From: Escherichia phage phiWec181
Length of the DNA stretch: 64,000 bases
Sequence record: LC739534.1
Strand: one strand, 5' to 3'
How positions within the stretch are numbered: position 1 is the stretch's first letter; each line of letters starts with the position of its first letter. Below the pieces are notes generated by a model. The model saw only the letters and a list, made by a program, of their open reading frames with translations. It was not told the origin of the DNA and ran no database searches. The translations under genes and the position numbers were made by a program. Shown piece after piece: positions 1 through 64,000 of the stretch.

Positions 1-1
1 A

Positions 2-844
2 CTAAGCATGACGGATTTGGCAAACGAAGCACAGGTCAAAAGTTTGGTGGTAGAATGCAACCCTGATTTCATTATTCACTTAGCGGCAGAGAGTCATGTG
101 GACAACTCTATCAAAAATCCACGAGCTTTCATCGACTCCAATATCATCGGTACATATAATTTACTGGAAGCTGCGAGACTACTCCCAAGGAATAAGCTGA
201 AGATGTTTGTACACGTCTCCACAGACGAAGTGTACGGCGATATGGCAGACTCTGGCGCTCCCTTTACCGAAGAGACAGCATATACTCCTTCAAGCCCGTA
301 CAGCGCGTCCAAGGCGGCTTCTGATCATCTTGTGAAAGCTTGGCACCGTACTTATGACTTGCCTGTAGTGATAACTAATTGCTCCAATAATTTTGGACCT
401 TACCAATACCCTGAAAAATTGATTCCAAAAGTAATCACAAGCATCTTGACGAACAAAGAAATCCCAGTGTATGGTAAAGGTGATCAGGTACGAGACTGGC
501 TTTTTGTTGAGGACCATGCACGAGCTATTCTTCAGGTAGCTTCTGGCGGCGAACCTGGACAAACTTACAACGTAGGTACACGTAATCCTAAAACCAATAT
601 GGAGATCATCTATATGATTTGTGATTACATGGATGCCGTACACCCGCAAAGTGGAACCTACCCCTCTTCAAGTTTAATAACTTTTGTTGAAGATCGTAAA
701 GGACATGACTTGCATTATGAAATCAACCCTGCTAAGATTGAATCTGAACTGGGTTGGAGTGCAAACTCCACATTTGAACAAGACCTTTACTCTACGATAG
801 AGTGGTATTTAAACAACCCTCAATGGTGGAGAGAAAAGATTTAA
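2..844 (+). CDS. rfbB: dTDP-glucose 4,6-dehydratase (RmlB/RfbB), 5'-truncated at window edge
   Basis: Translation has HLAAESHVD and [13 protein letters not shown] (YxxxK region) typical of RmlB; N-terminal Rossmann part lies upstream of window. Confidence 0.85.
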
Positions 845-852
845 GGAGGGTT

Positions 853-1731
853 ATGAAAGGTATTATTTTGGCTGGAGGAAGTGGAACCCGCCTACATCCA
901 GTAACACGCAGTGTGAGCAAGCAATTGCTCCCTGTGTATGACAAACCTATGATTTATTATCCTTTATCAGTCTTGATGTTGGCAGATATTAAGGATATCT
1001 TAATCATCACAACCCCAGGCGATCAGGAAGATTTTGAGTATCTTCTTGGAGATGGATCTATGTTTGGGATAAAGATCACTTACGCAATGCAGTCTGAACC
1101 ACGAGGTCTTGCAGATGCTTTCATCATTGGTAAAGATTTCATTGGGGAAGATTCTGTTGCCCTTATTTTAGGGGATAACTTGTTCTTCGGACAAAGTTTC
1201 GGAAAACTTCTTATCCAAGCCAGCGAAATGGTGGATGTTTGGGGTGGAGCTTGTATCTTCGGGTATCTGGTGAAAGATCCTGAACGATTCGGTGTTGTTG
1301 AGTTTGGAAGTAATCGCCAAGCTATCTCTATTGAAGAGAAACCGGAACATCCTAAATCAGACTATGCTGTCACGGGTTTGTATTTCTATGACAACTCTGT
1401 TGTTCAACGTGCATTGGAAGTAACCCCTTCCGAGCGTGGAGAACTGGAGATCACAGATATCAATCGCAGCTACCTCGAAGACAGGAAGTTACAAGTTGAA
1501 GTTCTTGGAAGAGGATTCACTTGGTTGGATACAGGGACACACGCCAGTCTAATGGAAGCAGGTCAATTCGTGCAGACTATTGAGAACTGCCAAGGATTGA
1601 AGATTGCGTGCCTGGAAGAGATCGCTTTCAAAAAAGGGTGGATTTCTTTAGAGACTTTGGTGTATCATGGCAACTCATTGAAGAAAACAGAGTACGGGCA
1701 ATATTTGTTAAAATTAGCGGAGGGTAAATGA
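853..1731 (+). CDS. rfbA: glucose-1-phosphate thymidylyltransferase (RmlA/RfbA)
   Basis: N-terminal [12 protein letters not shown] sugar-nucleotidyltransferase motif; SD AAGGAGG upstream of ATG 853. Confidence 0.9.
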
Positions 1732-2288
1732 AAATAAAAGAATTAAGTATTCCTGGTCTGGTTGTCTTTAAACCTCAAGTTTACAAAGATGATCGTGGTT
1801 ACTTCACGGAGACGTTTAACGAGAAGATTTACGAAGAGGTTATTGGCAAACAAACGTTTGTTCAGGATAACCATTCATTCTCTACTTTAGGTGTTCTTCG
1901 CGGAATGCACTTTCAAGTAAACAATCCGCAAGGTAAGCTTGTACGTTGCACACGAGGTGAAGTTTTTGACGTGGCTGTAGATCTTCGTGAAGGTAGTCCA
2001 ACCTTCGGACAATGGGAAGGTGTGATTCTTAGTGGGCGTAACAATAAACAGTTTTGGATTCCACCTGGCTTTGCACATGGTTTTGTTGTAACCTCTTATG
2101 AAGCCAACTTTGAATACAAGTGCACCAACTACTACGATCCGGCATCTGAACGTAGTTTGTTGTGGAACGATCCTACTGTGAATATTGATTGGGGTTTTGA
2201 TATGATTTTCAATGATGAGAATTTTGTACCTATCATTTCGGAAAAGGATGCACAAGCTAAAACACTGAAGGAGCTTATGGAATCATGA
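1728..2288 (+). CDS. rfbC: dTDP-4-dehydrorhamnose 3,5-epimerase (RmlC/RfbC)
   Basis: RmlC-like cupin sequence ([22 protein letters not shown]); start overlaps rfbA stop (ATGA). Confidence 0.85.
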
Positions 2289-3127
2289 AAACATATTTAG
2301 TATTGGGTGGTAATGGTCAATTAGGTCAGGCACTGCGTAAAGTGGTGCCGGAGAATGTGACTTTGGTGTATCCAGAAAAGCGTGTAGATATCACCAGTTT
2401 CGAAGCTGTAAGAAAAGCGATCATGGACACCCCAAATATTAACGGTGTTATCAACTGTGCGGCATACACTGCGGTGGACAAAGCAGAGACAGATGTTGAT
2501 GCAGCTATGGCTGTAAATTTACACGGGGCAGCTAATATTGCTGCCTTCTGTAAGGCTTGGGATATTGACATGGTGCATATTTCTACTGACTATGTGTTCA
2601 ACAGCGATAAACCGTTGTTCCATCAGGATGAACCCAACCCTATCAATGTTTACGGGTTATCTAAAAGTTTGGGTGAAGCTGCTGTTCGTGGTATCTACCA
2701 TAAAGCTTTTATTATCCGCACGGCTTCTGTGTATAGCGAGTTTGGTAACAACTTCCTGAAGACTATGGTGTCTCGTTACAACGATGGTCAAAGAGACTTC
2801 TCGGTAGTTGCAGATCAAACATCTCGACCAACTTATGCCCCAGATTTGGCTAAGATGATTTTCCAAGTGTTGGAAACAGGATATAACACCCGTACTTTGC
2901 ATTACGCTGGGAACATCACTGTTTCGTGGCACCAGTTCGCAAAAATGATATTGACACGTATGCCTGAATCTGTTATTATACACCCGACCTCTGCTGCAAC
3001 CTATAATTCGGCAGCGATGCGACCAGCAAAGTCTATACTAATTACGTCTGGTTGGAACGAACCTTCAAGCGTCGGACAAGGTATTGAAGAATCTTTAGCA
3101 GTATTACTTAATAAGGAGAGAGCATGA
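2285..3127 (+). CDS. rfbD: dTDP-4-dehydrorhamnose reductase (RmlD/RfbD)
   Basis: N-terminal LGGNGQLGQAL dinucleotide-binding motif, RmlD-like length; ATGA overlap with rfbC. Confidence 0.8.
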   Translation: MKTYLVLGGNGQLGQALRKVVPENVTLVYPEKRVDITSFEAVRKAIMDTPNINGVINCAAYTAVDKAETDVDAAMAVNLHGAANIAAFCKAWDIDMVHISTDYVFNSDKPLFHQDEPNPINVYGLSKSLGEAAVRGIYHKAFIIRTASVYSEFGNNFLKTMVSRYNDGQRDFSVVADQTSRPTYAPDLAKMIFQVLETGYNTRTLHYAGNITVSWHQFAKMILTRMPESVIIHPTSAATYNSAAMRPAKSILITSGWNEPSSVGQGIEESLAVLLNKERA

Positions 3128-3384
3128 ATTTTGTAATTTACGGCAAACCAAATTGCCAGTTCTGTGAAATGTCCAAACAACTCTTAACTATGCGTGAAAA
3201 AGAGTTTGAATATCTGACATTAGATCAGGACTATGATTTTGAAGTGATGACTCAAGCAGTGATCGCAGCAACAGGAATTGCACCTCGCACCTTCCCGCAG
3301 ATTTTTGTGGAAGAGCTTGGAGCAGTAACCCACGTAGGCGGTTTTACCGAACTGCGTGATTTCATGGCTCAAATTGCGGAGTAA
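3124..3384 (+). CDS. glutaredoxin/thioredoxin-like protein (NrdC/NrdH-like)
   Basis: 86 aa with CQFC redox motif near N-terminus, same layout as T4 NrdC thioredoxin; ATGA overlap with rfbD. Confidence 0.65.
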   Translation: MNFVIYGKPNCQFCEMSKQLLTMREKEFEYLTLDQDYDFEVMTQAVIAATGIAPRTFPQIFVEELGAVTHVGGFTELRDFMAQIAE

Positions 3385-3389
3385 TATAA

Positions 3390-3539
3390 ATGAAAAGTAA
3401 ACAGAAACGTAAGATCTTTTCTCGTGCTTTAGCAAACGAGCTTAAGTCCAACACAAAGAAGACGAAACCGAAACGTGAGACTTCTCCTGAACATTTACTG
3501 TTTGACGAACTGGATCACGGAGTAGAGGACGACGAATAA
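3390..3539 (+). CDS. small basic protein (49 aa), hypothetical
   Basis: ORF MKSKQKRKIFSRALANELKS... not in ORF track (<60 aa); no clear SD, so low confidence. Confidence 0.3.
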   Translation: MKSKQKRKIFSRALANELKSNTKKTKPKRETSPEHLLFDELDHGVEDDE

Positions 3540-3547
3540 AGGAAAAC

Positions 3548-4051
3548 ATGGCTAAAAAAGTAGTAGATGAGTTTGACATGTTGGCTGTTGATGAAGGACT
3601 GAAGCTGACTGTTTACCCAGACACCTTGGGATATTGGACAGTCGGCATTGGACACCTCTTAACTAAAAAGAAAGATAAGGCGGAAGCTATTCGTATTCTG
3701 GATGCTCTTGTTGGTCGCAAGACTAACGGAGTTATCACAGAGAAAGAAGCCCGTGCTATCTTTGCTGACGATGTTGAAAAGGCGAAAAAACAGATTAAAA
3801 ACAGTTCCATTCTTGCCCCAATTTATGATAAGGTGAGTGAAACCCGTAAACTGGCAATCATCAATATGGTGTTCCAGTTGGGGTTAACAGGAACGGAAGG
3901 CTTTAAAAATAGCTTGACTTTAATCAGTAATTCGTACTATACTCAAGCTGGTAAAAACATGAGAGCCAGTAAATGGTACTCTCAAACGCCAAACCGTGCA
4001 GAACGAGTAATCAAGGTTCTAACATCTGGGACTCTTGATTCTTACAACTAA
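3548..4051 (+). CDS. e: T4-type lysozyme (endolysin, GH24 muramidase)
   Basis: MLAVDEGLKLTVYPDTLGYWTVGIGHLLTK...ITEKEA...INMVFQLG...SKWYSQTPNRAERVI aligns along whole length with T4 lysozyme. Confidence 0.9.
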   Translation: MAKKVVDEFDMLAVDEGLKLTVYPDTLGYWTVGIGHLLTKKKDKAEAIRILDALVGRKTNGVITEKEARAIFADDVEKAKKQIKNSSILAPIYDKVSETRKLAIINMVFQLGLTGTEGFKNSLTLISNSYYTQAGKNMRASKWYSQTPNRAERVIKVLTSGTLDSYN

Positions 4052-4088
4052 CAAAGGGGCGCAAGCCCCTTCTATAAGGAGTGCTACT

Positions 4089-4844
4089 ATGGGAAAAACA
4101 GCTACCGCTAAATCACCGCGCCAGAAGTTAGCTTCTAATGCGAAAGTAGAAAGTCGTTATGCTGCAAAAGCAGTTGGAAATGATGACTATCGTTTAGATG
4201 GGTTTTCACCAGAAGGAGATCAGCAGCAAATCGTTCAAAGTATGATCTGGAATGATCTTACAGTCGTAAATGCTCCAGCAGGGACAGGCAAGACTTCCGT
4301 GACTTTATGGAAAGCTTTGCAGATGCTTCGAGCAGGAGATTTCCGTAAGCTTCTTTTTATTAAAAACCCGACTGAAGTTGGTGATGATCAGATTGGTTTC
4401 CTTTCAGGAGATAAAACTGATAAACTGGCGGCGCACTACGAATCAACCAAACGAATCTTCCAGCAGTTTATGACTGCAAACAAATTAGAGAATGATATTG
4501 GTTCCGGTAAGATTGAACTTAATATCCCGAACTACCTACTGGGTGCTACCCTGGACAACACTATTGTGATCATTGATGAAGCACAGCTTATGTCTCCAGA
4601 AACATTAAAACTTCTGGTAGAGCGTGCAGGGATCAACACTCATGTTGTTGTTCTTGGAGATGTTCGTCAAACCTACGCTATCAAGAAGCGTGCAAACGGT
4701 TTGAAAGATCTTCTTGACAAAGTTGCCCCTGAAGGTGAAGATGGTGTTCGTGTCCCTCTGGTAGACTTTATCGGTTATGTGCAGTTAACCACAGATGACA
4801 ACAAACGATCTCGTTTGTCTAAGTTCATCACGGAAATTTATTAA
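4089..4844 (+). CDS. phoH: PhoH-like ATPase
   Basis: Walker A NAPAGTGKT and Walker B-like VIIDEAQ; SD AAGGAG upstream of ATG 4089. Confidence 0.8.
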   Translation: MGKTATAKSPRQKLASNAKVESRYAAKAVGNDDYRLDGFSPEGDQQQIVQSMIWNDLTVVNAPAGTGKTSVTLWKALQMLRAGDFRKLLFIKNPTEVGDDQIGFLSGDKTDKLAAHYESTKRIFQQFMTANKLENDIGSGKIELNIPNYLLGATLDNTIVIIDEAQLMSPETLKLLVERAGINTHVVVLGDVRQTYAIKKRANGLKDLLDKVAPEGEDGVRVPLVDFIGYVQLTTDDNKRSRLSKFITEIY

Positions 4845-4883
4845 TAACAAAAAAGCAAGGATGCTTTATTAAAGGGAGGGTCG

Positions 4884-5381
4884 ATGGTACAGACAATTAT
4901 AGATCGGACTGGTATTGATGAATGTTACCAAACTGGGCTTGTGAAGCCTAACGAGTTCCGACAGATTTGCGTGAATCATATTGAGAAAGAAATTGCACTA
5001 ACTTTGGAGAACCTTACTCTCCGAGACAAGCTGTCAATGTTTGTGGCTTGGTGTAAAGGTGAAGATTGGTTATTGGCCCATTTTCAAGAACTTTCTGATA
5101 GTCAAGAAGGCTTATATGAATGTATAATAGGAATAGCTGGCTCCAATCCTGAACTTCTCCATTTGGAAGAAGAAGAGGCGAAGTTATTGTTCTTAAGCAA
5201 CATGTTCAATCGTAAAGCATTGCTTGTTCGTGAGTGTAGTGATCTTTTAAATCATCCACTGGCGATCACAAACGAAATACTGGTTGACAAAGAGACATTA
5301 CGTGCGATAGACTATCTGCGCAAGTATGTCAACGGCGGGAAAGCAGTTCTTAAAACATTAACAGAGGAGGAAGCAGAATGA
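4884..5381 (+). CDS. hypothetical protein (165 aa)
   Basis: ORF with SD GGGAGGG upstream; no recognisable motif. Confidence 0.5.
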   Translation: MVQTIIDRTGIDECYQTGLVKPNEFRQICVNHIEKEIALTLENLTLRDKLSMFVAWCKGEDWLLAHFQELSDSQEGLYECIIGIAGSNPELLHLEEEEAKLLFLSNMFNRKALLVRECSDLLNHPLAITNEILVDKETLRAIDYLRKYVNGGKAVLKTLTEEEAE

Positions 5382-6067
5382 CTACAATTATCGCAACCAA
5401 AAACAAGATCCTTAGCGACGGTAAAGTAACTTTCGGTGGTCGTGTAGATTCAACCAATTTCAAGAAAGTACGTAAGATTGGGGATTATCTCGTAGGTGGC
5501 GCAGGGCGTTTGACTTCGGTATTAGCTTTCTTCCAGTGGTTCGAACAGAACCTGCAATGTGAAGCGGCGCGTGAGGCAGTGCCTGGGTTGATGATCAGTT
5601 CTAACCCTGATCGTGAAGATGAAGAGTTTATTGCTCTCGTTGTTCACCCAGACGGACGTATTTTCCTGCATGAAGGTAATGATCCTACTCGTGCATACCC
5701 AATCGACGAAGAATACTACGCAGTAGGTAGTGGTTCCGATTTCGCGCTCGCAGCACTGGACGGCGGTGCTTCTCCAGAAGCTGCTATGGAGGTTGCCAAG
5801 AAGCGTGACGCATACTCCGGTGGCGAAACCTTCGTTGAAGAATTAGATGAGATCATTGAACTGACTGACGAAGATCTCGAAAACTTCACCAAACAAGAAC
5901 TGATCAACCTGCTCAAGTTTGGTGATCCTTCTGGTGAAGAAACTCCTCGTGACGTGGCAGGTGACGAGACGGTAGAAGAAGAGGTTGCTGTAGAAAAAGA
6001 CTTGACTTCTAAACCGGAAAATATTAATCTCGTAAACGTAGCGGATTTCGACAATCCCGCTGCTTAA
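5378..6067 (+). CDS. HslV-like N-terminal-nucleophile peptidase with acidic C-terminal extension
   Basis: Starts MTTII (Thr after Met), KVRKI and AVGSGSDFALAAL resemble HslV MTTIV/KVRRL/AIGSGG; ~50 extra acidic residues at C-terminus. Confidence 0.6.
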   Translation: MTTIIATKNKILSDGKVTFGGRVDSTNFKKVRKIGDYLVGGAGRLTSVLAFFQWFEQNLQCEAAREAVPGLMISSNPDREDEEFIALVVHPDGRIFLHEGNDPTRAYPIDEEYYAVGSGSDFALAALDGGASPEAAMEVAKKRDAYSGGETFVEELDEIIELTDEDLENFTKQELINLLKFGDPSGEETPRDVAGDETVEEEVAVEKDLTSKPENINLVNVADFDNPAA

Positions 6068-6073
6068 TAAAAC

Positions 6074-6096
6074 TGCCCCTTCGGGGGCATTTCTTA
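6074..6096 (+). terminator. rho-independent terminator
   Basis: GCCCC-TTCG-GGGGC hairpin followed by TTTCTT directly after CDS stop. Confidence 0.6.
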
Positions 6097-6112
6097 CACA
6101 GAGGAGATTATT

Positions 6113-6550
6113 ATGTTGAACGTTCCTGTTAAATTCGTCGATAGCTGTGTTAATGCTTACCAACAAACTTGTAAACGTGCCTCAAACTGTTTGCAGTCTT
6201 TGATTCAAACGCGGTACGTGATCCAAAAGAAAAGAAAGTGGTTTGGTAAGGATTCTTATAGTGTTAATGCGTTTGGGGAGTATCAACTCCAATATGACGA
6301 TAACATGCAGCACATCTTAGAGTTTTTACTGATAAAAGATAAAATCTCCCCTGCGGATTACCAGTTACTTAAATTCTACGATCAGAGTTTGTCTATTGAG
6401 GAAGTTATTGAAGATATCCTTTCTCGTAAGACAGATAAGAACACTATTGGTATTACAAACTTAGAGATGCAATTGCTTAATGAGATCTTTTTGTTTGTGG
6501 AAGATGAGTCTGTAACTAAGGAGGAGCTTTTAAATGGCTTTAAGCTATGA
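6113..6550 (+). CDS. hypothetical protein (145 aa)
   Basis: ORF with SD GAGGAG upstream. Confidence 0.5.
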   Translation: MLNVPVKFVDSCVNAYQQTCKRASNCLQSLIQTRYVIQKKRKWFGKDSYSVNAFGEYQLQYDDNMQHILEFLLIKDKISPADYQLLKFYDQSLSIEEVIEDILSRKTDKNTIGITNLEMQLLNEIFLFVEDESVTKEELLNGFKL

Positions 6551-7043
6551 TCGTCCAGAGTCCGATTACTATCCGACTCCGCAAAAAGCGATTAACTCGT
6601 TATTTAGCATTATTGATTTTAAAAATTTGAAAGAGGAAGGATTTACATTTGCAGAACCGTGTAAAGGACAAGCAGCGGCTATTTACCGTCACTTCCCTGA
6701 AGGTTCTCAGTATTGTGAGCTTGAAGAAGGTAAAGATTATTTTAGTCACGTATGGGAAAATCGTCCCGACATTATAATCACTAACCCCCCGTTCAAGCTG
6801 GCATTAGAGTTCTTGGAAAAGAGCTTGAAAGAAGCAGACGTATCAGTCTACCTGCTTCGCTTGGGATTCCTTGAGTCAAAGAAACGTCGAGCGTTTCATC
6901 AAGAAAACCCACCTACGAATTTGATTGTACTCTCCGAACGTCCTTCGTTCGTAGCGGGTGGAACAGATAAGACAGCGTATGCTTGGTACGTATACGATCC
7001 AAAACAAATTTTGGGTCTAACTCAACCATTTTATTTCGTTTAA
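6534..7043 (+). CDS. putative DNA N6-adenine methyltransferase (small, NPPF motif)
   Basis: IITNPPF (motif IV (D/N)PP(F/Y)) preceded by FAEPCKG AdoMet-binding-like motif and DYYPTP. Confidence 0.5.
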   Translation: MALSYDRPESDYYPTPQKAINSLFSIIDFKNLKEEGFTFAEPCKGQAAAIYRHFPEGSQYCELEEGKDYFSHVWENRPDIIITNPPFKLALEFLEKSLKEADVSVYLLRLGFLESKKRRAFHQENPPTNLIVLSERPSFVAGGTDKTAYAWYVYDPKQILGLTQPFYFV

Positions 7044-7053
7044 GGAGCACACT

Positions 7054-7290
7054 ATGGCTAAATTTATTATGACCGTTTCTATTGATTTTGATGATGAGGA
7101 CGGAGGCATTAACTTAGGTATTGCTCAGAACCTGGAAGGGGATTTGAACCCGACAGAAGCAGCTATGGCGGTATTCTTTAAAGATGCCATAACAGCCACA
7201 GCAACGCATTCTGCAAATCAAACTGTAGATTACGGTAGCATGGTTCAAGCCTTGGTTGATGCTCAAAACGGTGAAGATTGGGATGATTAA
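7054..7290 (+). CDS. hypothetical protein (78 aa)
   Basis: ORF with SD AAGGAG upstream. Confidence 0.45.
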   Translation: MAKFIMTVSIDFDDEDGGINLGIAQNLEGDLNPTEAAMAVFFKDAITATATHSANQTVDYGSMVQALVDAQNGEDWDD

Positions 7291-7493
7291 TGGCTTACAA
7301 TTATTATTGCGTTTACGCAAATGAAGCAAAGAAAGGCGACACTGGCACTAATGTCTATGCAGAATCAGAAATACATGCAAAAGAAATTGGTGCGATCCTT
7401 CTGTCACGTTGGACAGGTGGTAACTATTCTGCTGCGGATTTGTTCGCAGAAATGGATGACACCATCCAAGAAGATACCATCACCACAACCTGA
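7290..7493 (+). CDS. hypothetical protein (67 aa)
   Basis: ORF start overlaps previous stop (TAATG). Confidence 0.4.
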   Translation: MAYNYYCVYANEAKKGDTGTNVYAESEIHAKEIGAILLSRWTGGNYSAADLFAEMDDTIQEDTITTT

Positions 7494-7515
7494 TATTGCT
7501 TGAAGTAGTTGGTAC

Positions 7516-7545
7516 TCTCCTTGTTTCGGCAAGGAGGGTATTTTT
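7516..7545 (+). terminator. rho-independent terminator
   Basis: CTCCTTG-TTTCGG-CAAGGAG hairpin followed by GGTATTTTT. Confidence 0.5.
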
Positions 7546-7557
7546 AAGGAGGAAATT

Positions 7558-7749
7558 ATGCAGGAGAATGAAGAGATAGTTGTTAAAAAGTTCCCGACAC
7601 GTACACAGGCAGTCAACTTTGCCTCTGATTTGCTTTTGGATGTGGAAGGAGTTCTCATTAGACATGAAGGGGATTCCTGGAATGTCTCTTATAATGTAAA
7701 CAGATCAATTATATATTTAGGAGAAGAGAACTTCTCTCGTATAGAGTGA
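7558..7749 (+). CDS. hypothetical protein (63 aa)
   Basis: SD AAGGAGG 5 nt upstream of ATG. Confidence 0.45.
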   Translation: MQENEEIVVKKFPTRTQAVNFASDLLLDVEGVLIRHEGDSWNVSYNVNRSIIYLGEENFSRIE

Positions 7750-7763
7750 TCGAAGGAGCAATT

Positions 7764-8336
7764 ATGCGTTCTACTTACACAGGTAAGATTAATTCTGGTA
7801 TCATTTTAGCAGCAGCAGGAATCATCAGCAAAACTTTCAAAGTGGCAAACCTACCAGAGTGTGTAGATTTTGACCACGTATTCAATCCATTAAATCCTTC
7901 TCGTTGTGTTGTTCGTAGCAACGTTGAGAATCCAAATGAGAACTTGTTTTATGTAACATCACCTTCACAAAGTATTCTAAACCAAGTGGAGGCTAAAATT
8001 ATTACCGAAGGTAGTTATTTCTCATTGCTACCTTGTAAATCGGTGGAGATTGAAGATAGTATCACCTTCGCAAATAACTTGGTCTTGACCATGTTCATGG
8101 TTTCTGATAAAGACTGTGGAGACGATATGGTTTTAGCTGTAAGGAATGTTTATGACACATTGGGTATTGCTTATAGCTGTAAGTTGTGCGATGATTATAA
8201 ATCTTGTTCAGACTTTTACATAAATGGTGTTCGGGTATGCCGTGTTGAATCCTACTGGGTGCAAGACACATACATAACAGTAGCGAACGTGATCAATGAA
8301 CCTATGTTCAGCCACGCTTTAGCGTTAATCATTTGA
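7764..8336 (+). CDS. hypothetical protein (190 aa), Cys-rich C-terminal half
   Basis: SD GAAGGAG upstream of ATG 7764; ORF-track start 7746 lacks SD. Confidence 0.5.
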   Translation: MRSTYTGKINSGIILAAAGIISKTFKVANLPECVDFDHVFNPLNPSRCVVRSNVENPNENLFYVTSPSQSILNQVEAKIITEGSYFSLLPCKSVEIEDSITFANNLVLTMFMVSDKDCGDDMVLAVRNVYDTLGIAYSCKLCDDYKSCSDFYINGVRVCRVESYWVQDTYITVANVINEPMFSHALALII

Positions 8337-8346
8337 GGAGGAAGGA

Positions 8347-8676
8347 ATGGAAATTACTACAGAACAGGCTCTTATCGACGAAGGGCGTAAAATCTTAGAG
8401 AAGCATTTGGGAGATATACATCAAACCCCTGGCTACTTAGGGTGGCGCATGGTTGAAGCTGTAGATTTCCTTCCTCGTACAAAACAAGACGTTGAAATGC
8501 GTTCTCTGTTCTTGCTTGTCAAAGTAGACGGGGATACGCCTTTCAAACTCGCAGCTTCACACATTGAGAAGGTGGAGGAGAAAGCTTATTCAGAGTTTGC
8601 CGAACTCGTATTACAGGAGGATCTCGAAGGGAAGGTAAACATTTTTATTTTTCTGGATTTTGAGGAGGAGATATGA
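8347..8676 (+). CDS. hypothetical protein (109 aa)
   Basis: SD GGAGGAAGGA upstream. Confidence 0.5.
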   Translation: MEITTEQALIDEGRKILEKHLGDIHQTPGYLGWRMVEAVDFLPRTKQDVEMRSLFLLVKVDGDTPFKLAASHIEKVEEKAYSEFAELVLQEDLEGKVNIFIFLDFEEEI

Positions 8677-9410
8677 TTTTATATAAAGAGATTACCGTGG
8701 AGCAGGATCAAGACCTCTTCATCATCGGGGACTTACATGGTTGCTACGATCTTTACTTGAAAGGTAAGAATTATCTTGGTATCCGAGATACAGATGTGGT
8801 TGTGTCTCTCGGAGATTTGACAGATCGCGGTAAACAAAACTTCAAATGTGTTGTGGAATTTACACGCAAAGAGAATCGTTATGCGCTTTGTGGTAATCAC
8901 GAAGATATGATGATTAAAGGCTTACTGGAAGGGGATCGTCGTTACTACGAATGTTGGTATCAGAACGGTGGTCATACAGTGTTGGCAGAATGTGATGAAG
9001 AAGGCTCTACATTACTTGCTACGATGGTCGAGGACAACCCTGTGGTTTTGGTTGTGAATTACCGAGGTATGAAGTTAGGGTTTATTCATGGCGGATATCC
9101 TTCCTCTTTTGAATATATTCCGCTGACAGACATACCGCACCTACGTATGAACAAAGCAAGAGAGGCTACTTTTGCTGAAGCTTTGATGTGGGATCGTGAC
9201 ATGGTGGAGTGTGCTAAAGAAGGTATGAAACTTCCGGTTGTTATGGGTGTTGATTATGTGTTTCACGGGCACTCTTATGTGAAAGAACCTTTGATCAATG
9301 CTAATCGTGTTTATATGGACACTGGGTCTGTTTTCAATAACAACTTAACGTTTGCCTATTTTGATGCAGACGGTGGACTTCAGTTTTATTCAACTTTACA
9401 GGAGGATTAA
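8673..9410 (+). CDS. Ser/Thr protein phosphatase (calcineurin-like metallophosphoesterase)
   Basis: Ordered GDLHGC, GDLTDRG and GNHE metallophosphatase motifs. Confidence 0.75.
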   Translation: MILYKEITVEQDQDLFIIGDLHGCYDLYLKGKNYLGIRDTDVVVSLGDLTDRGKQNFKCVVEFTRKENRYALCGNHEDMMIKGLLEGDRRYYECWYQNGGHTVLAECDEEGSTLLATMVEDNPVVLVVNYRGMKLGFIHGGYPSSFEYIPLTDIPHLRMNKAREATFAEALMWDRDMVECAKEGMKLPVVMGVDYVFHGHSYVKEPLINANRVYMDTGSVFNNNLTFAYFDADGGLQFYSTLQED

Positions 9411-9703
9411 TGTATAAAATTACAATCGTAGAATCTGTGGGTGAGATTCGTAAAGAAATTATTCTGGAGACGGAAGATCTGGAACTGGTACGTGAAATCA
9501 TAATTGGTAAGAATGTAGACAAGGTGGAGTCGGACGCACCCAACCTGATGATCGATGACCAATATGCAGAATTTCGTCGTATTTTTGAGGAAGAAAGGAA
9601 GAAGTGGGGCAAAGAACCAAACGTTTTTCGTCCTTATAATCCGTATCCTTCTGGTGATCCGTGGATCATGACTAACAGAAACCCGTTTGAAATAACCTGT
9701 TGA
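9410..9703 (+). CDS. hypothetical protein (97 aa)
   Basis: ORF overlapping previous stop (TAATG). Confidence 0.45.
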   Translation: MYKITIVESVGEIRKEIILETEDLELVREIIIGKNVDKVESDAPNLMIDDQYAEFRRIFEEERKKWGKEPNVFRPYNPYPSGDPWIMTNRNPFEITC

Positions 9704-9711
9704 GGTGGCCT

Positions 9712-10290
9712 ATGAGCAACCTATTTTACACAGGCGTGGGAAGTCGAGAGATAACCCACGAAGAATGGGATTTAATGGTCGCTGTAGCAAAGTGGTTGGC
9801 TAACTGTGGTTTTACTTTACGTTCAGGTAATGCAAACGGTAGTGACTCTGCTTTCGAAACAGGTGTGGAAGAATCCAAAAACAAATCTCTCAAGGAGATT
9901 TATATCCCTTGGGAGAAGTTTGAAGGCAATGATATTCCAGGTGAGAAAATAGTTCTTGCTAAACCTGACAGTATGAACTATGCTATCAGTCTCCAGTGGA
10001 TAAAGGATATTCATCCGGCATTTGATAAATTGAAACAAGGTGCACGTAAATTGCATCAACGTAACGTTCATCAGGTGTTGGGACAAGATCTGGAGCATCC
10101 AATTCCTTCTTTGTTTTTACTGGCTTGTTCCAAAGAAGATAAGAAGGGAGACGTTATGGGTGGAACACGGACGGCGTGGCTCATCGCTAAAGCTAATAAC
10201 GTTCCATGTTTTAACTTACGTGGTAAAACAAAGGAAGAACTTTATGCTTTTCTTAAACCGTTGGTCAAGGGGGCAATCAGTGGCAATTAA
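9712..10290 (+). CDS. SLOG/DprA-like Rossmann-fold protein (putative nucleotide-binding)
   Basis: GVGSREIT...LRSGNANGSDSAFETG resembles the DprA/Smf GxR...SGxAxGxDxAAH core; assignment tentative. Confidence 0.4.
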   Translation: MSNLFYTGVGSREITHEEWDLMVAVAKWLANCGFTLRSGNANGSDSAFETGVEESKNKSLKEIYIPWEKFEGNDIPGEKIVLAKPDSMNYAISLQWIKDIHPAFDKLKQGARKLHQRNVHQVLGQDLEHPIPSLFLLACSKEDKKGDVMGGTRTAWLIAKANNVPCFNLRGKTKEELYAFLKPLVKGAISGN

Positions 10291-10804
10291 GTTAAATCGT
10301 GCAAACGTAGGTAATCGTTTTAACCTTAGCCGTATAAACGAGGACGTAGATGTTACAGCAGATATTGAAAAAATCATGCAGGGTATTGTCCATCACGGTT
10401 TGCGTTTTGCCAGGGATTTGGTAATCTTCCGTTATGACGGAGAAGATGATCGTTCAAAGAATGATGGGATTATCTTCGTAGATAAAGATTTAACCCAAGC
10501 AGATATTGAACAGATCAACCGTTATTTTATTGGTGTAGGGGATCTTCAAGACACGCAGCTTGCACGTATGGCAGAAATTCTGGCGAATAAATTGTTGCAA
10601 GATATCGGAAAAGTTCTTGACAAAAATCCAAAACATGTTATAGTGACTATCCACAAAATGAGTTTTATTAAGTATCTTAACAAACCTGGTAAACTGGGTT
10701 ATGGATGGATACGCACAAGTGGACCACAAACCACTCTCGAAACCGAGATGTGCTATACAATTGAAGAAGTAAAACGTGAGGAGGAAGAGAATGGCGGAAT
10801 TTAA
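10280..10804 (+). CDS. hypothetical protein (~174 aa), GTG start
   Basis: In frame with ORF-track 10040..10804; GTG at 10280 preceded by AAGGGGG and placed just before the upstream stop; longer version would overlap upstream gene. Confidence 0.4.
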   Translation: MAIKLNRANVGNRFNLSRINEDVDVTADIEKIMQGIVHHGLRFARDLVIFRYDGEDDRSKNDGIIFVDKDLTQADIEQINRYFIGVGDLQDTQLARMAEILANKLLQDIGKVLDKNPKHVIVTIHKMSFIKYLNKPGKLGYGWIRTSGPQTTLETEMCYTIEEVKREEEENGGI

Positions 10805-11081
10805 TGAAGTGAAAAGTTACGAAAGCAATTTCGTAAGCAATTGGGAAGCATGGGATGAGATGGGTGTTGGTGAACTCTATTTCTACAATGTAACCCTTCG
10901 TCCAGAATATCAACATCTCATTCCAGAAGGCACTGTGCAGATCGGTATGTTCATGTCTTCTCAAGACGGTGTTGTGCAGTTTGAGTTTTACTCTGACACA
11001 GAACAGAACGAATTCACTTATCGTGCATTCAATATCGTATTAGCTTTAGGAGAGGAGAAATTTTATGACGACGAAGTATAA
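10791..11081 (+). CDS. hypothetical protein (96 aa)
   Basis: SD GAGGAGGAAGAGA upstream of ATG 10791. Confidence 0.45.
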   Translation: MAEFNEVKSYESNFVSNWEAWDEMGVGELYFYNVTLRPEYQHLIPEGTVQIGMFMSSQDGVVQFEFYSDTEQNEFTYRAFNIVLALGEEKFYDDEV

Positions 11082-11262
11082 AACAGTAGCAGAAGCACTG
11101 AAAGCAGCACACGAAGCCATTGCAGAAGCTGAACAATTGGCTGATGAAACTGGCACAAGTTTTCACTTCTCTGTTGAATATGGGATGGGTGGTACTTATG
11201 ACCCAGAAGATGAGAACGAATACACTGGGACCAACTGGCACCCATCTTCCCTCGGTTGTTAA
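11065..11262 (+). CDS. small protein, paralog family G (N-terminal helix, C-terminal Cys)
   Basis: SD GGAGAGGAG upstream; shares architecture with the next two ORFs. Confidence 0.45.
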   Translation: MTTKYKTVAEALKAAHEAIAEAEQLADETGTSFHFSVEYGMGGTYDPEDENEYTGTNWHPSSLGC

Positions 11263-11276
11263 TAAGGAGAAATAAA

Positions 11277-11495
11277 ATGAGTGATCGTAATGCACAAGCA
11301 TTAGCAGACAAAGCAAAAGAAATCATGAAGCTTGTGGATGCACTGGCAGCAGAAGCAGAAAAGGAAGGTTTCGGTCTTAGCTTAGAAAACAATACAATCT
11401 GTTTTGAAGATTGGCAGTCTTCTGCTTGCTATGGCGAAGCTGATGATGGTTTCACCGTTGACTCTGACGGTGTTTGGTATAGCAGTAATTGTTAA
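11277..11495 (+). CDS. small protein, paralog family G
   Basis: SD AAGGAGA upstream of ATG 11277; Ala/Glu-rich N-terminus, ends ...WYSSNC. Confidence 0.45.
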   Translation: MSDRNAQALADKAKEIMKLVDALAAEAEKEGFGLSLENNTICFEDWQSSACYGEADDGFTVDSDGVWYSSNC

Positions 11496-11504
11496 GGAGG
11501 GATC

Positions 11505-11774
11505 ATGTCAGAAGGTAGTGCCTTAATCAAGGCAAAAGTTAAAGAGATGGAAGAATCACAACAGAAGTTCCGCAACGAGATTGAAGAGCTTTGTGAGCAG
11601 TTCCAAGAACAAGCGTGGATCGGTGATTACGGGAATGGGGAAACTTACTACCCAACAGGAACAAACGCAGAAGAACATTATCTCACCTATATCTGCGGAG
11701 ACTATGATATTGAGATTGACGAAAACGGTCTGATGACCGAAGGTCTTTGGGTGTCTTCCTCGGAAATGTGCTAA
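11505..11774 (+). CDS. small protein, paralog family G
   Basis: SD AAGGAGGG upstream; ends ...WVSSSEMC like its neighbours. Confidence 0.45.
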   Translation: MSEGSALIKAKVKEMEESQQKFRNEIEELCEQFQEQAWIGDYGNGETYYPTGTNAEEHYLTYICGDYDIEIDENGLMTEGLWVSSSEMC

Positions 11775-11782
11775 TAAATAAT

Positions 11783-11808
11783 AACCCGCTTCGGCGGGTT
11801 TTTTATTG
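11783..11808 (+). terminator. rho-independent terminator
   Basis: AACCCGC-TTCG-GCGGGTT hairpin followed by TTTTTATT. Confidence 0.65.
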
Positions 11809-11816
11809 TGTGAGTG

Positions 11817-11845
11817 TTGACAAGACACGAAGAACCTGGTAGACT
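11817..11845 (+). promoter_or_regulatory. sigma70-type promoter
   Basis: TTGACA, 17-nt spacer, TAGACT upstream of CDS 11874. Confidence 0.4.
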
Positions 11846-11873
11846 TGTCTCATCAACTAAGAGAGGAGGATAT

Positions 11874-12812
11874 ATGAAAGTATTAATCGGTAGTCGTGCG
11901 TTGGAAATGATTTGTCGTTCTCGTGGTGTAGAACTGTATCGTGCTTGCGTAGATCTGGATTACCTCTGCACTGAAGAAGAGTGGCAAGCAGAAGCCCAGA
12001 AATTCTCGAAAGATCGTTTCGTAGAAATTGTTGAACGTAAAGGTAACAAAGGGCATATCAAAATGATCGCGGGCGCTCATCTGGAATATGATATTGCACA
12101 ACCAGGCGACTCTACAGATGCTTTGATTCAATACATCAAAGAGAATGCAGATCATCTGCCGCGTATTGGTTATGATGTGGTCGCGCCTTTGGATGTTTTA
12201 TACCTTCTGAAGATGAGTCACCGTTTTAAGAAGGACAGTCCTCACTTCCTGAAAACAATGAAGGATATCCACTTCATGCGTAACCTTGGAGCGAAGATCC
12301 CTGAAGAGTTGGAAGATACATACAAACTGCGTCAGAAGGAGTCCTATAATTACGGGCACCCTAATCTGAACGTGAAAAGTAAAGATTTCTTCAAGGGTGA
12401 TGAAGTGCCTTATGTGTATGATCACGATAGCCTGCACAGAGTTTTAGCTGTAATGGAGGAACCAGCTTACACGAACTACCTAAAGGATGGTAACGAGGTA
12501 ATGACAAGTAAAGATAAGTTCTATGCTGTTGACGAAACTACCAGATTGCTTGGGGTGTTAGAGGAGAGTTTGGTTCTGGCTTCGGAAAGGTGTCTAATAC
12601 CTTTCAACTACAGTGTTACAGGGAAGAAGGCATTTCTTATGGCTTTGACTAAAGTTTGCACTTCTATCACATCGGGCTACTTTCGAGAATATGCTTATGA
12701 AAAGTTCTTCCTTGTGTGTAAGGTATACGATAATATGTATCCTAACGACGAGTGGGTGGATACGTTAAGACAAGCCATAGATAAGGGGGCTGTTGATGTA
12801 TATAAAGCATAA
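11874..12812 (+). CDS. hypothetical protein (312 aa), possible minimal nucleotidyltransferase fold
   Basis: SD GAGAGGAGG upstream; N-terminal LIGSRAL...VDLDYL loosely resembles the GS...DxD NTase motif (weak). Confidence 0.5.
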   Translation: MKVLIGSRALEMICRSRGVELYRACVDLDYLCTEEEWQAEAQKFSKDRFVEIVERKGNKGHIKMIAGAHLEYDIAQPGDSTDALIQYIKENADHLPRIGYDVVAPLDVLYLLKMSHRFKKDSPHFLKTMKDIHFMRNLGAKIPEELEDTYKLRQKESYNYGHPNLNVKSKDFFKGDEVPYVYDHDSLHRVLAVMEEPAYTNYLKDGNEVMTSKDKFYAVDETTRLLGVLEESLVLASERCLIPFNYSVTGKKAFLMALTKVCTSITSGYFREYAYEKFFLVCKVYDNMYPNDEWVDTLRQAIDKGAVDVYKA

Positions 12813-13407
12813 ATATTTAGGAATCACAGACGAAGACTCCAAAGATGGAGAATTCGTCTACACGATCACAGCAGCGAATGGATACTACCAGACCCGTATA
12901 GGGGGTTTATGGAGAGCTTTAAATGCGCGGGTAGGTAAGGGATCATACACAAACGTATGTGTAGATTTTAAAGATTTCAAAGAGTTTGCCGAGAGTGTAA
13001 CAATATTAGCCAATTATAAAACATTAGATAGTTATGGGAACCACTATCACTTAGATAAAGACTTAAAATGTTACAAGAAGGATAAATCTTACAACAAAGA
13101 TTCAGTGCTGTTTATCCCTGGGCACTTAAATACCGCCTTGAAAGGTGTGATCCCTTACTTGGAGTGTGGGGCTACTTGTGGAGTCAGTTTTAGTAAGATT
13201 CGGAATAAGTTTCGAGCCTACTGTAATGATGGCGGTAGTAGACAGATACATTTAGGGTACTTCGAAAGTAAAGAAGCTGCTCAAAAAGCTTGGGTATTGG
13301 AGAAGATAAATCAAATAAAACGTTCCTTAATCAAAGAGAACATCTCGGACGAAGATATTTTGTATTTTACGGGTGTTTTGATAAGCGATTTAGAAGGAGG
13401 TTATTGA
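12793..13407 (+). CDS. AP2-domain-like DNA-binding protein (possible homing-endonuclease relative)
   Basis: C-terminal GVSFSKIRNKFRAYCNDGGSRQIHLGYFESKEAAQKAW matches the AP2 pattern common in phage HNH/AP2 endonucleases; nuclease motif not evident. Confidence 0.4.
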   Translation: MMYIKHKYLGITDEDSKDGEFVYTITAANGYYQTRIGGLWRALNARVGKGSYTNVCVDFKDFKEFAESVTILANYKTLDSYGNHYHLDKDLKCYKKDKSYNKDSVLFIPGHLNTALKGVIPYLECGATCGVSFSKIRNKFRAYCNDGGSRQIHLGYFESKEAAQKAWVLEKINQIKRSLIKENISDEDILYFTGVLISDLEGGY

Positions 13408-13408
13408 T

Positions 13409-13807
13409 ATGGGTTGGTGTGATCAGTCACAAAGTTACTTCAAAGTGACACATGTGGATCTCAACAAGGCAAGAGTGAAGCTGTTGAGTATTGAAAAAGA
13501 AACAGCAGCTATTGACAAACGCCTCCGAGAGAGTAAAGTGGTAATCACTTCTTGGTTCGGACTGAAACGTAAAGTCCTCACGCAGCGAGAGCATGTAATT
13601 AAAAATATGCATGGTTGGGCTTGGTTCCACGACATGGCAAAACACCTGGGGTACATTTCTACTGAAGAACACGACCTCTTGGAGCTACGTTATCGCCTTC
13701 CAGATGTAGAAGATTTAGATTTGTGGATCAGTTCCGAACAAATCTTCTTAACCGAGAGCGATTGGAAGAAAGTCAATATTTGTCTTAAATGGAGGGAGAA
13801 TGAGTAA
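13409..13807 (+). CDS. hypothetical protein (132 aa)
   Basis: ORF with SD GAAGGAGG upstream. Confidence 0.45.
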   Translation: MGWCDQSQSYFKVTHVDLNKARVKLLSIEKETAAIDKRLRESKVVITSWFGLKRKVLTQREHVIKNMHGWAWFHDMAKHLGYISTEEHDLLELRYRLPDVEDLDLWISSEQIFLTESDWKKVNICLKWRENE

Positions 13808-14483
13808 AGTAGTTTTATCAACATTTGATGGATCTGGGATCATGGTACTTCGTTACGCAGAAGCGGGACATAAATGCTATTGTGTAAATGCTGACGAAGG
13901 TGATCACGGGGCTTATGAAGTTCGCATGGAACATCCTAACATCACTTACGTGAACGCATGGATTGATTCCAACTTCAACCCTGAAGATTACGGTATTCCT
14001 AAGCCAGATATTATCTTTGGCTTCCCTCCATGTACCATGCTTGCTGGTTGCGGTAGTAAGCACGAACGTAGCGCAGAAGAGTTGGAAGAAGCTTTGGCTA
14101 ACATTCGTATCGTGGAAGCTTTAGGAAATAAATACAACGTTCCGTGGATGATTGAGAATCCGGTGGGTAAACTGTCAACATTGTGGCGTAAACCGGATTT
14201 CTATTTCGATCCTTACGAATATGGCGGATATCTGTTTGATGAAGAAGGCAGCTTCCACCCTAAAATGCCTACCCGTGACGGTTACACAAAGAAAACCTGT
14301 ATTTGGCATGGCAATGGTTTTGTTAAGCCTGTGAAGAAGCCTGTGGAACATATTGGTTGCTTCTGGGGCTGGAAAAGTTTAGGCGGAGCAAGTGCGAAAA
14401 CAAAGCAACTCCGATCGTTAACTGCTCGCGGTTTTGCTCGTGCTGTGTTTTTATCTAACAACCTTTTAGATAAGGAGGAATGA
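13800..14483 (+). CDS. compact C5-methyltransferase-fold protein (motifs I, IV, VI only)
   Basis: FDGSG (motif I), GFPPC (motif IV PC) and ENPVG (motif VI ENV) in canonical order, but only 227 aa with no room for a TRD or motifs VIII-X. Confidence 0.5.
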   Translation: MSKVVLSTFDGSGIMVLRYAEAGHKCYCVNADEGDHGAYEVRMEHPNITYVNAWIDSNFNPEDYGIPKPDIIFGFPPCTMLAGCGSKHERSAEELEEALANIRIVEALGNKYNVPWMIENPVGKLSTLWRKPDFYFDPYEYGGYLFDEEGSFHPKMPTRDGYTKKTCIWHGNGFVKPVKKPVEHIGCFWGWKSLGGASAKTKQLRSLTARGFARAVFLSNNLLDKEE

Positions 14484-15148
14484 TGACCCATTTAAAACCT
14501 TTTGGTGGAAAACCTATTGTGGCGTATCAAGTAGATCGTGATGATTGGGAAGGCAGTGTAGTTGTCTTTGGTAATCATTTCTTTGCTGTGCGTCGTAAAG
14601 GCGCAAGCATGTTAGATTGTGAGGAGGAGTATTGTCATGTCTCCCGTGCCAAAGAATTCGACCAGTATGTAGAAAAAGGTTTTGTGCCTGTCAAAGCTTT
14701 ACTGGAGGCAGGATGGTGGATACACTCTGCTCATGATGGTGTTAGACTTGACGAGTCTGTAGATAGTCTTGAGGCAGATTTTGACGAATGTGAAGATGGC
14801 ATGTATATTGAGGGGGATCTTGTATTTTCCCTTGACGAGAAAAGTGTGTGGAAGAACTGGGAAGAAATGGAACGTCACGCGCATTTTATCAATGATGCTT
14901 TGATTCGTAAAGCTTGGTTCACGGAGGCGGTGAAGGTAGCGTATCCGCAATTCACCTTTACAGAGGTTTGGGGCGGTCCACACCACATCACCCATACAGC
15001 ATTTTTCGACTTCCCTGGTTCACGTTACAAAGGTAATGTAATGTGGGACTGGGATGAGAATGAAGTACCATCTGTTCAAGACTTTCGTTGTTATGTTTGC
15101 CAAGGCGATCAAGAAGCCCTTGACAAATACCTGCAAAGTCTGGTATAG
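14480..15148 (+). CDS. hypothetical protein (222 aa)
   Basis: SD AAGGAGG upstream; start overlaps previous stop. Confidence 0.5.
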   Translation: MMTHLKPFGGKPIVAYQVDRDDWEGSVVVFGNHFFAVRRKGASMLDCEEEYCHVSRAKEFDQYVEKGFVPVKALLEAGWWIHSAHDGVRLDESVDSLEADFDECEDGMYIEGDLVFSLDEKSVWKNWEEMERHAHFINDALIRKAWFTEAVKVAYPQFTFTEVWGGPHHITHTAFFDFPGSRYKGNVMWDWDENEVPSVQDFRCYVCQGDQEALDKYLQSLV

Positions 15149-15164
15149 TGCCAGCATCTGAACA

Positions 15165-15194
15165 AAGCCTCCTGCTTCAGGGGGCTTTTCTTTT
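15165..15194 (+). terminator. rho-independent terminator
   Basis: AGCCTCC...GGGGGCT hairpin followed by TTTCTTTT. Confidence 0.5.
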
Positions 15195-15206
15195 ATGGGA
15201 GGAAAT

Positions 15207-15701
15207 ATGTTTCAAGTAGAAATTCATGTGCACAACAGTTGTTCAAATTGCGAAACTTGTGGTTACAATAGTTCAACCATGATCACTGTTAGCGGAGACT
15301 TAGGACATGCCAAGTTTGGCGAAGTCGCAAGCTGCTTCAGCGGAGAGGATGCAGATTGGCATGATATTGCTTTGTGGCTATGCGGAAGACTGAATGTAAA
15401 TTGTAAAGACTTCCCTGAACTGTTGAGCCGAAATCTTATTGATAGTCGGGAACAAGCCTACAATATTTATGCCGCTTCTGTTTATGTTGATCATAAATGG
15501 GTAGAAGATGAAGAAGCTGAACGTTTGCTGCGCCTCTACTACGAAGCAGAGGAAGCTTATGATAACTATTATAGCATGTCCAACATTCTACGCTTGTTTG
15601 CAGAGTTTGATATTTACTTTGAAGTGAGTTATTCTGAAGAGGAAGTGTATGATTTTGATGACGATGATTACGAGGAGGATGAAGAATGCCAAGACGATTA
15701 A
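15207..15701 (+). CDS. hypothetical acidic protein (164 aa) with N-terminal Cys cluster
   Basis: SD GGGAGG upstream of ATG 15207; CSNCETCG motif; highly acidic C-terminus. Confidence 0.5.
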   Translation: MFQVEIHVHNSCSNCETCGYNSSTMITVSGDLGHAKFGEVASCFSGEDADWHDIALWLCGRLNVNCKDFPELLSRNLIDSREQAYNIYAASVYVDHKWVEDEEAERLLRLYYEAEEAYDNYYSMSNILRLFAEFDIYFEVSYSEEEVYDFDDDDYEEDEECQDD

Positions 15702-16486
15702 TAGTGATCAGCGGTGCTGGTCTAAGCGCCGATAGCGGTGTACGTACTTTCCGCACTGATACAGATAGCGGGAAAGCTTTGTGGGATGAATACGACCTTT
15801 CTGAAGTGTGCGATATTTTCAATTTCCGTGCTGGCTACCAGCAAGAACAATGTGTTCCTGGCGCTGCTGGTGGATTAGATGCAGAGGGATACAACCTCTA
15901 CCGTAAAACTCACGACTTCTACAATAAACGTCGCGTAGAGATGGATAGTGTGTCTCCTAACGCTGCGCATTACCAGATCGCAGAGTGGTTCCAAGAGTAC
16001 GGCTGCGATCGTGTTATCAACATCACAACAAACGTAGATGATCTTCTGGAACAAGCAGGGGTTGTTCATGAAGATGTTCTGCATGTTCACGGCTTCCTGC
16101 CTGAAGTGATTGTAGACAATAGAATCATCAAGGATGTTGGTTATGCTGCTATTGATGTAGATGATTACAAGTATGTGAAGCCCAATGTAGTGTTCTTTGG
16201 GGAGACTGCCCCACTGTATAACGATATGTACCACATCTTAGACGGCTTGACGGCTCAAGATATGGTGGTTGTAGTGGGCTGCTCTAATCAAGTGATCAAC
16301 TTCAACTGGGATTTGTTCCCAGCCCTCAACATAGGAACAAAGATGGTCGTAGTTAATCCTGGGGTTAATTACGAAGAAACACTTCTCTATGAAGATCGTG
16401 GAGTTTTTGTTTACCGAGAAAAAGCTGCAACAGCCTTCAGTAATGAAGGTTTCATTAAAATGATCGAAGACCACTTAAACAAATAA
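15686..16486 (+). CDS. SIR2-family (sirtuin-like) NAD-dependent protein
   Basis: N-terminal VISGAGLSADSGVRTFR matches sirtuin GAGISxxSGIPxFR; HVHGF resembles the catalytic His region. Confidence 0.7.
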   Translation: MPRRLIVISGAGLSADSGVRTFRTDTDSGKALWDEYDLSEVCDIFNFRAGYQQEQCVPGAAGGLDAEGYNLYRKTHDFYNKRRVEMDSVSPNAAHYQIAEWFQEYGCDRVINITTNVDDLLEQAGVVHEDVLHVHGFLPEVIVDNRIIKDVGYAAIDVDDYKYVKPNVVFFGETAPLYNDMYHILDGLTAQDMVVVVGCSNQVINFNWDLFPALNIGTKMVVVNPGVNYEETLLYEDRGVFVYREKAATAFSNEGFIKMIEDHLNK

Positions 16487-16493
16487 ACCAACC

Positions 16494-16518
16494 AAGGGGC
16501 TACGGCCCCTTTCTTATT
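16494..16518 (+). terminator. rho-independent terminator
   Basis: AGGGGC-TACG-GCCCCT hairpin followed by TTCTTATT. Confidence 0.6.
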
Positions 16519-16529
16519 AGGAGATTACT

Positions 16530-16802
16530 ATGCAACAAGAAACTTTCGATTTTTATCTCGCCAATTACGTCTACTACTTCTCTAATGGTACACAGAAAGG
16601 GGAAGGCAACCTTTACCTGGCTACCAACACTGGAGCAGGTGTTCGTAAAGCCAATATTGATTTAGCAAGAGAAACAGTTCGCTCTGGACTGGAAGAGACG
16701 CTTGAAACTCCCGTTGTTGTGGTTATACAAACTATCAGTTACCTTGCAACTTGTACTAAAGAAGATTTTGAGGCTCCTCAAACGCAATCTAACGAAGCAT
16801 AA
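16530..16802 (+). CDS. hypothetical protein (90 aa)
   Basis: SD AGGAG upstream. Confidence 0.45.
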   Translation: MQQETFDFYLANYVYYFSNGTQKGEGNLYLATNTGAGVRKANIDLARETVRSGLEETLETPVVVVIQTISYLATCTKEDFEAPQTQSNEA

Positions 16803-16836
16803 AAGAAAGGCACCCAAGTGGGTGCCTTTTCTATTT
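16801..16836. terminator. bidirectional rho-independent terminator at convergent gene junction
   Basis: GGCACCC-AAGT-GGGTGCC hairpin flanked by A-run on left and T-run on right, between last + gene and first minus gene. Confidence 0.6.
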
Positions 16837-16871
16837 GAGAGCGTCTCTGTGCGATTTAAGGGGGTTCTCGG

Positions 16872-17102
16872 CTATTTGTGAAGTGCTCTCTCGTACAACT
16901 CGATAATCAACTCGTCTTCGGCAGTAATACGGGCCATTTGATCTGTCTTCAGGATTGCTGGTTGGTAATGATGCATTTCACTGCTCAAGATACACTCCCA
17001 CTCATCTTCCCCTACTCTCTCACCTACGTGAATCTTCACAGGATACCAGAAAGGATTGTCCACCAGGAATGCCATACAACCTTCTTCGATTTTGCTCAAC
17101 AT
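16872..17102 (-). CDS. hypothetical protein (76 aa)
   Basis: SD AAGGAGA upstream of ATG. Confidence 0.5.
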   Translation of the reverse strand: MLSKIEEGCMAFLVDNPFWYPVKIHVGERVGEDEWECILSSEMHHYQPAILKTDQMARITAEDELIIELYERALHK

Positions 17103-17123
17103 AGTAATCTCCTTTGTTCAGAT

Positions 17124-17148
17124 ATGAAAAAACCCGCCGAAGCGGGTT
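17124..17148 (-). terminator. rho-independent terminator
   Basis: AACCCGC-TTCG-GCGGGTT hairpin followed by TTTTTT on minus strand. Confidence 0.6.
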
Positions 17149-17192
17149 CATGTGCTGCGGTAGGATCAGTATCCTACAACACGAATTGTTTG

Positions 17193-17477
17193 TCAACGTT
17201 TGGAGTAGAAAAACTCCTCATATTCTGATCGTGTGACTATTGCTGGGCGACCTTTAGTGCCGAAGAAGTTTGCGCTTGGGCCTTGTGCCATACCTTTATT
17301 GAACAAGCAGTAATCCCCACGCATATAAATCCCAGAGAATGTTTCAACAACATCGTATTTGCCAACGCTGGAGAACTTAATTTCTCCATCTGCATCTCGA
17401 ACTGCGATCACAGCTTGTTCAGGCCATTCTTCGTTGAGAGCTTTAAGACCGTTGTAAACTTCTTGTACGAGTTCCAT
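17193..17477 (-). CDS. hypothetical protein (94 aa)
   Basis: SD AAGGAGG upstream. Confidence 0.5.
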   Translation of the reverse strand: MELVQEVYNGLKALNEEWPEQAVIAVRDADGEIKFSSVGKYDVVETFSGIYMRGDYCLFNKGMAQGPSANFFGTKGRPAIVTRSEYEEFFYSKR

Positions 17478-17486
17478 ATTACCTCC

Positions 17487-17660
17487 TTAAAGTACGATTT
17501 TTTCTTCGTCTGGTTTGTCATAATTTGGAGAGTAGACATGTGAAGGGTTGAAACCCTTGAAGCTACCACGTCCTTTACGAGGACAGTTGAAAGTACGAGC
17601 CTGATGATCACCGAAAGACTTACCACAATGCACACATTTGAAGTTGGTAACTTTATTCAT
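17487..17660 (-). CDS. small zinc-ribbon-like protein (57 aa)
   Basis: SD AAAGGAGAAG upstream of ATG 17660; CVHCG...CPRKG Cys pairs; ORF-track start 17690 lacks SD. Confidence 0.45.
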   Translation of the reverse strand: MNKVTNFKCVHCGKSFGDHQARTFNCPRKGRGSFKGFNPSHVYSPNYDKPDEEKIVL

Positions 17661-17715
17661 GTTCTTCTCCTTTAGGTTAATAGGCTGCACCTATTAAGAT
17701 GCAGCTTTTGATAGA

Positions 17716-17817
17716 TTACTTAGATGAGTCCAGAATATCTTTTACTTTGGCGATGATAACATCTTGATACTTATGGATGTGATATCCTACTACTAAACCT
17801 ACGATAAATGCAATCAT
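17716..17817 (-). CDS. small hydrophobic peptide (33 aa)
   Basis: MIAFIVGLVVGYHIHKYQ...; SD GGAGAAA upstream; TAATG overlap with upstream gene; not in ORF track. Confidence 0.3.
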   Translation of the reverse strand: MIAFIVGLVVGYHIHKYQDVIIAKVKDILDSSK

Positions 17818-18416
17818 TATTTTCTCCTATTTTGCTCGAATGTAGCTTGTGTCGGTATGTCAAACCAGTGGAAGTAACCTTTTTGTTGGGGTGCGATGCT
17901 GGTGCCAGTTGCCACAGCCAACACATCCACACTGATACCTATCTGATCATCTTCTACCGTATAATCCGAGGACCATAATTTAACAGTCAACGGTGTCTTT
18001 CCGACGAGGAAGTGAAGTCCTGCGTTTCCCCAGAGATTCACTTCAATCGCCTCGTCTTGAGATACATCTTGCTCTACTTCCTGTAGTTTGTCAAACACTT
18101 TCTGCACATCTTTTGGGTTAAGACGGATACTGTGCAGATAGTCAAACATGTTCACAAAATCTTGTGCTCGTTTTGTGTTTTTGGATACAGGATGAAGACA
18201 GTGTGGCACTAACGGCGACACACGAATATACCCTCCATCATCGTACCAACGCACAATAAACACGTCTCGACTTGGCTGACGATCTTTTGCTAAGATCGTA
18301 ACTTCTTGACCCTCTTCAATAGATGGGTAGTCTGGATCATACGCTGATGCACCATAGACCAAAGCTACGTGTCCAACATCCAAAGGTGTTTTTCCGTCCC
18401 AATAATTTGTTTCCAT
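17817..18416 (-). CDS. hypothetical protein (199 aa)
   Basis: SD AGGAGGGG upstream. Confidence 0.55.
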   Translation of the reverse strand: METNYWDGKTPLDVGHVALVYGASAYDPDYPSIEEGQEVTILAKDRQPSRDVFIVRWYDDGGYIRVSPLVPHCLHPVSKNTKRAQDFVNMFDYLHSIRLNPKDVQKVFDKLQEVEQDVSQDEAIEVNLWGNAGLHFLVGKTPLTVKLWSSDYTVEDDQIGISVDVLAVATGTSIAPQQKGYFHWFDIPTQATFEQNRRK

Positions 18417-18425
18417 TTTCCCCTC

Positions 18426-18689
18426 CTAAATAAGATCTGTGAAGTAGTGAATAACTTCAATATTATGGAAAAGCGTTTTACGCTCTTTTGTGTATTCTGT
18501 TGTCGTGACAGTTACCTTCGCCACCCCAAAATCTTTCATAGGGAACGTGGGTGCCTCTTTCAGGATATTATGTACTGTTTGGATGGCTTCAAATTCTGTC
18601 TCCCAGTAACTGAAGTAACCTTCGTCATCCGTGACGAGATTCTTGCCTTCCAAGTTCACGAAACAATAAAACTCTCGCGGTGTTGTCAT
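18426..18689 (-). CDS. hypothetical protein (87 aa)
   Basis: SD GAAGGTGG upstream; ATGA overlap with upstream small ORF. Confidence 0.5.
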   Translation of the reverse strand: MTTPREFYCFVNLEGKNLVTDDEGYFSYWETEFEAIQTVHNILKEAPTFPMKDFGVAKVTVTTTEYTKERKTLFHNIEVIHYFTDLI

Positions 18690-18844
18690 TCCACCTTCTC
18701 CAAAGCTTTCTTGAAGAATGTAGCATGTAACAGATGGCCCTCTGTATCAAACCATGTCACTTTACAGGAGTCCCCGTAGTCCTCTGTGACGGTCATGATA
18801 ACAGCTTCCCCACGTAAGGTTACAACATCGCCTACTGTAATCAT
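18686..18844 (-). CDS. small protein (52 aa)
   Basis: SD CCGGAGGA upstream; ATGA overlaps at both ends; not in ORF track. Confidence 0.4.
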   Translation of the reverse strand: MITVGDVVTLRGEAVIMTVTEDYGDSCKVTWFDTEGHLLHATFFKKALEKVE

Positions 18845-19287
18845 AAATCCTCCGGTGTACCAGCACGTAAAGCAGCTAAAGGTTCGGCTACAGCTTCCAG
18901 GGCGGCTTCAATTTGATCTTCAATCACATCACGAACCATTGCAATACGCTCATCAATATGCACAACGAAAGCATCGCTATAAGCACCAACTAACGTATTG
19001 TAAAATGTTTCTTGTGCGCTTAACGCGCCGCTAAGAATGAAATTACGTTGATCTTCAGGTAGTTGTTGGTGCTCTTCATATTTGGCAAACGTTTCACGGT
19101 TGATTTCCAACAGAGTCCCCATCATAAGGTCAAACTGCAAATCTTTGTCCGAGGGATTTCCCATTACAATGGTATTGTAAATGTTCAGCAAGCTGGTGCT
19201 AACACGAGCATTGTTTTCTACACCTTCCATCTGACGGAAAATAGTTAACACATCAATAGTTTCTTCAATCTTTTCGTTTTGGTTCAT
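18841..19287 (-). CDS. hypothetical protein (148 aa)
   Basis: SD AGAGGAGAA upstream. Confidence 0.55.
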   Translation of the reverse strand: MNQNEKIEETIDVLTIFRQMEGVENNARVSTSLLNIYNTIVMGNPSDKDLQFDLMMGTLLEINRETFAKYEEHQQLPEDQRNFILSGALSAQETFYNTLVGAYSDAFVVHIDERIAMVRDVIEDQIEAALEAVAEPLAALRAGTPEDL

Positions 19288-19459
19288 ATACGTTCTCCTC
19301 TATTATTGGAAGATATCCTGTAGTTTTACAGGGATTGCACTCATAAAGCTGGCCTACATCAACCATAACGTAGCCTAAACCTCCACAATATGGACACTCC
19401 ATAGGGGTACAAGGTACAGGTGTTGTTACGGTTACATCCACAACACGGGCAATTCTCAT
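19265..19459 (-). CDS. small Cys-rich protein (64 aa), putative zinc-binding
   Basis: CPYCGG...CNPC Cys pairs; SD AGGAGA upstream of ATG 19459. Confidence 0.45.
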   Translation of the reverse strand: MRIARVVDVTVTTPVPCTPMECPYCGGLGYVMVDVGQLYECNPCKTTGYLPIIEENVYEPKRKD

Positions 19460-19683
19460 TCCCATTCTCCTATAAGCTGGGGATTCAAGGCGAATTGTGA
19501 CATACGTTCAGTGGGAGAGTATAAGTACGGAGGTGTAATTTGCTCCAGCACCTTAGCTGCACGTACTTCATCTTCCACATCAATATGGAAACCACGTTCC
19601 ATAGTTAATACGCCATGATCATTAAGAAGGAATAGAGATTCTACTCCATCTACCTTATCAATTGCAACATAAAGTTTAGTCAT
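19456..19683 (-). CDS. small protein, paralog family H
   Basis: SD GGAGAT upstream of ATG 19683; C-terminus FALNPQLIGEWE matches next gene. Confidence 0.45.
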   Translation of the reverse strand: MTKLYVAIDKVDGVESLFLLNDHGVLTMERGFHIDVEDEVRAAKVLEQITPPYLYSPTERMSQFALNPQLIGEWE

Positions 19684-19693
19684 ATTATCTCCA

Positions 19694-19909
19694 TTACCAT
19701 TCGGCAATCAGTTGAGGTTTGACAGCAAAAGCTTGAAAGGTTGTAATATCATAAAGAAAGACATTAGTCGCCTCTTTCAGCTTAGTTGTCATGCCAGCCT
19801 TAGTTTCTCCGTTCCACGGGAAGATAGCAACACCTTGCTCTCCAACTAACCACCAGTGGTAATTGCCGTCACGAAGATCTTTTGCTTTATAAAGATAATT
19901 AGTAATCAT
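19694..19909 (-). CDS. small protein, paralog family H
   Basis: C-terminus FAVKPQLIAEW; start set at ATG 19909 (SD GGGAGA) rather than ORF-track 19999. Confidence 0.4.
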   Translation of the reverse strand: MITNYLYKAKDLRDGNYHWWLVGEQGVAIFPWNGETKAGMTTKLKEATNVFLYDITTFQAFAVKPQLIAEW

Positions 19910-20072
19910 TGCCACGTTTCTCCCATCTTTGCATCGCCTGTAACCAGCCCTCGGCTCTTTCCCTGGTTTCGAAGTAGACAGGAATACCCGTCCCTGCAAA
20001 TGTGACCCACCAAGTGAAGATCCACCAACCTGTTTTTATGCGATATCCTGTTTCATATTCGACCACTTTCAT
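19899..20072 (-). CDS. small Trp-rich protein (57 aa)
   Basis: MKVVEYETGYRIKTGWWIFTWW...; SD AAAGGTGA upstream; explains the N-terminal part of track ORF 19694..19999 in another frame. Confidence 0.4.
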   Translation of the reverse strand: MKVVEYETGYRIKTGWWIFTWWVTFAGTGIPVYFETRERAEGWLQAMQRWEKRGNDY

Positions 20073-20094
20073 GAGTCACCTTTAAAATCGTCTC

Positions 20095-20124
20095 ACTATA
20101 TCATTTACTATGTGTGTCTGTCAA
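20095..20124 (-). promoter_or_regulatory. sigma70-type promoter
   Basis: Minus strand TTGACA, 18-nt spacer, TATAGT; A-tract upstream. Confidence 0.4.
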
Positions 20125-20262
20125 GTTTTTCTTAGGGAAGAAGAGATCACAATAATGAATGTAGAAAAGTTCCACCAAAACCTCATCCTTGTACGACAAA
20201 CACTGCTCATCCTATTATTTTACATTAAAGCTTGGATAACAACCATCAGACAAATCTTAGTA

Positions 20263-20427
20263 TCATCTTATGGCTACAAGATAGAAACATAGAACACATC
20301 CAACCACACTTACTAAGAAACTGACATAAACAACAAACCTGTTATCGTCCACAATAGCCACAGCTAATGCGGCAGATGTTATCAGGAAAAGAACCATCAA
20401 CAGAATATCCCTGTTTACTGCATCCAT
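20263..20427 (-). CDS. small membrane protein (54 aa)
   Basis: Hydrophobic MDAVNRDILLMVLFLITSAALAVAIV...; strong SD AGGAGGTG upstream; not in ORF track. Confidence 0.45.
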   Translation of the reverse strand: MDAVNRDILLMVLFLITSAALAVAIVDDNRFVVYVSFLVSVVGCVLCFYLVAIR

Positions 20428-20556
20428 AGACACCTCCTCTTGTTAGTTACAGAGAGTATAATACCGGAACGTTACGATTACAACTACGAAGAACGGGTGA
20501 TTTTTGATTGATAGGTAGGACTTATCTGAAAGGAATAATTGATAGGGAACGCTGTA

Positions 20557-20585
20557 TTGACTTTTGCGAAAAAACATGCTACCCT
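20557..20585 (+). promoter_or_regulatory. promoter-like element, extended -10 type (TTGACT N17 TGcTACCCT), copy 1
   Basis: Nearly identical element recurs at 61274..61303; on + strand inside a minus-gene block, followed by homologous structured sequence. Confidence 0.35.
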
Positions 20586-20714
20586 AAACATATGTTTACG
20601 AGCGATAGCGAGTAGTGATTTCTATAGTATTATTGCATGTTACTCACGATAGGGAGTAAGCAATGTTAGTGAGGTAGACAGACTATGATCAACCATCTAC
20701 CTACTAACTATCTA

Positions 20715-20915
20715 TTACTCAGAGAAGGTACATTCGAGTACAGTCCAGACTAATATTACAGTCCAAGATGCTAACAGTATCCTGAAGATAGTCCACCAAC
20801 TAAACACATCTACCGTAATCCAGTGTCCAGCTACCAGTGATCCTGCTAACCAACCTCCTACAACAGTGATAACCCAAAGAATAAAACCTATCAAAGAAAA
20901 CGTAGCAAGTTTCAT
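20715..20915 (-). CDS. small membrane protein (66 aa)
   Basis: Two hydrophobic segments rich in Trp; SD AGAGGAGAAG upstream. Confidence 0.55.
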   Translation of the reverse strand: MKLATFSLIGFILWVITVVGGWLAGSLVAGHWITVDVFSWWTIFRILLASWTVILVWTVLECTFSE

Positions 20916-21196
20916 TAGACTTCTCCTCTATAAAGTTTATCTTCTCTTCTAACTTCAATCTTACACTCTTTGTCTACCACAATCAAGACTGAACATGAGT
21001 AATATCCTTCTGCAACAGTCTCGATCTGTTCTTCCAGATCCTTCGTCAATTCCTCTCCCATGAGATAGAAGGCAAACTTCGTGCAATGTAATAACTCTTC
21101 CTTGAAGTTAACCATCTTGTAGATGTTCATCCCAGTCTTATGTTCATCTACTGTCCAACCACTTGATCGAAGTCTGACTGCTGCGTTATGTCTCAT
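20915..21196 (-). CDS. hypothetical protein (93 aa)
   Basis: ATG overlaps stop of upstream small ORF (ATGA coupling). Confidence 0.45.
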   Translation of the reverse strand: MRHNAAVRLRSSGWTVDEHKTGMNIYKMVNFKEELLHCTKFAFYLMGEELTKDLEEQIETVAEGYYSCSVLIVVDKECKIEVRREDKLYRGEV

Positions 21197-21336
21197 CGTC
21201 CGTTACCATTCAATTGATCACGTAGCTTTTCTGCATCTCGTTTCTGTGGGAACGTGGCAACAGAGACATTGAATTCATTAACAACAGAAAAGGACTTGTC
21301 CAGGTTTTCACGGATAGTAAAAGGTTTCTTGCTCAT
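21193..21336 (-). CDS. small protein (47 aa)
   Basis: MSKKPFTIRENLDKSF...; SD GGAGGGAGA upstream; ATGA overlaps at both ends; not in ORF track. Confidence 0.4.
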   Translation of the reverse strand: MSKKPFTIRENLDKSFSVVNEFNVSVATFPQKRDAEKLRDQLNGNGR

Positions 21337-21686
21337 AATCTCCCTCCATCTTTAAGACGATTTTTAACCCAGCGTAGACGATCTGGATCTGTGTGTTGTG
21401 AAGCGTTTTCCGAATCCAGTAAATAAGCCTTTCTTCCGAACGGATAGGTTTCACATAACCCTGCTTCAATAAACTGATTATACATCTCTTTCATAGTGTT
21501 TTCGATTAAATACCAGTTACCTTCTGGAAGGTCTAAATCATACAACCAATACTCAAGATTACCACACAACCCTACAGAAGAGCTAAACACGTCTTCCATA
21601 ACAAGGCCCGTCTCGTCTCCATTTTCAGCCCAAGATAACCAAGCCTGATAAAAATCTAAAAGTAATTTACTTGATGCAATCTTCAT
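21333..21686 (-). CDS. paralog family A member
   Basis: Family pattern L..FY..WL.W...GLC...PF(N/G)...RL.WVK.R; SD AGGAGAG upstream of ATG 21686. Confidence 0.6.
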   Translation of the reverse strand: MKIASSKLLLDFYQAWLSWAENGDETGLVMEDVFSSSVGLCGNLEYWLYDLDLPEGNWYLIENTMKEMYNQFIEAGLCETYPFGRKAYLLDSENASQHTDPDRLRWVKNRLKDGGRL

Positions 21687-21688
21687 GC

Positions 21689-21874
21689 TCACTCTCCTAC
21701 ACTTTCTGGTGTGCCATCCCAAGCACCTAAGACTTCTTTCAGGTGTGCACGGGGTTCTTTAAAATACTCCTCCATTTTATCCAGAAGATCGTCTGTGTTT
21801 GGGCTGTATCCCAACATCCCACGTAAAACTCTTTCTTCTTGCAAGACCAACCATCTATGATAGCTTCGAATCAT
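21689..21874 (-). CDS. small protein (61 aa)
   Basis: SD GGAGG upstream of ATG 21874; ORF-track start 22006 lacks SD. Confidence 0.4.
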   Translation of the reverse strand: MIRSYHRWLVLQEERVLRGMLGYSPNTDDLLDKMEEYFKEPRAHLKEVLGAWDGTPESVGE

Positions 21875-22289
21875 AATATTCCTCCAAGAGTTTCTCAATT
21901 CTCTGAACGGTCTTAGTATCCCAATAAACCTTATTAAAGTCAAGTGTTCCATGTGCATTTCTTTTTGTTTCGAAGTAATAACCACCTTCCCGCTCCAAGC
22001 GATCACGGATCACTTCTATAAGATGATCCTTACCTATCTGCGTCAAACAATAATCATACTCTCCTTTTAAGAGATCTATAGAAGGTTGACGGTTATCTCC
22101 AACCTGGGAAATCTTCCAATTTACCAATGATCCTTGTATACCAACGTCTGTCTGCTTCACAGCGAAGCCTTTGGCACCCCAGCTACCCAACGTTACCACT
22201 AACAGGGCTTCTCCCGTCAGAGAGCGATTAAGCGTGTCGCTTCGGGGTTCACTTAAAGTTGAAAACCATTTAAGAATCTTTTTAAACAT
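21855..22289 (-). CDS. hypothetical protein (144 aa)
   Basis: SD GAGAGGAG upstream of ATG 22289. Confidence 0.5.
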   Translation of the reverse strand: MFKKILKWFSTLSEPRSDTLNRSLTGEALLVVTLGSWGAKGFAVKQTDVGIQGSLVNWKISQVGDNRQPSIDLLKGEYDYCLTQIGKDHLIEVIRDRLEREGGYYFETKRNAHGTLDFNKVYWDTKTVQRIEKLLEEYYDSKLS

Positions 22290-22309
22290 TATATGCTCCT
22301 CTCGTTCAA

Positions 22310-22344
22310 CATGCACAAACAATAACACCCTCCAAAGAGGGTGT
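22310..22344 (-). terminator. putative rho-independent terminator
   Basis: ACACCCTC-TTTG-GAGGGTGT hairpin followed by T-rich run on minus strand. Confidence 0.45.
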
Positions 22345-22350
22345 CAATGA

Positions 22351-22560
22351 TTAATCGATCACAAAAAACGTAGCGTTCAAACGTCTGAATGTCGCAGGGC
22401 TATATCCATGATCACACTCTTCAATGAACTGATCTGTAGTCTGATCGTAACTATAATACTGATCATTTTGGAAATGGAAGGACGCACAGAACAAATCATT
22501 TCCTACAGTCCACACTGCCACAAAATTCTTACCGAACGGATAACCTTCAGCTACTTTCAT
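22351..22560 (-). CDS. hypothetical protein (69 aa)
   Basis: SD AGAGGAGGGAGA upstream of ATG 22560. Confidence 0.45.
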   Translation of the reverse strand: MKVAEGYPFGKNFVAVWTVGNDLFCASFHFQNDQYYSYDQTTDQFIEECDHGYSPATFRRLNATFFVID

Positions 22561-22571
22561 TCTCCCTCCTC

Positions 22572-22841
22572 TTACCAAGAAACATACATAGAATACACAA
22601 AATCATTGCAGTCTGTCGTAAACGTCGCACTGCAACCTTGAGATCTGAATTTATCACAAATCCCGCGTACAATCGAAGCTTGTAGTTCTTTACCTTTCGG
22701 TAGACCTAAAGCTTTTACTGGGTTCTGAATCGTCGTGCTGTAGTAACCCCCTTCTGCTGCCGTTGTAATGAGGATTTCTGCTCGTTTGATATATTCAAAG
22801 TTCACAGAGTCAGCCAAAGCGTGTAAAGAATATGCATCCAT
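22572..22841 (-). CDS. hypothetical protein (89 aa)
   Basis: SD GAGGAGG upstream. Confidence 0.5.
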   Translation of the reverse strand: MDAYSLHALADSVNFEYIKRAEILITTAAEGGYYSTTIQNPVKALGLPKGKELQASIVRGICDKFRSQGCSATFTTDCNDFVYSMYVSW

Positions 22842-22851
22842 TATAACCTCC

Positions 22852-23187
22852 TCAAGAACGATCGAGTTTCATTAAAAATACAATCATAGCTGCACGCAGT
22901 GGTTTATCGTCTTCACGGGACGGTACACCTTCTGTCTTCGCAAGCCAACCGCGAGGAAAACCATCTTCCCCTGTTACAGGGCTGATACAAATCCTATGTT
23001 TTACTATGATAGCCCAAGCATCTGCTGGATCATTGCAGTAATCATACCAAGTGTAATTGCCGTTGCAGTCATTCCCCACTGATCGTCCATCTGCATTGTG
23101 CGGATAACCTAAAGGCTTGACACCGTGGACTGCTGCAAACACACGCTTGTTGATTTCAAAATCACTCATTACTCCATATTCTGTCAT
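22852..23187 (-). CDS. hypothetical protein (111 aa)
   Basis: SD AAGGAGAAAG upstream. Confidence 0.5.
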   Translation of the reverse strand: MTEYGVMSDFEINKRVFAAVHGVKPLGYPHNADGRSVGNDCNGNYTWYDYCNDPADAWAIIVKHRICISPVTGEDGFPRGWLAKTEGVPSREDDKPLRAAMIVFLMKLDRS

Positions 23188-23513
23188 GCTTTCTCCTTAT
23201 CTTTGGATACTGGAAGGATATTGATCATAACAACCCCATCATATCCGTAGGTATCGTTGATTGTAGTTTCAACTTCACGTATGTCGGCTAAAGATGGAGG
23301 CCAATCTGTGAATTGCACATCAATATTACCTGTCCCGATAAAATTACCTTCTTCTGGTCTGTAGTTGTATACAAACACAGCATCGTAACGAAACTCCTTC
23401 TGTTTGTTACGCTTCTTAAAAGTGCGGTCTAAGGCATAGATGCTTCCTATGACACATACCGCTACAGCAACAACAACAATGTTAAAATAGAGTTCTTGTA
23501 AAATTGCGCTCAT
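23184..23513 (-). CDS. membrane-anchored protein (109 aa)
   Basis: N-terminal hydrophobic segment NIVVVAVAVCVIGSIYAL; SD AAAGGGGG upstream. Confidence 0.5.
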   Translation of the reverse strand: MSAILQELYFNIVVVAVAVCVIGSIYALDRTFKKRNKQKEFRYDAVFVYNYRPEEGNFIGTGNIDVQFTDWPPSLADIREVETTINDTYGYDGVVMINILPVSKDKEKA

Positions 23514-23515
23514 TG

Positions 23516-23845
23516 TTATTTACCCCCTTTCAGTTTTGATTTAACCCATGCCAACCGTTCTTTGTTCATATGTTGCGTGCCGTGCTCATAATCCTGCATA
23601 TAAGCTAAGTCACCAAATGGGTACAAGGTGTCTTGGAAATCTTTGAAAAGCATCTCTGCAAATGCTTCGTTAACTTCGTCAATTTCTTTTAATGAAAACC
23701 CTTGTTCCAGTAACCAGTAAGACAAAGAGTCGCAAAGCCTAACAAGTGTGCTGAAAGGTTTGACATTCTCTCTTTTCGGAGCCACTTTAGCCCAGGCTAA
23801 CCATGCCTTAAGAAATTGTTGGATAATCACTTCGTTCTTTGTCAT
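23516..23845 (-). CDS. paralog family A member
   Basis: Family A pattern (FLKAWLAW...YPFG...RLAWVKSKL); SD AGGAG upstream of ATG 23845. Confidence 0.6.
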   Translation of the reverse strand: MTKNEVIIQQFLKAWLAWAKVAPKRENVKPFSTLVRLCDSLSYWLLEQGFSLKEIDEVNEAFAEMLFKDFQDTLYPFGDLAYMQDYEHGTQHMNKERLAWVKSKLKGGK

Positions 23846-23853
23846 TTTAGCTC

Positions 23854-24528
23854 CTATTTGATGTTCAGTTTGTTGAGCAGACGTTGAACCGTATAAGGGT
23901 GCCATGTGGTACTGCCACGAACGGTTTCAATTTTCTCTTCAGTAAAGATCTCTGCAATTCGAGTCAGAGATGCTCCTGCTTTCCTCATTAACGTCACTTT
24001 ATCACGAAGCTTCTCTGCATACAAGACACTTTTATCATTTTTTCGAGGTTGTTTGTAGTCTTGACGTGATTCTTTATACTTAGGGGAAGCAGATCCTAAA
24101 AGAACTCCTTTGCTCTTAGCTACTGCCAAACCTTTTTTGATACGATCTGCCATACCGCGAACTTCCTGTTCGGCGAGAACAGATAAAAGCTGGATAACCA
24201 TCTTATCCGCATCTGGCATAATGGCGATCTTAACGTCGATCATTTCCAGCAAGATTGCTACCGAGGCGTTGTTACGACCTAAACGGTCCACTTTAGCTAC
24301 CAGGAGGGTTGCTCCGGTAGCTTTACACATCTCAACAGCCTTGACAAGTTCTTTACGTTGCTTCCAGTCACCTTTACCTGAATAGAATTCAGAAAACTCT
24401 CCGATCACTTCAGCCTCCGGCACAGACTCCAAGAAGTAACGGATATCGTTCTCCTGACTCTGCATACCATACTGGGCTTCGCCTTTCTTCTGTTTGGACA
24501 AACGGCTGTAAACAACAAACTTTTTCAT
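23854..24528 (-). CDS. serine recombinase (resolvase/invertase family)
   Basis: N-terminal VVYSRLS...Q with catalytic Ser, VDRLGR motif, C-terminal HTH-like SLTRIAEIF; SD GAGGAG 6 nt upstream of ATG 24528. Confidence 0.7.
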   Translation of the reverse strand: MKKFVVYSRLSKQKKGEAQYGMQSQENDIRYFLESVPEAEVIGEFSEFYSGKGDWKQRKELVKAVEMCKATGATLLVAKVDRLGRNNASVAILLEMIDVKIAIMPDADKMVIQLLSVLAEQEVRGMADRIKKGLAVAKSKGVLLGSASPKYKESRQDYKQPRKNDKSVLYAEKLRDKVTLMRKAGASLTRIAEIFTEEKIETVRGSTTWHPYTVQRLLNKLNIK

Positions 24529-24538
24529 GATCAACTCC

Positions 24539-24745
24539 TCAATCGTTATTAGGCTTCCATTTTACAAACTTGAAGCAGTTATTGTCAAGGAATTTATTGG
24601 CATCTTTTTCCTGTTTCCAAACGGTGCATTGTTCTTTAAGGGCTATCTGTTCATTCTGCACATCTGATACCACATCAGCAAGGAGGATCAGAAATCCCAA
24701 AAAGACCAACATCAATAACAGATTAAAGAAAGTTTGAAAACTCAT
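24539..24745 (-). CDS. small membrane protein (68 aa)
   Basis: Hydrophobic FNLLLMLVFLGFLILL; SD GGGAGG upstream of ATG 24745. Confidence 0.45.
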   Translation of the reverse strand: MSFQTFFNLLLMLVFLGFLILLADVVSDVQNEQIALKEQCTVWKQEKDANKFLDNNCFKFVKWKPNND

Positions 24746-24996
24746 GCGTCCTCCCATTTGATCCACAGAATCATTTCTTCAACGTAAACCTCTTTACCTT
24801 TGTTATTGATGAAAGTGTATTCTATGAACTCCGCTGTATACTTTTTGTTGTATTGCTCCGCTGCTGGGATCGGACACTTTGTCATACGTGTCTCAACCCA
24901 TTGACGATGAATCGTTGCCTTGTTTTTGGGGTCAAACGGGTGTAAATAGTGTGGTTCCCCACCCTGACTTTGCCCCATCTTATTTTTCTTTGCCAT
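24742..24996 (-). CDS. hypothetical protein (84 aa)
   Basis: SD GGAGGAGG upstream of ATG 24996. Confidence 0.4.
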   Translation of the reverse strand: MAKKNKMGQSQGGEPHYLHPFDPKNKATIHRQWVETRMTKCPIPAAEQYNKKYTAEFIEYTFINNKGKEVYVEEMILWIKWEDA

Positions 24997-25324
24997 GCTG
25001 CACCTCCTCCAGACGGTCATACACCCAAGCAAGACGATCGAAGTTTTTGTGTTGGGTGCCGGACTTCTTCTCAATCCAATAACAAGGAATCCAACCTGAC
25101 AGATCCCACTCGCCATCGAACGGATAGTTCCATTCTAAACCTTCCGCTTCAAACTGCTCTACCATTTCATCAGAAAGGGAAATATACAAATCTTGGTCTT
25201 CCCCGCAATACACTTCCACTGCATGACACAAACCGCAAGCTTTGATGTTTTCGTGCGGATCTTGGCCCATAGCCTGATCCAACCACCACTCATAAAACTC
25301 CAGTAAAGCTTCACTTGATCTCAT
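24980..25324 (-). CDS. paralog family A member
   Basis: Family A pattern (LLEFYEWWL...GLC...YPFDG...RLAWVYDRL); SD GGGGAGGGGAAG upstream. Confidence 0.6.
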   Translation of the reverse strand: MRSSEALLEFYEWWLDQAMGQDPHENIKACGLCHAVEVYCGEDQDLYISLSDEMVEQFEAEGLEWNYPFDGEWDLSGWIPCYWIEKKSGTQHKNFDRLAWVYDRLEEVQHGKEK

Positions 25325-25697
25325 TTTCTTCCCCTCCCCCTTTTCCAATAAGCGGCGAAGCCGCGATCATCGACTTATAGACAACTTCGGCTGTTCGGGT
25401 TAGCCCCGTCCAGTCCTTCGCTGCCTCCAACATTTCTGGGGTAGGCTCTTTCGGGACCAAGACATACCCTTCTGGGACACACATCCCACTCTCTTTCTTT
25501 TCGGCTTCTTCCGACATAACTTGCCACACTCCATAGCTGCAATTCTCGAACAAACAATAGAGTTCAGATCCTTCATCATCCACGACAATGAAACAGTTCT
25601 CATCTGCTACTTTGGCATTATAGATCCGACCTATGGTCAAATAGTCTCGGACATTAATAAACTTAGAGGCAAGAAACTTCACACGAATGTTTTTCAT
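25311..25697 (-). CDS. hypothetical protein (128 aa)
   Basis: SD CGGAG upstream. Confidence 0.5.
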   Translation of the reverse strand: MKNIRVKFLASKFINVRDYLTIGRIYNAKVADENCFIVVDDEGSELYCLFENCSYGVWQVMSEEAEKKESGMCVPEGYVLVPKEPTPEMLEAAKDWTGLTRTAEVVYKSMIAASPLIGKGGGEENEIK

Positions 25698-25933
25698 TTC
25701 TTAAACTCCGAAAAGCAACCCAAAGAGATGACCCCGCCATTATAGACGATAGCAAACTGGCACCCTGTCTTTGTGTCTGTGATGATGTAATCTAAAGCCC
25801 CAGTCATGCCAGTTTGAACAAAGCGATCCTTGGTTACAACTTTTGAGTCCGAGAAGCCGTTAACTTTCGGCACAGTGTCTGCCATAACAGTAGGAGTCAC
25901 CAGAAACAATGCGATCAGTAATGCCTTTTTCAT
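25694..25933 (-). CDS. small secreted protein (79 aa) with signal peptide
   Basis: MKKALLIALFLVTPTVMA signal-like N-terminus; SD TGGAGGG upstream. Confidence 0.5.
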   Translation of the reverse strand: MKKALLIALFLVTPTVMADTVPKVNGFSDSKVVTKDRFVQTGMTGALDYIITDTKTGCQFAIVYNGGVISLGCFSEFKK

Positions 25934-25944
25934 AAACCCTCCAG

Positions 25945-26259
25945 TTAGCCTTGAAATGAATTGCGACGACCAATACGGGCACAGCGATCACCTTCATAAG
26001 AGGTGAAATCCAGACTCACTCGGAAGCCAGGGTGGGTATCAGAGATCCCCACATTCTTCACCCACATCTCGAAACTGCCGATATGTAAGGTCATAATGTT
26101 TACATACCATTCCAGCGTCACTTCTGTGCCGTCTACGCCTGTGATGTAGAAATCACGAGCGAAATGGGTGTCGTGCTTCTGTTTCTGACGCTCATACTTA
26201 GCGATTGCACCTTTCTCAACAGCCGCTTTCAGGATCACTTCTAACTCTTCTATTTGCAT
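25945..26259 (-). CDS. hypothetical protein (104 aa)
   Basis: SD AAAGGAGAGAGA upstream. Confidence 0.5.
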   Translation of the reverse strand: MQIEELEVILKAAVEKGAIAKYERQKQKHDTHFARDFYITGVDGTEVTLEWYVNIMTLHIGSFEMWVKNVGISDTHPGFRVSLDFTSYEGDRCARIGRRNSFQG

Positions 26260-26288
26260 GTTCTCTCTCCTTTATTGTTGATGCAACC

Positions 26289-26317
26289 ACTATAATATGT
26301 CTGACACTCTCTGTCAA
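26289..26317 (-). promoter_or_regulatory. sigma70-type promoter
   Basis: Minus strand TTGACA, 17-nt spacer, TATAGT upstream of CDS 25945..26259. Confidence 0.4.
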
Positions 26318-26529
26318 ATGTTTTCTGCTTCCAGCACTACTCTTTGGATCTGCACGTCATCAATGTTTGCGAGACAATTCCCTAAAATAAGCCCTGCTCG
26401 GAAAGGGGCTTGGAACTTGGAGGAAGCCCCCACTCGAATAGAATACTCCACACCGCACATAACATAATCTACACGGTACATATTCAAGCCCATGAACATG
26501 AGTTCTTCTTCCGACTCTTCGATTTGCAT
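26314..26529 (-). CDS. hypothetical protein (71 aa)
   Basis: SD AGAGGAGA upstream. Confidence 0.45.
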   Translation of the reverse strand: MQIEESEEELMFMGLNMYRVDYVMCGVEYSIRVGASSKFQAPFRAGLILGNCLANIDDVQIQRVVLEAENI

Positions 26530-26541
26530 TTTTATCTCCTC

Positions 26542-27096
26542 TTAGTTCCAACTAATAATGATGTGTTTGATAACCCCAAAAACGCTATATTCCGCTGTTG
26601 TCAACGTTACATCTAAACCTTTTGCACGCAACATTGCGGCTACTACATTCACCCCTTCTTTCTGTTTATCCATCTCTTCGTAAGAAGAAGGGCTGTTACA
26701 CAAACCAAAACTCGAAGGTTCAAAATATTTTTGGAATTTTCCCTGTTCTGCATAATCTTCAATCTCCAGCAGAACACAGTCTACCATTTCAGTAAAATGG
26801 GAATTTGCTTGCAGTGCTTTACTACGTAGTTTATCACGTAAACTTCCCACAAACCCTTCCTGATCTTCTGTTTGCTCTACTTCACAGAAAGGATGAAGTT
26901 CAGCCCAGTCCCAAACGTCTCCCTCTAAAGCAAACGTTGTGTTGTAGTTGAAGAAGGTGCAACGTGGAAGTTCCCCGTTGAAAGAATCCTTCAGCAAAAT
27001 GTATTTCTTACCATTTGCGTGGAAGAGTTCCCCTTTGATAACCTTGCCTTTCTGGATATCGCTGTCGGTGGAACGGGTGCAGATAAACTGTTTCAT
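26542..27096 (-). CDS. hypothetical protein (184 aa), paralog family B (C-terminal domain)
   Basis: C-terminal FEPSSFGLCNSP...AMLRAKGLDV resembles CDS 33333..33635; SD GAGAGGAGAA upstream. Confidence 0.55.
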   Translation of the reverse strand: MKQFICTRSTDSDIQKGKVIKGELFHANGKKYILLKDSFNGELPRCTFFNYNTTFALEGDVWDWAELHPFCEVEQTEDQEGFVGSLRDKLRSKALQANSHFTEMVDCVLLEIEDYAEQGKFQKYFEPSSFGLCNSPSSYEEMDKQKEGVNVVAAMLRAKGLDVTLTTAEYSVFGVIKHIIISWN

Positions 27097-27150
27097 GATT
27101 TTCTCCTCTCTGTTTCGATGAGATGATTATGACAAAGACAGATCCTTCTG

Positions 27151-27477
27151 TCAACCAATTATTTCTTCTGCTATACGTTCTTTTACCCAGTTCACACGAT
27201 CCACATTCAAATGACAACGGCTTCTTTCCGCTTCTAAGGTGTACTTTCCAAAATTACTGTTGAAAGGCAACACCATAACCAAATCTTTGCGGTAGAACTG
27301 CTCATGCATTTCATCCAGTACAGGTTCGTATCGTTCGCTTTCCCCCATATCGTAAAAATCATAGAGGTTCGAGCACAAACCTGTGCAACGGGTGAACGGT
27401 TCACCTTCAGGAGCACCAGCTTCCAACCATGCCAAATACGTGCGGTAAAATGTTAATAGTTCTTCGCTCATTTCCAC
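27151..27477 (-). CDS. paralog family A member
   Basis: Family A pattern (LLTFYRTYLAWL...GLC...LPFNSN...HLNVDRVNWVKERI); SD AAGGAGAG upstream. Confidence 0.6.
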   Translation of the reverse strand: MEMSEELLTFYRTYLAWLEAGAPEGEPFTRCTGLCSNLYDFYDMGESERYEPVLDEMHEQFYRKDLVMVLPFNSNFGKYTLEAERSRCHLNVDRVNWVKERIAEEIIG

Positions 27478-27680
27478 TCTCCTTCATGATAGTAAACCTC
27501 AAAAGAATAGTAAGTGAACATGCTCATTGTAACACCTCCCATTTCTGGATCAACGGAAGTGTTGTTATACATGTCAACTACTGCCTGACCCGCTGCTTTG
27601 GCATGTGCTGCCGAATCACAGGCACAAACATCTTTCTCCCACGGAAACTTGCCATCATACTTAAGACGGACAATCCACAT
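27468..27680 (-). CDS. hypothetical protein (70 aa)
   Basis: SD TGGAGGAA upstream. Confidence 0.45.
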   Translation of the reverse strand: MWIVRLKYDGKFPWEKDVCACDSAAHAKAAGQAVVDMYNNTSVDPEMGGVTMSMFTYYSFEVYYHEGEWK

Positions 27681-27682
27681 GA

Positions 27683-27910
27683 TTATTCCTCCATCTTAAA
27701 CCATTGAGGGAATACTTTACGGAAGACACGAGTTGCTTCCAAAAGGAATTCCAATTCTTTTTCCCGATCTGCGTTCCAACCGTGTACTTTAACATTGATC
27801 GCCAGTGCATCAGCGCGCTGACTCAATGCTTGGCAAATCGGATCGCGCAACACTACCGCATCATAAAACTGACAAACAGCTTCAAGTTCATACCAATTAT
27901 AAGCAGCCAT
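27683..27910 (-). CDS. hypothetical protein (75 aa)
   Basis: SD AGAGGAGAA upstream. Confidence 0.45.
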   Translation of the reverse strand: MAAYNWYELEAVCQFYDAVVLRDPICQALSQRADALAINVKVHGWNADREKELEFLLEATRVFRKVFPQWFKMEE

Positions 27911-28236
27911 TATTCATTCTCCTCTGCAATACGATCTTTAACCCAATTAATCCTGTCCACGTTCAGGTGACAGGCATCTGCATCTGACTCTAAAACATAT
28001 GCATCGTAGTTCTCATTGAAAGGGAGTTCTTGACTCAACCCTTTATAGTGGAACTGTGCGTGCATCTCATCTGACAAGGTTATTATAATGAGATTGAAGC
28101 CATCCCTGTGCACATAATCGAACAAGTTGGCACACAAACCCACACTTGGCAGAAACGGTCTGCCATAAGGAGCACCATTTTCAATCCATGCCAGATACTT
28201 TTTGTAAAACTTCATCAACTCTTCACTTGTTTTCAT
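27910..28236 (-). CDS. paralog family A member
   Basis: Closest relative of 27151..27477 (…GLCANL…HLNVDRINWVKDRIAEE); SD GAGGTGG upstream. Confidence 0.6.
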   Translation of the reverse strand: MKTSEELMKFYKKYLAWIENGAPYGRPFLPSVGLCANLFDYVHRDGFNLIIITLSDEMHAQFHYKGLSQELPFNENYDAYVLESDADACHLNVDRINWVKDRIAEENE

Positions 28237-28474
28237 TTAGCCACCTCGTCAGTTTTTCTTGCTCTTTGTTTGCGCGTTCTAAGCTTCTAAACTTTAAACA
28301 AAGGGGAAGAGTATCCACACCCATGCACAAGCTTTTATCTAAGCTGTGCTCCCCAACCAACCAAAGAGAATATGTTTGAACATCTAACCCATAGTTTCTG
28401 TCTTTCCATAATCTCACCCCAAGAACATCAAAAGGCGCTTCCGCGACTAAAGAAAGAAACCGATCTTTATTCAT
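28223..28474 (-). CDS. hypothetical protein (83 aa)
   Basis: SD GAGGTGG upstream. Confidence 0.45.
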   Translation of the reverse strand: MNKDRFLSLVAEAPFDVLGVRLWKDRNYGLDVQTYSLWLVGEHSLDKSLCMGVDTLPLCLKFRSLERANKEQEKLTRWLNENK

Positions 28475-28475
28475 G

Positions 28476-28820
28476 TTACACCACCTCTACCACATGAATG
28501 GACACATCGTCACGGTAGTATTTATCATCCCCGTAAATCTGGCCCAAACGTACACATGCGTCGTAGATAGAAAGGGCTGGGATCTGATAAGTTTTAATAC
28601 TGCCGTTATCTTTTGTATACCGGATCTCAAAAAGACGCATCACATCTTCAGCTACCACCTCAAAAGTGGCGCAGCCCATTCTCAACTCAATAACACAATC
28701 TGTTCCGTCATCACTATTGATCCAGTAGTAGTCCACATCCTCGTCTGTATTTGTCACAGGGTATTGCTTACCAACAGTGAAATATGGAACGGAAGATGAT
28801 ACGCACAAAAGTTTAGTCAT
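28476..28820 (-). CDS. hypothetical protein (114 aa)
   Basis: SD AAGGAGAGAA upstream of ATG 28820; ORF-track start 28877 lacks SD. Confidence 0.5.
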   Translation of the reverse strand: MTKLLCVSSSVPYFTVGKQYPVTNTDEDVDYYWINSDDGTDCVIELRMGCATFEVVAEDVMRLFEIRYTKDNGSIKTYQIPALSIYDACVRLGQIYGDDKYYRDDVSIHVVEVV

Positions 28821-28848
28821 TTTTCTCTCCTTATTGTCTTGATGTGGT

Positions 28849-28877
28849 AAGCATACCATACAGAAATCAGGTGTCAA
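28849..28877 (-). promoter_or_regulatory. sigma70-type promoter
   Basis: Minus strand TTGACA, ~16-nt spacer, TATGCT upstream of CDS 28476..28820. Confidence 0.35.
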
Positions 28878-28880
28878 GCT

Positions 28881-29081
28881 TTATCGACACAGATAGTTGT
28901 AACGATCTGCTTTATCCTCTGCTTCAGCAAAGTCAGCAATCAAGGAAGTTTTGAGTTCTTCCAACTCTTTCACCCAAGAGTCGTAATCGCTCTGTGTTTC
29001 CCCGATGGTTTGGAGAAAACAATCGTCGTAGCCAATAGACATGGCTAACTCGATAATACGTTCCAGTTTTTCTTCCATCAT
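28881..29081 (-). CDS. hypothetical acidic protein (66 aa)
   Basis: SD GAAGGAGAGA upstream. Confidence 0.45.
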   Translation of the reverse strand: MMEEKLERIIELAMSIGYDDCFLQTIGETQSDYDSWVKELEELKTSLIADFAEAEDKADRYNYLCR

Positions 29082-29602
29082 TTCTCTCCTTCTACAGATT
29101 CTTGTTTAATATGATAATAGGCACCCCGTGCCAGATACACTTCGTGTTCTACATCGCTGATCGGGAACCCATCAGGATTGGAAAGTCCTTGCTCAATAGT
29201 GAGAATAAGGCTTCGCAAACTAAGAGCCAGCAATTCTATACGTGCTTCAAGCACACGGTTGTGTTTACGAGAAATATCGTAGTTGCACTGTGCTTCCTTC
29301 CATTGTTCGGTGGCATGTTCCGCTACACGCAGAAGAACAGCTTTCTCCTGTTCAGCTTTAGATACTTCCCAGTTCACAGAAGTGTCAGCAGGAACAAGAA
29401 TGAAAGGTTCTTCTTTCTCTCCCACAACAGACCAACGCCCCAGCTTACTATCTTTCAATGTATCCCACGCATAGTCCCCATCGTCACAAGTAAATCGGAA
29501 TACCTCTCCTTCCTTGGCCTCCCATTCAGCCTCGTAAGTTTTACCAGTGGTAACAAAGGAATGTTTAGAGAGACTACAGTAAACAGCGAATACCTTGCTC
29601 AT
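29078..29602 (-). CDS. hypothetical protein (174 aa)
   Basis: SD GAGGAGG upstream. Confidence 0.55.
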   Translation of the reverse strand: MSKVFAVYCSLSKHSFVTTGKTYEAEWEAKEGEVFRFTCDDGDYAWDTLKDSKLGRWSVVGEKEEPFILVPADTSVNWEVSKAEQEKAVLLRVAEHATEQWKEAQCNYDISRKHNRVLEARIELLALSLRSLILTIEQGLSNPDGFPISDVEHEVYLARGAYYHIKQESVEGEK

Positions 29603-29844
29603 TCTACCTCCTCATTAGAAATTACAGACAAAGAGAGCGTAGCAAAACCTACAGAGATTGCTCGCCCCTCATCAATAGCTTCGTTAATCATATAACTTAC
29701 CAAACTGGTAGTAGCAAAATCACCATCTTCAGTAAGGCGAAACACTTCTTGATCCGGTTCGGTGATGAAAGGCAGAAGGTATTCTTTCTTTGTATCCAGG
29801 AAACGTACTACATGGAATAAACGGGTTTTATTTCCGTAAGACAT
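29599..29844 (-). CDS. hypothetical protein (81 aa)
   Basis: SD AAAGGAGAGA upstream of ATG 29844. Confidence 0.4.
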   Translation of the reverse strand: MSYGNKTRLFHVVRFLDTKKEYLLPFITEPDQEVFRLTEDGDFATTSLVSYMINEAIDEGRAISVGFATLSLSVISNEEVE

Positions 29845-30109
29845 TCTTTCTCTCCTTTGCTTTTGGATACTCCCAACCCTCTGGGAGATCTTCGTTAAGC
29901 ATCCACTCAAAAGGCCAGCGACAATAGCTATGCCACTTTCCATCCAAGTAGAGGCAATCTTCATCTACTGGTCCACAAGGATTGATAACTACAACACACC
30001 CTTTTGCTCGCCAATACTGAACTATTTCGGGGTAAAAACAAGAAACATCAGTCCACTCCCAAATACGTTCATCATTCAAACGATACGCTGCTGGTAATGT
30101 TTCTTTCAT
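29828..30109 (-). CDS. hypothetical Cys/Trp-rich protein (93 aa)
   Basis: ORF; weak SD AGAGG. Confidence 0.45.
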   Translation of the reverse strand: MKETLPAAYRLNDERIWEWTDVSCFYPEIVQYWRAKGCVVVINPCGPVDEDCLYLDGKWHSYCRWPFEWMLNEDLPEGWEYPKAKERKNVLRK

Positions 30110-30113
30110 CCGA

Positions 30114-30560
30114 TCAAACCTCTGTCAAAGAGAAACGCCAATCTTTACTACTACCCACACCAAGGAAGTAATAGTCTCCGGTACTAACGGAAATACGCCA
30201 AGCGGAAATCCAGTCAGGAATCTCTGGCTTATGGCTGTAGCCATAGCGATCACCACTTGAATCTGTTGCAATATAATTAACAAATTCAGGCACATCTAAA
30301 GTTTCACCTTGATACTCTACACGCTTGAAGCCATCTTCCACTTGTTCCTCCCCTTCTACCAGAAGGGCAAGAAGCTGAATGTGCGGACAAGTGAAATCTT
30401 GCCCTGGATAACGTGAACGGATATCTGTAAGCAGAGCGATCACCGCGTCTGCCAGATTTTGGTAATCTTCATACTTCACGAACGTCCCTTTTGTAGGATC
30501 ATCCGAACACAAAAGCCAAGCGTCGTTCGGATTCACTCCATAATGTTTAACTTTAGACAT
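30114..30560 (-). CDS. hypothetical protein (148 aa), paralog family D
   Basis: YEDYQNLADAVIALLTD resembles YDDYQKLAEATSWLVSML of CDS 33121..33333; SD AGGAGGG upstream. Confidence 0.5.
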   Translation of the reverse strand: MSKVKHYGVNPNDAWLLCSDDPTKGTFVKYEDYQNLADAVIALLTDIRSRYPGQDFTCPHIQLLALLVEGEEQVEDGFKRVEYQGETLDVPEFVNYIATDSSGDRYGYSHKPEIPDWISAWRISVSTGDYYFLGVGSSKDWRFSLTEV

Positions 30561-30640
30561 ACACCCTCCTATTCGTACATTAAGAAGCCCAAAATAATAA
30601 TCAGGGCAGCGAAAATAATAATCTCTATCATATCACATTC

Positions 30641-30853
30641 TCACTTATTCATAGAAGCAGGAAGAATCGAATGACACTTCCTGCACACTTTCACTTTAAC
30701 AAGATTATCACTCCCTTCTGCGTAAATCAAAGCTTCTTTCAACTTATTCCCACACGAACAATACTCTGTTAGGTCCAGGGGAACATCAAAAAGCCCGTAA
30801 TCGCTCTCATATTGTTTCTTACACAACGAAACCACTCTTGTAAAGTAAGACAT
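30641..30853 (-). CDS. small zinc-finger-like protein (70 aa)
   Basis: CSCGNK...CRKCH four-Cys arrangement; SD GAGGAA upstream. Confidence 0.45.
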   Translation of the reverse strand: MSYFTRVVSLCKKQYESDYGLFDVPLDLTEYCSCGNKLKEALIYAEGSDNLVKVKVCRKCHSILPASMNK

Positions 30854-30856
30854 TTC

Positions 30857-31078
30857 TTATTCCTCGATCACTTCTACATCCCAAGAGAAGAATACATAGT
30901 CACAACCTTCCCAAACATCATCCTCCAGGATCTCACAACCTTCCACTTTAGCCATCTCTTCTTGGGAAACGAAGAATGTTTGCAGATCATCGCTGAAAAG
31001 GTGTGCTTCAACAACAAAAGGAAGCTGAACGTTCTCGAAACCTACATAGCCTGTAACATCAATAATCTTAATTTTCAT
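30857..31078 (-). CDS. small acidic protein (73 aa), paralog family C
   Basis: MKIKIIDVTGYVGFENVQLPFVV... resembles CDS 35471..35701; SD AAAGGAGAA upstream. Confidence 0.5.
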   Translation of the reverse strand: MKIKIIDVTGYVGFENVQLPFVVEAHLFSDDLQTFFVSQEEMAKVEGCEILEDDVWEGCDYVFFSWDVEVIEE

Positions 31079-31269
31079 GATGGTTCTCCTTTATAAAGTA
31101 AACCTCTTAGTTCGCATTCTGCCACCAATAGACGGTTGGCTTGATTGTCCATAGACACGTCTATCTCCACACTCCAAGCATTAATATACACTTCGTTGAT
31201 CTTTGCGTCAAGCATTTGTGCAACTAAAGCTACGGCTCCAGCATATTCAAGTTTGATCTCTATAATCAT
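31075..31269 (-). CDS. hypothetical protein (64 aa)
   Basis: ORF with start overlapping upstream stop; no clear SD. Confidence 0.4.
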   Translation of the reverse strand: MIIEIKLEYAGAVALVAQMLDAKINEVYINAWSVEIDVSMDNQANRLLVAECELRGLLYKGEPS

Positions 31270-31553
31270 TTAAGATGATCCCTTACCCATTGGATACGGA
31301 CAGCATTGAGATGAGAACCATCTTCCTTGTATTCTTTCGCGTAATCATCCCAATCCTTATTGAACGGGAGTTCTGGGTCCAACCCCGCAGCTTCAAACTG
31401 TTTTGACATTTCATACAGCAAATCATCATCACAATAACCGAAGAAATAGAGATTAGTACATAAACCCCATTCACGGCGGAAAGGATTACCGTCTGGCGCT
31501 CCCGCGTCCACCCAATCTGCGTAAGCTTGATAGAACTCTCGTAATGTTTTCAT
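31266..31553 (-). CDS. paralog family A member
   Basis: Family A pattern (LREFYQAYADWV...GLC...LPFNKD...RIQWVRDHL); ATG 31553 overlaps stop of upstream small ORF. Confidence 0.6.
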   Translation of the reverse strand: MKTLREFYQAYADWVDAGAPDGNPFRREWGLCTNLYFFGYCDDDLLYEMSKQFEAAGLDPELPFNKDWDDYAKEYKEDGSHLNAVRIQWVRDHLK

Positions 31554-31708
31554 AACCACCCCTTATCTTGATAACCTTTAGAAAACCCTTCTTCCCACTC
31601 TTGAAACTGTTCAGGATGTTTATTGGGATCGTAAGGATTGTGGCGGCAAAACATGCCGAATTTATAACCCTGTGCGTAGCCTTTATCGAATGCGTTCTTA
31701 CTCTCCAT
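31550..31708 (-). CDS. small protein (52 aa) with KGY repeats
   Basis: MESKNAFDKGYAQGYKFG...SKGYQDKGWL; strong SD AGAGGAGAGAA upstream; not in ORF track. Confidence 0.4.
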   Translation of the reverse strand: MESKNAFDKGYAQGYKFGMFCRHNPYDPNKHPEQFQEWEEGFSKGYQDKGWL

Positions 31709-31720
31709 TGTTCTCTCCTC

Positions 31721-31993
31721 TTATTCAACGTTCCAGAAAACACCCCGTTTATCTGTAATGTCTATACGATACTCCTCCCACATCTTAGTTACAAGAGGTC
31801 TTTTCACATAACCGTGAAAATAAACTTCAGAATGCACCCCGTAAGCTGTGTAATTGTCAACAGTCCCTTCTACCTTGAAGATCACCATGTCTCCACCTAA
31901 AAATCTTTCAAAAACCAAGGTGAAACAGTCGAACTTAACAACGTCTCCCTCGAAGAGGGAGATATCTTTCACCTTACAGAAATGTCCGATCAT
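31721..31993 (-). CDS. hypothetical protein (90 aa)
   Basis: SD AAGGAGAGAA upstream. Confidence 0.5.
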   Translation of the reverse strand: MIGHFCKVKDISLFEGDVVKFDCFTLVFERFLGGDMVIFKVEGTVDNYTAYGVHSEVYFHGYVKRPLVTKMWEEYRIDITDKRGVFWNVE

Positions 31994-32002
31994 TTTCTCT
32001 CC

Positions 32003-32194
32003 TTAATACACATCACCTACAAACCAGATTTCTGGATCGCCATACTGATCCTTCTCGTAAGATTTGTAGACACTACAGCAATATTTCAAAACACCGTCCA
32101 CAAGGATTGTTGATCTTTCTTCTGGAATCTCTGTGATCTCCCCTTTGCGGGTTTCGAAGATGGTATCACCCTTTTCAATTAGTCGGATTTTCAT
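32003..32194 (-). CDS. hypothetical protein (63 aa)
   Basis: SD GGGAGG upstream. Confidence 0.5.
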   Translation of the reverse strand: MKIRLIEKGDTIFETRKGEITEIPEERSTILVDGVLKYCCSVYKSYEKDQYGDPEIWFVGDVY

Positions 32195-32195
32195 A

Positions 32196-32393
32196 TCATA
32201 CCTCCCTCAATGCGATTAGTGCGTTCACCAGATTATCAACACCTTGAGCATCCAGGGCAATAACATCAAAGTTAAACCCTGTATCAGTTGGGACTTTACG
32301 TGTTATGGTGTAATAATCCTCTGCATGACGTTCAACATATGCGTATGGGTAACTGGTGTTCGGATCATGTTTTACGCGAATAGATGTTTTCAT
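32196..32393 (-). CDS. hypothetical protein (65 aa)
   Basis: SD AAGAGGAGAA upstream. Confidence 0.5.
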   Translation of the reverse strand: MKTSIRVKHDPNTSYPYAYVERHAEDYYTITRKVPTDTGFNFDVIALDAQGVDNLVNALIALREV

Positions 32394-32863
32394 GTTTTGT
32401 TCTCCTCTTTAGTTGCAACACGGAACTTATTAGCTTCTCTCACCTGGAACATGAAGTCTTTCTTCTTCATAATCCCGATGGACATTTCATCCAGTTCTTC
32501 TGGATGGATCTGGAGATTACGGCGATCGGACAGGAACCAAGATTTCTCCCACCAGAAGCGTTGATCCTCCTCCTTGTGGTGCTTGTATTCCTCTTTTTCT
32601 TTTTCTGTGAGGATCTTGAAGCGATTCTTTCCTTCCCAACGCATTGCTGTGTTAAAAGGAATACCGTTATCCCCATTATACACTGCGGAAGTAGGAAGGC
32701 AATAGCCAGTTTCTGCGTCGATCATTTGGTAGTGAAATTCACATTCCAGTTCAACGTACTCTAAATCCCCATAAAAATCACTGATCAAGAAAGCAATGTA
32801 AGTTTCACCATGTTCGGGAACAAATTCTTGCTTTGTCAACATCTCCAGTTTCAAACCTGCCAT
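32390..32863 (-). CDS. hypothetical protein (157 aa)
   Basis: SD AAAGGAGAAAG upstream. Confidence 0.55.
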   Translation of the reverse strand: MAGLKLEMLTKQEFVPEHGETYIAFLISDFYGDLEYVELECEFHYQMIDAETGYCLPTSAVYNGDNGIPFNTAMRWEGKNRFKILTEKEKEEYKHHKEEDQRFWWEKSWFLSDRRNLQIHPEELDEMSIGIMKKKDFMFQVREANKFRVATKEENKT

Positions 32864-32875
32864 TGCTTTCTCCTT

Positions 32876-33109
32876 TTAGTCGAACCAGTTATATTCAGAA
32901 GGGTAACGCGCATAGTTTGGCTTATACCCCAGCCTTTTCATCTTAACAGACATACGAGTGAAGCCAAAGGTTTTTTTGCCCTTAGACATAAACTTCTTCC
33001 CACTCTTCATTGGCTTCTTAGGGTCTTTGATCGCCTGGTTTAACGCTCGCGCAAGCCACAAAGTGTATGCGCTCGGTGCTTGGTTAACTTTCATCTTGTT
33101 ACCCTTCAT
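32876..33109 (-). CDS. small basic protein (77 aa)
   Basis: Lys-rich (KDPKKPMKSGKKFMSKGKK); SD AAGAGGAGA upstream. Confidence 0.5.
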   Translation of the reverse strand: MKGNKMKVNQAPSAYTLWLARALNQAIKDPKKPMKSGKKFMSKGKKTFGFTRMSVKMKRLGYKPNYARYPSEYNWFD

Positions 33110-33120
33110 ACGATCTCCTC

Positions 33121-33333
33121 TTATAAAATTTCAAGTTCTTCGAGTGTTTCTTTCAGGGAAACTGGCAAATCACACTCCACATCCAGCATCGAAACCAACC
33201 AAGAGGTGGCTTCGGCTAACTTCTGGTAATCATCATACAACACATAACCCCCTTCGTCAACCTCTACGATGCAACGATAAGATGCAAAAGGGTTTTTGCT
33301 CATTTCTTCAATGTCATAACGTTCAACAACCAT
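33121..33333 (-). CDS. small acidic protein (70 aa), paralog family D
   Basis: SD AGAGGTGA upstream of ATG 33333; related to CDS 30114..30560. Confidence 0.45.
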   Translation of the reverse strand: MVVERYDIEEMSKNPFASYRCIVEVDEGGYVLYDDYQKLAEATSWLVSMLDVECDLPVSLKETLEELEIL

Positions 33334-33635
33334 TATTTCACCTCTGACCAATCAACAGTAATACATTGATAAGCTTGATGATTTATGTCCAATTCAATAT
33401 AAACCACAAGCCCACGCTCGCGGAGTGCTGTTACCACCATATACATTAACTCGCGCTGTCTGGCGATCCCATCTTGGGAAAGAGGACGATTACAGAAGCC
33501 AAAATCAGAGGGCGTGAAATCCCGTTGGTAATTTCCCGCCCGTGCTTCTGAAAAACACGTCTCAATAACCTCTTCAATAGGAAAACCGATGGAAGCTTCT
33601 TTGGCAATACTGCGTAACTGTTCGGTCAAATTCAT
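33333..33635 (-). CDS. hypothetical protein (100 aa), paralog family B
   Basis: FTPSDFGFCNRP...TALRERGLVV resembles C-terminus of CDS 26542..27096; SD GAGAGGAGAA upstream. Confidence 0.5.
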   Translation of the reverse strand: MNLTEQLRSIAKEASIGFPIEEVIETCFSEARAGNYQRDFTPSDFGFCNRPLSQDGIARQRELMYMVVTALRERGLVVYIELDINHQAYQCITVDWSEVK

Positions 33636-33700
33636 TTCATTTCTCCTCTCGTCTGTGTATGCAAAGATTATCTACCAACGTGATCCTTATGTCAAGCTAT

Positions 33701-34213
33701 TTATTCAAAATAAACTTTAACTTGTGCCGTGCTGTAGCGATTGTAAATCTCGACCACGGCTTTAGCATTATCTTCTTTATAGGATTCTGCCAGATCTTCC
33801 GCATCTCGGATATTTCCGGCAACACCTACGAGAACAAGATCCACCATTACAAGATATTTTTTATCTTCTGGACTCTCTTGAGAAGGCTCTTGCACTGGTT
33901 CTTCCTTTGGTTCTGGTGGCAAACCAACCTCTGCCTCAACATAAGAGTCAAACCAAGTGATATCGTTAAAATGCTTTAACTCGTGTTTGGACAGCAGCAT
34001 ACCACAATCAACGAAAGCACCTGCATCAGCTTCAAAGACATGCCCTTCAAATGTTTGGAACTTAACCACATCCCCTTTTTCTGTTGTCTCCAACACCAGG
34101 AAGTGTTTTGGCCCCAGCAGATCTGAAATCTTTCGGTTCAGATTGACAGCTTCACGGAACGCATTGTACTCTTTTGTATTTTTGAATTTATAAGAATGCC
34201 CTTGAATAAACAT
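33701..34213 (-). CDS. hypothetical protein (170 aa), paralog family E
   Basis: SD AAGAGGAGA upstream; tandem duplicate of next gene. Confidence 0.55.
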   Translation of the reverse strand: MFIQGHSYKFKNTKEYNAFREAVNLNRKISDLLGPKHFLVLETTEKGDVVKFQTFEGHVFEADAGAFVDCGMLLSKHELKHFNDITWFDSYVEAEVGLPPEPKEEPVQEPSQESPEDKKYLVMVDLVLVGVAGNIRDAEDLAESYKEDNAKAVVEIYNRYSTAQVKVYFE

Positions 34214-34225
34214 AGTAGTCTCCTC

Positions 34226-34744
34226 TTAGTCAAATATCACATTACTTACGAGTTTCGCTGTGCTACGCAGAGTATAAATCTCCACAAGCTTCCCTGGACT
34301 CTCTTTCTTCGCTTTCGTGGCTCTTTCTTGTGCCTCTGAAAAAGATGATACAGTATGCACTACTACGTAGTCAACAATAACTGCAAACTTTTTAGGCACA
34401 ATATCGGCATCAGGACGATCGTCGTGCGCAGAAACATCCTTACCTGGCTGTGGTGCCAGCGGCGGCAAGCCTGTCATTAACAGTGCACCTCCATCAAAGA
34501 AATATCCGATTTCATCGTGTGCAATAAGGAAGCGATCCATTTGAGCATCACCTACTCCCTGATCCCAGAACACTTTCCTATCTTCTACGAAGATGATAAG
34601 GGACAGGACATTCCCATGAACATCCGTGTTAACTGGTTGGAACCAGTGATCCCCAATCGCTTCAGCCAATTGTTTAGAGATTGATTGAAACAACTCTTGG
34701 TACGTGCCTTGTCTGAAACGATATACATTATTTGTTTTAAACAT
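34226..34744 (-). CDS. hypothetical protein (172 aa), paralog family E
   Basis: SD AAGAGGAGA upstream; C-terminal KKFAVIVDYVVVHT...VEIY resembles previous gene. Confidence 0.55.
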   Translation of the reverse strand: MFKTNNVYRFRQGTYQELFQSISKQLAEAIGDHWFQPVNTDVHGNVLSLIIFVEDRKVFWDQGVGDAQMDRFLIAHDEIGYFFDGGALLMTGLPPLAPQPGKDVSAHDDRPDADIVPKKFAVIVDYVVVHTVSSFSEAQERATKAKKESPGKLVEIYTLRSTAKLVSNVIFD

Positions 34745-34766
34745 TAGTGTCTCCTCTTGTATTAAA

Positions 34767-35225
34767 TTATTGTTCTACTTCACGCAGCCACGCTAAAGCC
34801 TCTTCTGGGGATTTATCGAAGTCGTTGAGCAGTTCCTGCTCCAACTCCTCTTTCATTTCATTCAGCACTTGTAGTTGACGTGCCTTTTTCCACAAGGCTA
34901 CACGATAATCAACACCTTGTGGTGCTTCTTCTGCCACTTTTACATTACCTGTCGGGCAGCGAGGAAGATAGTCTTCAATATCTTCCAAGGCACGGCGATA
35001 ATTGGGGTCCATGTAGTTCACACGAACACGATTACATTCTAACAAAGTGGCACGGAACACTTCATAACGTGTTTCGGATAGAATGTGTTTCACACAGACA
35101 GCACCAGTATCTTCTGAAATTACGCTATACACTTCCAGTAGGCTGGAGTTTCTCTTGACATAATCTGTAACGCATTGCACATATGCTCCCAATATTGTGG
35201 AAGCTCTCGCTGGTTTTTCGCTCAT
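34767..35225 (-). CDS. hypothetical protein (152 aa)
   Basis: SD GGGGAGG upstream. Confidence 0.55.
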   Translation of the reverse strand: MSEKPARASTILGAYVQCVTDYVKRNSSLLEVYSVISEDTGAVCVKHILSETRYEVFRATLLECNRVRVNYMDPNYRRALEDIEDYLPRCPTGNVKVAEEAPQGVDYRVALWKKARQLQVLNEMKEELEQELLNDFDKSPEEALAWLREVEQ

Positions 35226-35461
35226 TTTCTACCTCCCCATAATGCCACCATTTTATTAAAGATGGAAGCGCGTCGTGCACGAGATGCTAACATACGATTG
35301 GCTTCTTCGTAGCCATAGAACAAACGATCTGTCAATACCAACGCCAGTGTCTTCTCTTGCAGAGACTGGCAATTATGTTCAGGACGACAGTCGTGCCCTG
35401 CATCGAAGTACAGATTGTTCAGATAGTTGTTTGCTCTCTCATTCTGCTTTGCAGTGATCAC
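35222..35461 (-). CDS. hypothetical protein (79 aa), GTG start
   Basis: ORF-track start is GTG preceded by AAGGAGGG; start uncertain. Confidence 0.4.
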   Translation of the reverse strand: MITAKQNERANNYLNNLYFDAGHDCRPEHNCQSLQEKTLALVLTDRLFYGYEEANRMLASRARRASIFNKMVALWGGRK

Positions 35462-35470
35462 GATCCCTCC

Positions 35471-35701
35471 TTAATGAACAATTTCATATTCGTGAGGAAG
35501 GAAAACATAATCTTCCCCTTCACCTGCATCTTCTTCATCCCAGAAGAAACCTGGTATCTCAATCATCTTCGAAAAGCGCACATGCGCCAACCCACTATAC
35601 CCTATCTGTGCATTCAGCACAACGGGTAACTCTGCACCAATCAGACCTACATACCCGCAAGCGGTTTCAATACGAATTTTCATACGTTTTATGTTATGCA
35701 T
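35471..35701 (-). CDS. small protein (76 aa), paralog family C
   Basis: Related to CDS 30857..31078; weak SD. Confidence 0.45.
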   Translation of the reverse strand: MHNIKRMKIRIETACGYVGLIGAELPVVLNAQIGYSGLAHVRFSKMIEIPGFFWDEEDAGEGEDYVFLPHEYEIVH

Positions 35702-35903
35702 CTTTCATATTCTCCACGAAGTGACGAGCAACAGGATTCCCGTAGAAATATTCATTGATGAAATCGATCACACAGGTTTCACTGCCTGTCACAACGGACG
35801 GTGCGAAGTTTCGGAACTGCACGAGTACACGACTTGCGTTAGCAAGGGCGTTCACACGATCAGTATTAGCTAAATACAAGGATACAGTTTTCATATTCGA
35901 CAT
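35694..35903 (-). CDS. hypothetical protein (69 aa)
   Basis: SD TGAGGAGA upstream. Confidence 0.5.
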   Translation of the reverse strand: MSNMKTVSLYLANTDRVNALANASRVLVQFRNFAPSVVTGSETCVIDFINEYFYGNPVARHFVENMKDA

Positions 35904-35974
35904 TTCAATCTCCTCATTGGCTATCTGTTATGCGCGGTATTGCGCCTCTCATGCAAACAAGTATACAGACATTT

Positions 35975-36343
35975 TTATTCAATGCAAGCATTATTTGCAT
36001 CTTCGATGCGATCTTTCACCCATTGAAGACGTAACGTGTTGGTATGACACGCCAAGTCTATACACTCTGAAAGGTAATCCATGCAATCTGCATTGAACGG
36101 AAGATTGTAGTCCAGTTTTGCACATGTAAATTGTTTCCTCATTTCGTATTTCAAACTATCCAACAAACGATCACGCCATCTTTTATCTTCTTCTCTAATT
36201 ACCTCACCAACAAAATCATCTACATAATCTACCAGACAACCACACAAGCCACTCGTTGTGCGATTCATTGCCGGATGGTTGGCAATCCATGCTTTATAGA
36301 ATCGTATTAATGTTGCACTGCTCAACGGAATGTTACTTTTCAT
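35975..36343 (-). CDS. paralog family A member
   Basis: Family A pattern (LIRFYKAWIANH...GLCGCL...LPFNAD...RLQWVKDRI); SD GAAGGAGG upstream of ATG 36343. Confidence 0.6.
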   Translation of the reverse strand: MKSNIPLSSATLIRFYKAWIANHPAMNRTTSGLCGCLVDYVDDFVGEVIREEDKRWRDRLLDSLKYEMRKQFTCAKLDYNLPFNADCMDYLSECIDLACHTNTLRLQWVKDRIEDANNACIE

Positions 36344-36698
36344 TATTGCCTCCTTCACAATCCTGGATACGATCTTCTACCCATTGCACACGCAGTCGGT
36401 TGAGATGACATTTTCTGTTTTCACATTCTTCCTCGTAGTCGAAGAAGTTGGTATTGAAAGGTGTGGTTTTAGACAACCCTGCATACATAAACTGTACCAG
36501 CATTTCATCAGCTAAAGCTTCACGCATCTCCCAAAACTGATCCACATCGGCACCATGTATCGGACACAATACGTCCCATGCAAAATTGCCTAAACATACG
36601 CACAAGCCATTCGCTGTGTTCACCAACTCACTACGGTGAGCCATCCAATTCTTATAGAACATCAGAAGAGTATCACTACTCAAGGGAATATTTTTCAT
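36333..36698 (-). CDS. paralog family A member
   Basis: Family A pattern; N-terminus MKNIPLSSDTLLMFYKNWM; SD AAAGGAG upstream. Confidence 0.6.
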   Translation of the reverse strand: MKNIPLSSDTLLMFYKNWMAHRSELVNTANGLCVCLGNFAWDVLCPIHGADVDQFWEMREALADEMLVQFMYAGLSKTTPFNTNFFDYEEECENRKCHLNRLRVQWVEDRIQDCEGGNNEK

Positions 36699-36699
36699 A

Positions 36700-37080
36700 T
36701 CAGGCTCCTTTACGATTATGGAAACAATCTTTCACTCGCTCTTGCACCCACTCTACACGAAGCTTGTTTTCATGCGCTCTGTTGTGGTTATGCTCTTGCA
36801 CATAGTCTTCGTAGTTCACATTAAAGGGAACACTGACAGACAATCCTGCACAACGAAATTGTTTCTTCATTTCTTTTAATGTCGCATCACTTAGGGCACA
36901 AAGCTGATTTGCCTGTTCCTCACTGAAGTTACTGTCCCACATCTCATCCCAGATAAAACTATCCAAGCATACACATAACCCATGCCTTGTGCGCTCTTTA
37001 GTATGATGATCAGCAAGCCAACTTTCATAGAAAGCTAACAACACCGGACTACTCAACGGAACATTTTTACTCTCTTGCAT
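36700..37080 (-). CDS. paralog family A member
   Basis: Family A pattern; SD AGAGAGGAGA upstream of ATG 37080; ORF-track start 37167 lacks SD. Confidence 0.6.
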   Translation of the reverse strand: MQESKNVPLSSPVLLAFYESWLADHHTKERTRHGLCVCLDSFIWDEMWDSNFSEEQANQLCALSDATLKEMKKQFRCAGLSVSVPFNVNYEDYVQEHNHNRAHENKLRVEWVQERVKDCFHNRKGA

Positions 37081-37133
37081 GATAATCTCCTCTCTTGGTT
37101 TCATGACAAACATCCTAATTCTCAACGAGGAAC

Positions 37134-37162
37134 ATCTTACGATCAATCCTCGGCAATTACAA
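37134..37162 (-). promoter_or_regulatory. putative sigma70-type promoter for the three tandem family-A genes
   Basis: Minus strand TTGTAA, 17-nt spacer, TAAGAT (same -10 as array promoters). Confidence 0.35.
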
Positions 37163-37437
37163 TTCATTTATCATCGCTTTTCCCTATCAATTATTCTATA
37201 TATACCTGTTATTTTTGACACCCCCTTTGGTCAAATATTAATCGGCAAAATATCTGGGGGTACTCTATAAAATGATGCCCCCTGTTCCTGCAATTTATCG
37301 AGGAGAATATCATTCGACTATCATCGGCAAAGAGACAGAAAAGCCTTTGGTAGCAAGGATTTATGGCGAGTACGTCAGGACTGCTTAACGCGAATTTTTC
37401 GGCCCCTCCACTTCTGCGAGCCGGAATCCTCAAATAT

Positions 37438-37470
37438 CAATGAGAATAATTATCATTATCATTCGTATTC
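37438..37470. promoter_or_regulatory. Fur-box-like palindromic operator motif
   Basis: AATGAGAATAATTATCATTATCATT: 16/19 identity to Fur consensus GATAATGATAATCATTATC; related copies at 52026..52140. Confidence 0.35.
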
Positions 37471-37859
37471 AATAACTTAGGCGATCTTTTCCCCTGCTAT
37501 AAGGTCGGGCCTAACTTAACCATCACTTTTCAAACAATCCTTTATCAATCAACTACTTAACAACCTAAACATATGATTACTACGGTGTAAAGGTGCCGCC
37601 CATAACAGACTACCTATAAAATAGATGAGAATGATTATTATTCAGACAATTCTTACAACAAATCGACCAACAAATCAAGAATTTTCTTATTTTTATTCAC
37701 GTTTAAGAGAACGTGCTCAACATTCCGCTACGCGTAACGGTTCGCCCCCAAAAGATTAGCCTTTGCTTTCCTGTATATTTATACACTATGTGCAAGGTGT
37801 CGCTACACGCTCGCCTTGCCCCGCATAATCCTTCACTGTGCTAATGATTTCATAGTGCA

Positions 37860-38060
37860 ACAATAACACTTATTATTATATTACGCTTAATTATTCTTAC
37901 ATACAATGCTAATAATAAGCCAGCGTAATTAGTGTAAGCGTAATACGCTTGCAATAATTGCAAGCTACATAATCACAAGAAATAACTATCACCGATAGTT
38001 ATGATTGTGGGGGTGTAGTTGGCTTATTATTAGCTCGCTACGTGTCCGGCGTAGCGTGCT
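37860..38060. repeat. cluster of four distinct perfect palindromes in non-coding DNA
   Basis: AAGCGTA-a-TACGCTT, GCTTGCAAT-a-ATTGCAAGC, ATAACTATC-acc-GATAGTTAT, CGCTACG-N7-CGTAGCG within ~120 bp. Confidence 0.45.
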
Positions 38061-38099
38061 AATGATGAGGCTTGGAATGATTCATTTTGCAATTATTAC

Positions 38100-38480
38100 A
38101 GTCTTCACTATTTTGATAATAGTTGTTCTTTTAATGGTTTCATTTGTTATCGTTAGTTAGTTGGTTGTTTTGTAGTGTTATCGTTATCTTGCTTAGTATT
38201 CATCACGGTTTGATTGTTTGTCGTTATCAATCATCTTTCTATTATTCCTTTGATTATGATTAGTTTGCTTATTGTTTTAGGTTGTTGGTTGGTTAGTTGT
38301 TGCGAACTATTATCAACATTATAGTTATGCACTTATATTGCATAGATACGCAAGGGTAGATGATAATGGTTATCATTGCACTGGAAAGGAAGAAAACAGC
38401 CTTTTTCGGTTGTTTGTTGTTGGTTGTTGATCTATTTTAACCGCTCTAAATAGCTCTCTAACAGCCTGTTTACCTGGGGT
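38100..38480. repeat. G+T-rich low-complexity tract with reiterated GTTATC / GGTTGG motifs (iteron-like)
   Basis: Multiple GTTATC(G/A) and GTTGTTGG repeats; no ORF with SD on either strand. Confidence 0.4.
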
Positions 38481-38583
38481 GTATGGTTATTCGTTTGCTG
38501 GTTGATTAGCTCGATACCGCGATTTATTCAGTTTTGTTCTGTGTCGGTTTTTCATAGGCGGAATCTATCAACATTGTTCGGGC

Positions 38584-38612
38584 AAAAAGAAAGGGCGCTT
38601 GGTGCGCCCCTT
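38584..38612 (-). terminator. rho-independent terminator
   Basis: AAGGGGCGC-ACCAA-GCGCCCTT hairpin followed by TTTCTTTTT on minus strand, just after CDS 38626..39045. Confidence 0.55.
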
Positions 38613-38625
38613 GTTTTGTTGTCGA

Positions 38626-39045
38626 TTATAACGCTTCATAGATTGAGTAGATCCGGTTCGCCAGGTCATTACGAAAGCGGAATTTTTCATCACGTTTAAT
38701 CATCAGATCCTTAAAACCGCATTCTTTCAAGGCTTCATTAACTTTACTGCGGCATACTTTCATATTGTCCTGCGCGTCACCAATAAACTTATTGCTATGA
38801 TGCATTGCTTTGATCTCTTCCTCCAGGACCAGGGCAACTACACGGATCGGATCAAGCTGATACGCGGTAACATCCATGCGGCATTGTAAACGGCTTTTAA
38901 CATCGTTTACCGGATACACTGCAACCTCTTCCCCGTCAACGTTCACGATAACCAGTTTGCCATCAATTTCGAAGCCTTTAGCGGCGCTACCGTGACAAAA
39001 AGCGTTATCGAAGGAGTAAGCCGGATTATTTGATTTAATGTTCAT
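38626..39045 (-). CDS. hypothetical protein (139 aa)
   Basis: SD AAAGGAC upstream; promoter TTGACA inside palindrome CCCCTGTCAATAGGGG upstream. Confidence 0.55.
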   Translation of the reverse strand: MNIKSNNPAYSFDNAFCHGSAAKGFEIDGKLVIVNVDGEEVAVYPVNDVKSRLQCRMDVTAYQLDPIRVVALVLEEEIKAMHHSNKFIGDAQDNMKVCRSKVNEALKECGFKDLMIKRDEKFRFRNDLANRIYSIYEAL

Positions 39046-39156
39046 GTTGTTGTCCTTTGTTTGGTTGCGTTGTTTGCTGCCAGTGAGTTAAATATAATAT
39101 AACGCCGATCCCCTGTCAATAGGGGATAGCGTATTATTTACATTTCTTTACGTTAA

Positions 39157-39175
39157 AGGGCGCTTAGTGCGCCCT
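39157..39175 (-). promoter_or_regulatory. intergenic GC hairpin (weak terminator or mRNA-stabilising element)
   Basis: AGGGCGC-ACTAA-GCGCCCT 10 nt after stop of CDS 39185..39553; only a short T-run follows. Confidence 0.35.
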
Positions 39176-39184
39176 TGTATAATC

Positions 39185-39553
39185 TTACTTTGTGCGGTTG
39201 TGAACGTTATCGCGTTCAACCATCAAGGCAAGGCGGATCAGTTGATCAGTTGTATCGCGTAAGCTGTCAGGCCATGTCTTATAGTTCCAGCTATCCAGGT
39301 TTGATTGTATATAGGTTTCAATCGCTTGATCCATATTATCAAACAAGTTTTCCTCCAAGCTCTCGGCTGTTTCACACTGGAAAGCATCAGCGACACTATT
39401 AATCAATAAGCAAGCCAGTAAATCAGCGTTGCGCCAATTTTTACGGATAGTTTCATCTGTCAGATAACCAACGAGATTAACCTTTGCGCCAGTGGTGGAC
39501 GTTGCGATCACTTCTTGCGCTTTTTCAACTGCTTTAATTGCTGATTTGCTCAT
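39185..39553 (-). CDS. hypothetical protein (122 aa)
   Basis: SD AAAGAGGAAAAG upstream. Confidence 0.55.
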   Translation of the reverse strand: MSKSAIKAVEKAQEVIATSTTGAKVNLVGYLTDETIRKNWRNADLLACLLINSVADAFQCETAESLEENLFDNMDQAIETYIQSNLDSWNYKTWPDSLRDTTDQLIRLALMVERDNVHNRTK

Positions 39554-39631
39554 CTTCTTTTCCTCTTTGTGGGCTTGCTGTATTGCTTGCCCTACGCAAT
39601 AACTATAAGTTAACAGGGTGTATAAAGCAAG

Positions 39632-39865
39632 CTATTTTTTATAAAATTTTTCTGCTGTGATATTCTTCCCTGTAGGCTTAACCGCTTGCAAAATCTTATC
39701 ATGTGCCGAACGTCCAAAGGAATAAGATCCGTAAACGGTAAACCAATAATCGCCATTGGGTTGCACGGTTACGGCGGCGTATGGTGTACCTCTCTCATTA
39801 TCACCGATAAAGTGTGAAACATTGCCGTTAACGTTCGATTTAGTGCTTTTAATTTGTCCGATCAT
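39632..39865 (-). CDS. hypothetical protein (77 aa)
   Basis: SD TAGGAAT upstream. Confidence 0.5.
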   Translation of the reverse strand: MIGQIKSTKSNVNGNVSHFIGDNERGTPYAAVTVQPNGDYWFTVYGSYSFGRSAHDKILQAVKPTGKNITAEKFYKK

Positions 39866-39885
39866 GGTGTTATTCCTATATTAGA

Positions 39886-39942
39886 CGGGAAACATTCCCG
39901 CCCTACGTGATAAATAATAATATAAGCGTGATCCGGTGTCAA
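39886..39942 (-). promoter_or_regulatory. promoter + 5'-proximal GC stem-loop cassette (PeSL-like), hairpin class IV
   Basis: Minus strand TTGACA, 17 nt, TATTAT, 10 nt, GGGAATGTTTCCC hairpin, then CDS 39632..39865. Confidence 0.5.
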
Positions 39943-40077
39943 TAGGTAGAATTGTAAAGATTTGATAGTTTGTCTCTTTGTTGTTTTGTTGTTTGATAGA
40001 TGTTAGCTATCAATATATAGCGGGGTCGTCCGGTGATTACCTCCCCCGTTGCCAGTGCCGCCCGTTCAATAAGCATA

Positions 40078-40107
40078 ACAAAAAACAGGACAAAAGCAAG
40101 CCCTGTT
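40078..40107 (-). terminator. rho-independent terminator
   Basis: ACAGGGCTTGCTTTTGTCCTGT hairpin followed by TTTTTTGTT on minus strand after CDS 40117..40320. Confidence 0.55.
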
Positions 40108-40116
40108 TTGTAAAGA

Positions 40117-40320
40117 TTAGATGATCTGCATATCCTCCACGATAATTTCTAATTTCCAAACAAGATGATCTAAGCTCCCTGATAAAAATGATTCCGATAC
40201 ATAACCGCCATCGGACACCGTAGCAAGGATCTCGCCATTTGCTTGCTCTTTGATTTGAACATCCAGGCGGTTAGCCTTTGCTTTGTTCAGGACGGCGATC
40301 AGGCGGTTAGCTGTAGTCAT
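40117..40320 (-). CDS. hypothetical protein (67 aa)
   Basis: SD GAAAGGAAAA upstream; loosely similar to CDS 41063..41299. Confidence 0.5.
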   Translation of the reverse strand: MTTANRLIAVLNKAKANRLDVQIKEQANGEILATVSDGGYVSESFLSGSLDHLVWKLEIIVEDMQII

Positions 40321-40340
40321 GGTGTTTTCCTTTCAGTTGT

Positions 40341-40398
40341 GAGCGGCACCATTGCCGCCCTACGTGATACATCTTACACTATCAGATACATTGTGCAA
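40341..40398 (-). promoter_or_regulatory. PeSL-like cassette, hairpin class I
   Basis: TTGCAC, ~16 nt, TAAGAT, 10 nt, GGCGGCA-ATGG-TGCCGCT hairpin ~20 nt before ATG of CDS 40117..40320. Confidence 0.5.
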
Positions 40399-40404
40399 GC
40401 TATT

Positions 40405-40596
40405 TTAGATCTCGTCACCTATATAATCAGATCTGTTCTTCTCTGTCATACGTTTTAATAATTCTTGCATATCGCTTATAGCTTGCAATGTGTCTTCTTC
40501 CAGGCTTGAATCCACATAGTCAGGATCATTCTTTACCTTGCTATGGTTATGATAGCGCAACGCTGCTAATACCTTTCTAACTTGTTCCACGTTCAT
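40405..40596 (-). CDS. hypothetical protein (63 aa)
   Basis: ORF; weak SD AAGGG. Confidence 0.45.
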   Translation of the reverse strand: MNVEQVRKVLAALRYHNHSKVKNDPDYVDSSLEEDTLQAISDMQELLKRMTEKNRSDYIGDEI

Positions 40597-40605
40597 GATG
40601 TACCC

Positions 40606-40725
40606 TTAAAATAGTGTGCCGATGGAAGATAGCAGGTCACTAATAACCAGGACCAGATCTACTATCACATATCTAATCAGGAAGGGGATTAGCGCCAGCG
40701 TCGCTACTATGATCCCCATTGTCAT
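40606..40725 (-). CDS. small hydrophobic peptide (39 aa)
   Basis: MTMGIIVATLALIPFLIRYVIVDLVLV...; SD GAGAAAGG upstream; not in ORF track. Confidence 0.4.
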   Translation of the reverse strand: MTMGIIVATLALIPFLIRYVIVDLVLVISDLLSSIGTLF

Positions 40726-40736
40726 GATTACCTTTC

Positions 40737-41027
40737 TCATTGTTGGCGGTTTACATAAGCTTTACCGTTTACGGTCATCGGTATGGCCTCAAGGTCTGGA
40801 TCTTCCTTAAGGTCGCGTGCAAGCTCACCGCACCGGACACCCTCGAATCCGTGGTATTCTGTTTCCCCGTTCTTAAAAGTTTTAGCGGCAAGGCATAGGC
40901 GATAATTAACACCGATCCGGTTTACTGCGTTGATATCGGTTAACGTGATCGATTCCGGCAAATCGTTAGCCATTACAGGCGCGTTAATACCAACAACCAG
41001 GGCAACTACTGCGATCATCTTTTTCAT
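40737..41027 (-). CDS. small secreted protein (96 aa) with signal peptide
   Basis: MKKMIAVVALVVGINAPVMA signal-like N-terminus; SD GGAAGAGGA upstream. Confidence 0.5.
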   Translation of the reverse strand: MKKMIAVVALVVGINAPVMANDLPESITLTDINAVNRIGVNYRLCLAAKTFKNGETEYHGFEGVRCGELARDLKEDPDLEAIPMTVNGKAYVNRQQ

Positions 41028-41062
41028 GTGTCTATCCTCTTCCTATTGCGTTTAATGGGGCG

Positions 41063-41299
41063 TTATTGATTGATGTTATGATGAAAGTTATTTTCTTCAA
41101 CGGCTTTTAAAATAAAGGCTGTTACCGCTTTCGTGTCTACTTGTTCGAACGTATCAGAATAAGCCCAATAATAATCATCCCCTACTTTAGGCGGGTAAAC
41201 CTGGACAAGGAGATCGCCACCTGGTTGATCTATAAGCTCAACATGTAAGCCGGATGATTCAGCGGTTTTAACGGCGTTTAATACTGTTGCAATACTCAT
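41063..41299 (-). CDS. hypothetical protein (78 aa)
   Basis: SD GAAAGGAAAAG upstream. Confidence 0.5.
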   Translation of the reverse strand: MSIATVLNAVKTAESSGLHVELIDQPGGDLLVQVYPPKVGDDYYWAYSDTFEQVDTKAVTAFILKAVEENNFHHNINQ

Positions 41300-41318
41300 A
41301 ATCTTTTCCTTTCTAATG

Positions 41319-41334
41319 TGGGGCGTTGCCGCCC
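41319..41334 (-). promoter_or_regulatory. intergenic GC hairpin without adjacent promoter
   Basis: GGGGCG-GCAA-CGCCCC between CDS 41344..41643 and 41063..41299; no -35/-10 next to it. Confidence 0.3.
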
Positions 41335-41343
41335 CTTTGTTGA

Positions 41344-41643
41344 TTAGATCGCTGTTTCCAGTAGTTCGGCTAACGTCTTACCGCCTGATAGTTGGTCTAA
41401 CGTTTGCTCTTCTGACAAGAAATTAGCGGATATTAAACCGACCTGGTTCCCTTTGTGCCAGTTAGCCTGGCGGGTGATTCCATCCTTTAAGGATTTTACC
41501 GCCATTGTGCAACCATCACCAAATGATTCATTTTTATGGTCCATCACTTCATAAGCGCCCAGCTTGCTGCTGTTAGGCACCATTAACGCGAATACATCAC
41601 CAACAACCAGTTTTTCTACGGTAACAATAGCGATAGTTTCCAT
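41344..41643 (-). CDS. hypothetical protein (99 aa)
   Basis: SD TGAGGAAAAC upstream. Confidence 0.5.
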   Translation of the reverse strand: METIAIVTVEKLVVGDVFALMVPNSSKLGAYEVMDHKNESFGDGCTMAVKSLKDGITRQANWHKGNQVGLISANFLSEEQTLDQLSGGKTLAELLETAI

Positions 41644-41660
41644 TTTGTTTTCCTCATTAT

Positions 41661-41718
41661 CGGCGGCACCATTGCCGCCCTACGTGGTAAATATTATCAC
41701 ACTGGCGATCTGTGTCAA
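41661..41718 (-). promoter_or_regulatory. PeSL-like cassette, hairpin class I
   Basis: TTGACA, 16 nt, TAATAT, 10 nt, GGCGGCA-ATGG-TGCCGCC hairpin, then CDS 41344..41643. Confidence 0.5.
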
Positions 41719-41724
41719 TACTTT

Positions 41725-42111
41725 TTATTCAATATAAATCAAATTATCTTCACCAATGTAAGCCGACACGTCCGGCATGAATTTAGCGGCATTTGTTAGG
41801 CGGTTGGCTGTGTTAGTAGTGTATATTTCAGGGCGATCCCAAAATCCTACGCCGTGACCGTTACGGGTAAAATGTAAATCATTCCCGATCTGGTTGGCTG
41901 TAGCGCCGTCGCTCATTGCTTCCGCAATAGCGGCAACGTTAGCATTACAAAATGATGTAACATCGTCCGCGATACGGTCCAGGGCTTGAGAAGAAAAATC
42001 ATAATCGTCTAAGTTATCAATAAAATCACCTTCGTGATCCCTGGCTGATTCAGCAAAAATAAAAACGTCTTTATAACCGTTGATGATTTCGTTAATGATT
42101 TCTGTTTTCAT
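41725..42111 (-). CDS. hypothetical acidic protein (128 aa)
   Basis: SD AAAGAGAGA upstream. Confidence 0.55.
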   Translation of the reverse strand: MKTEIINEIINGYKDVFIFAESARDHEGDFIDNLDDYDFSSQALDRIADDVTSFCNANVAAIAEAMSDGATANQIGNDLHFTRNGHGVGFWDRPEIYTTNTANRLTNAAKFMPDVSAYIGEDNLIYIE

Positions 42112-42125
42112 GTTGTGTCTCTCTT

Positions 42126-42230
42126 TTAACCGATACCGTGGGAAGATAGGATCATATTAGCCATAGTTGCAACCACTCCAACCGATAACGCCAGGCCAAC
42201 TACTGCAACCGTGAAAATTTTCTCTAACAT
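42126..42230 (-). CDS. small hydrophobic peptide (34 aa)
   Basis: MLEKIFTVAVVGLALSVGVVATMANMILSSHGIG; SD GAGGGTAG upstream; C-terminus resembles 40606..40725 peptide; not in ORF track. Confidence 0.4.
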   Translation of the reverse strand: MLEKIFTVAVVGLALSVGVVATMANMILSSHGIG

Positions 42231-42248
42231 GATGCTACCCTCATTAAT

Positions 42249-42310
42249 GGGCGTTGCCTTATTGCCCCGCCCTACGTAATACAGTTTACCCGATTTATAA
42301 TTGTTGTCAA
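42249..42310 (-). promoter_or_regulatory. PeSL-like cassette, hairpin class V
   Basis: TTGACA, 16 nt, TAAACT, 10 nt, GC hairpin GGGCG...CGCCC, then small ORF 42126..42230. Confidence 0.45.
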
Positions 42311-42311
42311 A

Positions 42312-42593
42312 TTATTTTTTCAAGCTTGACCACTCAAAACACGGCGGGATCTCGTTAAAACTTGCACCCTGTAAAGCACATAATTTTTTAGCAATAGCCG
42401 CCGTAACCTGGCGTTGTACGCGCGGATCTGCTACTGATTGGAGAAAGTAGGCGGCTTTATATGTGATCATGCTTTCGCCTGTTTCCTTGTTAACGTGGTG
42501 CACTATTTTAGCCTTATCATCTTTAACCAGGGTGTAACCGGATTCGATGGCCTTGATTGCAACGTCCAATGATATTTTCATGATTTGTCTCAT
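42312..42593 (-). CDS. hypothetical protein (93 aa)
   Basis: ATG only 7 nt after hairpin and without SD; possible short-leader translation. Confidence 0.45.
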   Translation of the reverse strand: MRQIMKISLDVAIKAIESGYTLVKDDKAKIVHHVNKETGESMITYKAAYFLQSVADPRVQRQVTAAIAKKLCALQGASFNEIPPCFEWSSLKK

Positions 42594-42599
42594 CTGATA

Positions 42600-42658
42600 A
42601 GCGGGGCGGTTGTCGCCCCTGTAAAATGAATACTACGCGCTTATTTTGCTGTTGTCAA
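42600..42658 (-). promoter_or_regulatory. PeSL-like cassette, hairpin class III
   Basis: TTGACA, 17 nt, TAGTAT, ~10 nt, GGGGCG-ACAAC-CGCCCC hairpin, then CDS 42312..42593. Confidence 0.5.
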
Positions 42659-42823
42659 CAACGGGCGAAAAAACTTTTTGATCTGGTTTGCTGTTAGGCG
42701 CATATCTGCTTTGAGCGTTGCCAGGCGATAAGCTTTACCCTTGATCAGTTTATGGTGTCCGGTGCCGTTGCCGATGATAACATCGATTTCACACAATACG
42801 CGGGAAGCATCAATCTTTTTCAT
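42641..42823 (-). CDS. hypothetical basic protein (60 aa)
   Basis: SD GAAAGGTAA upstream. Confidence 0.45.
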   Translation of the reverse strand: MKKIDASRVLCEIDVIIGNGTGHHKLIKGKAYRLATLKADMRLTANQIKKFFRPLLTTAK

Positions 42824-42843
42824 GTTGTTACCTTTCGTGTTAT

Positions 42844-42899
42844 GGGGCGCTTGTCGCCCCCTGTCTGATAAAGATAATCCCTTTCGGGATATCTGTCAA
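42844..42899 (-). promoter_or_regulatory. PeSL-like cassette, hairpin class III, with second hairpin in promoter spacer
   Basis: TTGACA, 17 nt (contains ATCCC-GAAA-GGGAT), TATCTT, 10 nt, GGGGCG-ACAAG-CGCCCC. Confidence 0.5.
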
Positions 42900-42905
42900 C
42901 TATTT

Positions 42906-43091
42906 TTATTGTACGGTGTGGCGATCGCTGTATTCAGCGTAAAACTCACATCCATCGTCACGGCTATCAAGTTTAACGATGTACCCGCTATTCCAACGTT
43001 CAACTGATACTACCGGATAATACTTCCCGTTAAGGATATTTTTCACCAGGTCGCCTTTTACCAGTTCTTTCGTTTTCTTGTAAGTAGTCAT
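42906..43091 (-). CDS. hypothetical protein (61 aa)
   Basis: ATG 43091 preceded by AGAAGAGAAAAC; ORF-track start 43172 would lie inside the promoter cassette. Confidence 0.45.
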   Translation of the reverse strand: MTTYKKTKELVKGDLVKNILNGKYYPVVSVERWNSGYIVKLDSRDDGCEFYAEYSDRHTVQ

Positions 43092-43110
43092 GATGTTTTC
43101 TCTTCTGTTT

Positions 43111-43172
43111 TGCGGTGGACCGTTCCGCCGCCCTATGTAATAAACTATACGCGCCAACGTTCCAGGCGTCAA
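43111..43172 (-). promoter_or_regulatory. PeSL-like cassette, hairpin class II
   Basis: TTGACG, 17 nt, TATAGT, 10 nt, GGCGGCGGA-ACGG-TCCACCGC hairpin. Confidence 0.5.
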
Positions 43173-43289
43173 GTATATTTTTAAAATTATTTTCTACAAC
43201 GTAAAACGCCCCAGCATAAGCCAGGGCGCACTAATTAAATCAGGTAGGGGATTGCATTGCCTTACACCTTTTAGGCTGTTAGCTGGCGA

Positions 43290-43517
43290 TTAGTAGCGTA
43301 GGATGTTTACACGCTCATCCCGCCCCAAGATATCTTCATATCTGTTTCCCCTTCCTTCGTACCAGATGATCACGGTGTCAGGATCAAACGGATTGTTTTC
43401 GATAGCCGTTACCTTACAAAAATCATAAAACGGGAACGGATAAACGCCAACCTGTAAACGCGCCCGATCTCCTGGGCGAATGGTAGCGGCACGATCTGCA
43501 ATGACATTGTTATACAT
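43290..43517 (-). CDS. hypothetical protein (75 aa)
   Basis: SD TAAGGGG upstream of ATG 43517. Confidence 0.45.
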   Translation of the reverse strand: MYNNVIADRAATIRPGDRARLQVGVYPFPFYDFCKVTAIENNPFDPDTVIIWYEGRGNRYEDILGRDERVNILRY

Positions 43518-43527
43518 AGTAAGCCCC

Positions 43528-43806
43528 TTAACGATTATAAACATTGTGGATGGCATCGAAAGCAAGCCGACCATAAGCCGCCAAATCGGGATTGATCCAG
43601 GCGTTATCTAACATCGTTTCAAGGACTGTGGAATCATCGTATAAAGCATCATAAAAATCTGCACGGATGATCGTTTCAATATCGTCCGGTGTTAGTTCCC
43701 TGTTAAGGTTGCAAACCGCTAAAACGTCCACCAATAATTTCCAATCTTGCAAATTAGTGGTTAATACTGTTTTCATTTCTTCGGTTGTGAGTTTAACGAT
43801 GGTCAT
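43528..43806 (-). CDS. hypothetical acidic protein (92 aa)
   Basis: SD AGAGAGATAA upstream. Confidence 0.5.
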   Translation of the reverse strand: MTIVKLTTEEMKTVLTTNLQDWKLLVDVLAVCNLNRELTPDDIETIIRADFYDALYDDSTVLETMLDNAWINPDLAAYGRLAFDAIHNVYNR

Positions 43807-43823
43807 GATTTTATCTCTCTGTT

Positions 43824-43882
43824 AGGCGGGGCGCTTGTCGCCCCTATGTGATACACTTTATCAGATTGGTTGGGCTTGTCAA
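43824..43882 (-). promoter_or_regulatory. PeSL-like cassette, hairpin class III
   Basis: TTGACA, 17 nt, TAnnnT -10, GGGGCG-ACAAG-CGCCCC hairpin, then CDS 43528..43806. Confidence 0.5.
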
Positions 43883-43883
43883 A

Positions 43884-43994
43884 CTATTTTTTCTTTTTCT
43901 TTGCTTCCAACCGTCTAAGGTTACGGCTTGACTTATTGCGCAAGGCGCTTAGATCGTCGTACCCTTTCCATGCTTGCATATCTTTCGGATTCAT
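43884..43994 (-). CDS. small basic protein (36 aa)
   Basis: MNPKDMQAWKGYDDL...KKKKK; SD TAAGGGGGG upstream of ATG 43994. Confidence 0.4.
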   Translation of the reverse strand: MNPKDMQAWKGYDDLSALRNKSSRNLRRLEAKKKKK

Positions 43995-44004
43995 GTTAGC
44001 CCCC

Positions 44005-44211
44005 TTAACGCGTTGCGTAAATAATATGACTTGCCGGACTACTGCAAACCAGGTTAAGCGGCTTGCTGTTATATTGCATCTTGTCGGCTTGTTTGCTTGC
44101 TGCGATGATTCCATCTATTACACGTTGCAAACTAACCTTTACCGCCTTTTTTGCCAACCGTTGACGCTTTACCAGTGCCTGGATCTTTTTCTTGTCTGCG
44201 TTGCTTAACAT
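44005..44211 (-). CDS. hypothetical basic protein (68 aa)
   Basis: SD TAAGGGCG upstream. Confidence 0.45.
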   Translation of the reverse strand: MLSNADKKKIQALVKRQRLAKKAVKVSLQRVIDGIIAASKQADKMQYNSKPLNLVCSSPASHIIYATR

Positions 44212-44220
44212 GGTGCGCCC

Positions 44221-44400
44221 TTACTTGTTAGCCGGATTGTATGCCAGGATCGCGCCGCTTGCTTTCACGCTTTCATCTTCATAGTTGCGCAGATCGTTTT
44301 CTGTAAGATTGAGCGCGATCACTTCCTCGATCTCAATGCCAGTGGCAAGGGCGATCTCTTTAATGATGTTTGATGATCTGATAACGTTTACTGTTTTCAT
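44221..44400 (-). CDS. hypothetical protein (59 aa)
   Basis: SD AAGGTG upstream of ATG 44400. Confidence 0.45.
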   Translation of the reverse strand: MKTVNVIRSSNIIKEIALATGIEIEEVIALNLTENDLRNYEDESVKASGAILAYNPANK

Positions 44401-44410
44401 GGTGTGCACC

Positions 44411-44530
44411 TTATAAGATGATTGATAAGATAGTGATAACGAAAGCGATAACACCAACGGCGATCGTAGTCTTACGCCCTTCGGATACTGCCGGATTCTC
44501 TACCGTGTATTCTACTGTGTATTTGTTCAT
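44411..44530 (-). CDS. small hydrophobic peptide (39 aa)
   Basis: MNKYTVEYTVENPAVSEGRKTTIAVGVIAFVITILSIIL; SD AGAGGATAA upstream; not in ORF track. Confidence 0.4.
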   Translation of the reverse strand: MNKYTVEYTVENPAVSEGRKTTIAVGVIAFVITILSIIL

Positions 44531-44552
44531 TGTGTTATCCTCTCGCTTGCTT

Positions 44553-44610
44553 TGAGAACTATTCCCGCCGCCCTATGAATTAAATATACACTATCCCAAA
44601 ATGATTGCAA
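44553..44610 (-). promoter_or_regulatory. PeSL-like cassette, hairpin class IV (degenerate stem)
   Basis: TTGCAA -35, TAnnnT -10, GGCGGCGGGAATAGTTCTC region with weaker pairing. Confidence 0.4.
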
Positions 44611-44629
44611 GCCTTTTTCTAAATTATTT

Positions 44630-44914
44630 TTATGCAGTAAACAGACCATCATTTACAACGGCGGCGATGATCTCCCGTGCCATTGATTCAGGGAACGGGG
44701 CGCTATAGTCCTGGCTTGTCTCGTCGCTGTCTGTTACCCAATGATAAGCCAACGAGTAAAAGCCTTTACTCCCTGTTTTCAGTGAAACGATGATCACTCG
44801 GTTAAGTCCATCGGTAAACGTTGCCGTTAATGTGTTATCATCTTGCGTCATGTTGGACAAGTAAGCGGCATCATTAACCAGGGAAAACAGTAGCACCGTG
44901 TTAGCTTTAACCAT
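44630..44914 (-). CDS. hypothetical protein (94 aa)
   Basis: SD GAGGAT upstream of ATG 44914, immediately after hairpin. Confidence 0.5.
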   Translation of the reverse strand: MVKANTVLLFSLVNDAAYLSNMTQDDNTLTATFTDGLNRVIIVSLKTGSKGFYSLAYHWVTDSDETSQDYSAPFPESMAREIIAAVVNDGLFTA

Positions 44915-44932
44915 GATTTGATCCTCAAACGG

Positions 44933-44990
44933 GCGCGGCACCATTGCCGCCCTACGTAATACACTTTACCTTATTTCTTCCAAAAAGCAA
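44933..44990 (-). promoter_or_regulatory. PeSL-like cassette, hairpin class I
   Basis: TTGCTT, ~17 nt, TAAAGT, 10 nt, GGCGGCA-ATGG-TGCCGCGC hairpin; -35 overlaps 3' end of upstream CDS. Confidence 0.45.
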
Positions 44991-45171
44991 GTTTATTTGC
45001 AATTGGTGACAAATAACGTTTACCCGCGTAAAACAGTACAGCGACACTAACCACGGCGGCGATCTCATGCATAGCCGACGGGAAACGAGTATCATAATAA
45101 GATCCAATAATAGCAATAGCGGCAACGGCTGCAACGTCGATAATGATTTTTTCTTGTTTTGCGGTGATCAT
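44971..45171 (-). CDS. small membrane protein (66 aa)
   Basis: Two hydrophobic segments; SD AAAAGGTAAAT upstream. Confidence 0.5.
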   Translation of the reverse strand: MITAKQEKIIIDVAAVAAIAIIGSYYDTRFPSAMHEIAAVVSVAVLFYAGKRYLSPIANKLAFWKK

Positions 45172-45192
45172 AATATTTACCTTTTTGTATGG

Positions 45193-45253
45193 TGGGGGGA
45201 ACTATTCCCCGCCCTGATGTAATACAGTTTAACAGATCCGGTTATAGTGTCAA
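45193..45253 (-). promoter_or_regulatory. PeSL-like cassette, hairpin class IV
   Basis: TTGACA, TAnnnT -10, GGGGAA-TAG-TTCCCC hairpin, then CDS 44971..45171. Confidence 0.5.
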
Positions 45254-45259
45254 CCACTT

Positions 45260-45445
45260 TTAAAGATATTTTATACTGATAACATTTTCCGGTTTAACCT
45301 GGTTGTGATAAGCATCAATGTAAATCAAACCATCGTTAGAAACGCCCAGGATCACGCCTTGCGCAATAAAACCGTATCGGTCGCGGTAACGTGCCGCCAC
45401 TTTGTTCGCTGCGTTGTAGGCTGTTTTAATCTCGTTTAAGGTCAT
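45260..45445 (-). CDS. hypothetical protein (61 aa)
   Basis: SD GAGAGGATAA upstream. Confidence 0.5.
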   Translation of the reverse strand: MTLNEIKTAYNAANKVAARYRDRYGFIAQGVILGVSNDGLIYIDAYHNQVKPENVISIKYL

Positions 45446-45469
45446 GTGCTGTTATCCTCTCGTTAGATA

Positions 45470-45493
45470 TAAGAAAGGGCGCTATTTGCGCCC
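45470..45493 (-). terminator. rho-independent terminator
   Basis: GGGCGC-AAATA-GCGCCC hairpin followed by TTTCTTAT on minus strand. Confidence 0.5.
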
Positions 45494-45503
45494 TTGATTT
45501 GTT

Positions 45504-45650
45504 TTAGTCTTCCAGGTCCATCCATGCACGTTTCTCGGTGCGGTCGCGCTTAGTTTTGTTGCGCTTGTCGCCCTTGCGGATCACTTCTTCATTCCACGCT
45601 GCGCGTGTTTTAGAAGATTGGATTTTTTCGGCGCGATTAGATGTATTCAT
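45504..45650 (-). CDS. small basic protein (48 aa)
   Basis: MNTSNRAEKIQSSKTRAAWNEEVIRKGDKRNKTKRDR...; SD AAAGAGGAAA upstream; not in ORF track. Confidence 0.4.
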   Translation of the reverse strand: MNTSNRAEKIQSSKTRAAWNEEVIRKGDKRNKTKRDRTEKRAWMDLED

Positions 45651-45672
45651 GATGTTTCCTCTTTTTAGTTGT

Positions 45673-45731
45673 GAGCGGCACCATTGCCGCCCTACGTGTT
45701 TTAATTTACTTTATTGTTTGATGCCTGTCAA
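45673..45731 (-). promoter_or_regulatory. PeSL-like cassette, hairpin class I
   Basis: TTGACA, TAnnnT -10, GGCGGCA-ATGG-TGCCGCT hairpin, then small ORF 45504..45650. Confidence 0.5.
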
Positions 45732-45748
45732 CTACTTTTAAAAACTTT

Positions 45749-46102
45749 TTATTCGTGGGAAAGTGTAAGGATCACACCTGCAATATATAACCAATAGTTT
45801 TCCCTTTCTTTCTGGATCTTGTTTTCGCTACTACGCTCGTTAATGTACCCCCAGGATGTTAACAACCGATCTACTTCCCAATACTCGAAAGCTATATTAA
45901 TATTTGACGGTAAACCTTGTAACCATGATGCTATTGCTCTGATAATGTTATGATCGTAACGTTTTTGATTATCGGTGTACCAATATTCAGATTTAAAACA
46001 GCGCATCAATTCCGCGATCTTCTCTTTCTCTTCTGTGATGCCATACTCGCTATAATCAATTGAGGCCAGAATATAAAGTTTAATTGCATTTTGTGCTTTC
46101 AT
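45749..46102 (-). CDS. hypothetical protein (117 aa)
   Basis: SD AGAAGAGAGA upstream. Confidence 0.5.
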   Translation of the reverse strand: MKAQNAIKLYILASIDYSEYGITEEKEKIAELMRCFKSEYWYTDNQKRYDHNIIRAIASWLQGLPSNINIAFEYWEVDRLLTSWGYINERSSENKIQKERENYWLYIAGVILTLSHE

Positions 46103-46121
46103 GGTGTCTCTCTTCTGTTGT

Positions 46122-46179
46122 GAGCGGCACCATTGCCGCCCTATGTGTTACATCTTACCGGATTTTTAAAACTTGTCAA
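46122..46179 (-). promoter_or_regulatory. PeSL-like cassette, hairpin class I
   Basis: TTGACA, TAAGAT -10, GGCGGCA-ATGG-TGCCGCT hairpin, then CDS 45749..46102. Confidence 0.5.
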
Positions 46180-46401
46180 TCATTTTTCTACTATCATTTG
46201 ATAACCTGTTTCAAGGTTAGTAAACACCGTGATCCCGTCCTGGCGTTCACTCATAAGCAAGCAAGGCGCTAACATCCTTCCTACTTCCTTGCACTCGTTA
46301 TAAGCGGCGGTAATGTCTCCCGCTGCTTTGTCTTCTGTGGTGAATGTATCGTTTACGTAAACTTTACCAGCGACAACGGCGACAATAGCAAAAGTGATCA
46401 T
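46180..46401 (-). CDS. hypothetical protein (73 aa) with hydrophobic N-terminus
   Basis: SD AAAGAGGAAAAC upstream of ATG 46401; ORF-track start 46473 lacks SD. Confidence 0.45.
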   Translation of the reverse strand: MITFAIVAVVAGKVYVNDTFTTEDKAAGDITAAYNECKEVGRMLAPCLLMSERQDGITVFTNLETGYQMIVEK

Positions 46402-46479
46402 GATGTTTTCCTCTTTGTGTTTTTCGTTTTGATTAGTTGATAATACAGCAATTCGCAGATTAGTCTTTAGCAATTCATG

Positions 46480-46698
46480 CTATTTACTCACAACAGTATC
46501 GAAAACAAATTTTTCTTTGTTGTCGAAGCTAACATATCCGATTCGACCACGCAAGCCGCCAGTAGTGCCGTATTCGTAACCATCAAGGCCTTTAACCTTC
46601 CAATCCGTACCCATTAAAACCGCATTATATTTCTGACCAACTACAAACGCGCCACCAGTTGATTCAATGCAAACAACTTTAATTTTACGGATTGCCAT
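46480..46698 (-). CDS. hypothetical protein (72 aa)
   Basis: SD AAAGAGAGAAAG upstream. Confidence 0.5.
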   Translation of the reverse strand: MAIRKIKVVCIESTGGAFVVGQKYNAVLMGTDWKVKGLDGYEYGTTGGLRGRIGYVSFDNKEKFVFDTVVSK

Positions 46699-46766
46699 TT
46701 TCTTTCTCTCTTTGTGGTGATTGGTTTCTCTTCTCTATAGCGCCCATTATAAGGCGCTATAACGAA

Positions 46767-46934
46767 AAGTCAACGATTATTTTTTACGGCTTAAGGTGCC
46801 CAAGTTATCAGCGTGACGCAGACCAGGGAAGATCCAAGCGCCGGATTCATCTTTTACAGGTGCCTTAACACTTGCGCCCAGGTTGGCGGCGTTAACTTTA
46901 CGTGCTACGTTGCGAGCGGCTTCACGGGTAGTAA
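46767..46934 (-). CDS. small protein (~55 aa)
   Basis: MITFTTREAARNVARKVNAANLGA...; SD AGAGGAAAAC upstream; not in ORF track. Confidence 0.4.
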
Positions 46935-46957
46935 AAGTAATCATGATGTTTTCCTCT

Positions 46958-47020
46958 TCTCTTTGTTAGGCGGTGGACCATTCCGCCGCCTTGATGTAAT
47001 ACAGTTTACTCTATTTTTAT
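46958..47020 (-). promoter_or_regulatory. PeSL-like cassette, hairpin class II
   Basis: TTGCAA, 16 nt, TAAACT, ~11 nt, GGCGGCGGA-ATGG-TCCACCGCC hairpin. Confidence 0.5.
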
Positions 47021-47165
47021 TTCTTTGCAACTACTTTTATATTTTCTTTCTTTGCCTCTTCCACCTGGTCCGCCCACTGCTTACCCCACGTTTGAGCGTT
47101 ATAGTGATATTGACAAAGAGCAACACCACGTTTTAAACCAGCGATAGACTTTTTACCACATTGAC
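47007..47165 (-). CDS. small Cys-containing protein (52 aa)
   Basis: MKTCQCGKKSIAGLKRGVALCQYHY...; SD TAAGGGA upstream; overlaps -35 of downstream cassette; not in ORF track. Confidence 0.4.
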
Positions 47166-47186
47166 AAGTTTTCATTTTGTGATCCC

Positions 47187-47399
47187 TTAGTTGATGATAG
47201 TCAGTGTAAAATTATAATCACCATTCTTATATAACACCATATTACCGAAGGTGCCGACTCGACGCATATCCATACGGATACCTATAACATCTTTAACGTC
47301 TTTAATGTTTTTAACGCCCGTGATATCTTTATTAAAATATTCCTCGTCTGAAAATAAAACTTGACTTGCATTTTTTAACAGTGTGCGGATATTAGCCAT
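47187..47399 (-). CDS. hypothetical protein (70 aa)
   Basis: Purine-rich AGAAGAGAGA upstream. Confidence 0.5.
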   Translation of the reverse strand: MANIRTLLKNASQVLFSDEEYFNKDITGVKNIKDVKDVIGIRMDMRRVGTFGNMVLYKNGDYNFTLTIIN

Positions 47400-47422
47400 C
47401 GTGATAATCTCTCTTCTGTTGT

Positions 47423-47480
47423 GAGCGGCACCATTGCCGCCCTACGTAATACAGTTTACTCTTTTTCTTTCCGGTGTCAA
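47423..47480 (-). promoter_or_regulatory. PeSL-like cassette, hairpin class I
   Basis: TTGACA, 16 nt, TAAACT, 10 nt, GGCGGCA-ATGG-TGCCGCT hairpin, then CDS 47187..47399. Confidence 0.5.
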
Positions 47481-47488
47481 CAATCTTT

Positions 47489-47716
47489 TTAGATTAATTC
47501 GTCCAGGCATAACAGGCGATCAACGTTGAGATCGGTCAGGCTGATGGTTGGCACCTGATAAGATTCGATGTACTCGACGCTTGCATATTCCCCAAAGTTA
47601 GCAATAGCCCACTTATTCAAGATCTCACATACATCATTAATCTTTTTGTTTGTTACAACTGCAATAACCTGGGAAGTGCCAACGGTGCCGGATACGCGAA
47701 CAATATTGATAGCCAT
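47489..47716 (-). CDS. hypothetical protein (75 aa)
   Basis: SD AGAAGAGAGAAAA upstream. Confidence 0.5.
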   Translation of the reverse strand: MAINIVRVSGTVGTSQVIAVVTNKKINDVCEILNKWAIANFGEYASVEYIESYQVPTISLTDLNVDRLLCLDELI

Positions 47717-47735
47717 GATTTTTCTCTCTTCTGTT

Positions 47736-47794
47736 AGGCGGGGCGCTTGTCGCCCCTATGTGATACATCTTACACTAATTTAAAACTTTGTCAA
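47736..47794 (-). promoter_or_regulatory. PeSL-like cassette, hairpin class III
   Basis: TTGACA, TAAGAT -10, GGGGCG-ACAAG-CGCCCC hairpin, then CDS 47489..47716. Confidence 0.5.
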
Positions 47795-47795
47795 A

Positions 47796-47876
47796 TTATT
47801 TTCTATTTCTTCCGTAATAGCCCAATTTATGATCTAAGCTAAAACGTTTTGTGAGATAGGTCGAACGATGTTTCAT
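47796..47876 (-). CDS. tiny basic peptide (26 aa), speculative
   Basis: MKHRSTYLTKRFSLDHKLGYYGRNRK; SD AAAGGAGAC upstream; may be spurious. Confidence 0.25.
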   Translation of the reverse strand: MKHRSTYLTKRFSLDHKLGYYGRNRK

Positions 47877-47889
47877 TTTTATGTCTCCT

Positions 47890-48129
47890 TTACATTCCAA
47901 CCATAGCGGCGCGGATCGCGGTAGTGCTATACTTGAAACCGTCTGGAGTTTTATCTTGTCCAGTCTGTTCCAGAAAGAGCATCATATCACGCGCCGCATC
48001 GTTACGGTTAGAATTATAACTAATAAATTCTTTCGCGGTGCGGTATAATGATTCATCGTTATTAATCCAAAGGCTTACATTCCAATGAGTTTTGTTTTTG
48101 TGACCTAAGAACATTTTTGATTTAGCCAT
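47890..48129 (-). CDS. hypothetical protein (79 aa)
   Basis: SD AAAAAGAGA upstream. Confidence 0.5.
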   Translation of the reverse strand: MAKSKMFLGHKNKTHWNVSLWINNDESLYRTAKEFISYNSNRNDAARDMMLFLEQTGQDKTPDGFKYSTTAIRAAMVGM

Positions 48130-48150
48130 GATGTTAATCTCTTTTTCAGT

Positions 48151-48212
48151 GAGGCGGGAACTATTCCCGCGCCCTATGTAATACAGTTTACTCTTTTTAT
48201 TCGTGCTGTCAA
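48151..48212 (-). promoter_or_regulatory. PeSL-like cassette, hairpin class IV
   Basis: TTGACA, TAAACT -10, GCGGGAA-TAG-TTCCCGC hairpin, then CDS 47890..48129. Confidence 0.5.
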
Positions 48213-48218
48213 TGCTTT

Positions 48219-48572
48219 TTATAAATCTTTTTTACGTTTTACATCGCTTGCATGACTGTATACAGCGATCCCATTATCACGACAAAAACGGGTAAGGTAT
48301 GATCCGCGTGAAAACTCTTTCCCTTCCAGGTCAACAACCTTGCTAAATTCTTCCAGGGCAACGGTATCAAAATGATCACCATAACCATATTGAAACGGCA
48401 CGTTAACAACTTCAATCAATTTACCGCCGATCTCAACGTCCACGCTTAAAGAAAAATATGTGTTACCGTAGGACTGTTGAAACCAGCGACGGGCGCTAAT
48501 GTGAACGGCTTCAATCTCACCAATTTTAAATTGAGTGTTACCCAGGATCGCAACGTTGATATTTTTAGCCAT
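48219..48572 (-). CDS. hypothetical protein (117 aa)
   Basis: SD AAAGAGAGAAAA upstream. Confidence 0.5.
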   Translation of the reverse strand: MAKNINVAILGNTQFKIGEIEAVHISARRWFQQSYGNTYFSLSVDVEIGGKLIEVVNVPFQYGYGDHFDTVALEEFSKVVDLEGKEFSRGSYLTRFCRDNGIAVYSHASDVKRKKDL

Positions 48573-48597
48573 GATTTTTTCTCTCTTTTTGGTTAGT

Positions 48598-48649
48598 GGG
48601 AAGTGTTCCCGATAAAAGTTATTATGCTTATACTATCGTTTTTTGTCAA
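48598..48649 (-). promoter_or_regulatory. PeSL-like cassette, hairpin class IV
   Basis: TTGACA, 17 nt, CATAAT, 10 nt, GGGAAC-ACT-TCCC hairpin, then CDS 48219..48572. Confidence 0.45.
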
Positions 48650-48668
48650 TAGTATAAGACTAAAACTT

Positions 48669-48848
48669 TTAACGATAATCATCGTAGGCTTTATTAACCT
48701 GGCGAATATAACATTCGAAAGCGAGATCAATAGAATCATATTCCCGCACATAATCCCCGTAAGAAACTACATACACACCTTTTTGATCCTCAAACGTCAT
48801 GATGATAGAATCCAGGCCGATGATTTCAGTTTTAGCGATGATAGTCAT
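48669..48848 (-). CDS. hypothetical protein (59 aa)
   Basis: MTIIAKTEIIGLDSIIMTFEDQKGVYVVSYGDYV...; SD AAAAAGGT upstream; not in ORF track. Confidence 0.45.
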   Translation of the reverse strand: MTIIAKTEIIGLDSIIMTFEDQKGVYVVSYGDYVREYDSIDLAFECYIRQVNKAYDDYR

Positions 48849-48867
48849 AATAATAACCTTTTTATTG

Positions 48868-48926
48868 TTGGCGGCACCATTGCCGCCCTACGTGATAAAC
48901 TATACCAGAATTTTAAACAGTGTCAA
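48868..48926 (-). promoter_or_regulatory. PeSL-like cassette, hairpin class I
   Basis: TTGACA, TAnnnT -10, GGCGGCA-ATGG-TGCCGCC hairpin, then CDS 48669..48848. Confidence 0.5.
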
Positions 48927-48936
48927 ACGTTTTTTC

Positions 48937-49182
48937 TTAGTTTGCGAAATATGGCGCGGCGGCTGATGCCGTTAATCTCCAAGTGATTTGGCTATCGATC
49001 AAGTATTCTTCATTCTTGATCCGCACGGTATCAATCGAGAAGTTACTGAAAGGCTTGCTCTTGATTTTACGAACAACCGTTACACGACGGTTATTTTTCA
49101 TCTCTTTTAACTGAATCCAGGCGTAACCTTTTTCATTGACAAATATTTCATTGTGATTGGTGATAGATGATAAGTGTTTCAT
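48937..49182 (-). CDS. hypothetical protein (81 aa)
   Basis: SD AGAAGAGAGAAAA upstream. Confidence 0.5.
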   Translation of the reverse strand: MKHLSSITNHNEIFVNEKGYAWIQLKEMKNNRRVTVVRKIKSKPFSNFSIDTVRIKNEEYLIDSQITWRLTASAAAPYFAN

Positions 49183-49203
49183 GATTTTTCTCTCTTCTGT
49201 TTT

Positions 49204-49265
49204 GAGCGGTGGACCATTCCGCCGCCCTATGTGTTACATCTTACTACTTTTTTAAACATTGTCAA
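49204..49265 (-). promoter_or_regulatory. PeSL-like cassette, hairpin class II
   Basis: TTGACA, TAAGAT -10, GGCGGCGGA-ATGG-TCCACCGC hairpin, then CDS 48937..49182. Confidence 0.5.
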
Positions 49266-49273
49266 GGATATTT

Positions 49274-49555
49274 TTAACTATATGATCCACATCGTTCGCA
49301 GTAGTGATCATCGTCGTCATCTGCTACCTGGCTGATAAAATGATCTACCTTTGCTTTCAAATTATTATAATTGCTTTCTACTTCCTGTAGTCGTCGTTGG
49401 TAGTATTCCAGGGCTTGCACATAGGCCATTTGTTCGGTTTTAGCTTGCATAGCTAAATTCATGCCACGCGTTTCATCGTATAACCAATAACCATCATTAC
49501 ATTCACTAATAGATAGTGTAGGGCTTAGTTTTTCGTGACGGATAACCTTGCTCAT
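49274..49555 (-). CDS. hypothetical protein (93 aa), coiled-coil-like with C-terminal CxxC
   Basis: SD TAAGGGG upstream; ends ...HYCERCGSYS. Confidence 0.5.
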   Translation of the reverse strand: MSKVIRHEKLSPTLSISECNDGYWLYDETRGMNLAMQAKTEQMAYVQALEYYQRRLQEVESNYNNLKAKVDHFISQVADDDDDHYCERCGSYS

Positions 49556-49565
49556 AGTGTGCCCC

Positions 49566-49676
49566 TTACTTCAAAATGATTGTTGTGATAACTGCTACGG
49601 TGATCCAGAATGGAACAACTAAGATAATAGCGTTAATCGTTCCAACTGTCAAACTATTTTCTTTCTTGATCATCAT
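49566..49676 (-). CDS. small hydrophobic peptide (36 aa)
   Basis: MMIKKENSLTVGTINAIILVVPFWITVAVITTIILK; SD AAGGAAAAC upstream; in frame with track ORF 49566..49799, whose N-terminal extension is rejected. Confidence 0.4.
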   Translation of the reverse strand: MMIKKENSLTVGTINAIILVVPFWITVAVITTIILK

Positions 49677-49683
49677 GTTTTCC

Positions 49684-49767
49684 TTACAGTGTCCAAAGAA
49701 TGATTTCAAGTGCAGCACGGAAACCAGGAATAAAATTGATTGCAAAAAACAGGGAAGTAGTAAACAT
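49684..49767 (-). CDS. small hydrophobic peptide (27 aa)
   Basis: MFTTSLFFAINFIPGFRAALEIILWTL; SD GAAAGGATAG upstream; not in ORF track. Confidence 0.35.
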   Translation of the reverse strand: MFTTSLFFAINFIPGFRAALEIILWTL

Positions 49768-49786
49768 TTTTCTATCCTTTCAGTTG

Positions 49787-49845
49787 TGAGCGGCACCATT
49801 GCCGCCTGATGAGTTAACTATAAGGGATCACGTTTTACCTGTCAA
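49787..49845 (-). promoter_or_regulatory. PeSL-like cassette, hairpin class I
   Basis: TTGACA, TAnnnT -10, GGCGGCA-ATGG-TGCCGCT hairpin, then the two small hydrophobic peptide ORFs. Confidence 0.5.
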
Positions 49846-50399
49846 CCTAAATCATCAAAATAAAGATAATTTTTTTCGGCTTCTTTCTTCTCTTCCTGTG
49901 ATGCCTCAAAGACTGGGAGAAAGTGATCAAAGGCGACGCACTCAACCGCTTGATCGTCTTCCTCTTCCTGGTCTTCCTCCTGGGCTATGGCTGCAATTTT
50001 GGCTAATTTCCTTTCAGCCTGGATCAGCTTACCATCTAAAACGCTTTTAGCGGTGCTGTACGCCGTCCAAGTGATGCGCTTACTTTCCAGCGCGGCATCA
50101 AGCGCCGCTATCTTGCTGGGGTATTCATCCAGGACACGAAAAGCCGGATCTACCTTGTACAGCGGATTATCTTTCGCGCCGTCGCTATCATCTGCGGCGC
50201 TTGCAATGTCAGCGTTACCATTCGCCAGCCAACCAGGGCGATCGCTGCGTGTTTTGGTATTCCCATGACTACGCGCCGATCTGTTGCCTACTTGCTCGCC
50301 ACTATAGCCAGGAGCATGATCGATCATGTCGTCCGGTATAATGCGCGGATCATTAACGTCATGTTTTACCCAGGACTGGATCACATATTCGCGCCCCAT
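49842..50399 (-). CDS. hypothetical protein (185 aa), acidic C-terminus
   Basis: SD AAAAGGGGTG upstream. Confidence 0.55.
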   Translation of the reverse strand: MGREYVIQSWVKHDVNDPRIIPDDMIDHAPGYSGEQVGNRSARSHGNTKTRSDRPGWLANGNADIASAADDSDGAKDNPLYKVDPAFRVLDEYPSKIAALDAALESKRITWTAYSTAKSVLDGKLIQAERKLAKIAAIAQEEDQEEEDDQAVECVAFDHFLPVFEASQEEKKEAEKNYLYFDDLG

Positions 50400-50659
50400 T
50401 ATACACCCCTTTTAACAATCATTTCACACACAAGAAATAAGCTGGCGGAATCACGGCAAGGATAGAAAGATGTACGATAATCTCTCACCCCTGCTTTTAT
50501 GATCTCCGTGGTTTTACCTGATAGCACATTGTAAATAGTGTAACTTGTCGGACTGTTTTTATATACCTTGCCAGGGTAGATCATAACATAACGAGCAAGG
50601 TTATAAAATTCCTCGTTACGAAAGGCTATGATCTTCCCGCATACCTTAAGAAAGTGCAC
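50399..50659 (-). CDS. hypothetical protein (86 aa), GTG start
   Basis: GTG preceded by TAAGGGGGG at 6 nt; start overlaps downstream gene stop. Confidence 0.45.
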   Translation of the reverse strand: MHFLKVCGKIIAFRNEEFYNLARYVMIYPGKVYKNSPTSYTIYNVLSGKTTEIIKAGVRDYRTSFYPCRDSASLFLVCEMIVKRGV

Positions 50660-50669
50660 GTTAGCCCCC

Positions 50670-50942
50670 TTACAGCAAAAAGTTTACTTGTCTTGCTGTT
50701 AATGTAGTATCAACCATTTTCGGGCTTTTATAATTGACAAAACGCGCGGTTTTTTCAATAGCGAAGCCGAGATAATCTTGTTTGTTGAAATTACATTCTT
50801 TCTTAAATGTTTCCCGTGCAATGGCGATCGCTGCGTCCAGGGATAAACGCCCGTCAATATTGATATTTGCGAAAGATCCGCCACCGCTCATAGGTTTACC
50901 AGTGGTGCCCGTTACGATCATTGTTGCGCTATATGATGCCAT
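50670..50942 (-). CDS. hypothetical protein (90 aa)
   Basis: ATG 50942 preceded by AAGAGAGATTATC; ORF-track start 50978 would lie inside the hairpin cassette. Confidence 0.5.
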   Translation of the reverse strand: MASYSATMIVTGTTGKPMSGGGSFANINIDGRLSLDAAIAIARETFKKECNFNKQDYLGFAIEKTARFVNYKSPKMVDTTLTARQVNFLL

Positions 50943-50964
50943 GATGATAATCTCTCTTAGTTGT

Positions 50965-51026
50965 GAGCGGTGGACCATTCCGCCGCTCTACGTGATACAT
51001 CTTATCAGGTTGTTGCCTGTTGTCAA
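50965..51026 (-). promoter_or_regulatory. PeSL-like cassette, hairpin class II
   Basis: TTGACA, TAAGAT -10, AGCGGCGGA-ATGG-TCCACCGCT hairpin, then CDS 50670..50942. Confidence 0.5.
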
Positions 51027-51032
51027 TACTTT

Positions 51033-51230
51033 TTATTCAAGCCCTACGATATGTAAGACACGGCGATTAGCAATAGCGTGCTGGTCTTCTGTTATAACGC
51101 CCATTTCTACCAGTGAATCAAGAAAGGAAAGCACCGTGATATATTCGTCATCGGGTACACTCATTTCATTAGTACCGTTTACCACTACGTTGATTTGTCC
51201 TGCTTTCGCTACAATGTGCAATGTTGCCAT
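51033..51230 (-). CDS. hypothetical protein (65 aa)
   Basis: SD CTGGAG upstream; long GC-rich leader. Confidence 0.5.
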   Translation of the reverse strand: MATLHIVAKAGQINVVVNGTNEMSVPDDEYITVLSFLDSLVEMGVITEDQHAIANRRVLHIVGLE

Positions 51231-51365
51231 GATCTTAACTCCAGGTGATGAATGATGTTTTTTGTTGGTTGACGGTGGATTATGGAGATCCTCACCTTTG
51301 CCCGTCCTGCATTGCGCCCTCCTGTTGTTTATTGTCGTTGTGCCTCGCCCCCCTCGACAAGATTA

Positions 51366-51394
51366 ATACTACGCTACCAGGTGCGGAACGTCAA
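51366..51394 (-). promoter_or_regulatory. sigma70-type promoter with long GC-rich leader
   Basis: Minus strand TTGACG, 17-nt spacer, TAGTAT; ~130-nt leader before CDS 51033..51230. Confidence 0.45.
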
Positions 51395-51504
51395 CGACTT
51401 TTTCAATCTTTTTTATTTTCTTTTTGCTTGCTATATATAAAGGAAAGGGCTATCATCTTTCTACCGCGCCAACCAGGGCGCACAACAGAAGAAAGGGCGA
51501 CACC

Positions 51505-51771
51505 ATGACAACTACTACATTACACCTTATGCACTCGTTAGGCTGGCAAGGCGGCACGGTCCACCAGGTAGCAAGCGCAACGGGCTTAAAGGTTGAAACA
51601 GTTCTCAACCTGGGCGATCATAAAGTGGAAGAGATAGACCATTTTGATCCGTTCGCTGATGGTTATCTCTGGGCTTGCAGTGGCGGCGGGGAAAGCAAGA
51701 TACCGCCAGCCGCGCGGGGCGATATGCATTTTTGGTTAGGTGTTCTCTCCTGGCAAGAAAACAAAAAATAA
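51505..51771 (+). CDS. hypothetical protein (88 aa) in GC-rich island, opposite strand to neighbours
   Basis: ATG 51505 preceded by GAAGAAAGGG; codon composition visibly more GC-rich than surrounding genes. Confidence 0.35.
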   Translation: MTTTTLHLMHSLGWQGGTVHQVASATGLKVETVLNLGDHKVEEIDHFDPFADGYLWACSGGGESKIPPAARGDMHFWLGVLSWQENKK

Positions 51772-51773
51772 TC

Positions 51774-51802
51774 TTGACAAGCCCAGGGATCGGGCTTATA
51801 CT
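51774..51802 (+). promoter_or_regulatory. near-consensus sigma70 promoter on + strand with no downstream SD-led ORF
   Basis: TTGACA, exactly 17-nt spacer, TATACT; downstream ~150 nt GC-rich with no convincing ORF. Confidence 0.5.
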
Positions 51803-52025
51803 GTTTTACATACAGAAGAGGAAGCGCCACCCCACGGCGTAAAGGCGGGGCTAACATACCAGGGGCACTGGTTGGAAGGTCGATCGCCGGGAGGCTGGGC
51901 GCTATATATTTGTAAAGAAATGTAAAGATAAAATAATCGCTTGCTTTCCTGGCTGGATCTGTTATTCTTATTACATGGCGAGGGGACACGGGAGCGCGAG
52001 ACAATCACCGGACCTGCCCGTCATT

Positions 52026-52140
52026 CTGCAAATGAGAAAAATTCTCATTTGCAAATAAGACTCATTCGCATTTAATAATTGAATGAGAATCATTCTCATT
52101 CTCATTCGTATTTCGATTTTAAGTGAGAATAATTCTCATT
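52026..52140. promoter_or_regulatory. three palindromic operator-like sites (AATGAGAAT-n-ATTCTCATT), Fur-box-like
   Basis: 27-bp perfect palindrome TGCAAATGAGAA-AAA-TTCTCATTTGCA at 52026..52052; further copies at 52082..52100 and 52121..52140. Confidence 0.45.
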
Positions 52141-52152
52141 TCGGTAATTTTC

Positions 52153-52338
52153 ACGTAAACTTTAGAATTTGCTTTTCAACTTTCACTTTTGTAAAAGCAA
52201 AAAAACTTTAAATACCTGGTGCGCGCGACTTTTTAAAAAATTTTTCTCGGTTTTTTGCTTTGAAATCTGGCCCACCAATTTGAGATAGTGTACGTAAACT
52301 TTAGAATTTGGTTTTGGATTCTCACTTTTGTAAACTCG
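52153..52338. repeat. pair of ~46-bp direct repeats in non-coding DNA
   Basis: ACGTAAACTTTAGAATTTG(C/G)TTTT...TTCTCACTTTTGTAAA at 52153..52198 and 52292..52338; TTGAGATAGT also repeated. Confidence 0.45.
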
Positions 52339-52483
52339 TAAAAAGTTTAAATAATTGTAGGGATTTTGAGATAGTTTGCTTGTAAGGTTTGAGATAATCC
52401 TTCCCGAAGATGTTACGCAGCCTACAGCCTACCTGAATGCTCGTCTAACGAGATTAACTCTAAAAGATGAGTGTTGGTGTAGC

Positions 52484-52521
52484 TAAAGAGAAAAGGCTCT
52501 CTACGGTGTTGTAGGAGCCTT
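52484..52521 (-). terminator. rho-independent terminator after NADAR gene
   Basis: AAGGCTC-N15-GAGCCTT hairpin followed by TTTTCTCTTT on minus strand. Confidence 0.45.
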
Positions 52522-52591
52522 ATTTCTGTGGCACAAAGTTGACGTATTCTTTTTAAAAACGAATTTTTTCAAAATATCACGAATATCGCCT

Positions 52592-53119
52592 TTATGGTAT
52601 TTTGGCTGGGAACAGGATTTTAATCAGATTGTTGTGGTATTGTCCTAAAAGATTCTGCCCTTTCCAGTTGGCAGGATTAAGCACCCCTGGTTCGTACATA
52701 CCCATTCCAATTCCGTAAACCTTATCATAAGGACTCGCCTCAACGAACGTTTTGAATTGGTACAGTCGCAAGTCAGAATAAAGATCAGGGTTCTGTGTAT
52801 ACTTCAAGCATAAGCCTCGCATTACGATACGCTCTCGGTACTCTTCCCACATGTCATTATTAAAACCAGACACCGCTCGACCCATGCGCTTGTAGTATGC
52901 CTGTCCCTTCTCGTCGTCACGCTTCATTGAGTGATCAAGGATAGCTGCTGCGATTACCTGATCCTTGAACAGCAAAGCCTTACGCCACATCATGTATTGC
53001 TCTACACAACAGAAAGTTTCATTGTACCCTGGTTCCGTCTCTGTGAATGGTGCAATGTACCAATTGCTAAACACATCTTTATGTGAAAAGAAGAATACAT
53101 ATTCATTAGTTATTCGCAT
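52592..53119 (-). CDS. NADAR-domain protein (YbiA-like, NAD/ADP-ribose processing family)
   Basis: N-terminal FFFSHKDVFSNWY and overall ~175 aa layout resemble NADAR/DUF1768 (YbiA). Confidence 0.65.
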   Translation of the reverse strand: MRITNEYVFFFSHKDVFSNWYIAPFTETEPGYNETFCCVEQYMMWRKALLFKDQVIAAAILDHSMKRDDEKGQAYYKRMGRAVSGFNNDMWEEYRERIVMRGLCLKYTQNPDLYSDLRLYQFKTFVEASPYDKVYGIGMGMYEPGVLNPANWKGQNLLGQYHNNLIKILFPAKIP

Positions 53120-53294
53120 TTTTCATGCCTCTTAAGACTTCAGCTTGCCCGTCTTGAAAAGCTTTCATCAGAACTATCTTAAGATTGACTTCCAAGCGTT
53201 CTTCATCCTCTTTATAACAATCCAACACTGCCTTAAGTTCATCATAGTGGTTCAGAATAGGTTTAAAGATTTCATGATCTGCTAAACGTGCCAT
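53106..53294 (-). CDS. hypothetical protein (62 aa)
   Basis: SD AAAGGAGAAAC upstream of ATG 53294. Confidence 0.45.
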   Translation of the reverse strand: MARLADHEIFKPILNHYDELKAVLDCYKEDEERLEVNLKIVLMKAFQDGQAEVLRGMKNANN

Positions 53295-53307
53295 AGTTTC
53301 TCCTTTG

Positions 53308-53673
53308 TTAGTCCATCCACCAGTAGCCATAAACTGCGTCTGCGTCGATGAGTTTGTGTTTGTTGTTCCGCATGTAGTCTAAGATAAGTAGACGTTTATT
53401 GTATCTGGAGAGATTATGACCCTCTTTTCCGCCATAGTCAAAATATTTTGCAAGACTTTTACACTCAAACAAAATCAGTTCGGGAGTTTCTTCACATTGG
53501 TCTGTCTGGTACACTTGACGGATGATCATGTATACGTCATCGTCTTCCGCTAAGTGCTCTACTGGTCCACACCCAGCAGGAATAAATTCATAGTCCCATC
53601 GAATCAGATGTTTCTCTACTGCTTCAAAGAAATCCATTTTTTCGCTACGCATGATCTGAACATCAATTAACAT
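53308..53673 (-). CDS. hypothetical protein (121 aa)
   Basis: SD CAGGAGGAAAA upstream. Confidence 0.5.
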   Translation of the reverse strand: MLIDVQIMRSEKMDFFEAVEKHLIRWDYEFIPAGCGPVEHLAEDDDVYMIIRQVYQTDQCEETPELILFECKSLAKYFDYGGKEGHNLSRYNKRLLILDYMRNNKHKLIDADAVYGYWWMD

Positions 53674-54679
53674 AATTTTCCTCCTGTCTCATTATTCCAC
53701 CTGCTTGGTTGATAGCACTTAAGACAACAGCCAAATCCTCACGCAGGAAGGTTTCACTATGACCGTCTTTCATGTGCAACGCTTCCACACAGCCGATAGA
53801 CGGTAGGATCTGATCAGTCTTAGATTTTAGCTTACTCTCTAACGCCCTGCAAGCCTGGTAGGACGGCAGATCAAACAATGCTACACGTTGCATAAAGTAG
53901 TTATTATTTGCATTCTGAATCTTCAAACGTATATCACTATCCTTTGCAATCCCCAGCTTGAAAGCTCCCGTATCTTCTCCATACTCATCAAGGATAACGT
54001 TGATGTAAAATTCTTGCTGTGATCTGCCTTTACATTCAGAACAACCATTCCCACTTAGATACTTATTAGGTGTTATCGTTTGTTCTCCGTGCTCACTACA
54101 TAAATATTTAAACTTAGACATGGTTCCCACCTTACCAACGAACCCTATAAACTGGTCCCCTCGTTCCTGGCAAGCTTCAGTCATACGGAAAATCCATTGC
54201 GCAGGAGTGTAACGATGGTTTTTAGAACAACGGCAAGCAAGCAGCCCATCTCTAAGACTGCTCCTCGTTACTTCAAACCTACCGTTACACACGCCAGCCT
54301 TTACATATTCGTCATGAGAACATACGGAACACTTAACTATCCAATAAGCCGCCCATCCTTTACTATCTAATCTATCACTACGATAATACTCACGCGGAAC
54401 GTTATCAGGACACGCTTTGTTAAAGGTTGTGATATGGATTGAATCATCAATTAAACATGTTTGCCTTATTGCTTCCACCCTACAACCTTTACAACCACTT
54501 CCTATTTTAGCATTATCTATAGAAGTTGTTCTCCATTCCCCATGTATAGAACATTCACAGGTTAGTTTAGTGCGTGCCCCCTTCCATTCACCATGCCACC
54601 CCGTAATGGTCCACGGTTTATCCTGGTAAGCTTGTTCTATTTCTTCCTGATATTCCTCCCAACTTTTAGCCCTCATCAT
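53663..54679 (-). CDS. T5orf172-like (GIY-YIG-related) domain protein with N-terminal CxxC zinc-ribbon repeats
   Basis: Repeated CxxC pairs, then C-terminal KLGIAKD...R...KDGHSETF resembling T5orf172; paralog of CDS 58247..59200. Confidence 0.5.
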   Translation of the reverse strand: MMRAKSWEEYQEEIEQAYQDKPWTITGWHGEWKGARTKLTCECSIHGEWRTTSIDNAKIGSGCKGCRVEAIRQTCLIDDSIHITTFNKACPDNVPREYYRSDRLDSKGWAAYWIVKCSVCSHDEYVKAGVCNGRFEVTRSSLRDGLLACRCSKNHRYTPAQWIFRMTEACQERGDQFIGFVGKVGTMSKFKYLCSEHGEQTITPNKYLSGNGCSECKGRSQQEFYINVILDEYGEDTGAFKLGIAKDSDIRLKIQNANNNYFMQRVALFDLPSYQACRALESKLKSKTDQILPSIGCVEALHMKDGHSETFLREDLAVVLSAINQAGGIMRQEENYVN

Positions 54680-54716
54680 CCCCCCTACAACAAATGCCCC
54701 TTGCGGGGCATCTTTA

Positions 54717-55856
54717 TTAGAACACGCTACTTAAGGTTGCAGATCGTGTAGTGGTTGGTTCCAGAACCACACGGAACGTATCCCCAGGTTTATCGCTCAC
54801 TACTACAATCTTACCACCTTCGATCAGGTCACACTTCAAACCTTCGGCAGTAGCTTTCAGGTCGATGCGTGGATCGCCATCATCATCCAGGATAACGTAG
54901 CTGCTATCTTCGAGAGGCTCCAGTTCTTCGTCTTTCACGGCTTCCAGGTAGATGTTCAGTTCACATGCACCAGACAAGAACTTGGTAGGAGTGAACTCAT
55001 GCCAGTTGTTGACCCAGTTAGGCTTGATAGCTTTACCGTTGACAACAATAGAGCTAATCGTCCAGCGTGCATCGTTACCCAGAGAGATACCCATCATCTC
55101 CAGACAGGTCTTGAACGTCATTTTCGGATAGAAGTTTAACTCTTCTACGATCCCTTGAATAACATCGAAAGACAGTTCAGTGCTAACATCCCACAAACGT
55201 TGGAAGCTTTCAACATGTTTGCGATTCTTCAGATTCTTGTCCAGGTAGTCCAGCATAGTTTCAATAGACAGTTTGTCGTAGTTGAAGCTATAGAAGATAC
55301 GGCTCGGACGGTTGACGAAGTATTCCGAGATGTATCCGCTGTTCTTTGTCAGCATGAACAGTTTGTTACCGCTACCTGTGCCATCCAGCAGAGTCAGCAG
55401 TGCTTCCTGATCTTCCTTCTTGGAATACACTTTGTCGAACTCATCGAACAGTACTACTGCGCGTTCAGAGATCTTACTCATGAACTCCAGGAAATTGGCA
55501 TCAGAATATGGCTGCGTTACCAGAATAGTTGGGATTCCCAGGTCTTCCGCTTCCAACAGAGTGTTACTGATCAGTTTTGCCAGCATTGTCTTGCCACTGC
55601 CTTTTGTACCCGACAACAGGACACCTGTGTTCTTACCTTCTTTACTACGACGAGCGAAGGTACGGATAACGTGGGCTGCACGTTCTTTGGTTTCCCCGTA
55701 CAGGCGATCAGGAATCGTGAACTTATCAGCGCGACTAAGAGAATAGTTACCATGTGGATCACAATTGACAGTCCAAACGCCAGCGGGGAGTTTATCAACC
55801 TCTACACCAAAATCTTTATTAACAATTGCAACATCCCCATAAACTGTGTATTTCAT
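54717..55856 (-). CDS. AAA+ family ATPase
   Basis: Walker A GTKGSGKT and Walker B VVLFDEFD; SD AGAGGAGAAAG upstream. Confidence 0.7.
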   Translation of the reverse strand: MKYTVYGDVAIVNKDFGVEVDKLPAGVWTVNCDPHGNYSLSRADKFTIPDRLYGETKERAAHVIRTFARRSKEGKNTGVLLSGTKGSGKTMLAKLISNTLLEAEDLGIPTILVTQPYSDANFLEFMSKISERAVVLFDEFDKVYSKKEDQEALLTLLDGTGSGNKLFMLTKNSGYISEYFVNRPSRIFYSFNYDKLSIETMLDYLDKNLKNRKHVESFQRLWDVSTELSFDVIQGIVEELNFYPKMTFKTCLEMMGISLGNDARWTISSIVVNGKAIKPNWVNNWHEFTPTKFLSGACELNIYLEAVKDEELEPLEDSSYVILDDDGDPRIDLKATAEGLKCDLIEGGKIVVVSDKPGDTFRVVLEPTTTRSATLSSVF

Positions 55857-55879
55857 TTACTTTCTCCTCTTCTGTTGGA

Positions 55880-55916
55880 ATAGACGTATTATCTCTTGTC
55901 TAATACGTCTTGTCAA
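55880..55916 (-). promoter_or_regulatory. sigma70-type promoter overlapped by 10-bp inverted repeat (operator-like)
   Basis: TTGACA, 17 nt, GATAAT; inverted repeat AGACGTATTA / TAATACGTCT spans the spacer and -10. Confidence 0.45.
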
Positions 55917-55924
55917 TACTTGTT

Positions 55925-56284
55925 TTAGATCCCTTCGCCTTTAGTGATGATAGCTTCCATCACCACAGCTTTCTTCTTACGTTGAACATCTTGACGGATC
56001 AGGAGGCTACCACCTTGATCATCCTTATACTGCTTCATGATGATGAAGTTGTTGCCACACACAGCGCCGATAGCCACGTATGGGCGATTAGAATTATCCA
56101 CATCCGCAGATGGGGTTACATCCGTGCAAGTAAAGAACTTGCCATCAGGATCAGTATAAGCAAAGTGGCCTTTAGCAGTTACTGCAACTTCTCCGGTGCT
56201 TGTGGACTGTGCAGCCACAAACGGTGCAGCAGATGCTACGAAACTTGCAGACAGCAGGGCTACAGCTAAAATAATCTTTTTCAT
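55925..56284 (-). CDS. secreted protein (119 aa) with signal peptide
   Basis: MKKIILAVALLSASFVASAAPFVAA signal-like N-terminus; SD AAGAGGAGA upstream. Confidence 0.55.
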   Translation of the reverse strand: MKKIILAVALLSASFVASAAPFVAAQSTSTGEVAVTAKGHFAYTDPDGKFFTCTDVTPSADVDNSNRPYVAIGAVCGNNFIIMKQYKDDQGGSLLIRQDVQRKKKAVVMEAIITKGEGI

Positions 56285-56296
56285 GGTGATCTCCTC

Positions 56297-56458
56297 TTAT
56301 TCCAACAACATACACAATGCAGCTACAACCAAGAACAGAGTAGCCACGCTTAAAGCGATAAACATTCCTAATTGAGAATGAAATTCGCCTATGATAGGTG
56401 CAGACAACGCACTTAGCAAACAACCTGTCAAACTTGCTTTGATAATAAGATCTAACAT
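56297..56458 (-). CDS. small membrane protein (53 aa)
   Basis: Two hydrophobic segments; strong SD TAGGAGGTAAT upstream; not in ORF track. Confidence 0.45.
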   Translation of the reverse strand: MLDLIIKASLTGCLLSALSAPIIGEFHSQLGMFIALSVATLFLVVAALCMLLE

Positions 56459-56466
56459 ATTACCTC

Positions 56467-56718
56467 CTACAATTCCACAATAGTTTTATCTAAGTGGTGT
56501 GCCTCAACTTGAGATAAGGTTAGCACTTCAACCAAACCTCTGTCAATACCTAATTTGATCACTTGCAAATAATCACCGAAAAGATCAGAGATTTCAATCT
56601 GGTGTTCAGTAACCACCACGACCTCGTTACCCTTGGTATACTCTCTCCAGATTCGTCCACACTTATAAATGAAATCTTTCTGGTCTTCACTGATCATCTT
56701 AGGCTTAACGCTTAACAT
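56467..56718 (-). CDS. hypothetical protein (83 aa)
   Basis: SD CGGGAG upstream. Confidence 0.5.
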   Translation of the reverse strand: MLSVKPKMISEDQKDFIYKCGRIWREYTKGNEVVVVTEHQIEISDLFGDYLQVIKLGIDRGLVEVLTLSQVEAHHLDKTIVEL

Positions 56719-57056
56719 TACATACTCCCGTAGTCTGGTTCAATATGGTGTTTACGACAAATAGCATCCCAACGTTCACTACCGAAACCCCGTCCGTGTA
56801 GTGCATCGTATGCGAAATGTTCTGCCAACCACAATACTACACCATCTGGTTCAGTGTCAAGCGGAATTCGAAATTCTCGATCATAACGCATACGGAGAAC
56901 AAACTCATTACCGTCTTCCAGGAGATGCATGTGACTTTTCGCTCGTGATGCCAAGTCAAAGAAAGGTGCCTCGTCTTTCCAAACCTGGCGCTCAACCTCA
57001 ATACCGTGATCAACTACCAGGGTAGCAATCACATCTTTCATTTCTTTACTAAACAT
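56718..57056 (-). CDS. hypothetical protein (112 aa)
   Basis: SD TAGGAGGGAAT upstream of ATG 57056. Confidence 0.5.
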   Translation of the reverse strand: MFSKEMKDVIATLVVDHGIEVERQVWKDEAPFFDLASRAKSHMHLLEDGNEFVLRMRYDREFRIPLDTEPDGVVLWLAEHFAYDALHGRGFGSERWDAICRKHHIEPDYGSM

Positions 57057-57064
57057 ATTCCCTC

Positions 57065-57310
57065 CTAATAATGTTTTAAAGTCCACTCAATACCTGACGG
57101 GTAACTGCCTCGACAAATCTTACCATCGGAATGCCAGTTAATGCTATCAGGGAAAGTATGATTTAGTGTTTTTTCATGAGGAAGCCATTCTGTAGGCTTC
57201 TCTCCACCATTGATCCATACAAAACCTTCGTCTTCCAGTAAACCTAAAGCAAACTCCATCTCTTCTGCATCGTGAACCGTTACTTTCTGACCTTTCTGTA
57301 ATTTAATCAT
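57065..57310 (-). CDS. hypothetical protein (81 aa)
   Basis: SD TAAGGGGG upstream. Confidence 0.5.
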   Translation of the reverse strand: MIKLQKGQKVTVHDAEEMEFALGLLEDEGFVWINGGEKPTEWLPHEKTLNHTFPDSINWHSDGKICRGSYPSGIEWTLKHY

Positions 57311-57319
57311 ATTACCCCC

Positions 57320-57493
57320 TTAACCAATTAGTTGGACTGCCTTGCAGATGTAAATCCAAACAGGACTAAGCATAAGTGCTACAATACTGGGGTAAATCCC
57401 TTTTGGCTCTATCTCAATTATTGATAAGATTAAGGTGACAGCACTGATAAACATATAAGCTCCCAAGAAAGCCAGCGTCAAGAATTCAGACAT
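57320..57493 (-). CDS. small membrane protein (57 aa)
   Basis: Two hydrophobic helices; SD GTGGAG upstream of ATG 57493. Confidence 0.45.
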   Translation of the reverse strand: MSEFLTLAFLGAYMFISAVTLILSIIEIEPKGIYPSIVALMLSPVWIYICKAVQLIG

Positions 57494-57495
57494 AA

Positions 57496-57828
57496 TTAGC
57501 TCCACAAGTTATGAAAATATTCAGCAAACAGGCAACGACCTTCGATTTTATCCGTTTTGGTCATAACGGATTCAGGTTTAAAACCTTCAATCATTTGATC
57601 AATAATGGATAACCACTCCACTGTAGCTTCCCGCTCCTGCTCTTCTGTTAGTTTACGGTAATCTGACACATATTTAGCCCAAATCTTAGATGGGATAAGG
57701 ATATCCCCTCGTTCCACAATACGTGCCTTGAACGCGTACAGTCCAGCACAGATAATCGCGGAGAACGTATCATCCAGGTCTTGCAGATCTTCTACGCCAA
57801 ATTGTAATTCATCATGGATAATTTTCAT
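57496..57828 (-). CDS. hypothetical protein (110 aa)
   Basis: SD CGGGGAGAAAC upstream. Confidence 0.5.
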   Translation of the reverse strand: MKIIHDELQFGVEDLQDLDDTFSAIICAGLYAFKARIVERGDILIPSKIWAKYVSDYRKLTEEQEREATVEWLSIIDQMIEGFKPESVMTKTDKIEGRCLFAEYFHNLWS

Positions 57829-58112
57829 TTTGTTTCTCCCCGCTCTGCGTCTAATTTCAATAAGAAGGCTGCATACTCTTCCGAACCTTTGTGTAAGAAC
57901 ATACGATAAGAACTCACCAGTTTCTTCGTTGTTGTATAACGCTCCATTCCGCCGACAACCCCTGTACCGAGAGTGTAGAGAACAACACCTTCAACCCCAA
58001 CATGGGTTACGACTTCAACCATGTCCGTGTTATCCCAGTGATATTTAGGGGATACAATAAGATCGCCAACTGCTAATTTGATGTTTGCCGCTTCGTCTTG
58101 TGAATAGTACAT
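57825..58112 (-). CDS. hypothetical protein (95 aa)
   Basis: SD GAGAGGAGAA upstream. Confidence 0.5.
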   Translation of the reverse strand: MYYSQDEAANIKLAVGDLIVSPKYHWDNTDMVEVVTHVGVEGVVLYTLGTGVVGGMERYTTTKKLVSSYRMFLHKGSEEYAAFLLKLDAERGETK

Positions 58113-58157
58113 TTTGTTCTCCTCTCACATTAGGACACGTTTTGTGTCGATGGGTGT

Positions 58158-58186
58158 AGATTACGTGAGCACAAAGGGGTTGTCAA
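58158..58186 (-). promoter_or_regulatory. sigma70-type promoter
   Basis: Minus strand TTGACA, 17 nt, TAATCT upstream of CDS 57825..58112. Confidence 0.45.
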
Positions 58187-58194
58187 CTACTTAT

Positions 58195-58222
58195 TGACAA
58201 AAATTTCTAAACGTTGTAAATT
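58195..58222 (+). promoter_or_regulatory. sigma70-type promoter, divergent from 58158..58186
   Basis: TTGACA, 16 nt, TAAATT upstream of + strand CDS 58247. Confidence 0.45.
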
Positions 58223-58246
58223 AAAAACATCTACAAAGGAGGAAAC

Positions 58247-59200
58247 ATGAAATACGAAGATTTTAAACAAATAGTTAAAGACGATGTGGTATTTGAGAAC
58301 TTACAGGAAGGTTGTGAAGTCTTAGGTTGGACAGAAAGAGATAGAAACTTTGCAAAAATATACGTAATACGTTGTAGTGTTTGTGCCAAAGACCCCGAAA
58401 TGTATGGAGATGGTCTTTTTACAGCTACAAAAGGGCGTTTAGTGAAAGGTCAGAAATGTTGCGCGTGCGCTGTATCCTTTAAATACAGTCAAAACCAACA
58501 CCTAATTCTGCTAAACAGGCATTTAAGTGTCGCAGGGTACAGCATAGTTTCTATTGGTGCTTGGGAGTGTTCTAAGACGAGAATAGAGTTTAGTTGTGAG
58601 AATGGACACACGAAGAACAGAACCCTGGCTCAAGCAAAGGTAGTAGAACCTTGTAAACAGTGTCTTGAAGAAGGCTGTACAAAACACAAACAAGATGAGG
58701 CAGAGGCAAAAATTATGAAGATAATAGAAGATAAATGTTTACCTTATGTATTTGTAGGGTGGGATACTTCTTACAAGAATGTAACTTCAAAATTCAACCT
58801 CATCTGTTCGGATCACGGTTTAAAAACAATAAGATACGCTTGTTTCCTAAATGGTCATTTTTGTAACGAGTGTTCTGGTAGAAATTGCCTAAGTCTTTAT
58901 TTATTAGGAGTTTATGATAGAGACTTGTTGGTAGGTTTAAAATTTGGCATCTCTCAGAGTCCAGTAAGAAGGGTTCAACAGTTAAATAAAAGGAACTTAT
59001 TTAAATGTAAAATACTACAGATTTGGACTTTTACATCACATGATCAAGCTGTACGGATGGAAACATTATTAAAGAACACATTGCGAACTGGAATATTTAC
59101 TAAAAGAGAGATGAAAGATGGTCATACAGAAACCACAGAAGTTACTAATTTAGAAACCATAATGGACCTTATGACCTCATCTCATGGATTGGTTAGTTAA
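58247..59200 (+). CDS. T5orf172-like (GIY-YIG-related) domain protein with CxxC repeats; + strand gene inside minus-strand block
   Basis: Repeated CxxC pairs, then C-terminal KFGISQS...R...KDGHTETT; own divergent promoter; SD AAAGGAGGAAAC upstream. Confidence 0.5.
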   Translation: MKYEDFKQIVKDDVVFENLQEGCEVLGWTERDRNFAKIYVIRCSVCAKDPEMYGDGLFTATKGRLVKGQKCCACAVSFKYSQNQHLILLNRHLSVAGYSIVSIGAWECSKTRIEFSCENGHTKNRTLAQAKVVEPCKQCLEEGCTKHKQDEAEAKIMKIIEDKCLPYVFVGWDTSYKNVTSKFNLICSDHGLKTIRYACFLNGHFCNECSGRNCLSLYLLGVYDRDLLVGLKFGISQSPVRRVQQLNKRNLFKCKILQIWTFTSHDQAVRMETLLKNTLRTGIFTKREMKDGHTETTEVTNLETIMDLMTSSHGLVS

Positions 59201-59495
59201 CAAAAACCTTAACATTTCCGATGTTCTTGCTGACTTCTTGTGAGAACATTGAAAGTACCTTGTCAAGCAGTTTTACTAATTCATTTGTAATTTGTTCCTC
59301 TGAACGAGAAGAAGTAAGTACCTTACTCTCACCAACGATGTGCATCACCTTGATAGGAGCATTCAGGATAACATTGTGCTTTTCATCTTCTTCGAAAGAT
59401 GCTAACCACTTCTCATTATTCCCGTGCAAAGCCACGATAACACCAAAACCGTTAATAGTTTGTGAAATGTTCTTAGTTGCTAATGTAATGTTCAT
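59193..59495 (-). CDS. hypothetical protein (100 aa)
   Basis: SD AAGAGAGGTGA upstream; 3' end overlaps 3' end of + strand gene by 8 nt. Confidence 0.5.
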   Translation of the reverse strand: MNITLATKNISQTINGFGVIVALHGNNEKWLASFEEDEKHNVILNAPIKVMHIVGESKVLTSSRSEEQITNELVKLLDKVLSMFSQEVSKNIGNVKVFVN

Positions 59496-59523
59496 TGTTC
59501 ACCTCTCTTAATAATGTAGGGCT

Positions 59524-59582
59524 ATTGTACACTAAAAATATTTCAGGTCAAGTGTTGACAAGCTTTTTGGTTCTGTTATGAT
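59524..59582. promoter_or_regulatory. back-to-back divergent sigma70-type promoters at strand-switch point
   Basis: Minus: TTGACC, 16 nt, TACAAT (59524..59551); plus: TTGACA, 16 nt, TATGAT (59555..59582); -35 boxes 4 bp apart. Confidence 0.45.
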
Positions 59583-59612
59583 TAGCTCATACTAAATGAG
59601 AGGAGAAAACAA

Positions 59613-60050
59613 ATGCAAAACATCAAACTGACTTGGACCGAAGCTAAAGAAGCAATGAAGGAAGGTAGACGTGTTAAACACGAGTATTTCTGTGGTGGGG
59701 AATGGTTTGAGATGCAATATGGTGTTATTCTGGACGAACATGGTTATAATATGACTGATTGGTATCGTGACGAAGCTTGGCAGGATGATGGTTGGTCTGT
59801 GGTTGAGAAAGAAGGTAATGAGGAAGAAGGACTGTTGTCTAATGTAGAGCGCGAAATGCGGGAAACAAAGGTGCCCGAACTGGACTACCATCACCTGGAA
59901 CTTCTTGTGGCAGCATCTTTCGCTACTGGAGATACAATGTGGCAAACTCCGGTGTCCCGTGTCGATAACCAAAATAAACCGTCTGCCCGTAATCACAAGC
60001 TTTACAAAGGTAAAGGTCATAACAAACTGAAGAAAGGAAAGAAGAAATGA
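59613..60050 (+). CDS. hypothetical protein (145 aa), Lys-rich C-terminal tail
   Basis: SD GAGAGGAGAAAAC upstream. Confidence 0.55.
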   Translation: MQNIKLTWTEAKEAMKEGRRVKHEYFCGGEWFEMQYGVILDEHGYNMTDWYRDEAWQDDGWSVVEKEGNEEEGLLSNVEREMRETKVPELDYHHLELLVAASFATGDTMWQTPVSRVDNQNKPSARNHKLYKGKGHNKLKKGKKK

Positions 60051-60193
60051 TCTACAAAAACAAGTTCACTGGTTGTCTACGTAAGTTTGTCGATAAAAAA
60101 GGTTATGTTTCGCTTGACAACGGGACTACATGGGTGCAGAATGGGACTTCAGAACAATTGATCAAGGCTCTGCCTTACTACGAGGAGGTTTAA
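60047..60193 (+). CDS. small protein (48 aa)
   Basis: ATGA overlap with upstream stop; next gene starts directly after its TAA with SD GAGGAGG inside it; not in ORF track. Confidence 0.4.
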   Translation: MIYKNKFTGCLRKFVDKKGYVSLDNGTTWVQNGTSEQLIKALPYYEEV

Positions 60194-60517
60194 ATGTCCA
60201 ACAATCTGTTTAGCGTGTCAATCGCACCGCGTGTTAATATTCGCTGTCAGTTTGTTACCTTGCCAGGCGTGACACACATTACTTTAGAGTATGATCCTCG
60301 TTCACGAGAGAACCCAATTACAGGCAAGATTGATTCAGCCTACGGCGACTTCCTAATGGATCACCAAGCGATCTTATGTTGTGTGCAACGCTTACAGGCA
60401 GGGTCTTTATACATCTTTAAGAAGTCTGTGTTCCAAGAGATTGCTCAAGCAGTTGAAAGCGGTATGGAGACTCTTAACGCTATGATTGAAGCAGCCAACA
60501 AGAAGGAGGTTTTATGA
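60194..60517 (+). CDS. hypothetical protein (107 aa)
   Basis: SD GAGGAGG upstream. Confidence 0.55.
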   Translation: MSNNLFSVSIAPRVNIRCQFVTLPGVTHITLEYDPRSRENPITGKIDSAYGDFLMDHQAILCCVQRLQAGSLYIFKKSVFQEIAQAVESGMETLNAMIEAANKKEVL

Positions 60518-60771
60518 CACTCTATCACGTAACCACTGAAGGCGATACCGAAGGTCGTACTACAAAAGACTTAGGGTATGTTGAAGCAGATTCGCCTGAA
60601 CATGCAATCAAGTATCTGCACTCTATAGGGAAGTATGCAGGGTATAAATATGACATTCAAGAAGTTGAAGTCAACCCTGTACAAGTGGCAACACCTATGG
60701 TAGAGTTGCAGTATCTTAAAGCCAAGGTTACACCTGGGCCTTTGGGCGGTTATAAGGGAGAGGTAAAATGA
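60514..60771 (+). CDS. hypothetical protein (85 aa)
   Basis: ATGA overlap with previous gene; SD AAGGAGG upstream. Confidence 0.5.
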   Translation: MTLYHVTTEGDTEGRTTKDLGYVEADSPEHAIKYLHSIGKYAGYKYDIQEVEVNPVQVATPMVELQYLKAKVTPGPLGGYKGEVK

Positions 60772-60977
60772 GCGGTTGGATTAAGGTATCTGGCACCGAA
60801 GATGTTCCTGTAGGAGAGTGGCTTGTCATCATGGCAGACGGCAAGAAGGGCTTCTGTGAGGTGCACAAAGCCGCAAAAGGGACAATAGCAGTCATTAACC
60901 GTTTATTTTACTTTGACTGTGAACCTGTAATAGCGTATCATGCATTACCAACTTATGAAGAGGAGACTAACAAATGA
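60768..60977 (+). CDS. hypothetical protein (69 aa)
   Basis: ATGA overlap; SD GGGAGAGG upstream. Confidence 0.5.
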   Translation: MSGWIKVSGTEDVPVGEWLVIMADGKKGFCEVHKAAKGTIAVINRLFYFDCEPVIAYHALPTYEEETNK

Positions 60978-61270
60978 GCCTTACCACTATGCACAAAACA
61001 CTGCTCAAACTATTTAACAATCAACGTAATCTTTTGATCGAAGATTTCCGTAGCTTTAAACGTAACAAGGTCAATCGTGCCTACATGCCTCATTCAGCCT
61101 TTGATGCCACGTTAAAAGAGTTTCGTAACCGTATCTCTGAAATGGATGCTTACATCCGTGGCACAAAGCTTGCACGCACAGTAACTATCCAAACAGGATT
61201 GTTGCACTTTTATGATGGAACTACCGGATCGATCTACAATCCAGACAGCATAGAGAATTATTTAAAATAG
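60974..61270 (+). CDS. hypothetical protein (98 aa)
   Basis: ATGA overlap; SD GAGGAGA upstream. Confidence 0.5.
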   Translation: MSLTTMHKTLLKLFNNQRNLLIEDFRSFKRNKVNRAYMPHSAFDATLKEFRNRISEMDAYIRGTKLARTVTIQTGLLHFYDGTTGSIYNPDSIENYLK

Positions 61271-61273
61271 TTG

Positions 61274-61303
61274 TTGACTTTGATATACGAAGTATGCTAC
61301 CCT
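61274..61303 (+). promoter_or_regulatory. promoter-like element, extended -10 type (TTGACT N18 TGcTACCCT), copy 2
   Basis: Shares TTGACTTT and ATGCTACCCTA with element at 20557..20585. Confidence 0.4.
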
Positions 61304-61470
61304 ACCCACGAAGTGCCGAGCGGGAGCGAGGTATAAGTGTTACCCTCCCGTTAGGGTAGAGGGTAGTAATTATAGTTTCTATCGTTAGATTGTTCGAAGA
61401 ACAGAAACTTAGATCTTGTTCTTATCGTTAGATGATCGTAAGATCAAGAACATAATATAGAGGAGATAAA
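61304..61470 (+). promoter_or_regulatory. structured 5' leader with inverted and direct repeats
   Basis: CGAGCGGGAGCGAGG block and TTACCCTC...GAGGGTAG hairpin homologous to 20600..20665; GTTC-gaa-GAAC palindrome; two CGTTAGAT repeats. Confidence 0.35.
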
Positions 61471-61472
61471 GA

Positions 61473-62009
61473 ATGAAATTGTTAGACTATGCGATGGTTA
61501 TGGATCTTAGTGTGCTTCGTGACGATGCTCAATACATGACACAGAACCAGGATGGCACCTTAAACCTGTATTCTGCCTATCCACGTAATCATGGTCCAGT
61601 TACAACTTACGGTTGGGGTGATAGCAACTTCCTGGATTACTACCCAGCACCACGTAGCCTGGAAACTGCTGAAGATTGGTTCCACTCTATTATCAACTTG
61701 CAAGCAATCCGTGACTACCAAGAGAGTGGGTCAGATAGCAACCTGGCAAATACATTGGGAACGTTGAATACCATCTCTTACAAAGAGAAGCCGCCTAAGC
61801 TTTACTTCCTGCGGGATATTCCAGAAGGCACTTTCTTTGTCTATGGCGGTGCTGACGCTTCTGGTGAGCCTCCTATCTGGCAGAAAGTAGATGGCGGTTT
61901 AGCAGTTATGTTTGATACAGGGATCACTTCTCCGCAAGATACTTTCTCTCAAGATCGTGTGTGGAAAATCTTGAAAGCGCATCTGACTGTTAGCCCAATC
62001 CGAGAATAA
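61473..62009 (+). CDS. hypothetical protein (178 aa)
   Basis: SD AGAGGAGATAAAG upstream. Confidence 0.55.
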   Translation: MKLLDYAMVMDLSVLRDDAQYMTQNQDGTLNLYSAYPRNHGPVTTYGWGDSNFLDYYPAPRSLETAEDWFHSIINLQAIRDYQESGSDSNLANTLGTLNTISYKEKPPKLYFLRDIPEGTFFVYGGADASGEPPIWQKVDGGLAVMFDTGITSPQDTFSQDRVWKILKAHLTVSPIRE

Positions 62010-62087
62010 TCTTAATCTGCAAATAAGTCTTGATCACAAGGTTGTATTCTGATAGAATGCAATCTCACTAAACAAAAGGAGATTTAA

Positions 62088-62285
62088 ATGGCTACGAAGA
62101 AACAAAAAATGAAATGTCTGTCACTAACTCAACTGGGACACAGTGCAGGTTGTGTGACGATCGGTAAAACCTACTCCACCACTTTGAATAAAGAGAACAA
62201 CAGCTTTACATTCAAAGATGACAATGGTAACATGCAGGTGGGGATTTACCCTGAGTGTGCATTCGGTACTTGGGAAAAAGTTTAA
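62088..62285 (+). CDS. hypothetical protein (65 aa)
   Basis: SD AAAAGGAGA upstream. Confidence 0.5.
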   Translation: MATKKQKMKCLSLTQLGHSAGCVTIGKTYSTTLNKENNSFTFKDDNGNMQVGIYPECAFGTWEKV

Positions 62286-62304
62286 TTAACTGATCGGAGG
62301 GAGT

Positions 62305-62478
62305 ATGCAAGACAAGAAAAACAATGTTCGTTATGCTTTGTACGGACGTATGGGCGTAGACTGCGAATGGAGACTTCTGTTACAGCGTATTCCCTCTTAT
62401 CAAGAAGCTATGACGAAGCGAGAACATTATAAGAAGACGTGGAGACACGTTGTTTGCAAACATTACGAGGAGGCATAA
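62305..62478 (+). CDS. small basic protein (57 aa)
   Basis: MQDKKNNVRYALYGRMGVDCEWRLL...; SD GGAGGGAG upstream; TAATG overlap with next gene; not in ORF track. Confidence 0.4.
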   Translation: MQDKKNNVRYALYGRMGVDCEWRLLLQRIPSYQEAMTKREHYKKTWRHVVCKHYEEA

Positions 62479-62786
62479 TGAGCACATTATCAACAGCAGT
62501 CAAGTTCCACCAGGATTATGAAGAAGCTGTCAAAGATGCTGACAATCCTTCCTCGTTAGTGTTTGAGGATCGTACAGGTTTGAAGTGGGTTAAATCTTTC
62601 GATGAGATCTATTTCTGGTATCCGCAGGGAGCCACAAGCAATAGTTCTCTGTATAGCTACGAACTGGAATACCGTGGCCCTGTAGATGAAGATGAAAACT
62701 TTATCATGTATTTCGTAAATAATGGTTGCGGTGAAACGTTTAATGTTGTATTCTCTAAAGCAGATGAGTCTGACGAGGAGGTGTAA
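62478..62786 (+). CDS. hypothetical protein (102 aa), paralog family F
   Basis: SD GAGGAGG upstream of ATG 62478; ...DENFIMYFVNNGCGETFNVVF resembles next gene. Confidence 0.5.
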   Translation: MSTLSTAVKFHQDYEEAVKDADNPSSLVFEDRTGLKWVKSFDEIYFWYPQGATSNSSLYSYELEYRGPVDEDENFIMYFVNNGCGETFNVVFSKADESDEEV

Positions 62787-63091
62787 TGCAGTACAATACG
62801 ACTTTAAGTTTGGCAGTTGCAGCCCACATGCTGTACAATGATTCTGTGAAGGATGAGTTGTCGCCTGTGAGTTTAGCTTTCTATCTGATAGAAAGGGATT
62901 GGATGTTCTCTGGTGAGGACGAAATCTACTACGTAAATTCGCGCGGTTTTATTGAAAGTTTTGAACTTGAACATCGCGCACCAACAGCAGAAGATGATCG
63001 TTTTATTATGTTCTGTGTAAGTGATGGTTACGGAGAGGTATATGATGTAGTATTCTTCAAAAACCGACAGAAGATTGAAGAGGAATTCTAA
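62786..63091 (+). CDS. hypothetical protein (101 aa), paralog family F
   Basis: ...DDRFIMFCVSDGYGEVYDVVFF parallel to previous gene; SD GACGAGGAGG upstream. Confidence 0.5.
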   Translation: MQYNTTLSLAVAAHMLYNDSVKDELSPVSLAFYLIERDWMFSGEDEIYYVNSRGFIESFELEHRAPTAEDDRFIMFCVSDGYGEVYDVVFFKNRQKIEEEF

Positions 63092-63454
63092 ATGAAAAAG
63101 CTACTTTGTGTCCTGATGTTGATGATTGCCACCAATGCTACAGCCGCCCGTGACGGTTTCAAGATTGGGGTGGAAGGTAGCCAATTCTTCACTTGGTACG
63201 GTGGTGAAGCTGTCTACCAGGTGGATGATAAAAAGTATAACTGTAAGTTTGATCGTATAGATCGTGGAGTAGATAATTGGGGCGACGCTTATAAAGCAAC
63301 AGGTTTTTATTGCACCAAAGAAATCTACATTACGGTCAAAGAACCACAAGACAACAGAAAGGTGTTGTTTATTGTGATAAACCCTGCTAAATTTGAAGAA
63401 CGTAAAGCTTACTATGCAGATATGTTCATTGAATACAAAAAGGAGGAAAAATGA
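63092..63454 (+). CDS. secreted protein (120 aa) with signal peptide
   Basis: MKKLLCVLMLMIATNATAA signal-like N-terminus; SD GAGGAA upstream. Confidence 0.5.
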   Translation: MKKLLCVLMLMIATNATAARDGFKIGVEGSQFFTWYGGEAVYQVDDKKYNCKFDRIDRGVDNWGDAYKATGFYCTKEIYITVKEPQDNRKVLFIVINPAKFEERKAYYADMFIEYKKEEK

Positions 63455-63813
63455 GAGAAACAATCGTAGATGTTGTTATTAATGGACAACGTTATGTACC
63501 TGTTATAGAGAAAGCTGAACCAGACGCTTTAGATGTTGTCTTTGAAGATGATGATCTTGGCACTGTTACTGTACGTGAATATTTCAGACGACTACTCTCT
63601 ACACTTTGGGAAGAAGAAGACAGTTTTAGTGGAAAACGACCTTTTGGTAACTCTTGCTGGCAGTTCGATTTGATTATCGGTTTGATCGATGCTGGCTACC
63701 TGGAGGGTAAAGTTTATCGTGACGAAGATGGAGGTATAGAAGATACCGACTATGATCGTGAAGAAGCAGATAAACTCATTCAAGGTCTAATTTCACGTAT
63801 GTGTTTGGGGTAA
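63451..63813 (+). CDS. hypothetical acidic protein (120 aa)
   Basis: SD AAAAAGGAGGAAAA upstream; ATGA overlap. Confidence 0.55.
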   Translation: MRETIVDVVINGQRYVPVIEKAEPDALDVVFEDDDLGTVTVREYFRRLLSTLWEEEDSFSGKRPFGNSCWQFDLIIGLIDAGYLEGKVYRDEDGGIEDTDYDREEADKLIQGLISRMCLG

Positions 63814-63814
63814 T

Positions 63815-64000
63815 ATGAAAGTCTTGAACTTCTACCATTTAGGTAAAGTTGTTCCCGACACTGCAATATACATTGGACGCGCGATGCCCCACTTCGGGTT
63901 GAAAGCGTCAAAGTTTGCCAACCCGTTCAAACTGAAAGAGGATGAACCAAGAGGTGCTACCATTCAAAGATACAAAGAGTGGTTGTGGGATCAGATCCGT
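63815..64000 (+). CDS. hypothetical protein, 3'-truncated at window edge
   Basis: ORF MKVLNFYHLGKVVPDTAIYIGRAMPHFGLKASKFANPFKL... continues past window end; weak SD. Confidence 0.4.
   Translation, partial: MKVLNFYHLGKVVPDTAIYIGRAMPHFGLKASKFANPFKLKEDEPRGATIQRYKEWLWDQIR

Follow-up and report, generated by a model that had tools for sequence, protein, structure and literature searches.

Promoter-early stem-loop (PeSL) elements have been described in T4-type phages, namely RB49/phi1, T4/PST and KVP40/nt-1 (Arbiol et al. 2010, PMC2839356; Comeau et al. 2014, PMC4122927). They combine an early promoter of sigma-70 consensus, AT-rich upstream DNA and a stem-loop with runs of G and then runs of C, and next in line come the Shine-Dalgarno sequence (SD) and start codon of a small, functionally uncharacterised gene. 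They cluster in hyperplastic regions, and recombination between cassettes, with crossovers in or adjoining the stem-loop, explains insertions, deletions and replacements there (PMC2839356). The cassettes analysed here closely resemble PeSLs in these respects, PeSLs being the closest known kind; even the PeSL subclasses with the -10 or the -35 in the loop are matched, by the hairpins at 46739-46758 and 39102-39133.

The window (the whole stretch analysed, 64,000 nt) is 99.9% identical to Escherichia phage phiWec186, a Phapecoctavirus. Between about 39,550 and 51,030 it carries some 40 small genes of unknown function, all on the minus strand and all annotated as hypothetical, and about 24 promoter-plus-hairpin cassettes precede such genes (Table 1). 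A sequence-only reading of this DNA had placed the hairpins correctly at every position it claimed, with minus as the gene-sense strand of them all; two extra cassettes lie just beyond its range (hairpins 39883-39903 and 39571-39592). Within the window the hairpins are confined to the cassette region, and none was seen at strong promoters elsewhere in it. On balance, we lean towards reading the stretch as the hyperplastic early-gene region of a phiWec186-like Phapecoctavirus phage, built of PeSL-type cassettes whose hairpin acts in the mRNA.

Table 1. Cassettes and related elements of the region, all on the minus strand (promoter given as -35/spacer in nt/-10).
Element	Span	Promoter	Hairpin	Gene or ORF	Remarks
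Cassette	50940..51026	TTGACA (51026)/16/TAAGAT	class II, 50965-50988	50670-50942	leader/SD; ATG 50942
Cassette	49767..49845	TTGACA/17/TATAGT	class I, 49790-49806	unannotated small ORF	ATG 49769
Cassette	49180..49265	TTGACA/16/TAAGAT	class II, 49204-49227	48937-49182	
Cassette	48846..48926	TTGACA/16/TATAGT	class I, 48870-48887	48669-48848	
Cassette	48570..48649	TTGACA/17/CATAAT	short class IV, 48598-48610 (GGGAAcacTTCCC)	48219-48572	
Cassette	48127..48212	TTGACA/16/TAAACT	class IV, 48151-48174	47890-48129	
Cassette	47714..47794	TTGACA/16/TAAGAT	class III, 47740-47756	47489-47716	other hairpin classes at relatives' orthologous sites
Cassette	47397..47480	TTGACA/16/TAAACT	class I, 47423-47442	47187-47399	
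Cassette	46942..47031	TTGCAA/16/TAAACT	class II, 46968-46991	46777-46944	weaker -35
Variant cassette	46696..46773	TTGACT/16/TATAAT	46739-46758 (AGCGCC...GGCGCT)	46480-46698	-10 within hairpin loop
Cassette	46100..46179	TTGACA/16/TAAGAT	class I, 46122-46141	45749-46102	
Cassette	45648..45731	TTGACA/17/TAAATT	class I, 45673-45692	45504-45650	
Intrinsic-terminator-like hairpin	45475..45495		AAGGGCGCaaataGCGCCCTT, then T-run		annotated terminator in Schickermooser; contrast to cassette hairpins
Cassette	45169..45253	TTGACA/16/TAAACT	class IV, 45194-45214	44971-45171	
Cassette	44912..44990	TTGCTT/16/TAAAGT	class I, 44935-44951	44630-44914	likely ATG 44914
Cassette	44528..44610	TTGCAA/16/TATATT	weak class IV, 44554-44566 (GGGAAtagTTCTC)	44411-44530	one G.U pair
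Cassette	43804..43882	TTGACA/16/TAAAGT	class III, 43828-43844	43528-43806	
Cassette	43089..43172	TTGACG/17/TATAGT	class II, 43112-43132	42906-43091	loop AACGG
Cassette	42821..42899	TTGACA/17/TATCTT	class III, 42844-42860	42641-42823	
Cassette	42579..42658	TTGACA/17/TAGTAT	class III, 42603-42619	42312-42593	hairpin-gene-promoter unit missing in phiWec179, PsgM04F
Cassette	42229..42310	TTGACA/16/TAAACT	42249-42272 (GGGCGGGGCAATAAGGCAACGCCC)	small ORF	ATG 42231
Cassette	41641..41718	TTGACA/16/TAATAT	class I, 41662-41679	41344-41643	chimeric junction vs Schickermooser (extra gene there)
Promoterless hairpin	41297..41343		class III, 41320-41335 (GGGGCGgcaaCGCCCC)	41063-41299	8 nt past stop of gene 41344-41643; 20 nt ahead of ATG
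Cassette	40318..40389	TTGCAC/16/TAAGAT	class I, 40341-40360	40117-40320	
Cassette	39863..39942	TTGACA/17/TATTAT	class IV, 39883-39903	39632-39865	beyond earlier range; two G.U pairs; gene missing in SKA64, PsgM04F, nepoznato
Cassette, decayed promoter	39551..39625		39571-39592 (GGGCAAGCAATACAGCAAGCCC)	39185-39553	

The cassettes clearly form one family, duplicated and then diversified, as had been proposed from the sequence. Each runs from an AT-rich UP region through TTGACA, 16-17 nt, the -10, another 10-11 nt and a GC-rich hairpin (stem of 6-10 bp) to a purine-rich leader of 17-23 nt, predicted to be unstructured, which carries the SD and ends at the ATG of a gene of 30-130 aa. The promoters are near-consensus sigma-70: 50 sites were found versus 30.5 +/- 5.9 in shuffled sequence, and 24 of the 26 best matches (>=10/12) lie on the minus strand. 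The initial transcribed sequence is conserved as (G/T)TA(T/A)(C/T)AC(G/A)TAG. The distance from the -10 to the hairpin, previously called constant, is 10 nt in most window cassettes with a recognisable promoter, but 11 in four and 9 and 12 in one each; across the window and 15 related loci, 116 of 162 hairpin-bearing promoters have 10-11 nt. With the hairpin at this distance, promoter geometry predicts that its first base is about +4/+5 of the transcript, so that the hairpin is part of the 5' leader; if the flanking GUA...CAC bases pair, it would be flush with the predicted 5' end. A literature search found no transcription start site or half-life measurements for these phages. An AT-rich hairpin at 48627-48658 also carries in its loop the -35 of the 48570..48649 cassette.

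The four hairpin classes distinguished earlier all exist, with one further type (GGGCGGGGCAATAAGGCAACGCCC). Class I (8 copies) reads GGCGGCAATGGTGCCGC on the minus strand and class II (4 copies) G(G/A)GCGGCGGAA(T/C)GGTCCACCGC; class III (5 copies) is GGGGCG-N4/5-CGCCCC and class IV (4 copies) GGGAA-N3-TTC(C/T)C, with a stem mostly lengthened to CGGGAA/TTCCCG. Taken by class sequence, copies lie at 40343-40359, 41663-41679, 45675-45691, 46124-46140, 47425-47441 and 48871-48887 (class I), 46970-46990 and 49206-49226 (class II), and 45197-45209 and 48156-48168 (class IV); for the remaining copies these spans are the ones in Table 1. The A-AUGG-U loop, thought constant in classes I and II, is present in all eight class I hairpins but in only three of four class II hairpins, the one at 43112 having AACGG.

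That stems differ while pairing is kept was borne out statistically. In a covariance-model alignment of the hairpins (115 hits, 69 distinct), standard pairs made up 97.7%, compared with 90.1 +/- 0.6 in shuffles (0/500), and five of nine stem pairs varied on both sides (9/500 shuffles). The covariation score was 0.222, above both the shuffled control (0.102; 0/500) and slid partners (<=0.053). Pairing is kept across at least 15 helix classes, and when arms were swapped among 15 of them, the mean energy of -12.0 kcal/mol weakened to -8.7 (0/20000 permutations). In predicted transcript context 13 of 14 hairpins form and the SD leader stays unpaired. A metagenome search with the promoter and initial-transcribed-sequence pattern gave 128 matches; 108 had no GGGCGG-type hairpin (mean best hairpin -0.8 kcal/mol), and we regard these, mostly alone in their contig, as fortuitous matches to unrelated DNA.

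The further claim that structure and not primary sequence is under selection goes too far. Primary sequence is likewise constrained: the 5'-arm core GGGCGG/GGGGCG and the G-then-C polarity of the arms are nearly invariant, and it is because of this G-rich 5' arm and C-rich 3' arm that shuffles still pair at 90% and chimeras still reach -8.7 kcal/mol. Arm polarity is a sequence or strand constraint outside the reach of a pure structure model. As to whether RNA or a DNA cruciform is the folded form, the earlier reading had allowed both, and the evidence is mixed. Of 61 distinct hairpins, 46 fold better in sense than in antisense (p = 1.4e-4). G.U pairs, however, number 26 in sense versus 22 in antisense, and all four class II copies have a mid-stem C.A mismatch in the mRNA sense that would be G.U in antisense. 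In favour of a function in the mRNA, substitutions at orthologous sites follow G-C <-> G.U <-> A-U when read in sense (GCTC/GCCC, GGGC/GAGC, CGCC/CGTC).

Intrinsic (Rho-independent) terminators have a GC-rich hairpin of similar size. The genuine ones of the region consist of GGGCGC-N5-GCGCCC followed by a T-run, whereas the 12 nt behind each cassette hairpin on the gene strand are A/G-rich and hold no U-tract; we therefore rejected the cassette hairpin as an intrinsic terminator. A minus-strand terminator scan picked up four other hairpins and none of the cassette hairpins. The stem-loop might nonetheless attenuate or terminate transcription, as has been proposed for T4-type PeSLs, and so curb read-through from tandem strong promoters. 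One phi1 PeSL stem-loop matched the rrnB T1 terminator in lowering lacZ expression (PMC2839356), and about 24 co-oriented strong promoters face only some four canonical terminators with a U-tract over 13 kb (45475-45495, 43206-43229, 40082-40109 and 38590-38612). However, termination at a hairpin placed after its own promoter would also abort the transcript of its own cassette, and with the sequence context and the scan result this makes such a role unlikely in our view.

The same cassettes were found in Stephanstirmvirinae and Vequintavirinae, and their comparison shows that the conserved cassette blocks, namely UP/-35, initial transcribed sequence with hairpin, and SD/ATG, serve as joints for gene gain, loss and replacement and for hairpin swaps among relatives. 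At one orthologous gene, behind the same promoter, the hairpin is of class III here, GGGCGGGAAATGGTTTCCCGCTC in ESCO13 and GGGCGGGAAGTGGTTTCCCGCC in Schickermooser; recombination therefore exchanges whole hairpin modules. Thus, the stem changes described as compensatory do keep pairing but largely reflect module exchange and are mostly not stepwise mutations; orthologous sites differ in class. Homology breakpoints fall inside cassettes, which cover 23% of the region, in 24 of 48 cases (p = 4e-5), eight at the SD/ATG, six in the hairpin and initial transcribed sequence, three in the -10/spacer and seven in the -35/UP block.

These palindromes could instead function at the level of DNA, as hot spots of recombination or as substrates of a structure-specific nuclease or recombinase that acts on hairpins in extruded or single-stranded form, with RNA folding incidental, an idea also raised by the PeSL authors (PMC2839356). 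Three indels between related phages have their junctions inside the hairpin or where it adjoins the initial transcribed sequence, one orthologous site carries an exact reverse-complement inversion of the hairpin, C-run length differs among orthologues, and G.T and A.C irregularities occur on either strand. The inverted hairpin points to DNA-level events at palindromes. Nevertheless, at 6-10 bp the stems are short for a palindrome that must extrude as a cruciform, the occurrence of breakpoints in every conserved block fits ordinary homologous recombination and not a single site, and a purely recombinational role leaves the fixed distances to the -10 and SD unexplained; we consider this explanation rather improbable.

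The near-invariance of the 5'-arm core and initial transcribed sequence, and the constant geometry to the SD, would also suit a binding site, UAGGGCGG plus hairpin, for a phage or host protein co-regulating the early small genes, such as a translational repressor or shut-off endoribonuclease, and PHIRE flagged the motif as a repeated 20-mer in the phAPEC8 record. Loops and inner stems, though, vary widely between cassettes and orthologous sites, a degree of variation incompatible with one sequence-specific binder, and no candidate protein was found, leaving this quite unlikely. Very improbable is that the hairpins are functionless hitch-hikers in a gene-conversion repeat, kept palindromic by template-switch "quasipalindrome correction": modules are exchanged, an inverted hairpin exists and composition alone yields 90% pairing, but stable G.U and C.A irregularities stay uncorrected in many phages, and two phage subfamilies have retained the hairpin at one position, whereas it is missing from strong promoters elsewhere in the same genome.

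For a hairpin acting in the mRNA, we infer that the likeliest role is that of a 5' or intercistronic stabiliser or insulator. On promoter-initiated transcripts, the 5'-terminal stem-loop would shield against 5'-end-dependent attack by RNase E/RppH and keep the SD leader apart from RNA farther upstream; where transcription reads through from a preceding cassette, it might act as an intercistronic barrier against 3' exonucleases. That one hairpin, at 41320-41335, stands between two genes with no promoter favours a role that does not depend on initiation.

The mRNAs of ompA and T7 gene 10 are stabilised by 5'-terminal stem-loops when few nucleotides precede them. As in the ompA 5' UTR hairpin and the T7 gene 10 leader stem-loop, a stable hairpin is predicted here a few nucleotides from the 5' end, an unstructured SD leader follows, and stem sequence is free if pairing is kept; in contrast, the cassette hairpins occur about 24 in tandem, one without a promoter, and their 5' end is a predicted one. 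In GenBank record JX561091 of phAPEC8, the 20-mer GTAGGGCGGCAATGGTGCCG, the same as the class I hairpin, is annotated "Putative promoter determined with PHIRE" and stands directly after a "host dependent promoter"; that record takes it for a phage-specific promoter motif and not a hairpin, with neither classes nor a role in recombination. The sequence-only reading was incomplete in that both the PeSL-like type and the role as recombination joints were absent from it. PeSL hosts are T4-type phages, whereas the present cassettes belong to a Stephanstirmvirinae phage with relatives in Vequintavirinae; in phi1/RB49 the stem-loop most often covers the -10 or separates it from the -35, but the present hairpins almost always start 10-11 nt after the -10, and they differ also in having no U-tract. 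The array is thus of interest, yet has a precedent in the PeSL cassettes of T4-type phages.

The flagged stretch (40341-51026) shared 99.9% identity with Escherichia phage phiWec186 (LC739535), a Phapecoctavirus (Stephanstirmvirinae) of 154.5 kb, and matched 289 phage records, for most of which coverage was patchy (54-71% at ~87% identity), as expected of a variable region. All genes between ~38,600 and 51,250 are oriented on the minus strand. Each of the 34 genes under the phiWec186 match is annotated as "hypothetical protein", and in a PHROG scan of 10 genes nine fell into families of unknown function and one into no family. This E. coli Phapecoctavirus region was also present, at 87-98% identity, in three Campylobacter-labelled phages (MG065650 (B15), MG065656 (C3) and MG065672 (A141)) and in OR584014 (Pseudomonas phage PsgM04F) and OP562383 (Acinetobacter phage ABPW7); the host labels of these five records may reflect contaminating coliphages or mis-assignment.

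The cassettes share one order on the minus strand: an A/T-rich stretch, TTGACA, 16-17 nt, a -10 box (TAAGAT, TAAACT, TATAGT and similar), the conserved sequence (G/T)TA(T/A)(C/T)AC(G/A)TAG, a GC-rich hairpin, an A/G-rich leader bearing the Shine-Dalgarno (SD) sequence (e.g. CACAACAGAAGAGAGA) and the ATG. Around 20 cassettes carry TTGACA/16-17/TAnnnT behind A/T-rich sequence, and the units are intergenic, precede the SD and the beginning of small, functionally uncharacterized genes and cluster in a variable (hyperplastic) region, in both respects like the promoter-early stem-loop (PeSL) cassettes of T4-type phages. A sigma-70 consensus scan of the window found 50 promoter-like sites versus 30.5 +/- 5.9 in shuffles, with 24 of the 26 best matches (at least 10 of 12 positions) on the minus (gene) strand. 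The geometry is directly visible: the hairpin starts 10-11 nt past the -10 in nearly all window cassettes and ends 17-23 nt before the ATG, and a conserved C-purine step, that of CRTAG, stands at the expected +1. Transcription starting at the usual 7-8 nt past the -10 would begin on this step and place the hairpin from about +4; through pairing of the flanking GUA...CAC, the helix of many class I cassettes would reach the very 5' end. No transcription start sites for Stephanstirmvirinae or Vequintavirinae were found in the literature searched. Strong promoters outside the array (e.g. minus strand 28877, 26317, 24588 and 22347; plus strand 58194, 59555 and 60913) have short, unstructured leaders. 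Within the window, covariance-model matches are restricted to 39,878-50,995, in the early small-gene region, and Rfam at gathering thresholds matched no family anywhere in the window.

The four stem classes proposed in the sequence-only reading were all present on the gene strand: class I (GGCGGCA/TGCCGCC) in eight copies, class II (with a C.A mismatch mid-stem) in four, class III (GGGGCG/CGCCCC) in five and class IV (GGGAA(C)/(G)TTCCC) in four. A fifth hairpin type and two further cassettes were added to these (see the table). The loop noted as constant in classes I and II (AAUGG) recurred, as AUGG closed by A-U, in every class I copy and in three of the four class II copies. Cassette hairpins have energies between -8 and -15 kcal/mol; whatever the class, the 5' arm is rich in G and the 3' arm in C, as in PeSL stem-loops.

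Hairpins, cassettes and palindromes in and around the array
Feature	Coordinates	Remark
Hairpin with -10 in loop	46739-46758	
Hairpin with -35 in loop	39102-39133	
Hairpin with -35 in loop	48627-48658	
Hairpin without promoter	41320-41335	Between two genes; T-rich tail on plus strand
Fifth hairpin type	42249-42272	
Further cassette	39883-39903	Just left of flagged stretch
Further cassette	39571-39592	Just left of flagged stretch
Cassette hairpin	46124-46139	T-rich tail on plus strand
Cassette hairpin	49206-49225	T-rich tail on plus strand
GGGCGC-N5-GCGCCC hairpin	38590-38612	Terminator-like, bidirectional
GGGCGC-N5-GCGCCC hairpin	39155-39186	Terminator-like, bidirectional
GGGCGC-N5-GCGCCC hairpin	45475-45495	Terminator-like, bidirectional
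AT-rich perfect palindrome	52024-52055	Strong
AT-rich perfect palindrome	52076-52107	Strong

Several further observations concern individual hairpins. The AUG in the class I loop (AAUGG) opens ORFs at 44914-44944 and 49769-49799, and the GenBank CDS of phiWec186 equivalent to 44630-44944 begins at this loop AUG, as does ORF 49566-49799. For 44630-44944 the annotated start is probably wrong, since the PHROG profile (95 positions) fits the shorter protein from 44914, which has a proper SD. In the class IV hairpin at 45194-45214 and its orthologues (L001, L006, L013 and L016 among the compared loci), the C-run of the 3' arm varies (CCCA, CCCCA, CCCCCA, CCCCCCA), as expected from slippage, which alters the length of the stem and does not destroy the hairpin. 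A class II variant, GGGCGGCGGAATGGTCCAGCCGCTC, occurs in the metagenome contig OBRO01000001.1 (L086:~2700-2770), where an additional G replaces the C.A mismatch by a C-G pair and leaves the A bulged; it looks as if the window class II is a one-base deletion derivative or the variant an insertion derivative. To the right of the array, in a non-coding stretch, the two AT-rich palindromes share ATGAGAAT motifs (TTTGCAAATGAGAATTTTTCTCATTTGCA, GAATGAGAATGAGAATGATTCTCATTC) and could be operator- or origin-like sites.

To assess pairing, promoters were scanned in the window and 15 related loci (ESCO13, phAPEC8, phiWec179, Schickermooser, PsgM04F, SKA64, phi92, FV3, nepoznato, Serratia phage KKP_3264 and IMG/VR contigs) with the hairpin not used as a criterion. 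A hairpin of -8 kcal/mol or better accompanied 162 of the 244 promoter, SD and ORF calls, and it began 10-11 nt past the -10 in 116 of these 162; 56 distinct hairpin sequences were counted. The covariance model, R1, was derived from eight 9-bp hairpins; it recovered classes I, II and IV, missed class III and caught ~20 antisense copies of near-perfect palindromes, so that its counts are conservative and slightly contaminated. In the resulting alignment (115 of these hairpins, 69 distinct), standard pairs filled 97.7% of cells versus 90.1 +/- 0.6 in shuffles (0/500), five of nine pairs showed changes on both sides (9/500 shuffles), further pair types numbered 12 versus 9.6 (2/500), and the covariation score was 0.222 versus 0.102 in shuffles (0/500) and at most 0.053 with slid partners. 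MAFFT alignments A1 and A2, with their 3' arms out of register, were excluded from the pair counts.

Since the alignment had been fitted to the model, lacked class III and held some antisense copies, two alignment-free checks were added. Exchanging 5' and 3' halves among 15 helix classes weakened the mean energy from -11.99 to -8.66 kcal/mol (0/20,000 permutations), and a promoter-anchored pair table showed at least two Watson-Crick types differing on both sides at seven stem positions (at position 16, GC 29, CG 21, AU 7). Covariation across the stems exceeds the controls. The observation of the sequence-only reading is confirmed, and its interpretation is supported in part. The hairpins also fold in the predicted transcript context, lying within the minimum-energy fold with the SD leader unpaired in 13 of 14 cassettes (z-scores of individual cassettes, -0.65 to -2.96). 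The pattern of promoter plus initial transcribed sequence was too degenerate for metagenomes, where matches were mostly isolated, and it was turned into a negative control: 108 of 128 matches lacked a GGGCGG-type hairpin (mean best hairpin -0.8 kcal/mol), and we take these to be chance matches in unrelated DNA, as most stand alone in their contigs. The other 20 bore hairpins, all of GGGCGG type. A pattern scan of IMG/VR yielded 6 loci only.

Selection on structure and not on primary sequence, as initially suggested, is too strong a reading. Every class starts its 5' arm with GGGCGG or GGGGCG and has a C-rich 3' arm, which explains the 90% pairing left in shuffles and the folding of chimeras; some sequence- or strand-specific constraint therefore acts besides pairing. 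Read on the sense strand, point changes within a class behave in an RNA-like manner (G.U to G-C, GCTC/GCCC; G.U to A-U, GGGC/GAGC; G-C to G.U, CGCC/CGTC), the one disruptive exception being CCCACC in ESCO13. Of 61 distinct hairpins, 46 fold better as the sense strand (mean -1.24 kcal/mol, Wilcoxon p = 1.4e-4). Counting G.U pairs (26 versus 22 between strands) gave no decision, and class II retains a C.A mismatch in the sense strand that would be a G.U in the antisense strand. Taken together, the strand data lean towards a sense-strand RNA, short of proof.

We somewhat favor a hairpin that stabilizes or insulates mRNA, together with a PeSL-type role in recombination. The hairpin would then act in the mRNA. 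A transcript initiated at the cassette's own promoter would carry a 5'-terminal hairpin followed by an unstructured SD leader, by analogy the layout of stabilizing stem-loops; in a read-through transcript from upstream cassettes the same hairpin would be intercistronic and could block 3' exonucleases. The promoterless hairpin between two genes fits the intercistronic role.

A function as transcription terminator or attenuator is among the further traits listed for PeSLs, as are excised mini-circles of PeSL and ORF. In the window, the 12 nt past each cassette hairpin are A/G-rich on the gene strand, and a terminator scan of the minus strand listed no cassette hairpin; intrinsic terminators were rejected for lack of a U-tract. 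The missing U-tract and the position of the hairpin downstream of its own promoter make intrinsic termination unlikely. We regard attenuation as an unlikely function. Four real terminator-like hairpins in the region differ in kind from those of the cassettes. A further repeated family, distinct from the cassette hairpins, consists of the three near-identical bidirectional terminator-like hairpins in the table, which are bordered by runs of A and of T. On the plus strand, three cassette hairpins are followed by moderately T-rich tails (CCTATGTGTT, TTTGTTGATT) and pass a lax terminator scan, which most cassettes fail; they might weakly stop antisense transcription.

Recombination at the cassettes is seen directly. 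Orthologous sites, defined by the same downstream gene, differ in hairpin class from phage to phage, with promoter and initial transcribed sequence unchanged: site 47740-47756 carries class III in the window, GGGCGGGAAATGGTTTCCCGCTC in ESCO13, GGGCGGGAAGTGGTTTCCCGCC in Schickermooser and GGCGGGAAATGGTTTCCCGCC in phi92, and site 48151-48174 carries GGGCGCGGGAA..., GAGAGCGGGAA... or a class II hairpin. Much of the apparent compensation therefore comes from hairpin modules being swapped as units. At the sequence level, three junctions from one cassette to another could be resolved, as described for PeSL recombination. In phiWec179 and PsgM04F, gene 42312-42593 is missing with its hairpin and the next promoter, and the one cassette they have there combines the promoter of cassette 42658 with the hairpin and leader of the fifth-type cassette (both by window coordinates); SKA64, PsgM04F and nepoznato lack gene 39632-39865 (junction at CGTAGGGC); and in place of the window's single chimeric cassette (41663-41694), Schickermooser, PsgM04F and SKA64 have two class I cassettes that enclose an additional gene.

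An alternative is that the hairpin is a recombination target at the DNA level. At the site orthologous to 47423-47442, GGGCGGCAATAGTGCCGCCC is replaced by its exact reverse complement GGGCGGCACTATTGCCGCCC between SKA64 (L013:~8950-8990) and an IMG/VR contig (L008:~4600-4640), so that the hairpin, in effect its loop, has been flipped at its site. This suggests that such palindromes undergo events at the DNA level. Cassettes, 23% of the region, hold 24 of 48 distinct homology breakpoints (eight comparisons; binomial p = 4e-5), and these are distributed across every conserved block (SD/ATG 8, hairpin and initial transcribed sequence 6, -10/spacer 3, -35/UP 7), which fits ordinary homologous recombination on short patches and not a single crossover site. 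A DNA-level target is rather doubtful, and an integron-like attC site, with one fixed crossover in a folded palindrome, was rejected on this spread.

That the hairpin is a protein-binding site seems improbable. We consider it very improbable that the hairpins, beyond offering patches of homology, are recognized by a dedicated structure-specific system of large virulent phages. Such a system might mobilize single small genes in an integron-like way, or use a phage factor that recognizes the UAGGGCGG hairpin and thereby decides what becomes of all early mRNAs. It would account for the hairpin inversion, the conserved core of the 5' arm and the invariant polarity from G to C. Hairpins without any function are likewise very improbable. 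Three other candidates were rejected: operators of a dimeric repressor (half-sites unlike between cassettes), N4-type hairpin promoters (consensus sigma-70 boxes present, hairpin downstream of them) and RNase III sites, which need a stem of about two helical turns, far more than these stems offer.

If the preferred reading of a stabilizing hairpin in recombining cassettes is true, the modular promoter/stem-loop cassettes proposed to drive gene shuffling in T4-type phages are also at work in unrelated coliphages (phAPEC8-, phi92- and rV5-like), a therapeutically popular group. It suggests a general route by which large virulent phages gain, express and discard small accessory genes, many of them likely involved in host takeover or anti-defence. 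The uniform 5'-leader hairpin makes an RNA function directly testable, and the cassettes are a natural source of small, already diversified promoter-hairpin-leader parts for designing expression. In annotation, the reading would correct the "PHIRE promoters" of public records as well as start codons set at the hairpin-loop AUG. A little-studied gene-shuffling mechanism is extended to another major coliphage group, and nothing is overturned.

The 5'-terminal stabilizing stem-loops known from ompA and from the leader of T7 gene 10 place a stable hairpin within a few unpaired nucleotides of the mRNA 5' end, ahead of an unstructured SD leader. The window cassettes would have this layout, with a 5'-terminal hairpin predicted from the -10 gap and the C-purine step; as in ompA, pairing matters (covariation above controls), here with a strong G/C polarity constraint.

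PeSLs comprise sigma-70 consensus early promoters with AT-rich upstream sequence and stem-loops in which runs of G precede runs of C, with subclasses set by the position of the stem-loop; they precede small genes of unknown function in hyperplastic regions, and recombination between them explains differences among close relatives (PMC2839356; PMC4122927). The window cassettes agree point by point in promoter, stem-loop, small genes, hyperplastic region and recombination. The phAPEC8 GenBank record labels the class I 20-mer GTAGGGCGGCAATGGTGCCG a "putative promoter determined with PHIRE", directly past a "host dependent promoter"; within incomplete coverage of subscription literature, we found no work calling this 20-mer a hairpin or tying it to PeSLs. 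Nor did the literature searched describe the cassettes in Stephanstirmvirinae or Vequintavirinae, and an earlier description, e.g. in the phAPEC8 genome announcement, is possible. PeSLs have been described only in T4-type myoviruses, whereas the window phage belongs to Stephanstirmvirinae/Phapecoctavirus, and phi92 (Justusliebigvirus) and FV3 (Vequintavirus) share its cassettes. The window stem-loop also differs in lying almost always past the -10, and hence in being transcribed, and in having no terminator-like tail. The cassettes are PeSL-like elements outside the T4-type phages, with the stem-loop in the 5' leader: the kind is already known, and the variant is new.

Follow-up and report, generated by a model that had tools for sequence, protein, structure and literature searches.

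The locus described here raises a simple question: what is made from a strong promoter that points into GC-rich DNA with no obvious coding target? It lies within 64,000 nucleotides of Escherichia phage phiWec181 (LC739534.1; hereafter the window), the genome of a Phapecoctavirus, between leftward early operons. A windowed GC calculation bore out the GC-rich island that an earlier note on this DNA had remarked on. Positions 51240-51960 contain 49.0% GC. The window averages 41.9% (with an sd of 2.3% among stretches of 721 nt), so that the island stands at the 99.8th percentile, and the richest 721-nt stretch of the window begins inside it, at 51301. The excess is concentrated in an 88-aa gene, ORF88 (50%), in the stretch that we call RNA-A (51808-51905, 62%, the 99.99th percentile of 98-nt windows) and in a second block, RNA-B (51973-52029, 65%). 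A spacer of 28% GC separates RNA-A from RNA-B, and repeats of 33% GC follow RNA-B. The best reading of the sequence is that the island forms a rightward-transcribed, mostly non-coding module between the leftward early operons.

The + strand ORF at 51505..51771 does run against its neighbours, with - strand genes on both sides. The claim that the island lacks an obvious coding target holds for the promoter but not for this upstream frame, which on homology and a predicted model is a real small protein-coding gene. ORF88 matches phrog_19316 (PHROG 19316) with an E value of 2e-58 and is annotated in phiWec179, anhysbys (where it is only 69% identical) and phi92. It has 21 full-length homologues with a lowest identity of 45%, and more distant relatives occur in IMG/VR. 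The N-terminus carries the invariant motif L-x-x-L-G-W-Q-G-G-T-V-H-Q-V-A-x-x-T-G-L. The AlphaFold model (pLDDT 93.5) predicts an all-alpha protein of five helices, for which we found no significant fold match and no known fold; we also considered a helix-turn-helix (HTH) DNA-binding protein and found no significant sequence or fold support for it. The program's ORF list gives the gene an upstream TTG start at 51424. A promoter-like site upstream of it (TTGCTA-17-TATCAT, 51428..51456, + strand, 9/12 match) is assigned to ORF88 by position, and divergent from this lies a - strand site (TTGACG-17-TAGTAT, 51366..51394, 9/12 match) for the leftward early gene at 51033-51230, upstream of whose homologue the phAPEC8 record annotates a PHIRE promoter. 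In Seunavirus and Mydovirus an unrelated + strand ORF occupies the ORF88 slot, and the ORF88 family is found in 150 phage records, fewer than the 330 that carry the RNA element described below. It is therefore plausible that horizontal exchange took place here, confined to the ORF slot and not involving the RNA element.

The promoter that follows ORF88, P1 (TTGACA-N17-TATACT, 51774..51802, + strand), deserves its earlier description as a consensus promoter: it matches at 11/12 positions and is the best of the region, where the scan returned 11 promoter-like sites against 3.1 expected. Its spacer holds a GC hairpin (51779-51797), and the scan calls both a promoter and a terminator-like site there. 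P1 is kept in 36/37 of the relatives' distinct upstream sequences, with -35/-10 scores of 9-12/12, and in 36/37 the spacer hairpin is likewise retained, by structure and not by sequence. Because a GC hairpin is always found in the spacer, P1 is, as far as sequence comparison can tell, a composite terminator/promoter whose hairpin also provides ORF88 with a terminator-like structure. Several promoters with a hairpin in the spacer were also observed in L007. The distance from P1 to RNA-A is fixed among relatives, with RNA-A beginning ~6-8 nt past the -10 hexamer.

What lies downstream of P1 had been taken for ~150 nt of GC-rich DNA. The DNA is GC-rich, but for a length of ~100 nt, after which come an AT-rich spacer and the second GC block; since that block falls just outside the interval considered in the earlier note, the GC-rich stretch after P1 is corrected to ~100 nt. 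We agree that no convincing SD-led ORF follows the promoter, as none is conserved. The ORFs that span it, 51740-51925 (+), 51663-52004 (-) and 51796-52008 (-), have no family matches in Pfam or PHROG and are all broken by indels in close relatives. Among the latter the loop of helix P3 of RNA-A differs in length by 1, 2 or 3 nt, and indels of 1-2 nt, being frameshifting, exclude a coding role for RNA-A. An ordinary explanation of the region would make it either a protein-coding gene (phAPEC8 gene 00257, - strand) or a chance GC-rich spacer beside a chance promoter. The 113-aa - strand ORF at 51663-52004 does exist and is annotated in phAPEC8. However, it belongs to no Pfam or PHROG family, the annotators of phiWec179, anhysbys and phi92 leave it uncalled, the indels among close relatives are not multiples of three, and the DNA is more conserved than the neighbouring genes; we find this explanation hardly credible. 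Annotations of a 'hypothetical protein' such as phAPEC8_00257 are spurious and are accounted for by the conserved element itself.

The conservation is most evident among close relatives. BI-EHEC, DE16 and anhysbys share 96-97% identity with the window over a 257-nt element and 82-84% over the surrounding 1.6 kb; RNA-A itself stands at 96-97%, against ~84% in its flanks. The element is more conserved than the adjacent ORF88 and the neighbouring genes. It can be detected in 330 phage records, hardly any of which annotate it. RNA-A (51808..51905, + strand, ~98 nt), the candidate structured non-coding RNA within it, is found in Stephanstirmvirinae and most Vequintavirinae, in one copy per genome, and its homologues comprise 49 distinct sequences. 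A covariance model scores 118.6 bits here, its sole match in the 64-kb window, and among genomes gave a single match each at 69-136 bits, with nothing in between. A loose DNA pattern used in IMG/VR returned mostly chance hits among the matches listed, and a tighter pattern combined with the covariance model cleanly separated true from chance. Bacterial genomes contained only one true match, on a 4-kb MAG contig, probably of phage origin; in Sulfitobacter, a match of 20 bits overlaps an ORF and was judged to be chance. Comparison of these sequences places RNA-A under very strong purifying selection. That it keeps one syntenic position in two phage subfamilies indicates vertical inheritance since ancient times, which speaks against the proposal, as applied to the RNA element, of a horizontally acquired module. 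In two lineages the element has been invaded by HNH endonuclease-like genes, which would be expected of a conserved target. The Rfam scan suggested in the earlier note found nothing: Rfam 15 at gathering thresholds gave no match anywhere in the window, and at E<=10 nothing overlapping 51774-52029. A tRNA/tmRNA search found none. The element also had no BLAST match among 5,426 E. coli genomes, which means that in sequence it neither copies nor mimics a host RNA. We found no described RNA, origin or transcriptome in the literature on these phages. Taken as a whole, the locus very probably contains a functional non-coding element.

Within RNA-A we predict a short helix, P2 (51830..51850), in which CCCC at 51830-51833 pairs with GGGG at 51847-51850 around a loop containing an invariant CGGCG, and a hairpin of variable length, P3 (51855..51874), in which ACCAG at 51858-51862 pairs with CUGGU at 51868-51872 and two outer pairs extend the stem. 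P2 is only 3-4 bp long. At alignment columns 32/47 its C-G pair becomes A-U in 9 sequences; variants are CCAA/UUGG and CCAG/CUGG, and there are 2 exceptions. P3 shows changes on both sides in 6/7 pairs and is 93% paired; its loop length varies, with GAAA or GAAG loops in divergent members. A possible pseudoknot (51835..51889) would join CGGCG of the P2 loop (51835-51839) to CGCCG at 51885-51889. This helix is 99% pairable and is also picked by RNAalifold, but being invariant save for 4 G-U cells it has no covariation support. Over the RNA-A helices 91% of cells are paired and both-side changes occur in 8 pairs (37 cells), the alignment behind the larger covariation count having been fitted to the model. 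None of 500 shuffles reached the observed value, slid controls gave 14-46%, and 7 cells with G-U would read A-C if the opposite strand were used. The minimum free energy z-scores are modest, at -1.9 for the + strand and -1.8 for the - strand. A closing helix AGCGCC/GGCGCU is present in this window and was rejected as not conserved. Only the variant in this window has a long-range stem followed by AUAUAUUUG, and that stem too is not conserved. Long invariant stretches of RNA-A remain unpaired. The suggestion of a small structured RNA gene is supported by the conservation, far above that of the flanks, the kept promoter, the frameshifting indels, the compensatory changes and the G-U pairs that favour the + strand, and we consider it probable that the element acts as an RNA made from that strand.

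Beyond RNA-A, the AT-rich spacer contains a direct repeat, TGTAAAG-N4-TGTAAAG (51911..51928, + strand), which alignments show to be conserved across subfamilies; it may serve as an upstream element of a promoter or be bound by a protein. A putative second promoter (TTGCTT-16-TATTCT, 51941..51968, + strand), read from the sequence and the alignment, scores 7/12 here and is absent from the promoter scan calls. Its position is conserved and it is stronger in relatives, for example TTGACC-17-GATAAT in L010. RNA-B (51973..52029, + strand) follows, with an invariant stretch GAGACAAWCACC and the 3' end TGCCCGTCATTC, and is retained even in rV5-like phages that lack RNA-A. A candidate closing stem of RNA-B is 86% pairable; we set it aside, as RNAalifold finds no structure and the covariation of the stem does not rise above shuffles or controls. 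In rV5-type phages a different GC-rich RNA fills the RNA-A slot, and in rV5-like phages the 3' half of RNA-B recurs as an inverted 17-mer ~150 bp upstream, a copy that is absent from this window.

These features bear on whether the conserved blocks might work as DNA, either as protein-binding sites or as single-strand hairpins belonging to an origin or another cis-acting region, for instance primosome or helicase loading signals, with the promoter serving only to open the DNA. Such a role would suit the conserved positions, most of which are invariant rather than covarying, as well as RNA-B with its lack of structural covariation, the inverted 17-mer, which is as expected of a DNA site, and the palindromes and iterons that adjoin the blocks. 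The variable P3, its compensatory changes and the G-U pairs fit instead a folded single strand of + polarity, and P1 lies at a fixed distance, which suggests that the transcript start matters. We regard a role as DNA as improbable.

After RNA-B come four 21-bp palindromes, AAATGAGAAnAATTCTCATTT (52030..52141), with equivalents in all enterobacterial relatives. Fur boxes of Enterobacteria have the 7-1-7 consensus TGATAATnATTATCA. The palindrome core, TGAGAATnATTCTCA, is a putative Fur box at 1-2 mismatches from this 15-bp consensus; the window holds 9 Fur-box-like matches against 1.7 expected, the site at 37442-37460 departs from the 19-bp Fur box at 2 positions, and relatives carry TGATAATGATTCTCA and TGAGAATGATTATCA. 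BLAST to E. coli genomes gave no confirmation of the Fur-box identity. The L130-type divergent phage group has other repeats at this place, and for that reason a phage-encoded binder appears equally possible. Further on lies an AT-rich, iteron-like region of 33% GC (52153..52398) in which two 62-nt direct repeats lie at 52153 and 52292 and TTTGAGATAGT/AAT motifs occur three times; in Seunavirus and Mydovirus the corresponding position is taken by three iterons of ~65 nt. The unit appears to close at a hairpin with T-runs on both sides (52482..52532, inverted repeat I10; fold energies -28.4 and -20.6 kcal/mol), where the phAPEC8 record annotates a terminator. This is likely a bidirectional terminator, at which the rightward non-coding unit and the leftward NADAR operon would both end.

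A structured RNA directly downstream of a strong promoter, with several hairpin-forming palindromes to follow, one of them (52080-52108) flagged as terminator-like by the scan, might instead suggest a cis-acting processive antitermination or polymerase-modifying RNA for reading through the palindromes and their bound proteins, in the manner of HK022 put. The put elements of HK022 have a two-stem fold, and by analogy the short helix, variable hairpin and possible pseudoknot of RNA-A would be unlike it. There is also no similarity to an Rfam family and no downstream operon to benefit, as the unit ends at the terminator after ~700 nt. We think antitermination very unlikely.

Our preferred explanation, which we hold with a little less than even confidence, is that RNA-A is an undescribed early, sigma-70-driven structured non-coding RNA, tentatively linked to a replication-origin-like region; the link to an origin, taken by itself, is doubtful. 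Host RNA polymerase would fire P1 immediately upon infection, and RNA-A would fold into P2 and the variable hairpin P3, possibly with the loop-to-3'-tail pseudoknot. Transcription from P1, and probably also from the weaker second promoter, would run on through RNA-B into the ~500-bp AT-rich palindrome and iteron region and stop at the bidirectional terminator. The folded RNA-A/RNA-B transcript may then act in cis on the adjacent origin-like repeats, through transcriptional activation or as a structured primer or R-loop. The layout is that expected of a transcript-primed or transcript-activated origin: P1 and the putative second promoter face ORF-free DNA of 33% GC with palindromes, two 62-nt repeats and TTTGAGATAGT three times. 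This layout recurs in other genera, and in every lineage examined RNA-A points into RNA-B or the AT-rich iterons. Against the origin link, we found no DnaA box in 51200-52600 and no sign change of the cumulative GC skew at the locus, and the GC skew of RNA-A is unremarkable (84th percentile). The rV5/phi92-like phages have no mapped origin; the rV5 paper noted only a 'non-coding' box, and its authors' search for an origin was unsuccessful.

It is possible, and nearly as likely as the origin-linked reading, that RNA-A, alone or together with RNA-B, works in trans as an early RNA and that its position beside the repeats is incidental. It could regulate host or phage mRNAs, or serve as a decoy or sponge for a host protein, a defence effector or a small molecule. 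Like an sRNA, RNA-A is served by a promoter of its own, a strong sigma-70 one that lies among the early host-takeover genes, and its compact fold with long invariant unpaired stretches is typical of partner-binding RNAs; the different GC-rich RNA in the slot of rV5-type phages looks like exchangeable cargo. A precedent comes from the rV5-like phage PhiTE, in which pseudo-ToxI, an intergenic non-coding RNA expressed in infection, acts against ToxIN (PMC3475682). It belongs to the same broad phage group and offers an anti-defence example, but lies at 106,714-106,772, whereas the PhiTE homologue of RNA-A is at ~39,680-39,818, and so we rejected the identification of RNA-A with pseudo-ToxI. Pseudo-ToxI also has a tandem 36-nt repeat; RNA-A has no sequence similarity to it, and 51774-52021 contains no tandem repeats of the type III antitoxin kind (~36 nt). 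Nor is there a Rho-independent terminator directly after RNA-A to set an sRNA 3' end, as no terminator-like site occurs on the + strand in 51803-52080, or a host homologue or obvious target. Trans action would further leave unexplained the strict synteny and the orientation towards the iterons in every lineage.

The origin-linked explanation can be taken further, in a form that we consider a long shot. RNA-A might represent a new pseudoknotted RNA class that licenses or primes an unmapped origin common to all rV5/phi92/PVP-SE1-like phages, with the Fur-box-like palindromes coupling the origin or read-through to Fur; if true, phage replication would be gated by, or would titrate, the host metal sensor. 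More generally, the rV5-, phi92-, phAPEC8- and PVP-SE1-like myoviruses are among the most-isolated broad-host-range phages and are proposed for therapy against E. coli, Salmonella, Klebsiella and Cronobacter, and the element is the region's most conserved non-coding sequence, present in >300 deposited genomes. An origin-linked RNA would provide a handle to map and engineer replication in this phage group, and a decoy or regulator RNA would be a new phage RNA family with a defined fold. Under either reading, the covariance model now allows the element to be annotated.

Known systems resemble parts of the island. In size (~80-100 nt), in its short helix with possible loop-to-3'-tail pairing, in its variable peripheral hairpin and in its invariant joining regions, RNA-A is similar to pseudoknotted riboswitch aptamers. 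In contrast to these it matches no Rfam riboswitch and has no expression platform, and from 51803 to the terminator near 52530 there is no supported + strand ORF of at least 40 aa. The promoter recalls PeSLs, the composite promoter-terminator motifs of T4-like phages (PMC4122927), a comparison that covers P1 in this one copy and not RNA-A. P1 has sigma-70 -35/-10 hexamers with an embedded GC stem-loop, is an early promoter between small early genes, appears to terminate the upstream gene and flanks a slot of ORF exchange (ORF88 against the Seunavirus ORF). It differs in belonging to Stephanstirmvirinae/Vequintavirinae and not to T4-like phages, and in a hairpin sequence that changes between phages. 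The different ORF in the slot of Seunavirus and Mydovirus is compatible with PeSL-type modular shuffling. Origins that use transcripts include that of ColE1, with RNA II, the primary origin of T7, with the tandem phi1.1A/B promoters and an AT-rich segment, and oriF/oriG of T4, with a promoter and an unwinding element. The island has no sequence similarity to these origins. It shares with them one or two tandem promoters that face an AT-rich segment with repeats and no ORFs, and with ColE1 RNA II a conserved, predicted folded RNA between the promoter and the AT-rich DNA.

The 1.36-kb interval at 51231-52591 is a gap between leftward genes in phiWec179, phiWec186 and Phapecoctavirus records, where the annotation consists of either a + strand 88-aa ORF (phiWec179, anhysbys, phi92) or a - strand 113-aa ORF (phAPEC8) and nothing more. 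The 1.6 kb around it matches Escherichia phages phiWec179 and phiWec186 at 100% identity and many Phapecoctavirus genomes (Stephanstirmvirinae) at 82-97%. An earlier note had singled out 51240-51960 as GC-richer than its surroundings, and a windowed calculation agreed, placing the island (49.0% GC) at the 99.8th percentile of 721-nt windows (mean 41.9%, sd 2.3%), with the maximum among these windows starting at 51301. The excess is uneven, reaching 50% in the ORF, 62% at 51808-51905 (99.99th percentile of 98-nt windows; hereafter RNA-A) and 65% at 51973-52029 (RNA-B), with a 28% GC spacer between the two blocks and 33% GC repeats 3' of them. The stretch following the promoter is therefore GC-rich as described, but extends for ~100 nt and not ~150 nt, the second block lying beyond the end of the original island.

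All neighbouring genes lie on the - strand and, as the note had recognised, the ORF at 51505-51771 (+) opposes them. This ORF, ORF88, is a real gene. It matches phrog_19316 end to end (E 2e-58) and has 21 full-length database homologues with identity down to 45%, and still more distant relatives keep the invariant motif LGWQGGTVHQVA; the predicted structure is a confident all-alpha model (mean pLDDT 93.5). We found the gene in 150 phage records, mainly Stephanstirmvirinae, and an unrelated small + strand ORF occupies its slot in Seunavirus and Mydovirus, which makes ORF88 an exchangeable accessory gene and not the obligatory partner of RNA-A. In a 152-kb IMG/VR phage contig (L007, 2766-3246) the homologue of ORF88 lies next to RNA-A in divergent orientation, with the promoters back-to-back, and not in tandem. 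Horizontal acquisition, one of two readings offered for the island, would apply to this ORF slot at most.

The promoter P1 (TTGACA-N17-TATACT, 51774-51802, +) deserves the description of textbook, matching the consensus at 11 of 12 positions, the best within the region. Of 37 distinct upstream sequences of relatives, 36 have a -35/-10 pair that matches at 9-12 of 12 positions, with a spacing of 17-18 nt, at a constant distance from RNA-A. The P1 spacer always holds a GC-rich hairpin of lineage-specific sequence, e.g. AAGCCCAGGGATCGGGCTT, GGCCCGGCGAAAGCTGGGC and GCCAGGCGCAAGCCTGG, and in the window this hairpin and the following ATACTGTTTT also scored as terminator-like. P1 is conserved and, to judge from its sequence, composite, fitting the design of the PeSL promoter-terminator motifs described in T4-like phages (PMC4122927), although it belongs to a different phage group.

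Between the promoter and 52030, a stretch of 257 nt, identity is still 96-97% in BI-EHEC, DE16 and anhysbys, compared with just 82-84% for the surrounding 1.6 kb and only 69% for the adjoining ORF88 protein of anhysbys. The RNA-A element is real, widespread and unannotated: we matched it in 330 phage records, covering Stephanstirmvirinae, the Vequintavirinae genera Seunavirus and Mydovirus, and other phages of Cronobacter, Pectobacterium, Klebsiella, Enterobacter and Erwinia, and the annotated feature at nearly all of these matches is 'none'. A covariance model found exactly one copy in the window (118.6 bits; runner-up 10 bits) and 26 further copies in metagenomic contigs of ~145-152-kb, all scoring at least 78 bits, with no weaker match passing E 0.01. 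The same search of one genome per bacterial species gave a single true match, on a 4-kb MAG contig, and a similarity search of 5,426 E. coli genomes gave no counterpart.

Three mechanical ORFs span RNA-A, and a family search with them gave no match. One RNA-A loop differs in length by 1, 2 and 3 nt among close relatives, and since the 1- and 2-nt indels would frameshift all three ORFs, RNA-A is not coding, in keeping with the claim that no convincing SD-led ORF follows the promoter. One of the three, the - strand 113-aa ORF at 51663-52004 (phAPEC8_00257, hypothetical protein), overlaps RNA-A and RNA-B, lacks a family match and is frameshifted by the indels of close relatives; on this sequence evidence it is probably a spurious gene call. 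We consider it unlikely that the locus is a coding or chance GC-rich stretch.

RNA-A is non-coding, under strong purifying selection, and contains two covarying helices. These were evaluated in a first alignment of 30 distinct sequences and in a model-based one of 58 matches (49 distinct). In helix P2 (51830-51850), which is short and has two exceptions, CCCC/GGGG becomes CCAA/UUGG and CCAG/CUGG in divergent lineages, and hairpin P3 (51855-51874) varies in length and sequence with pairing kept, some members having GAAA or GAAG loops. The larger alignment, itself fitted to the model, has 91% of its cells paired, and 8 pairs and 37 cells are changed on both sides; helix pairing was tested in a MAFFT alignment as well. 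No shuffle (0/500) reached the observed value, a test that overstates significance because the sequences are related, and sliding the partners by 1-3 columns left only 14-46% paired. The MFE z-score is modest (-1.9). Read on the opposite strand, seven G-U cells would become A-C mismatches, an argument for the + strand. The invariant CGGCG of the P2 loop could also pair with an invariant CGCCG 46 nt downstream, a pseudoknot that is possible but unproven because both sides are invariant, four G-U cells excepted.

The Rfam scan proposed in the note was run and matched no family to the RNA-A region, even at E<=10, and a tRNA/tmRNA search found none. As a riboswitch RNA-A fails for want of a regulated gene, as a classical sRNA because it is not terminator-bounded, and it also failed the test for a ToxI-like repeat RNA; a put-like antitermination element is unlikely. 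No described RNA family fits, and we found no description of RNA-A, of an origin or of a transcriptome in the literature on these phages. RNA-A would appear to represent an undescribed family of phage-encoded, promoter-driven structured RNA. A small structured RNA gene was the better of the two offered readings, supported by conservation, non-coding nature and covarying helices; no terminator bounds a small RNA.

Within the AT-rich spacer 3' of RNA-A is a conserved direct repeat, TGTAAAG-N4-TGTAAAG (51911-51928), its copies one helical turn apart, which is kept from Phapecoctavirus to Seunavirus and divergent metagenomic lineages. It sits just upstream of a putative second promoter (TTGCTT-16-TATTCT; 7/12 in the window and missed by the promoter scan) that is conserved in position and stronger in relatives. 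RNA-B follows this promoter and occurs too in rV5-type phages without RNA-A. RNAalifold found no consensus structure for RNA-B, and a proposed closing stem is 86% pairable with covariation not above controls, so we regard it as conserved in sequence, with its structure unproven. Further 3' are four 21-bp palindromes (52030-52141), then, at 52153-52398, a pair of 62-nt direct repeats that share 84% identity and are spaced 139 nt apart, together with three TTTGAGATAGT/AAT motifs. At this position Seunavirus and Mydovirus carry three ~65-nt iterons with AAAAATTTTTTCG, and the motif TTTGAGATAAT recurs across subfamilies. A hairpin with T-runs on both sides (~52482-52532) ends the unit and, from its sequence, could serve as terminator for the rightward unit as well as for the leftward NADAR operon. 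On the - strand beyond it are genes for a NADAR-domain protein (52592-53119; Pfam E 1e-33; GTP cyclohydrolase II in some records), a protein with CapR homology domains (53663-54679) and an AAA ATPase (54717-55856).

The palindrome core TGAGAATnATTCTCA is 1-2 mismatches from the Fur 7-1-7 box. Palindromes with this core form two clusters (52030-52141 and 37441-38375) and number 9 across the window, where 1.7 would be expected; the site at 37442-37460, GATAATGATAATTATTCTC, is 2 mismatches from the classical 19-bp Fur box. Such palindromes are retained by phages of E. coli, Salmonella, Klebsiella, Cronobacter and Pectobacterium. A second ORF-free, AT-rich region of ~1.45-kb, at 37170-38625, carries Fur-box-like sites as well as odd GT-rich repeats. 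Many deposited Phapecoctavirus records begin or end with homologous DNA, and terminal repeats are annotated in phi92; this region probably lies beside the physical genome ends. The annotated 343-bp repeats of phi92 are ~11 kb from the RNA-A locus, and with the genome ends elsewhere a packaging site at the locus is unlikely.

In L153, a relative's sequence, a 197-aa HNH endonuclease-like ORF (6276-7135; phrog_953, E 8e-79) is inserted within the element, between a canonical RNA-A minus its 3' tail and a divergent second copy with its own promoter. In another relative, L010, a 154-aa ORF with a weak HNH match (3494-3958) replaces the 3' half of RNA-B. The two insertions look like homing into a conserved target. 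Vequintavirus phages lack RNA-A; in its slot they have another promoter-driven GC-rich segment, as in the rV5-like Escherichia phage JES2013 (L021, 1070-1300). This segment contains ACGGCAGGCACCGGTGA, which repeats in inverted form the 3' half of RNA-B (TCACCGGGCCTGCCCGT) lying ~150 nt downstream. It is conceivable that the conserved blocks act as DNA: most conserved positions are invariant and the RNA-B 3' half recurs as this inverted 17-mer in rV5-like phages, although the inverted copy is absent from the window.

Almost as likely as the cis-acting role we favour is that RNA-A is a trans-acting early RNA that either has a regulatory role or decoys a host or defence factor. The element sits amid early takeover genes, has long invariant unpaired stretches and is replaced by a different RNA in rV5-type phages, and the related phage PhiTE uses a non-coding RNA, from another locus, against ToxIN (PMC3475682). 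Yet a terminator defining a small RNA is missing, and a trans-acting role leaves the fixed synteny unexplained. The order of promoter, RNA-A, RNA-B or its substitute, palindromes and ~65-nt AT-rich iterons recurs in Seunavirus, Mydovirus, phi92 and divergent metagenomic lineages, whereas the repeat sequences proper differ between them.

The conserved sigma-70 promoter and RNA-A are constantly oriented into an ORF-free, AT-rich, repeat-laden segment. RNA-A and RNA-B may thus make up the structured 5' portion of an early non-coding transcript, one that would act in cis on an origin-like region. For this phage group no mapped origin exists; a skew analysis by the rV5 authors failed to place one. 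At the locus we found no DnaA box and no sign change in cumulative GC skew, and the G-over-C excess of RNA-A is unremarkable, so that an origin role has no independent support from sequence; what the locus shares with origin transcripts are sequence-level features only. Our proposal of a cis-acting origin transcript comes from the layout, which is like that of origins activated or primed by transcription. The T7 origin combines the tandem phi1.1A/B promoters with AT-rich DNA, T4 oriF and oriG each pair a promoter with an unwinding element, and in ColE1 the fold of RNA II is needed to form the primer hybrid.
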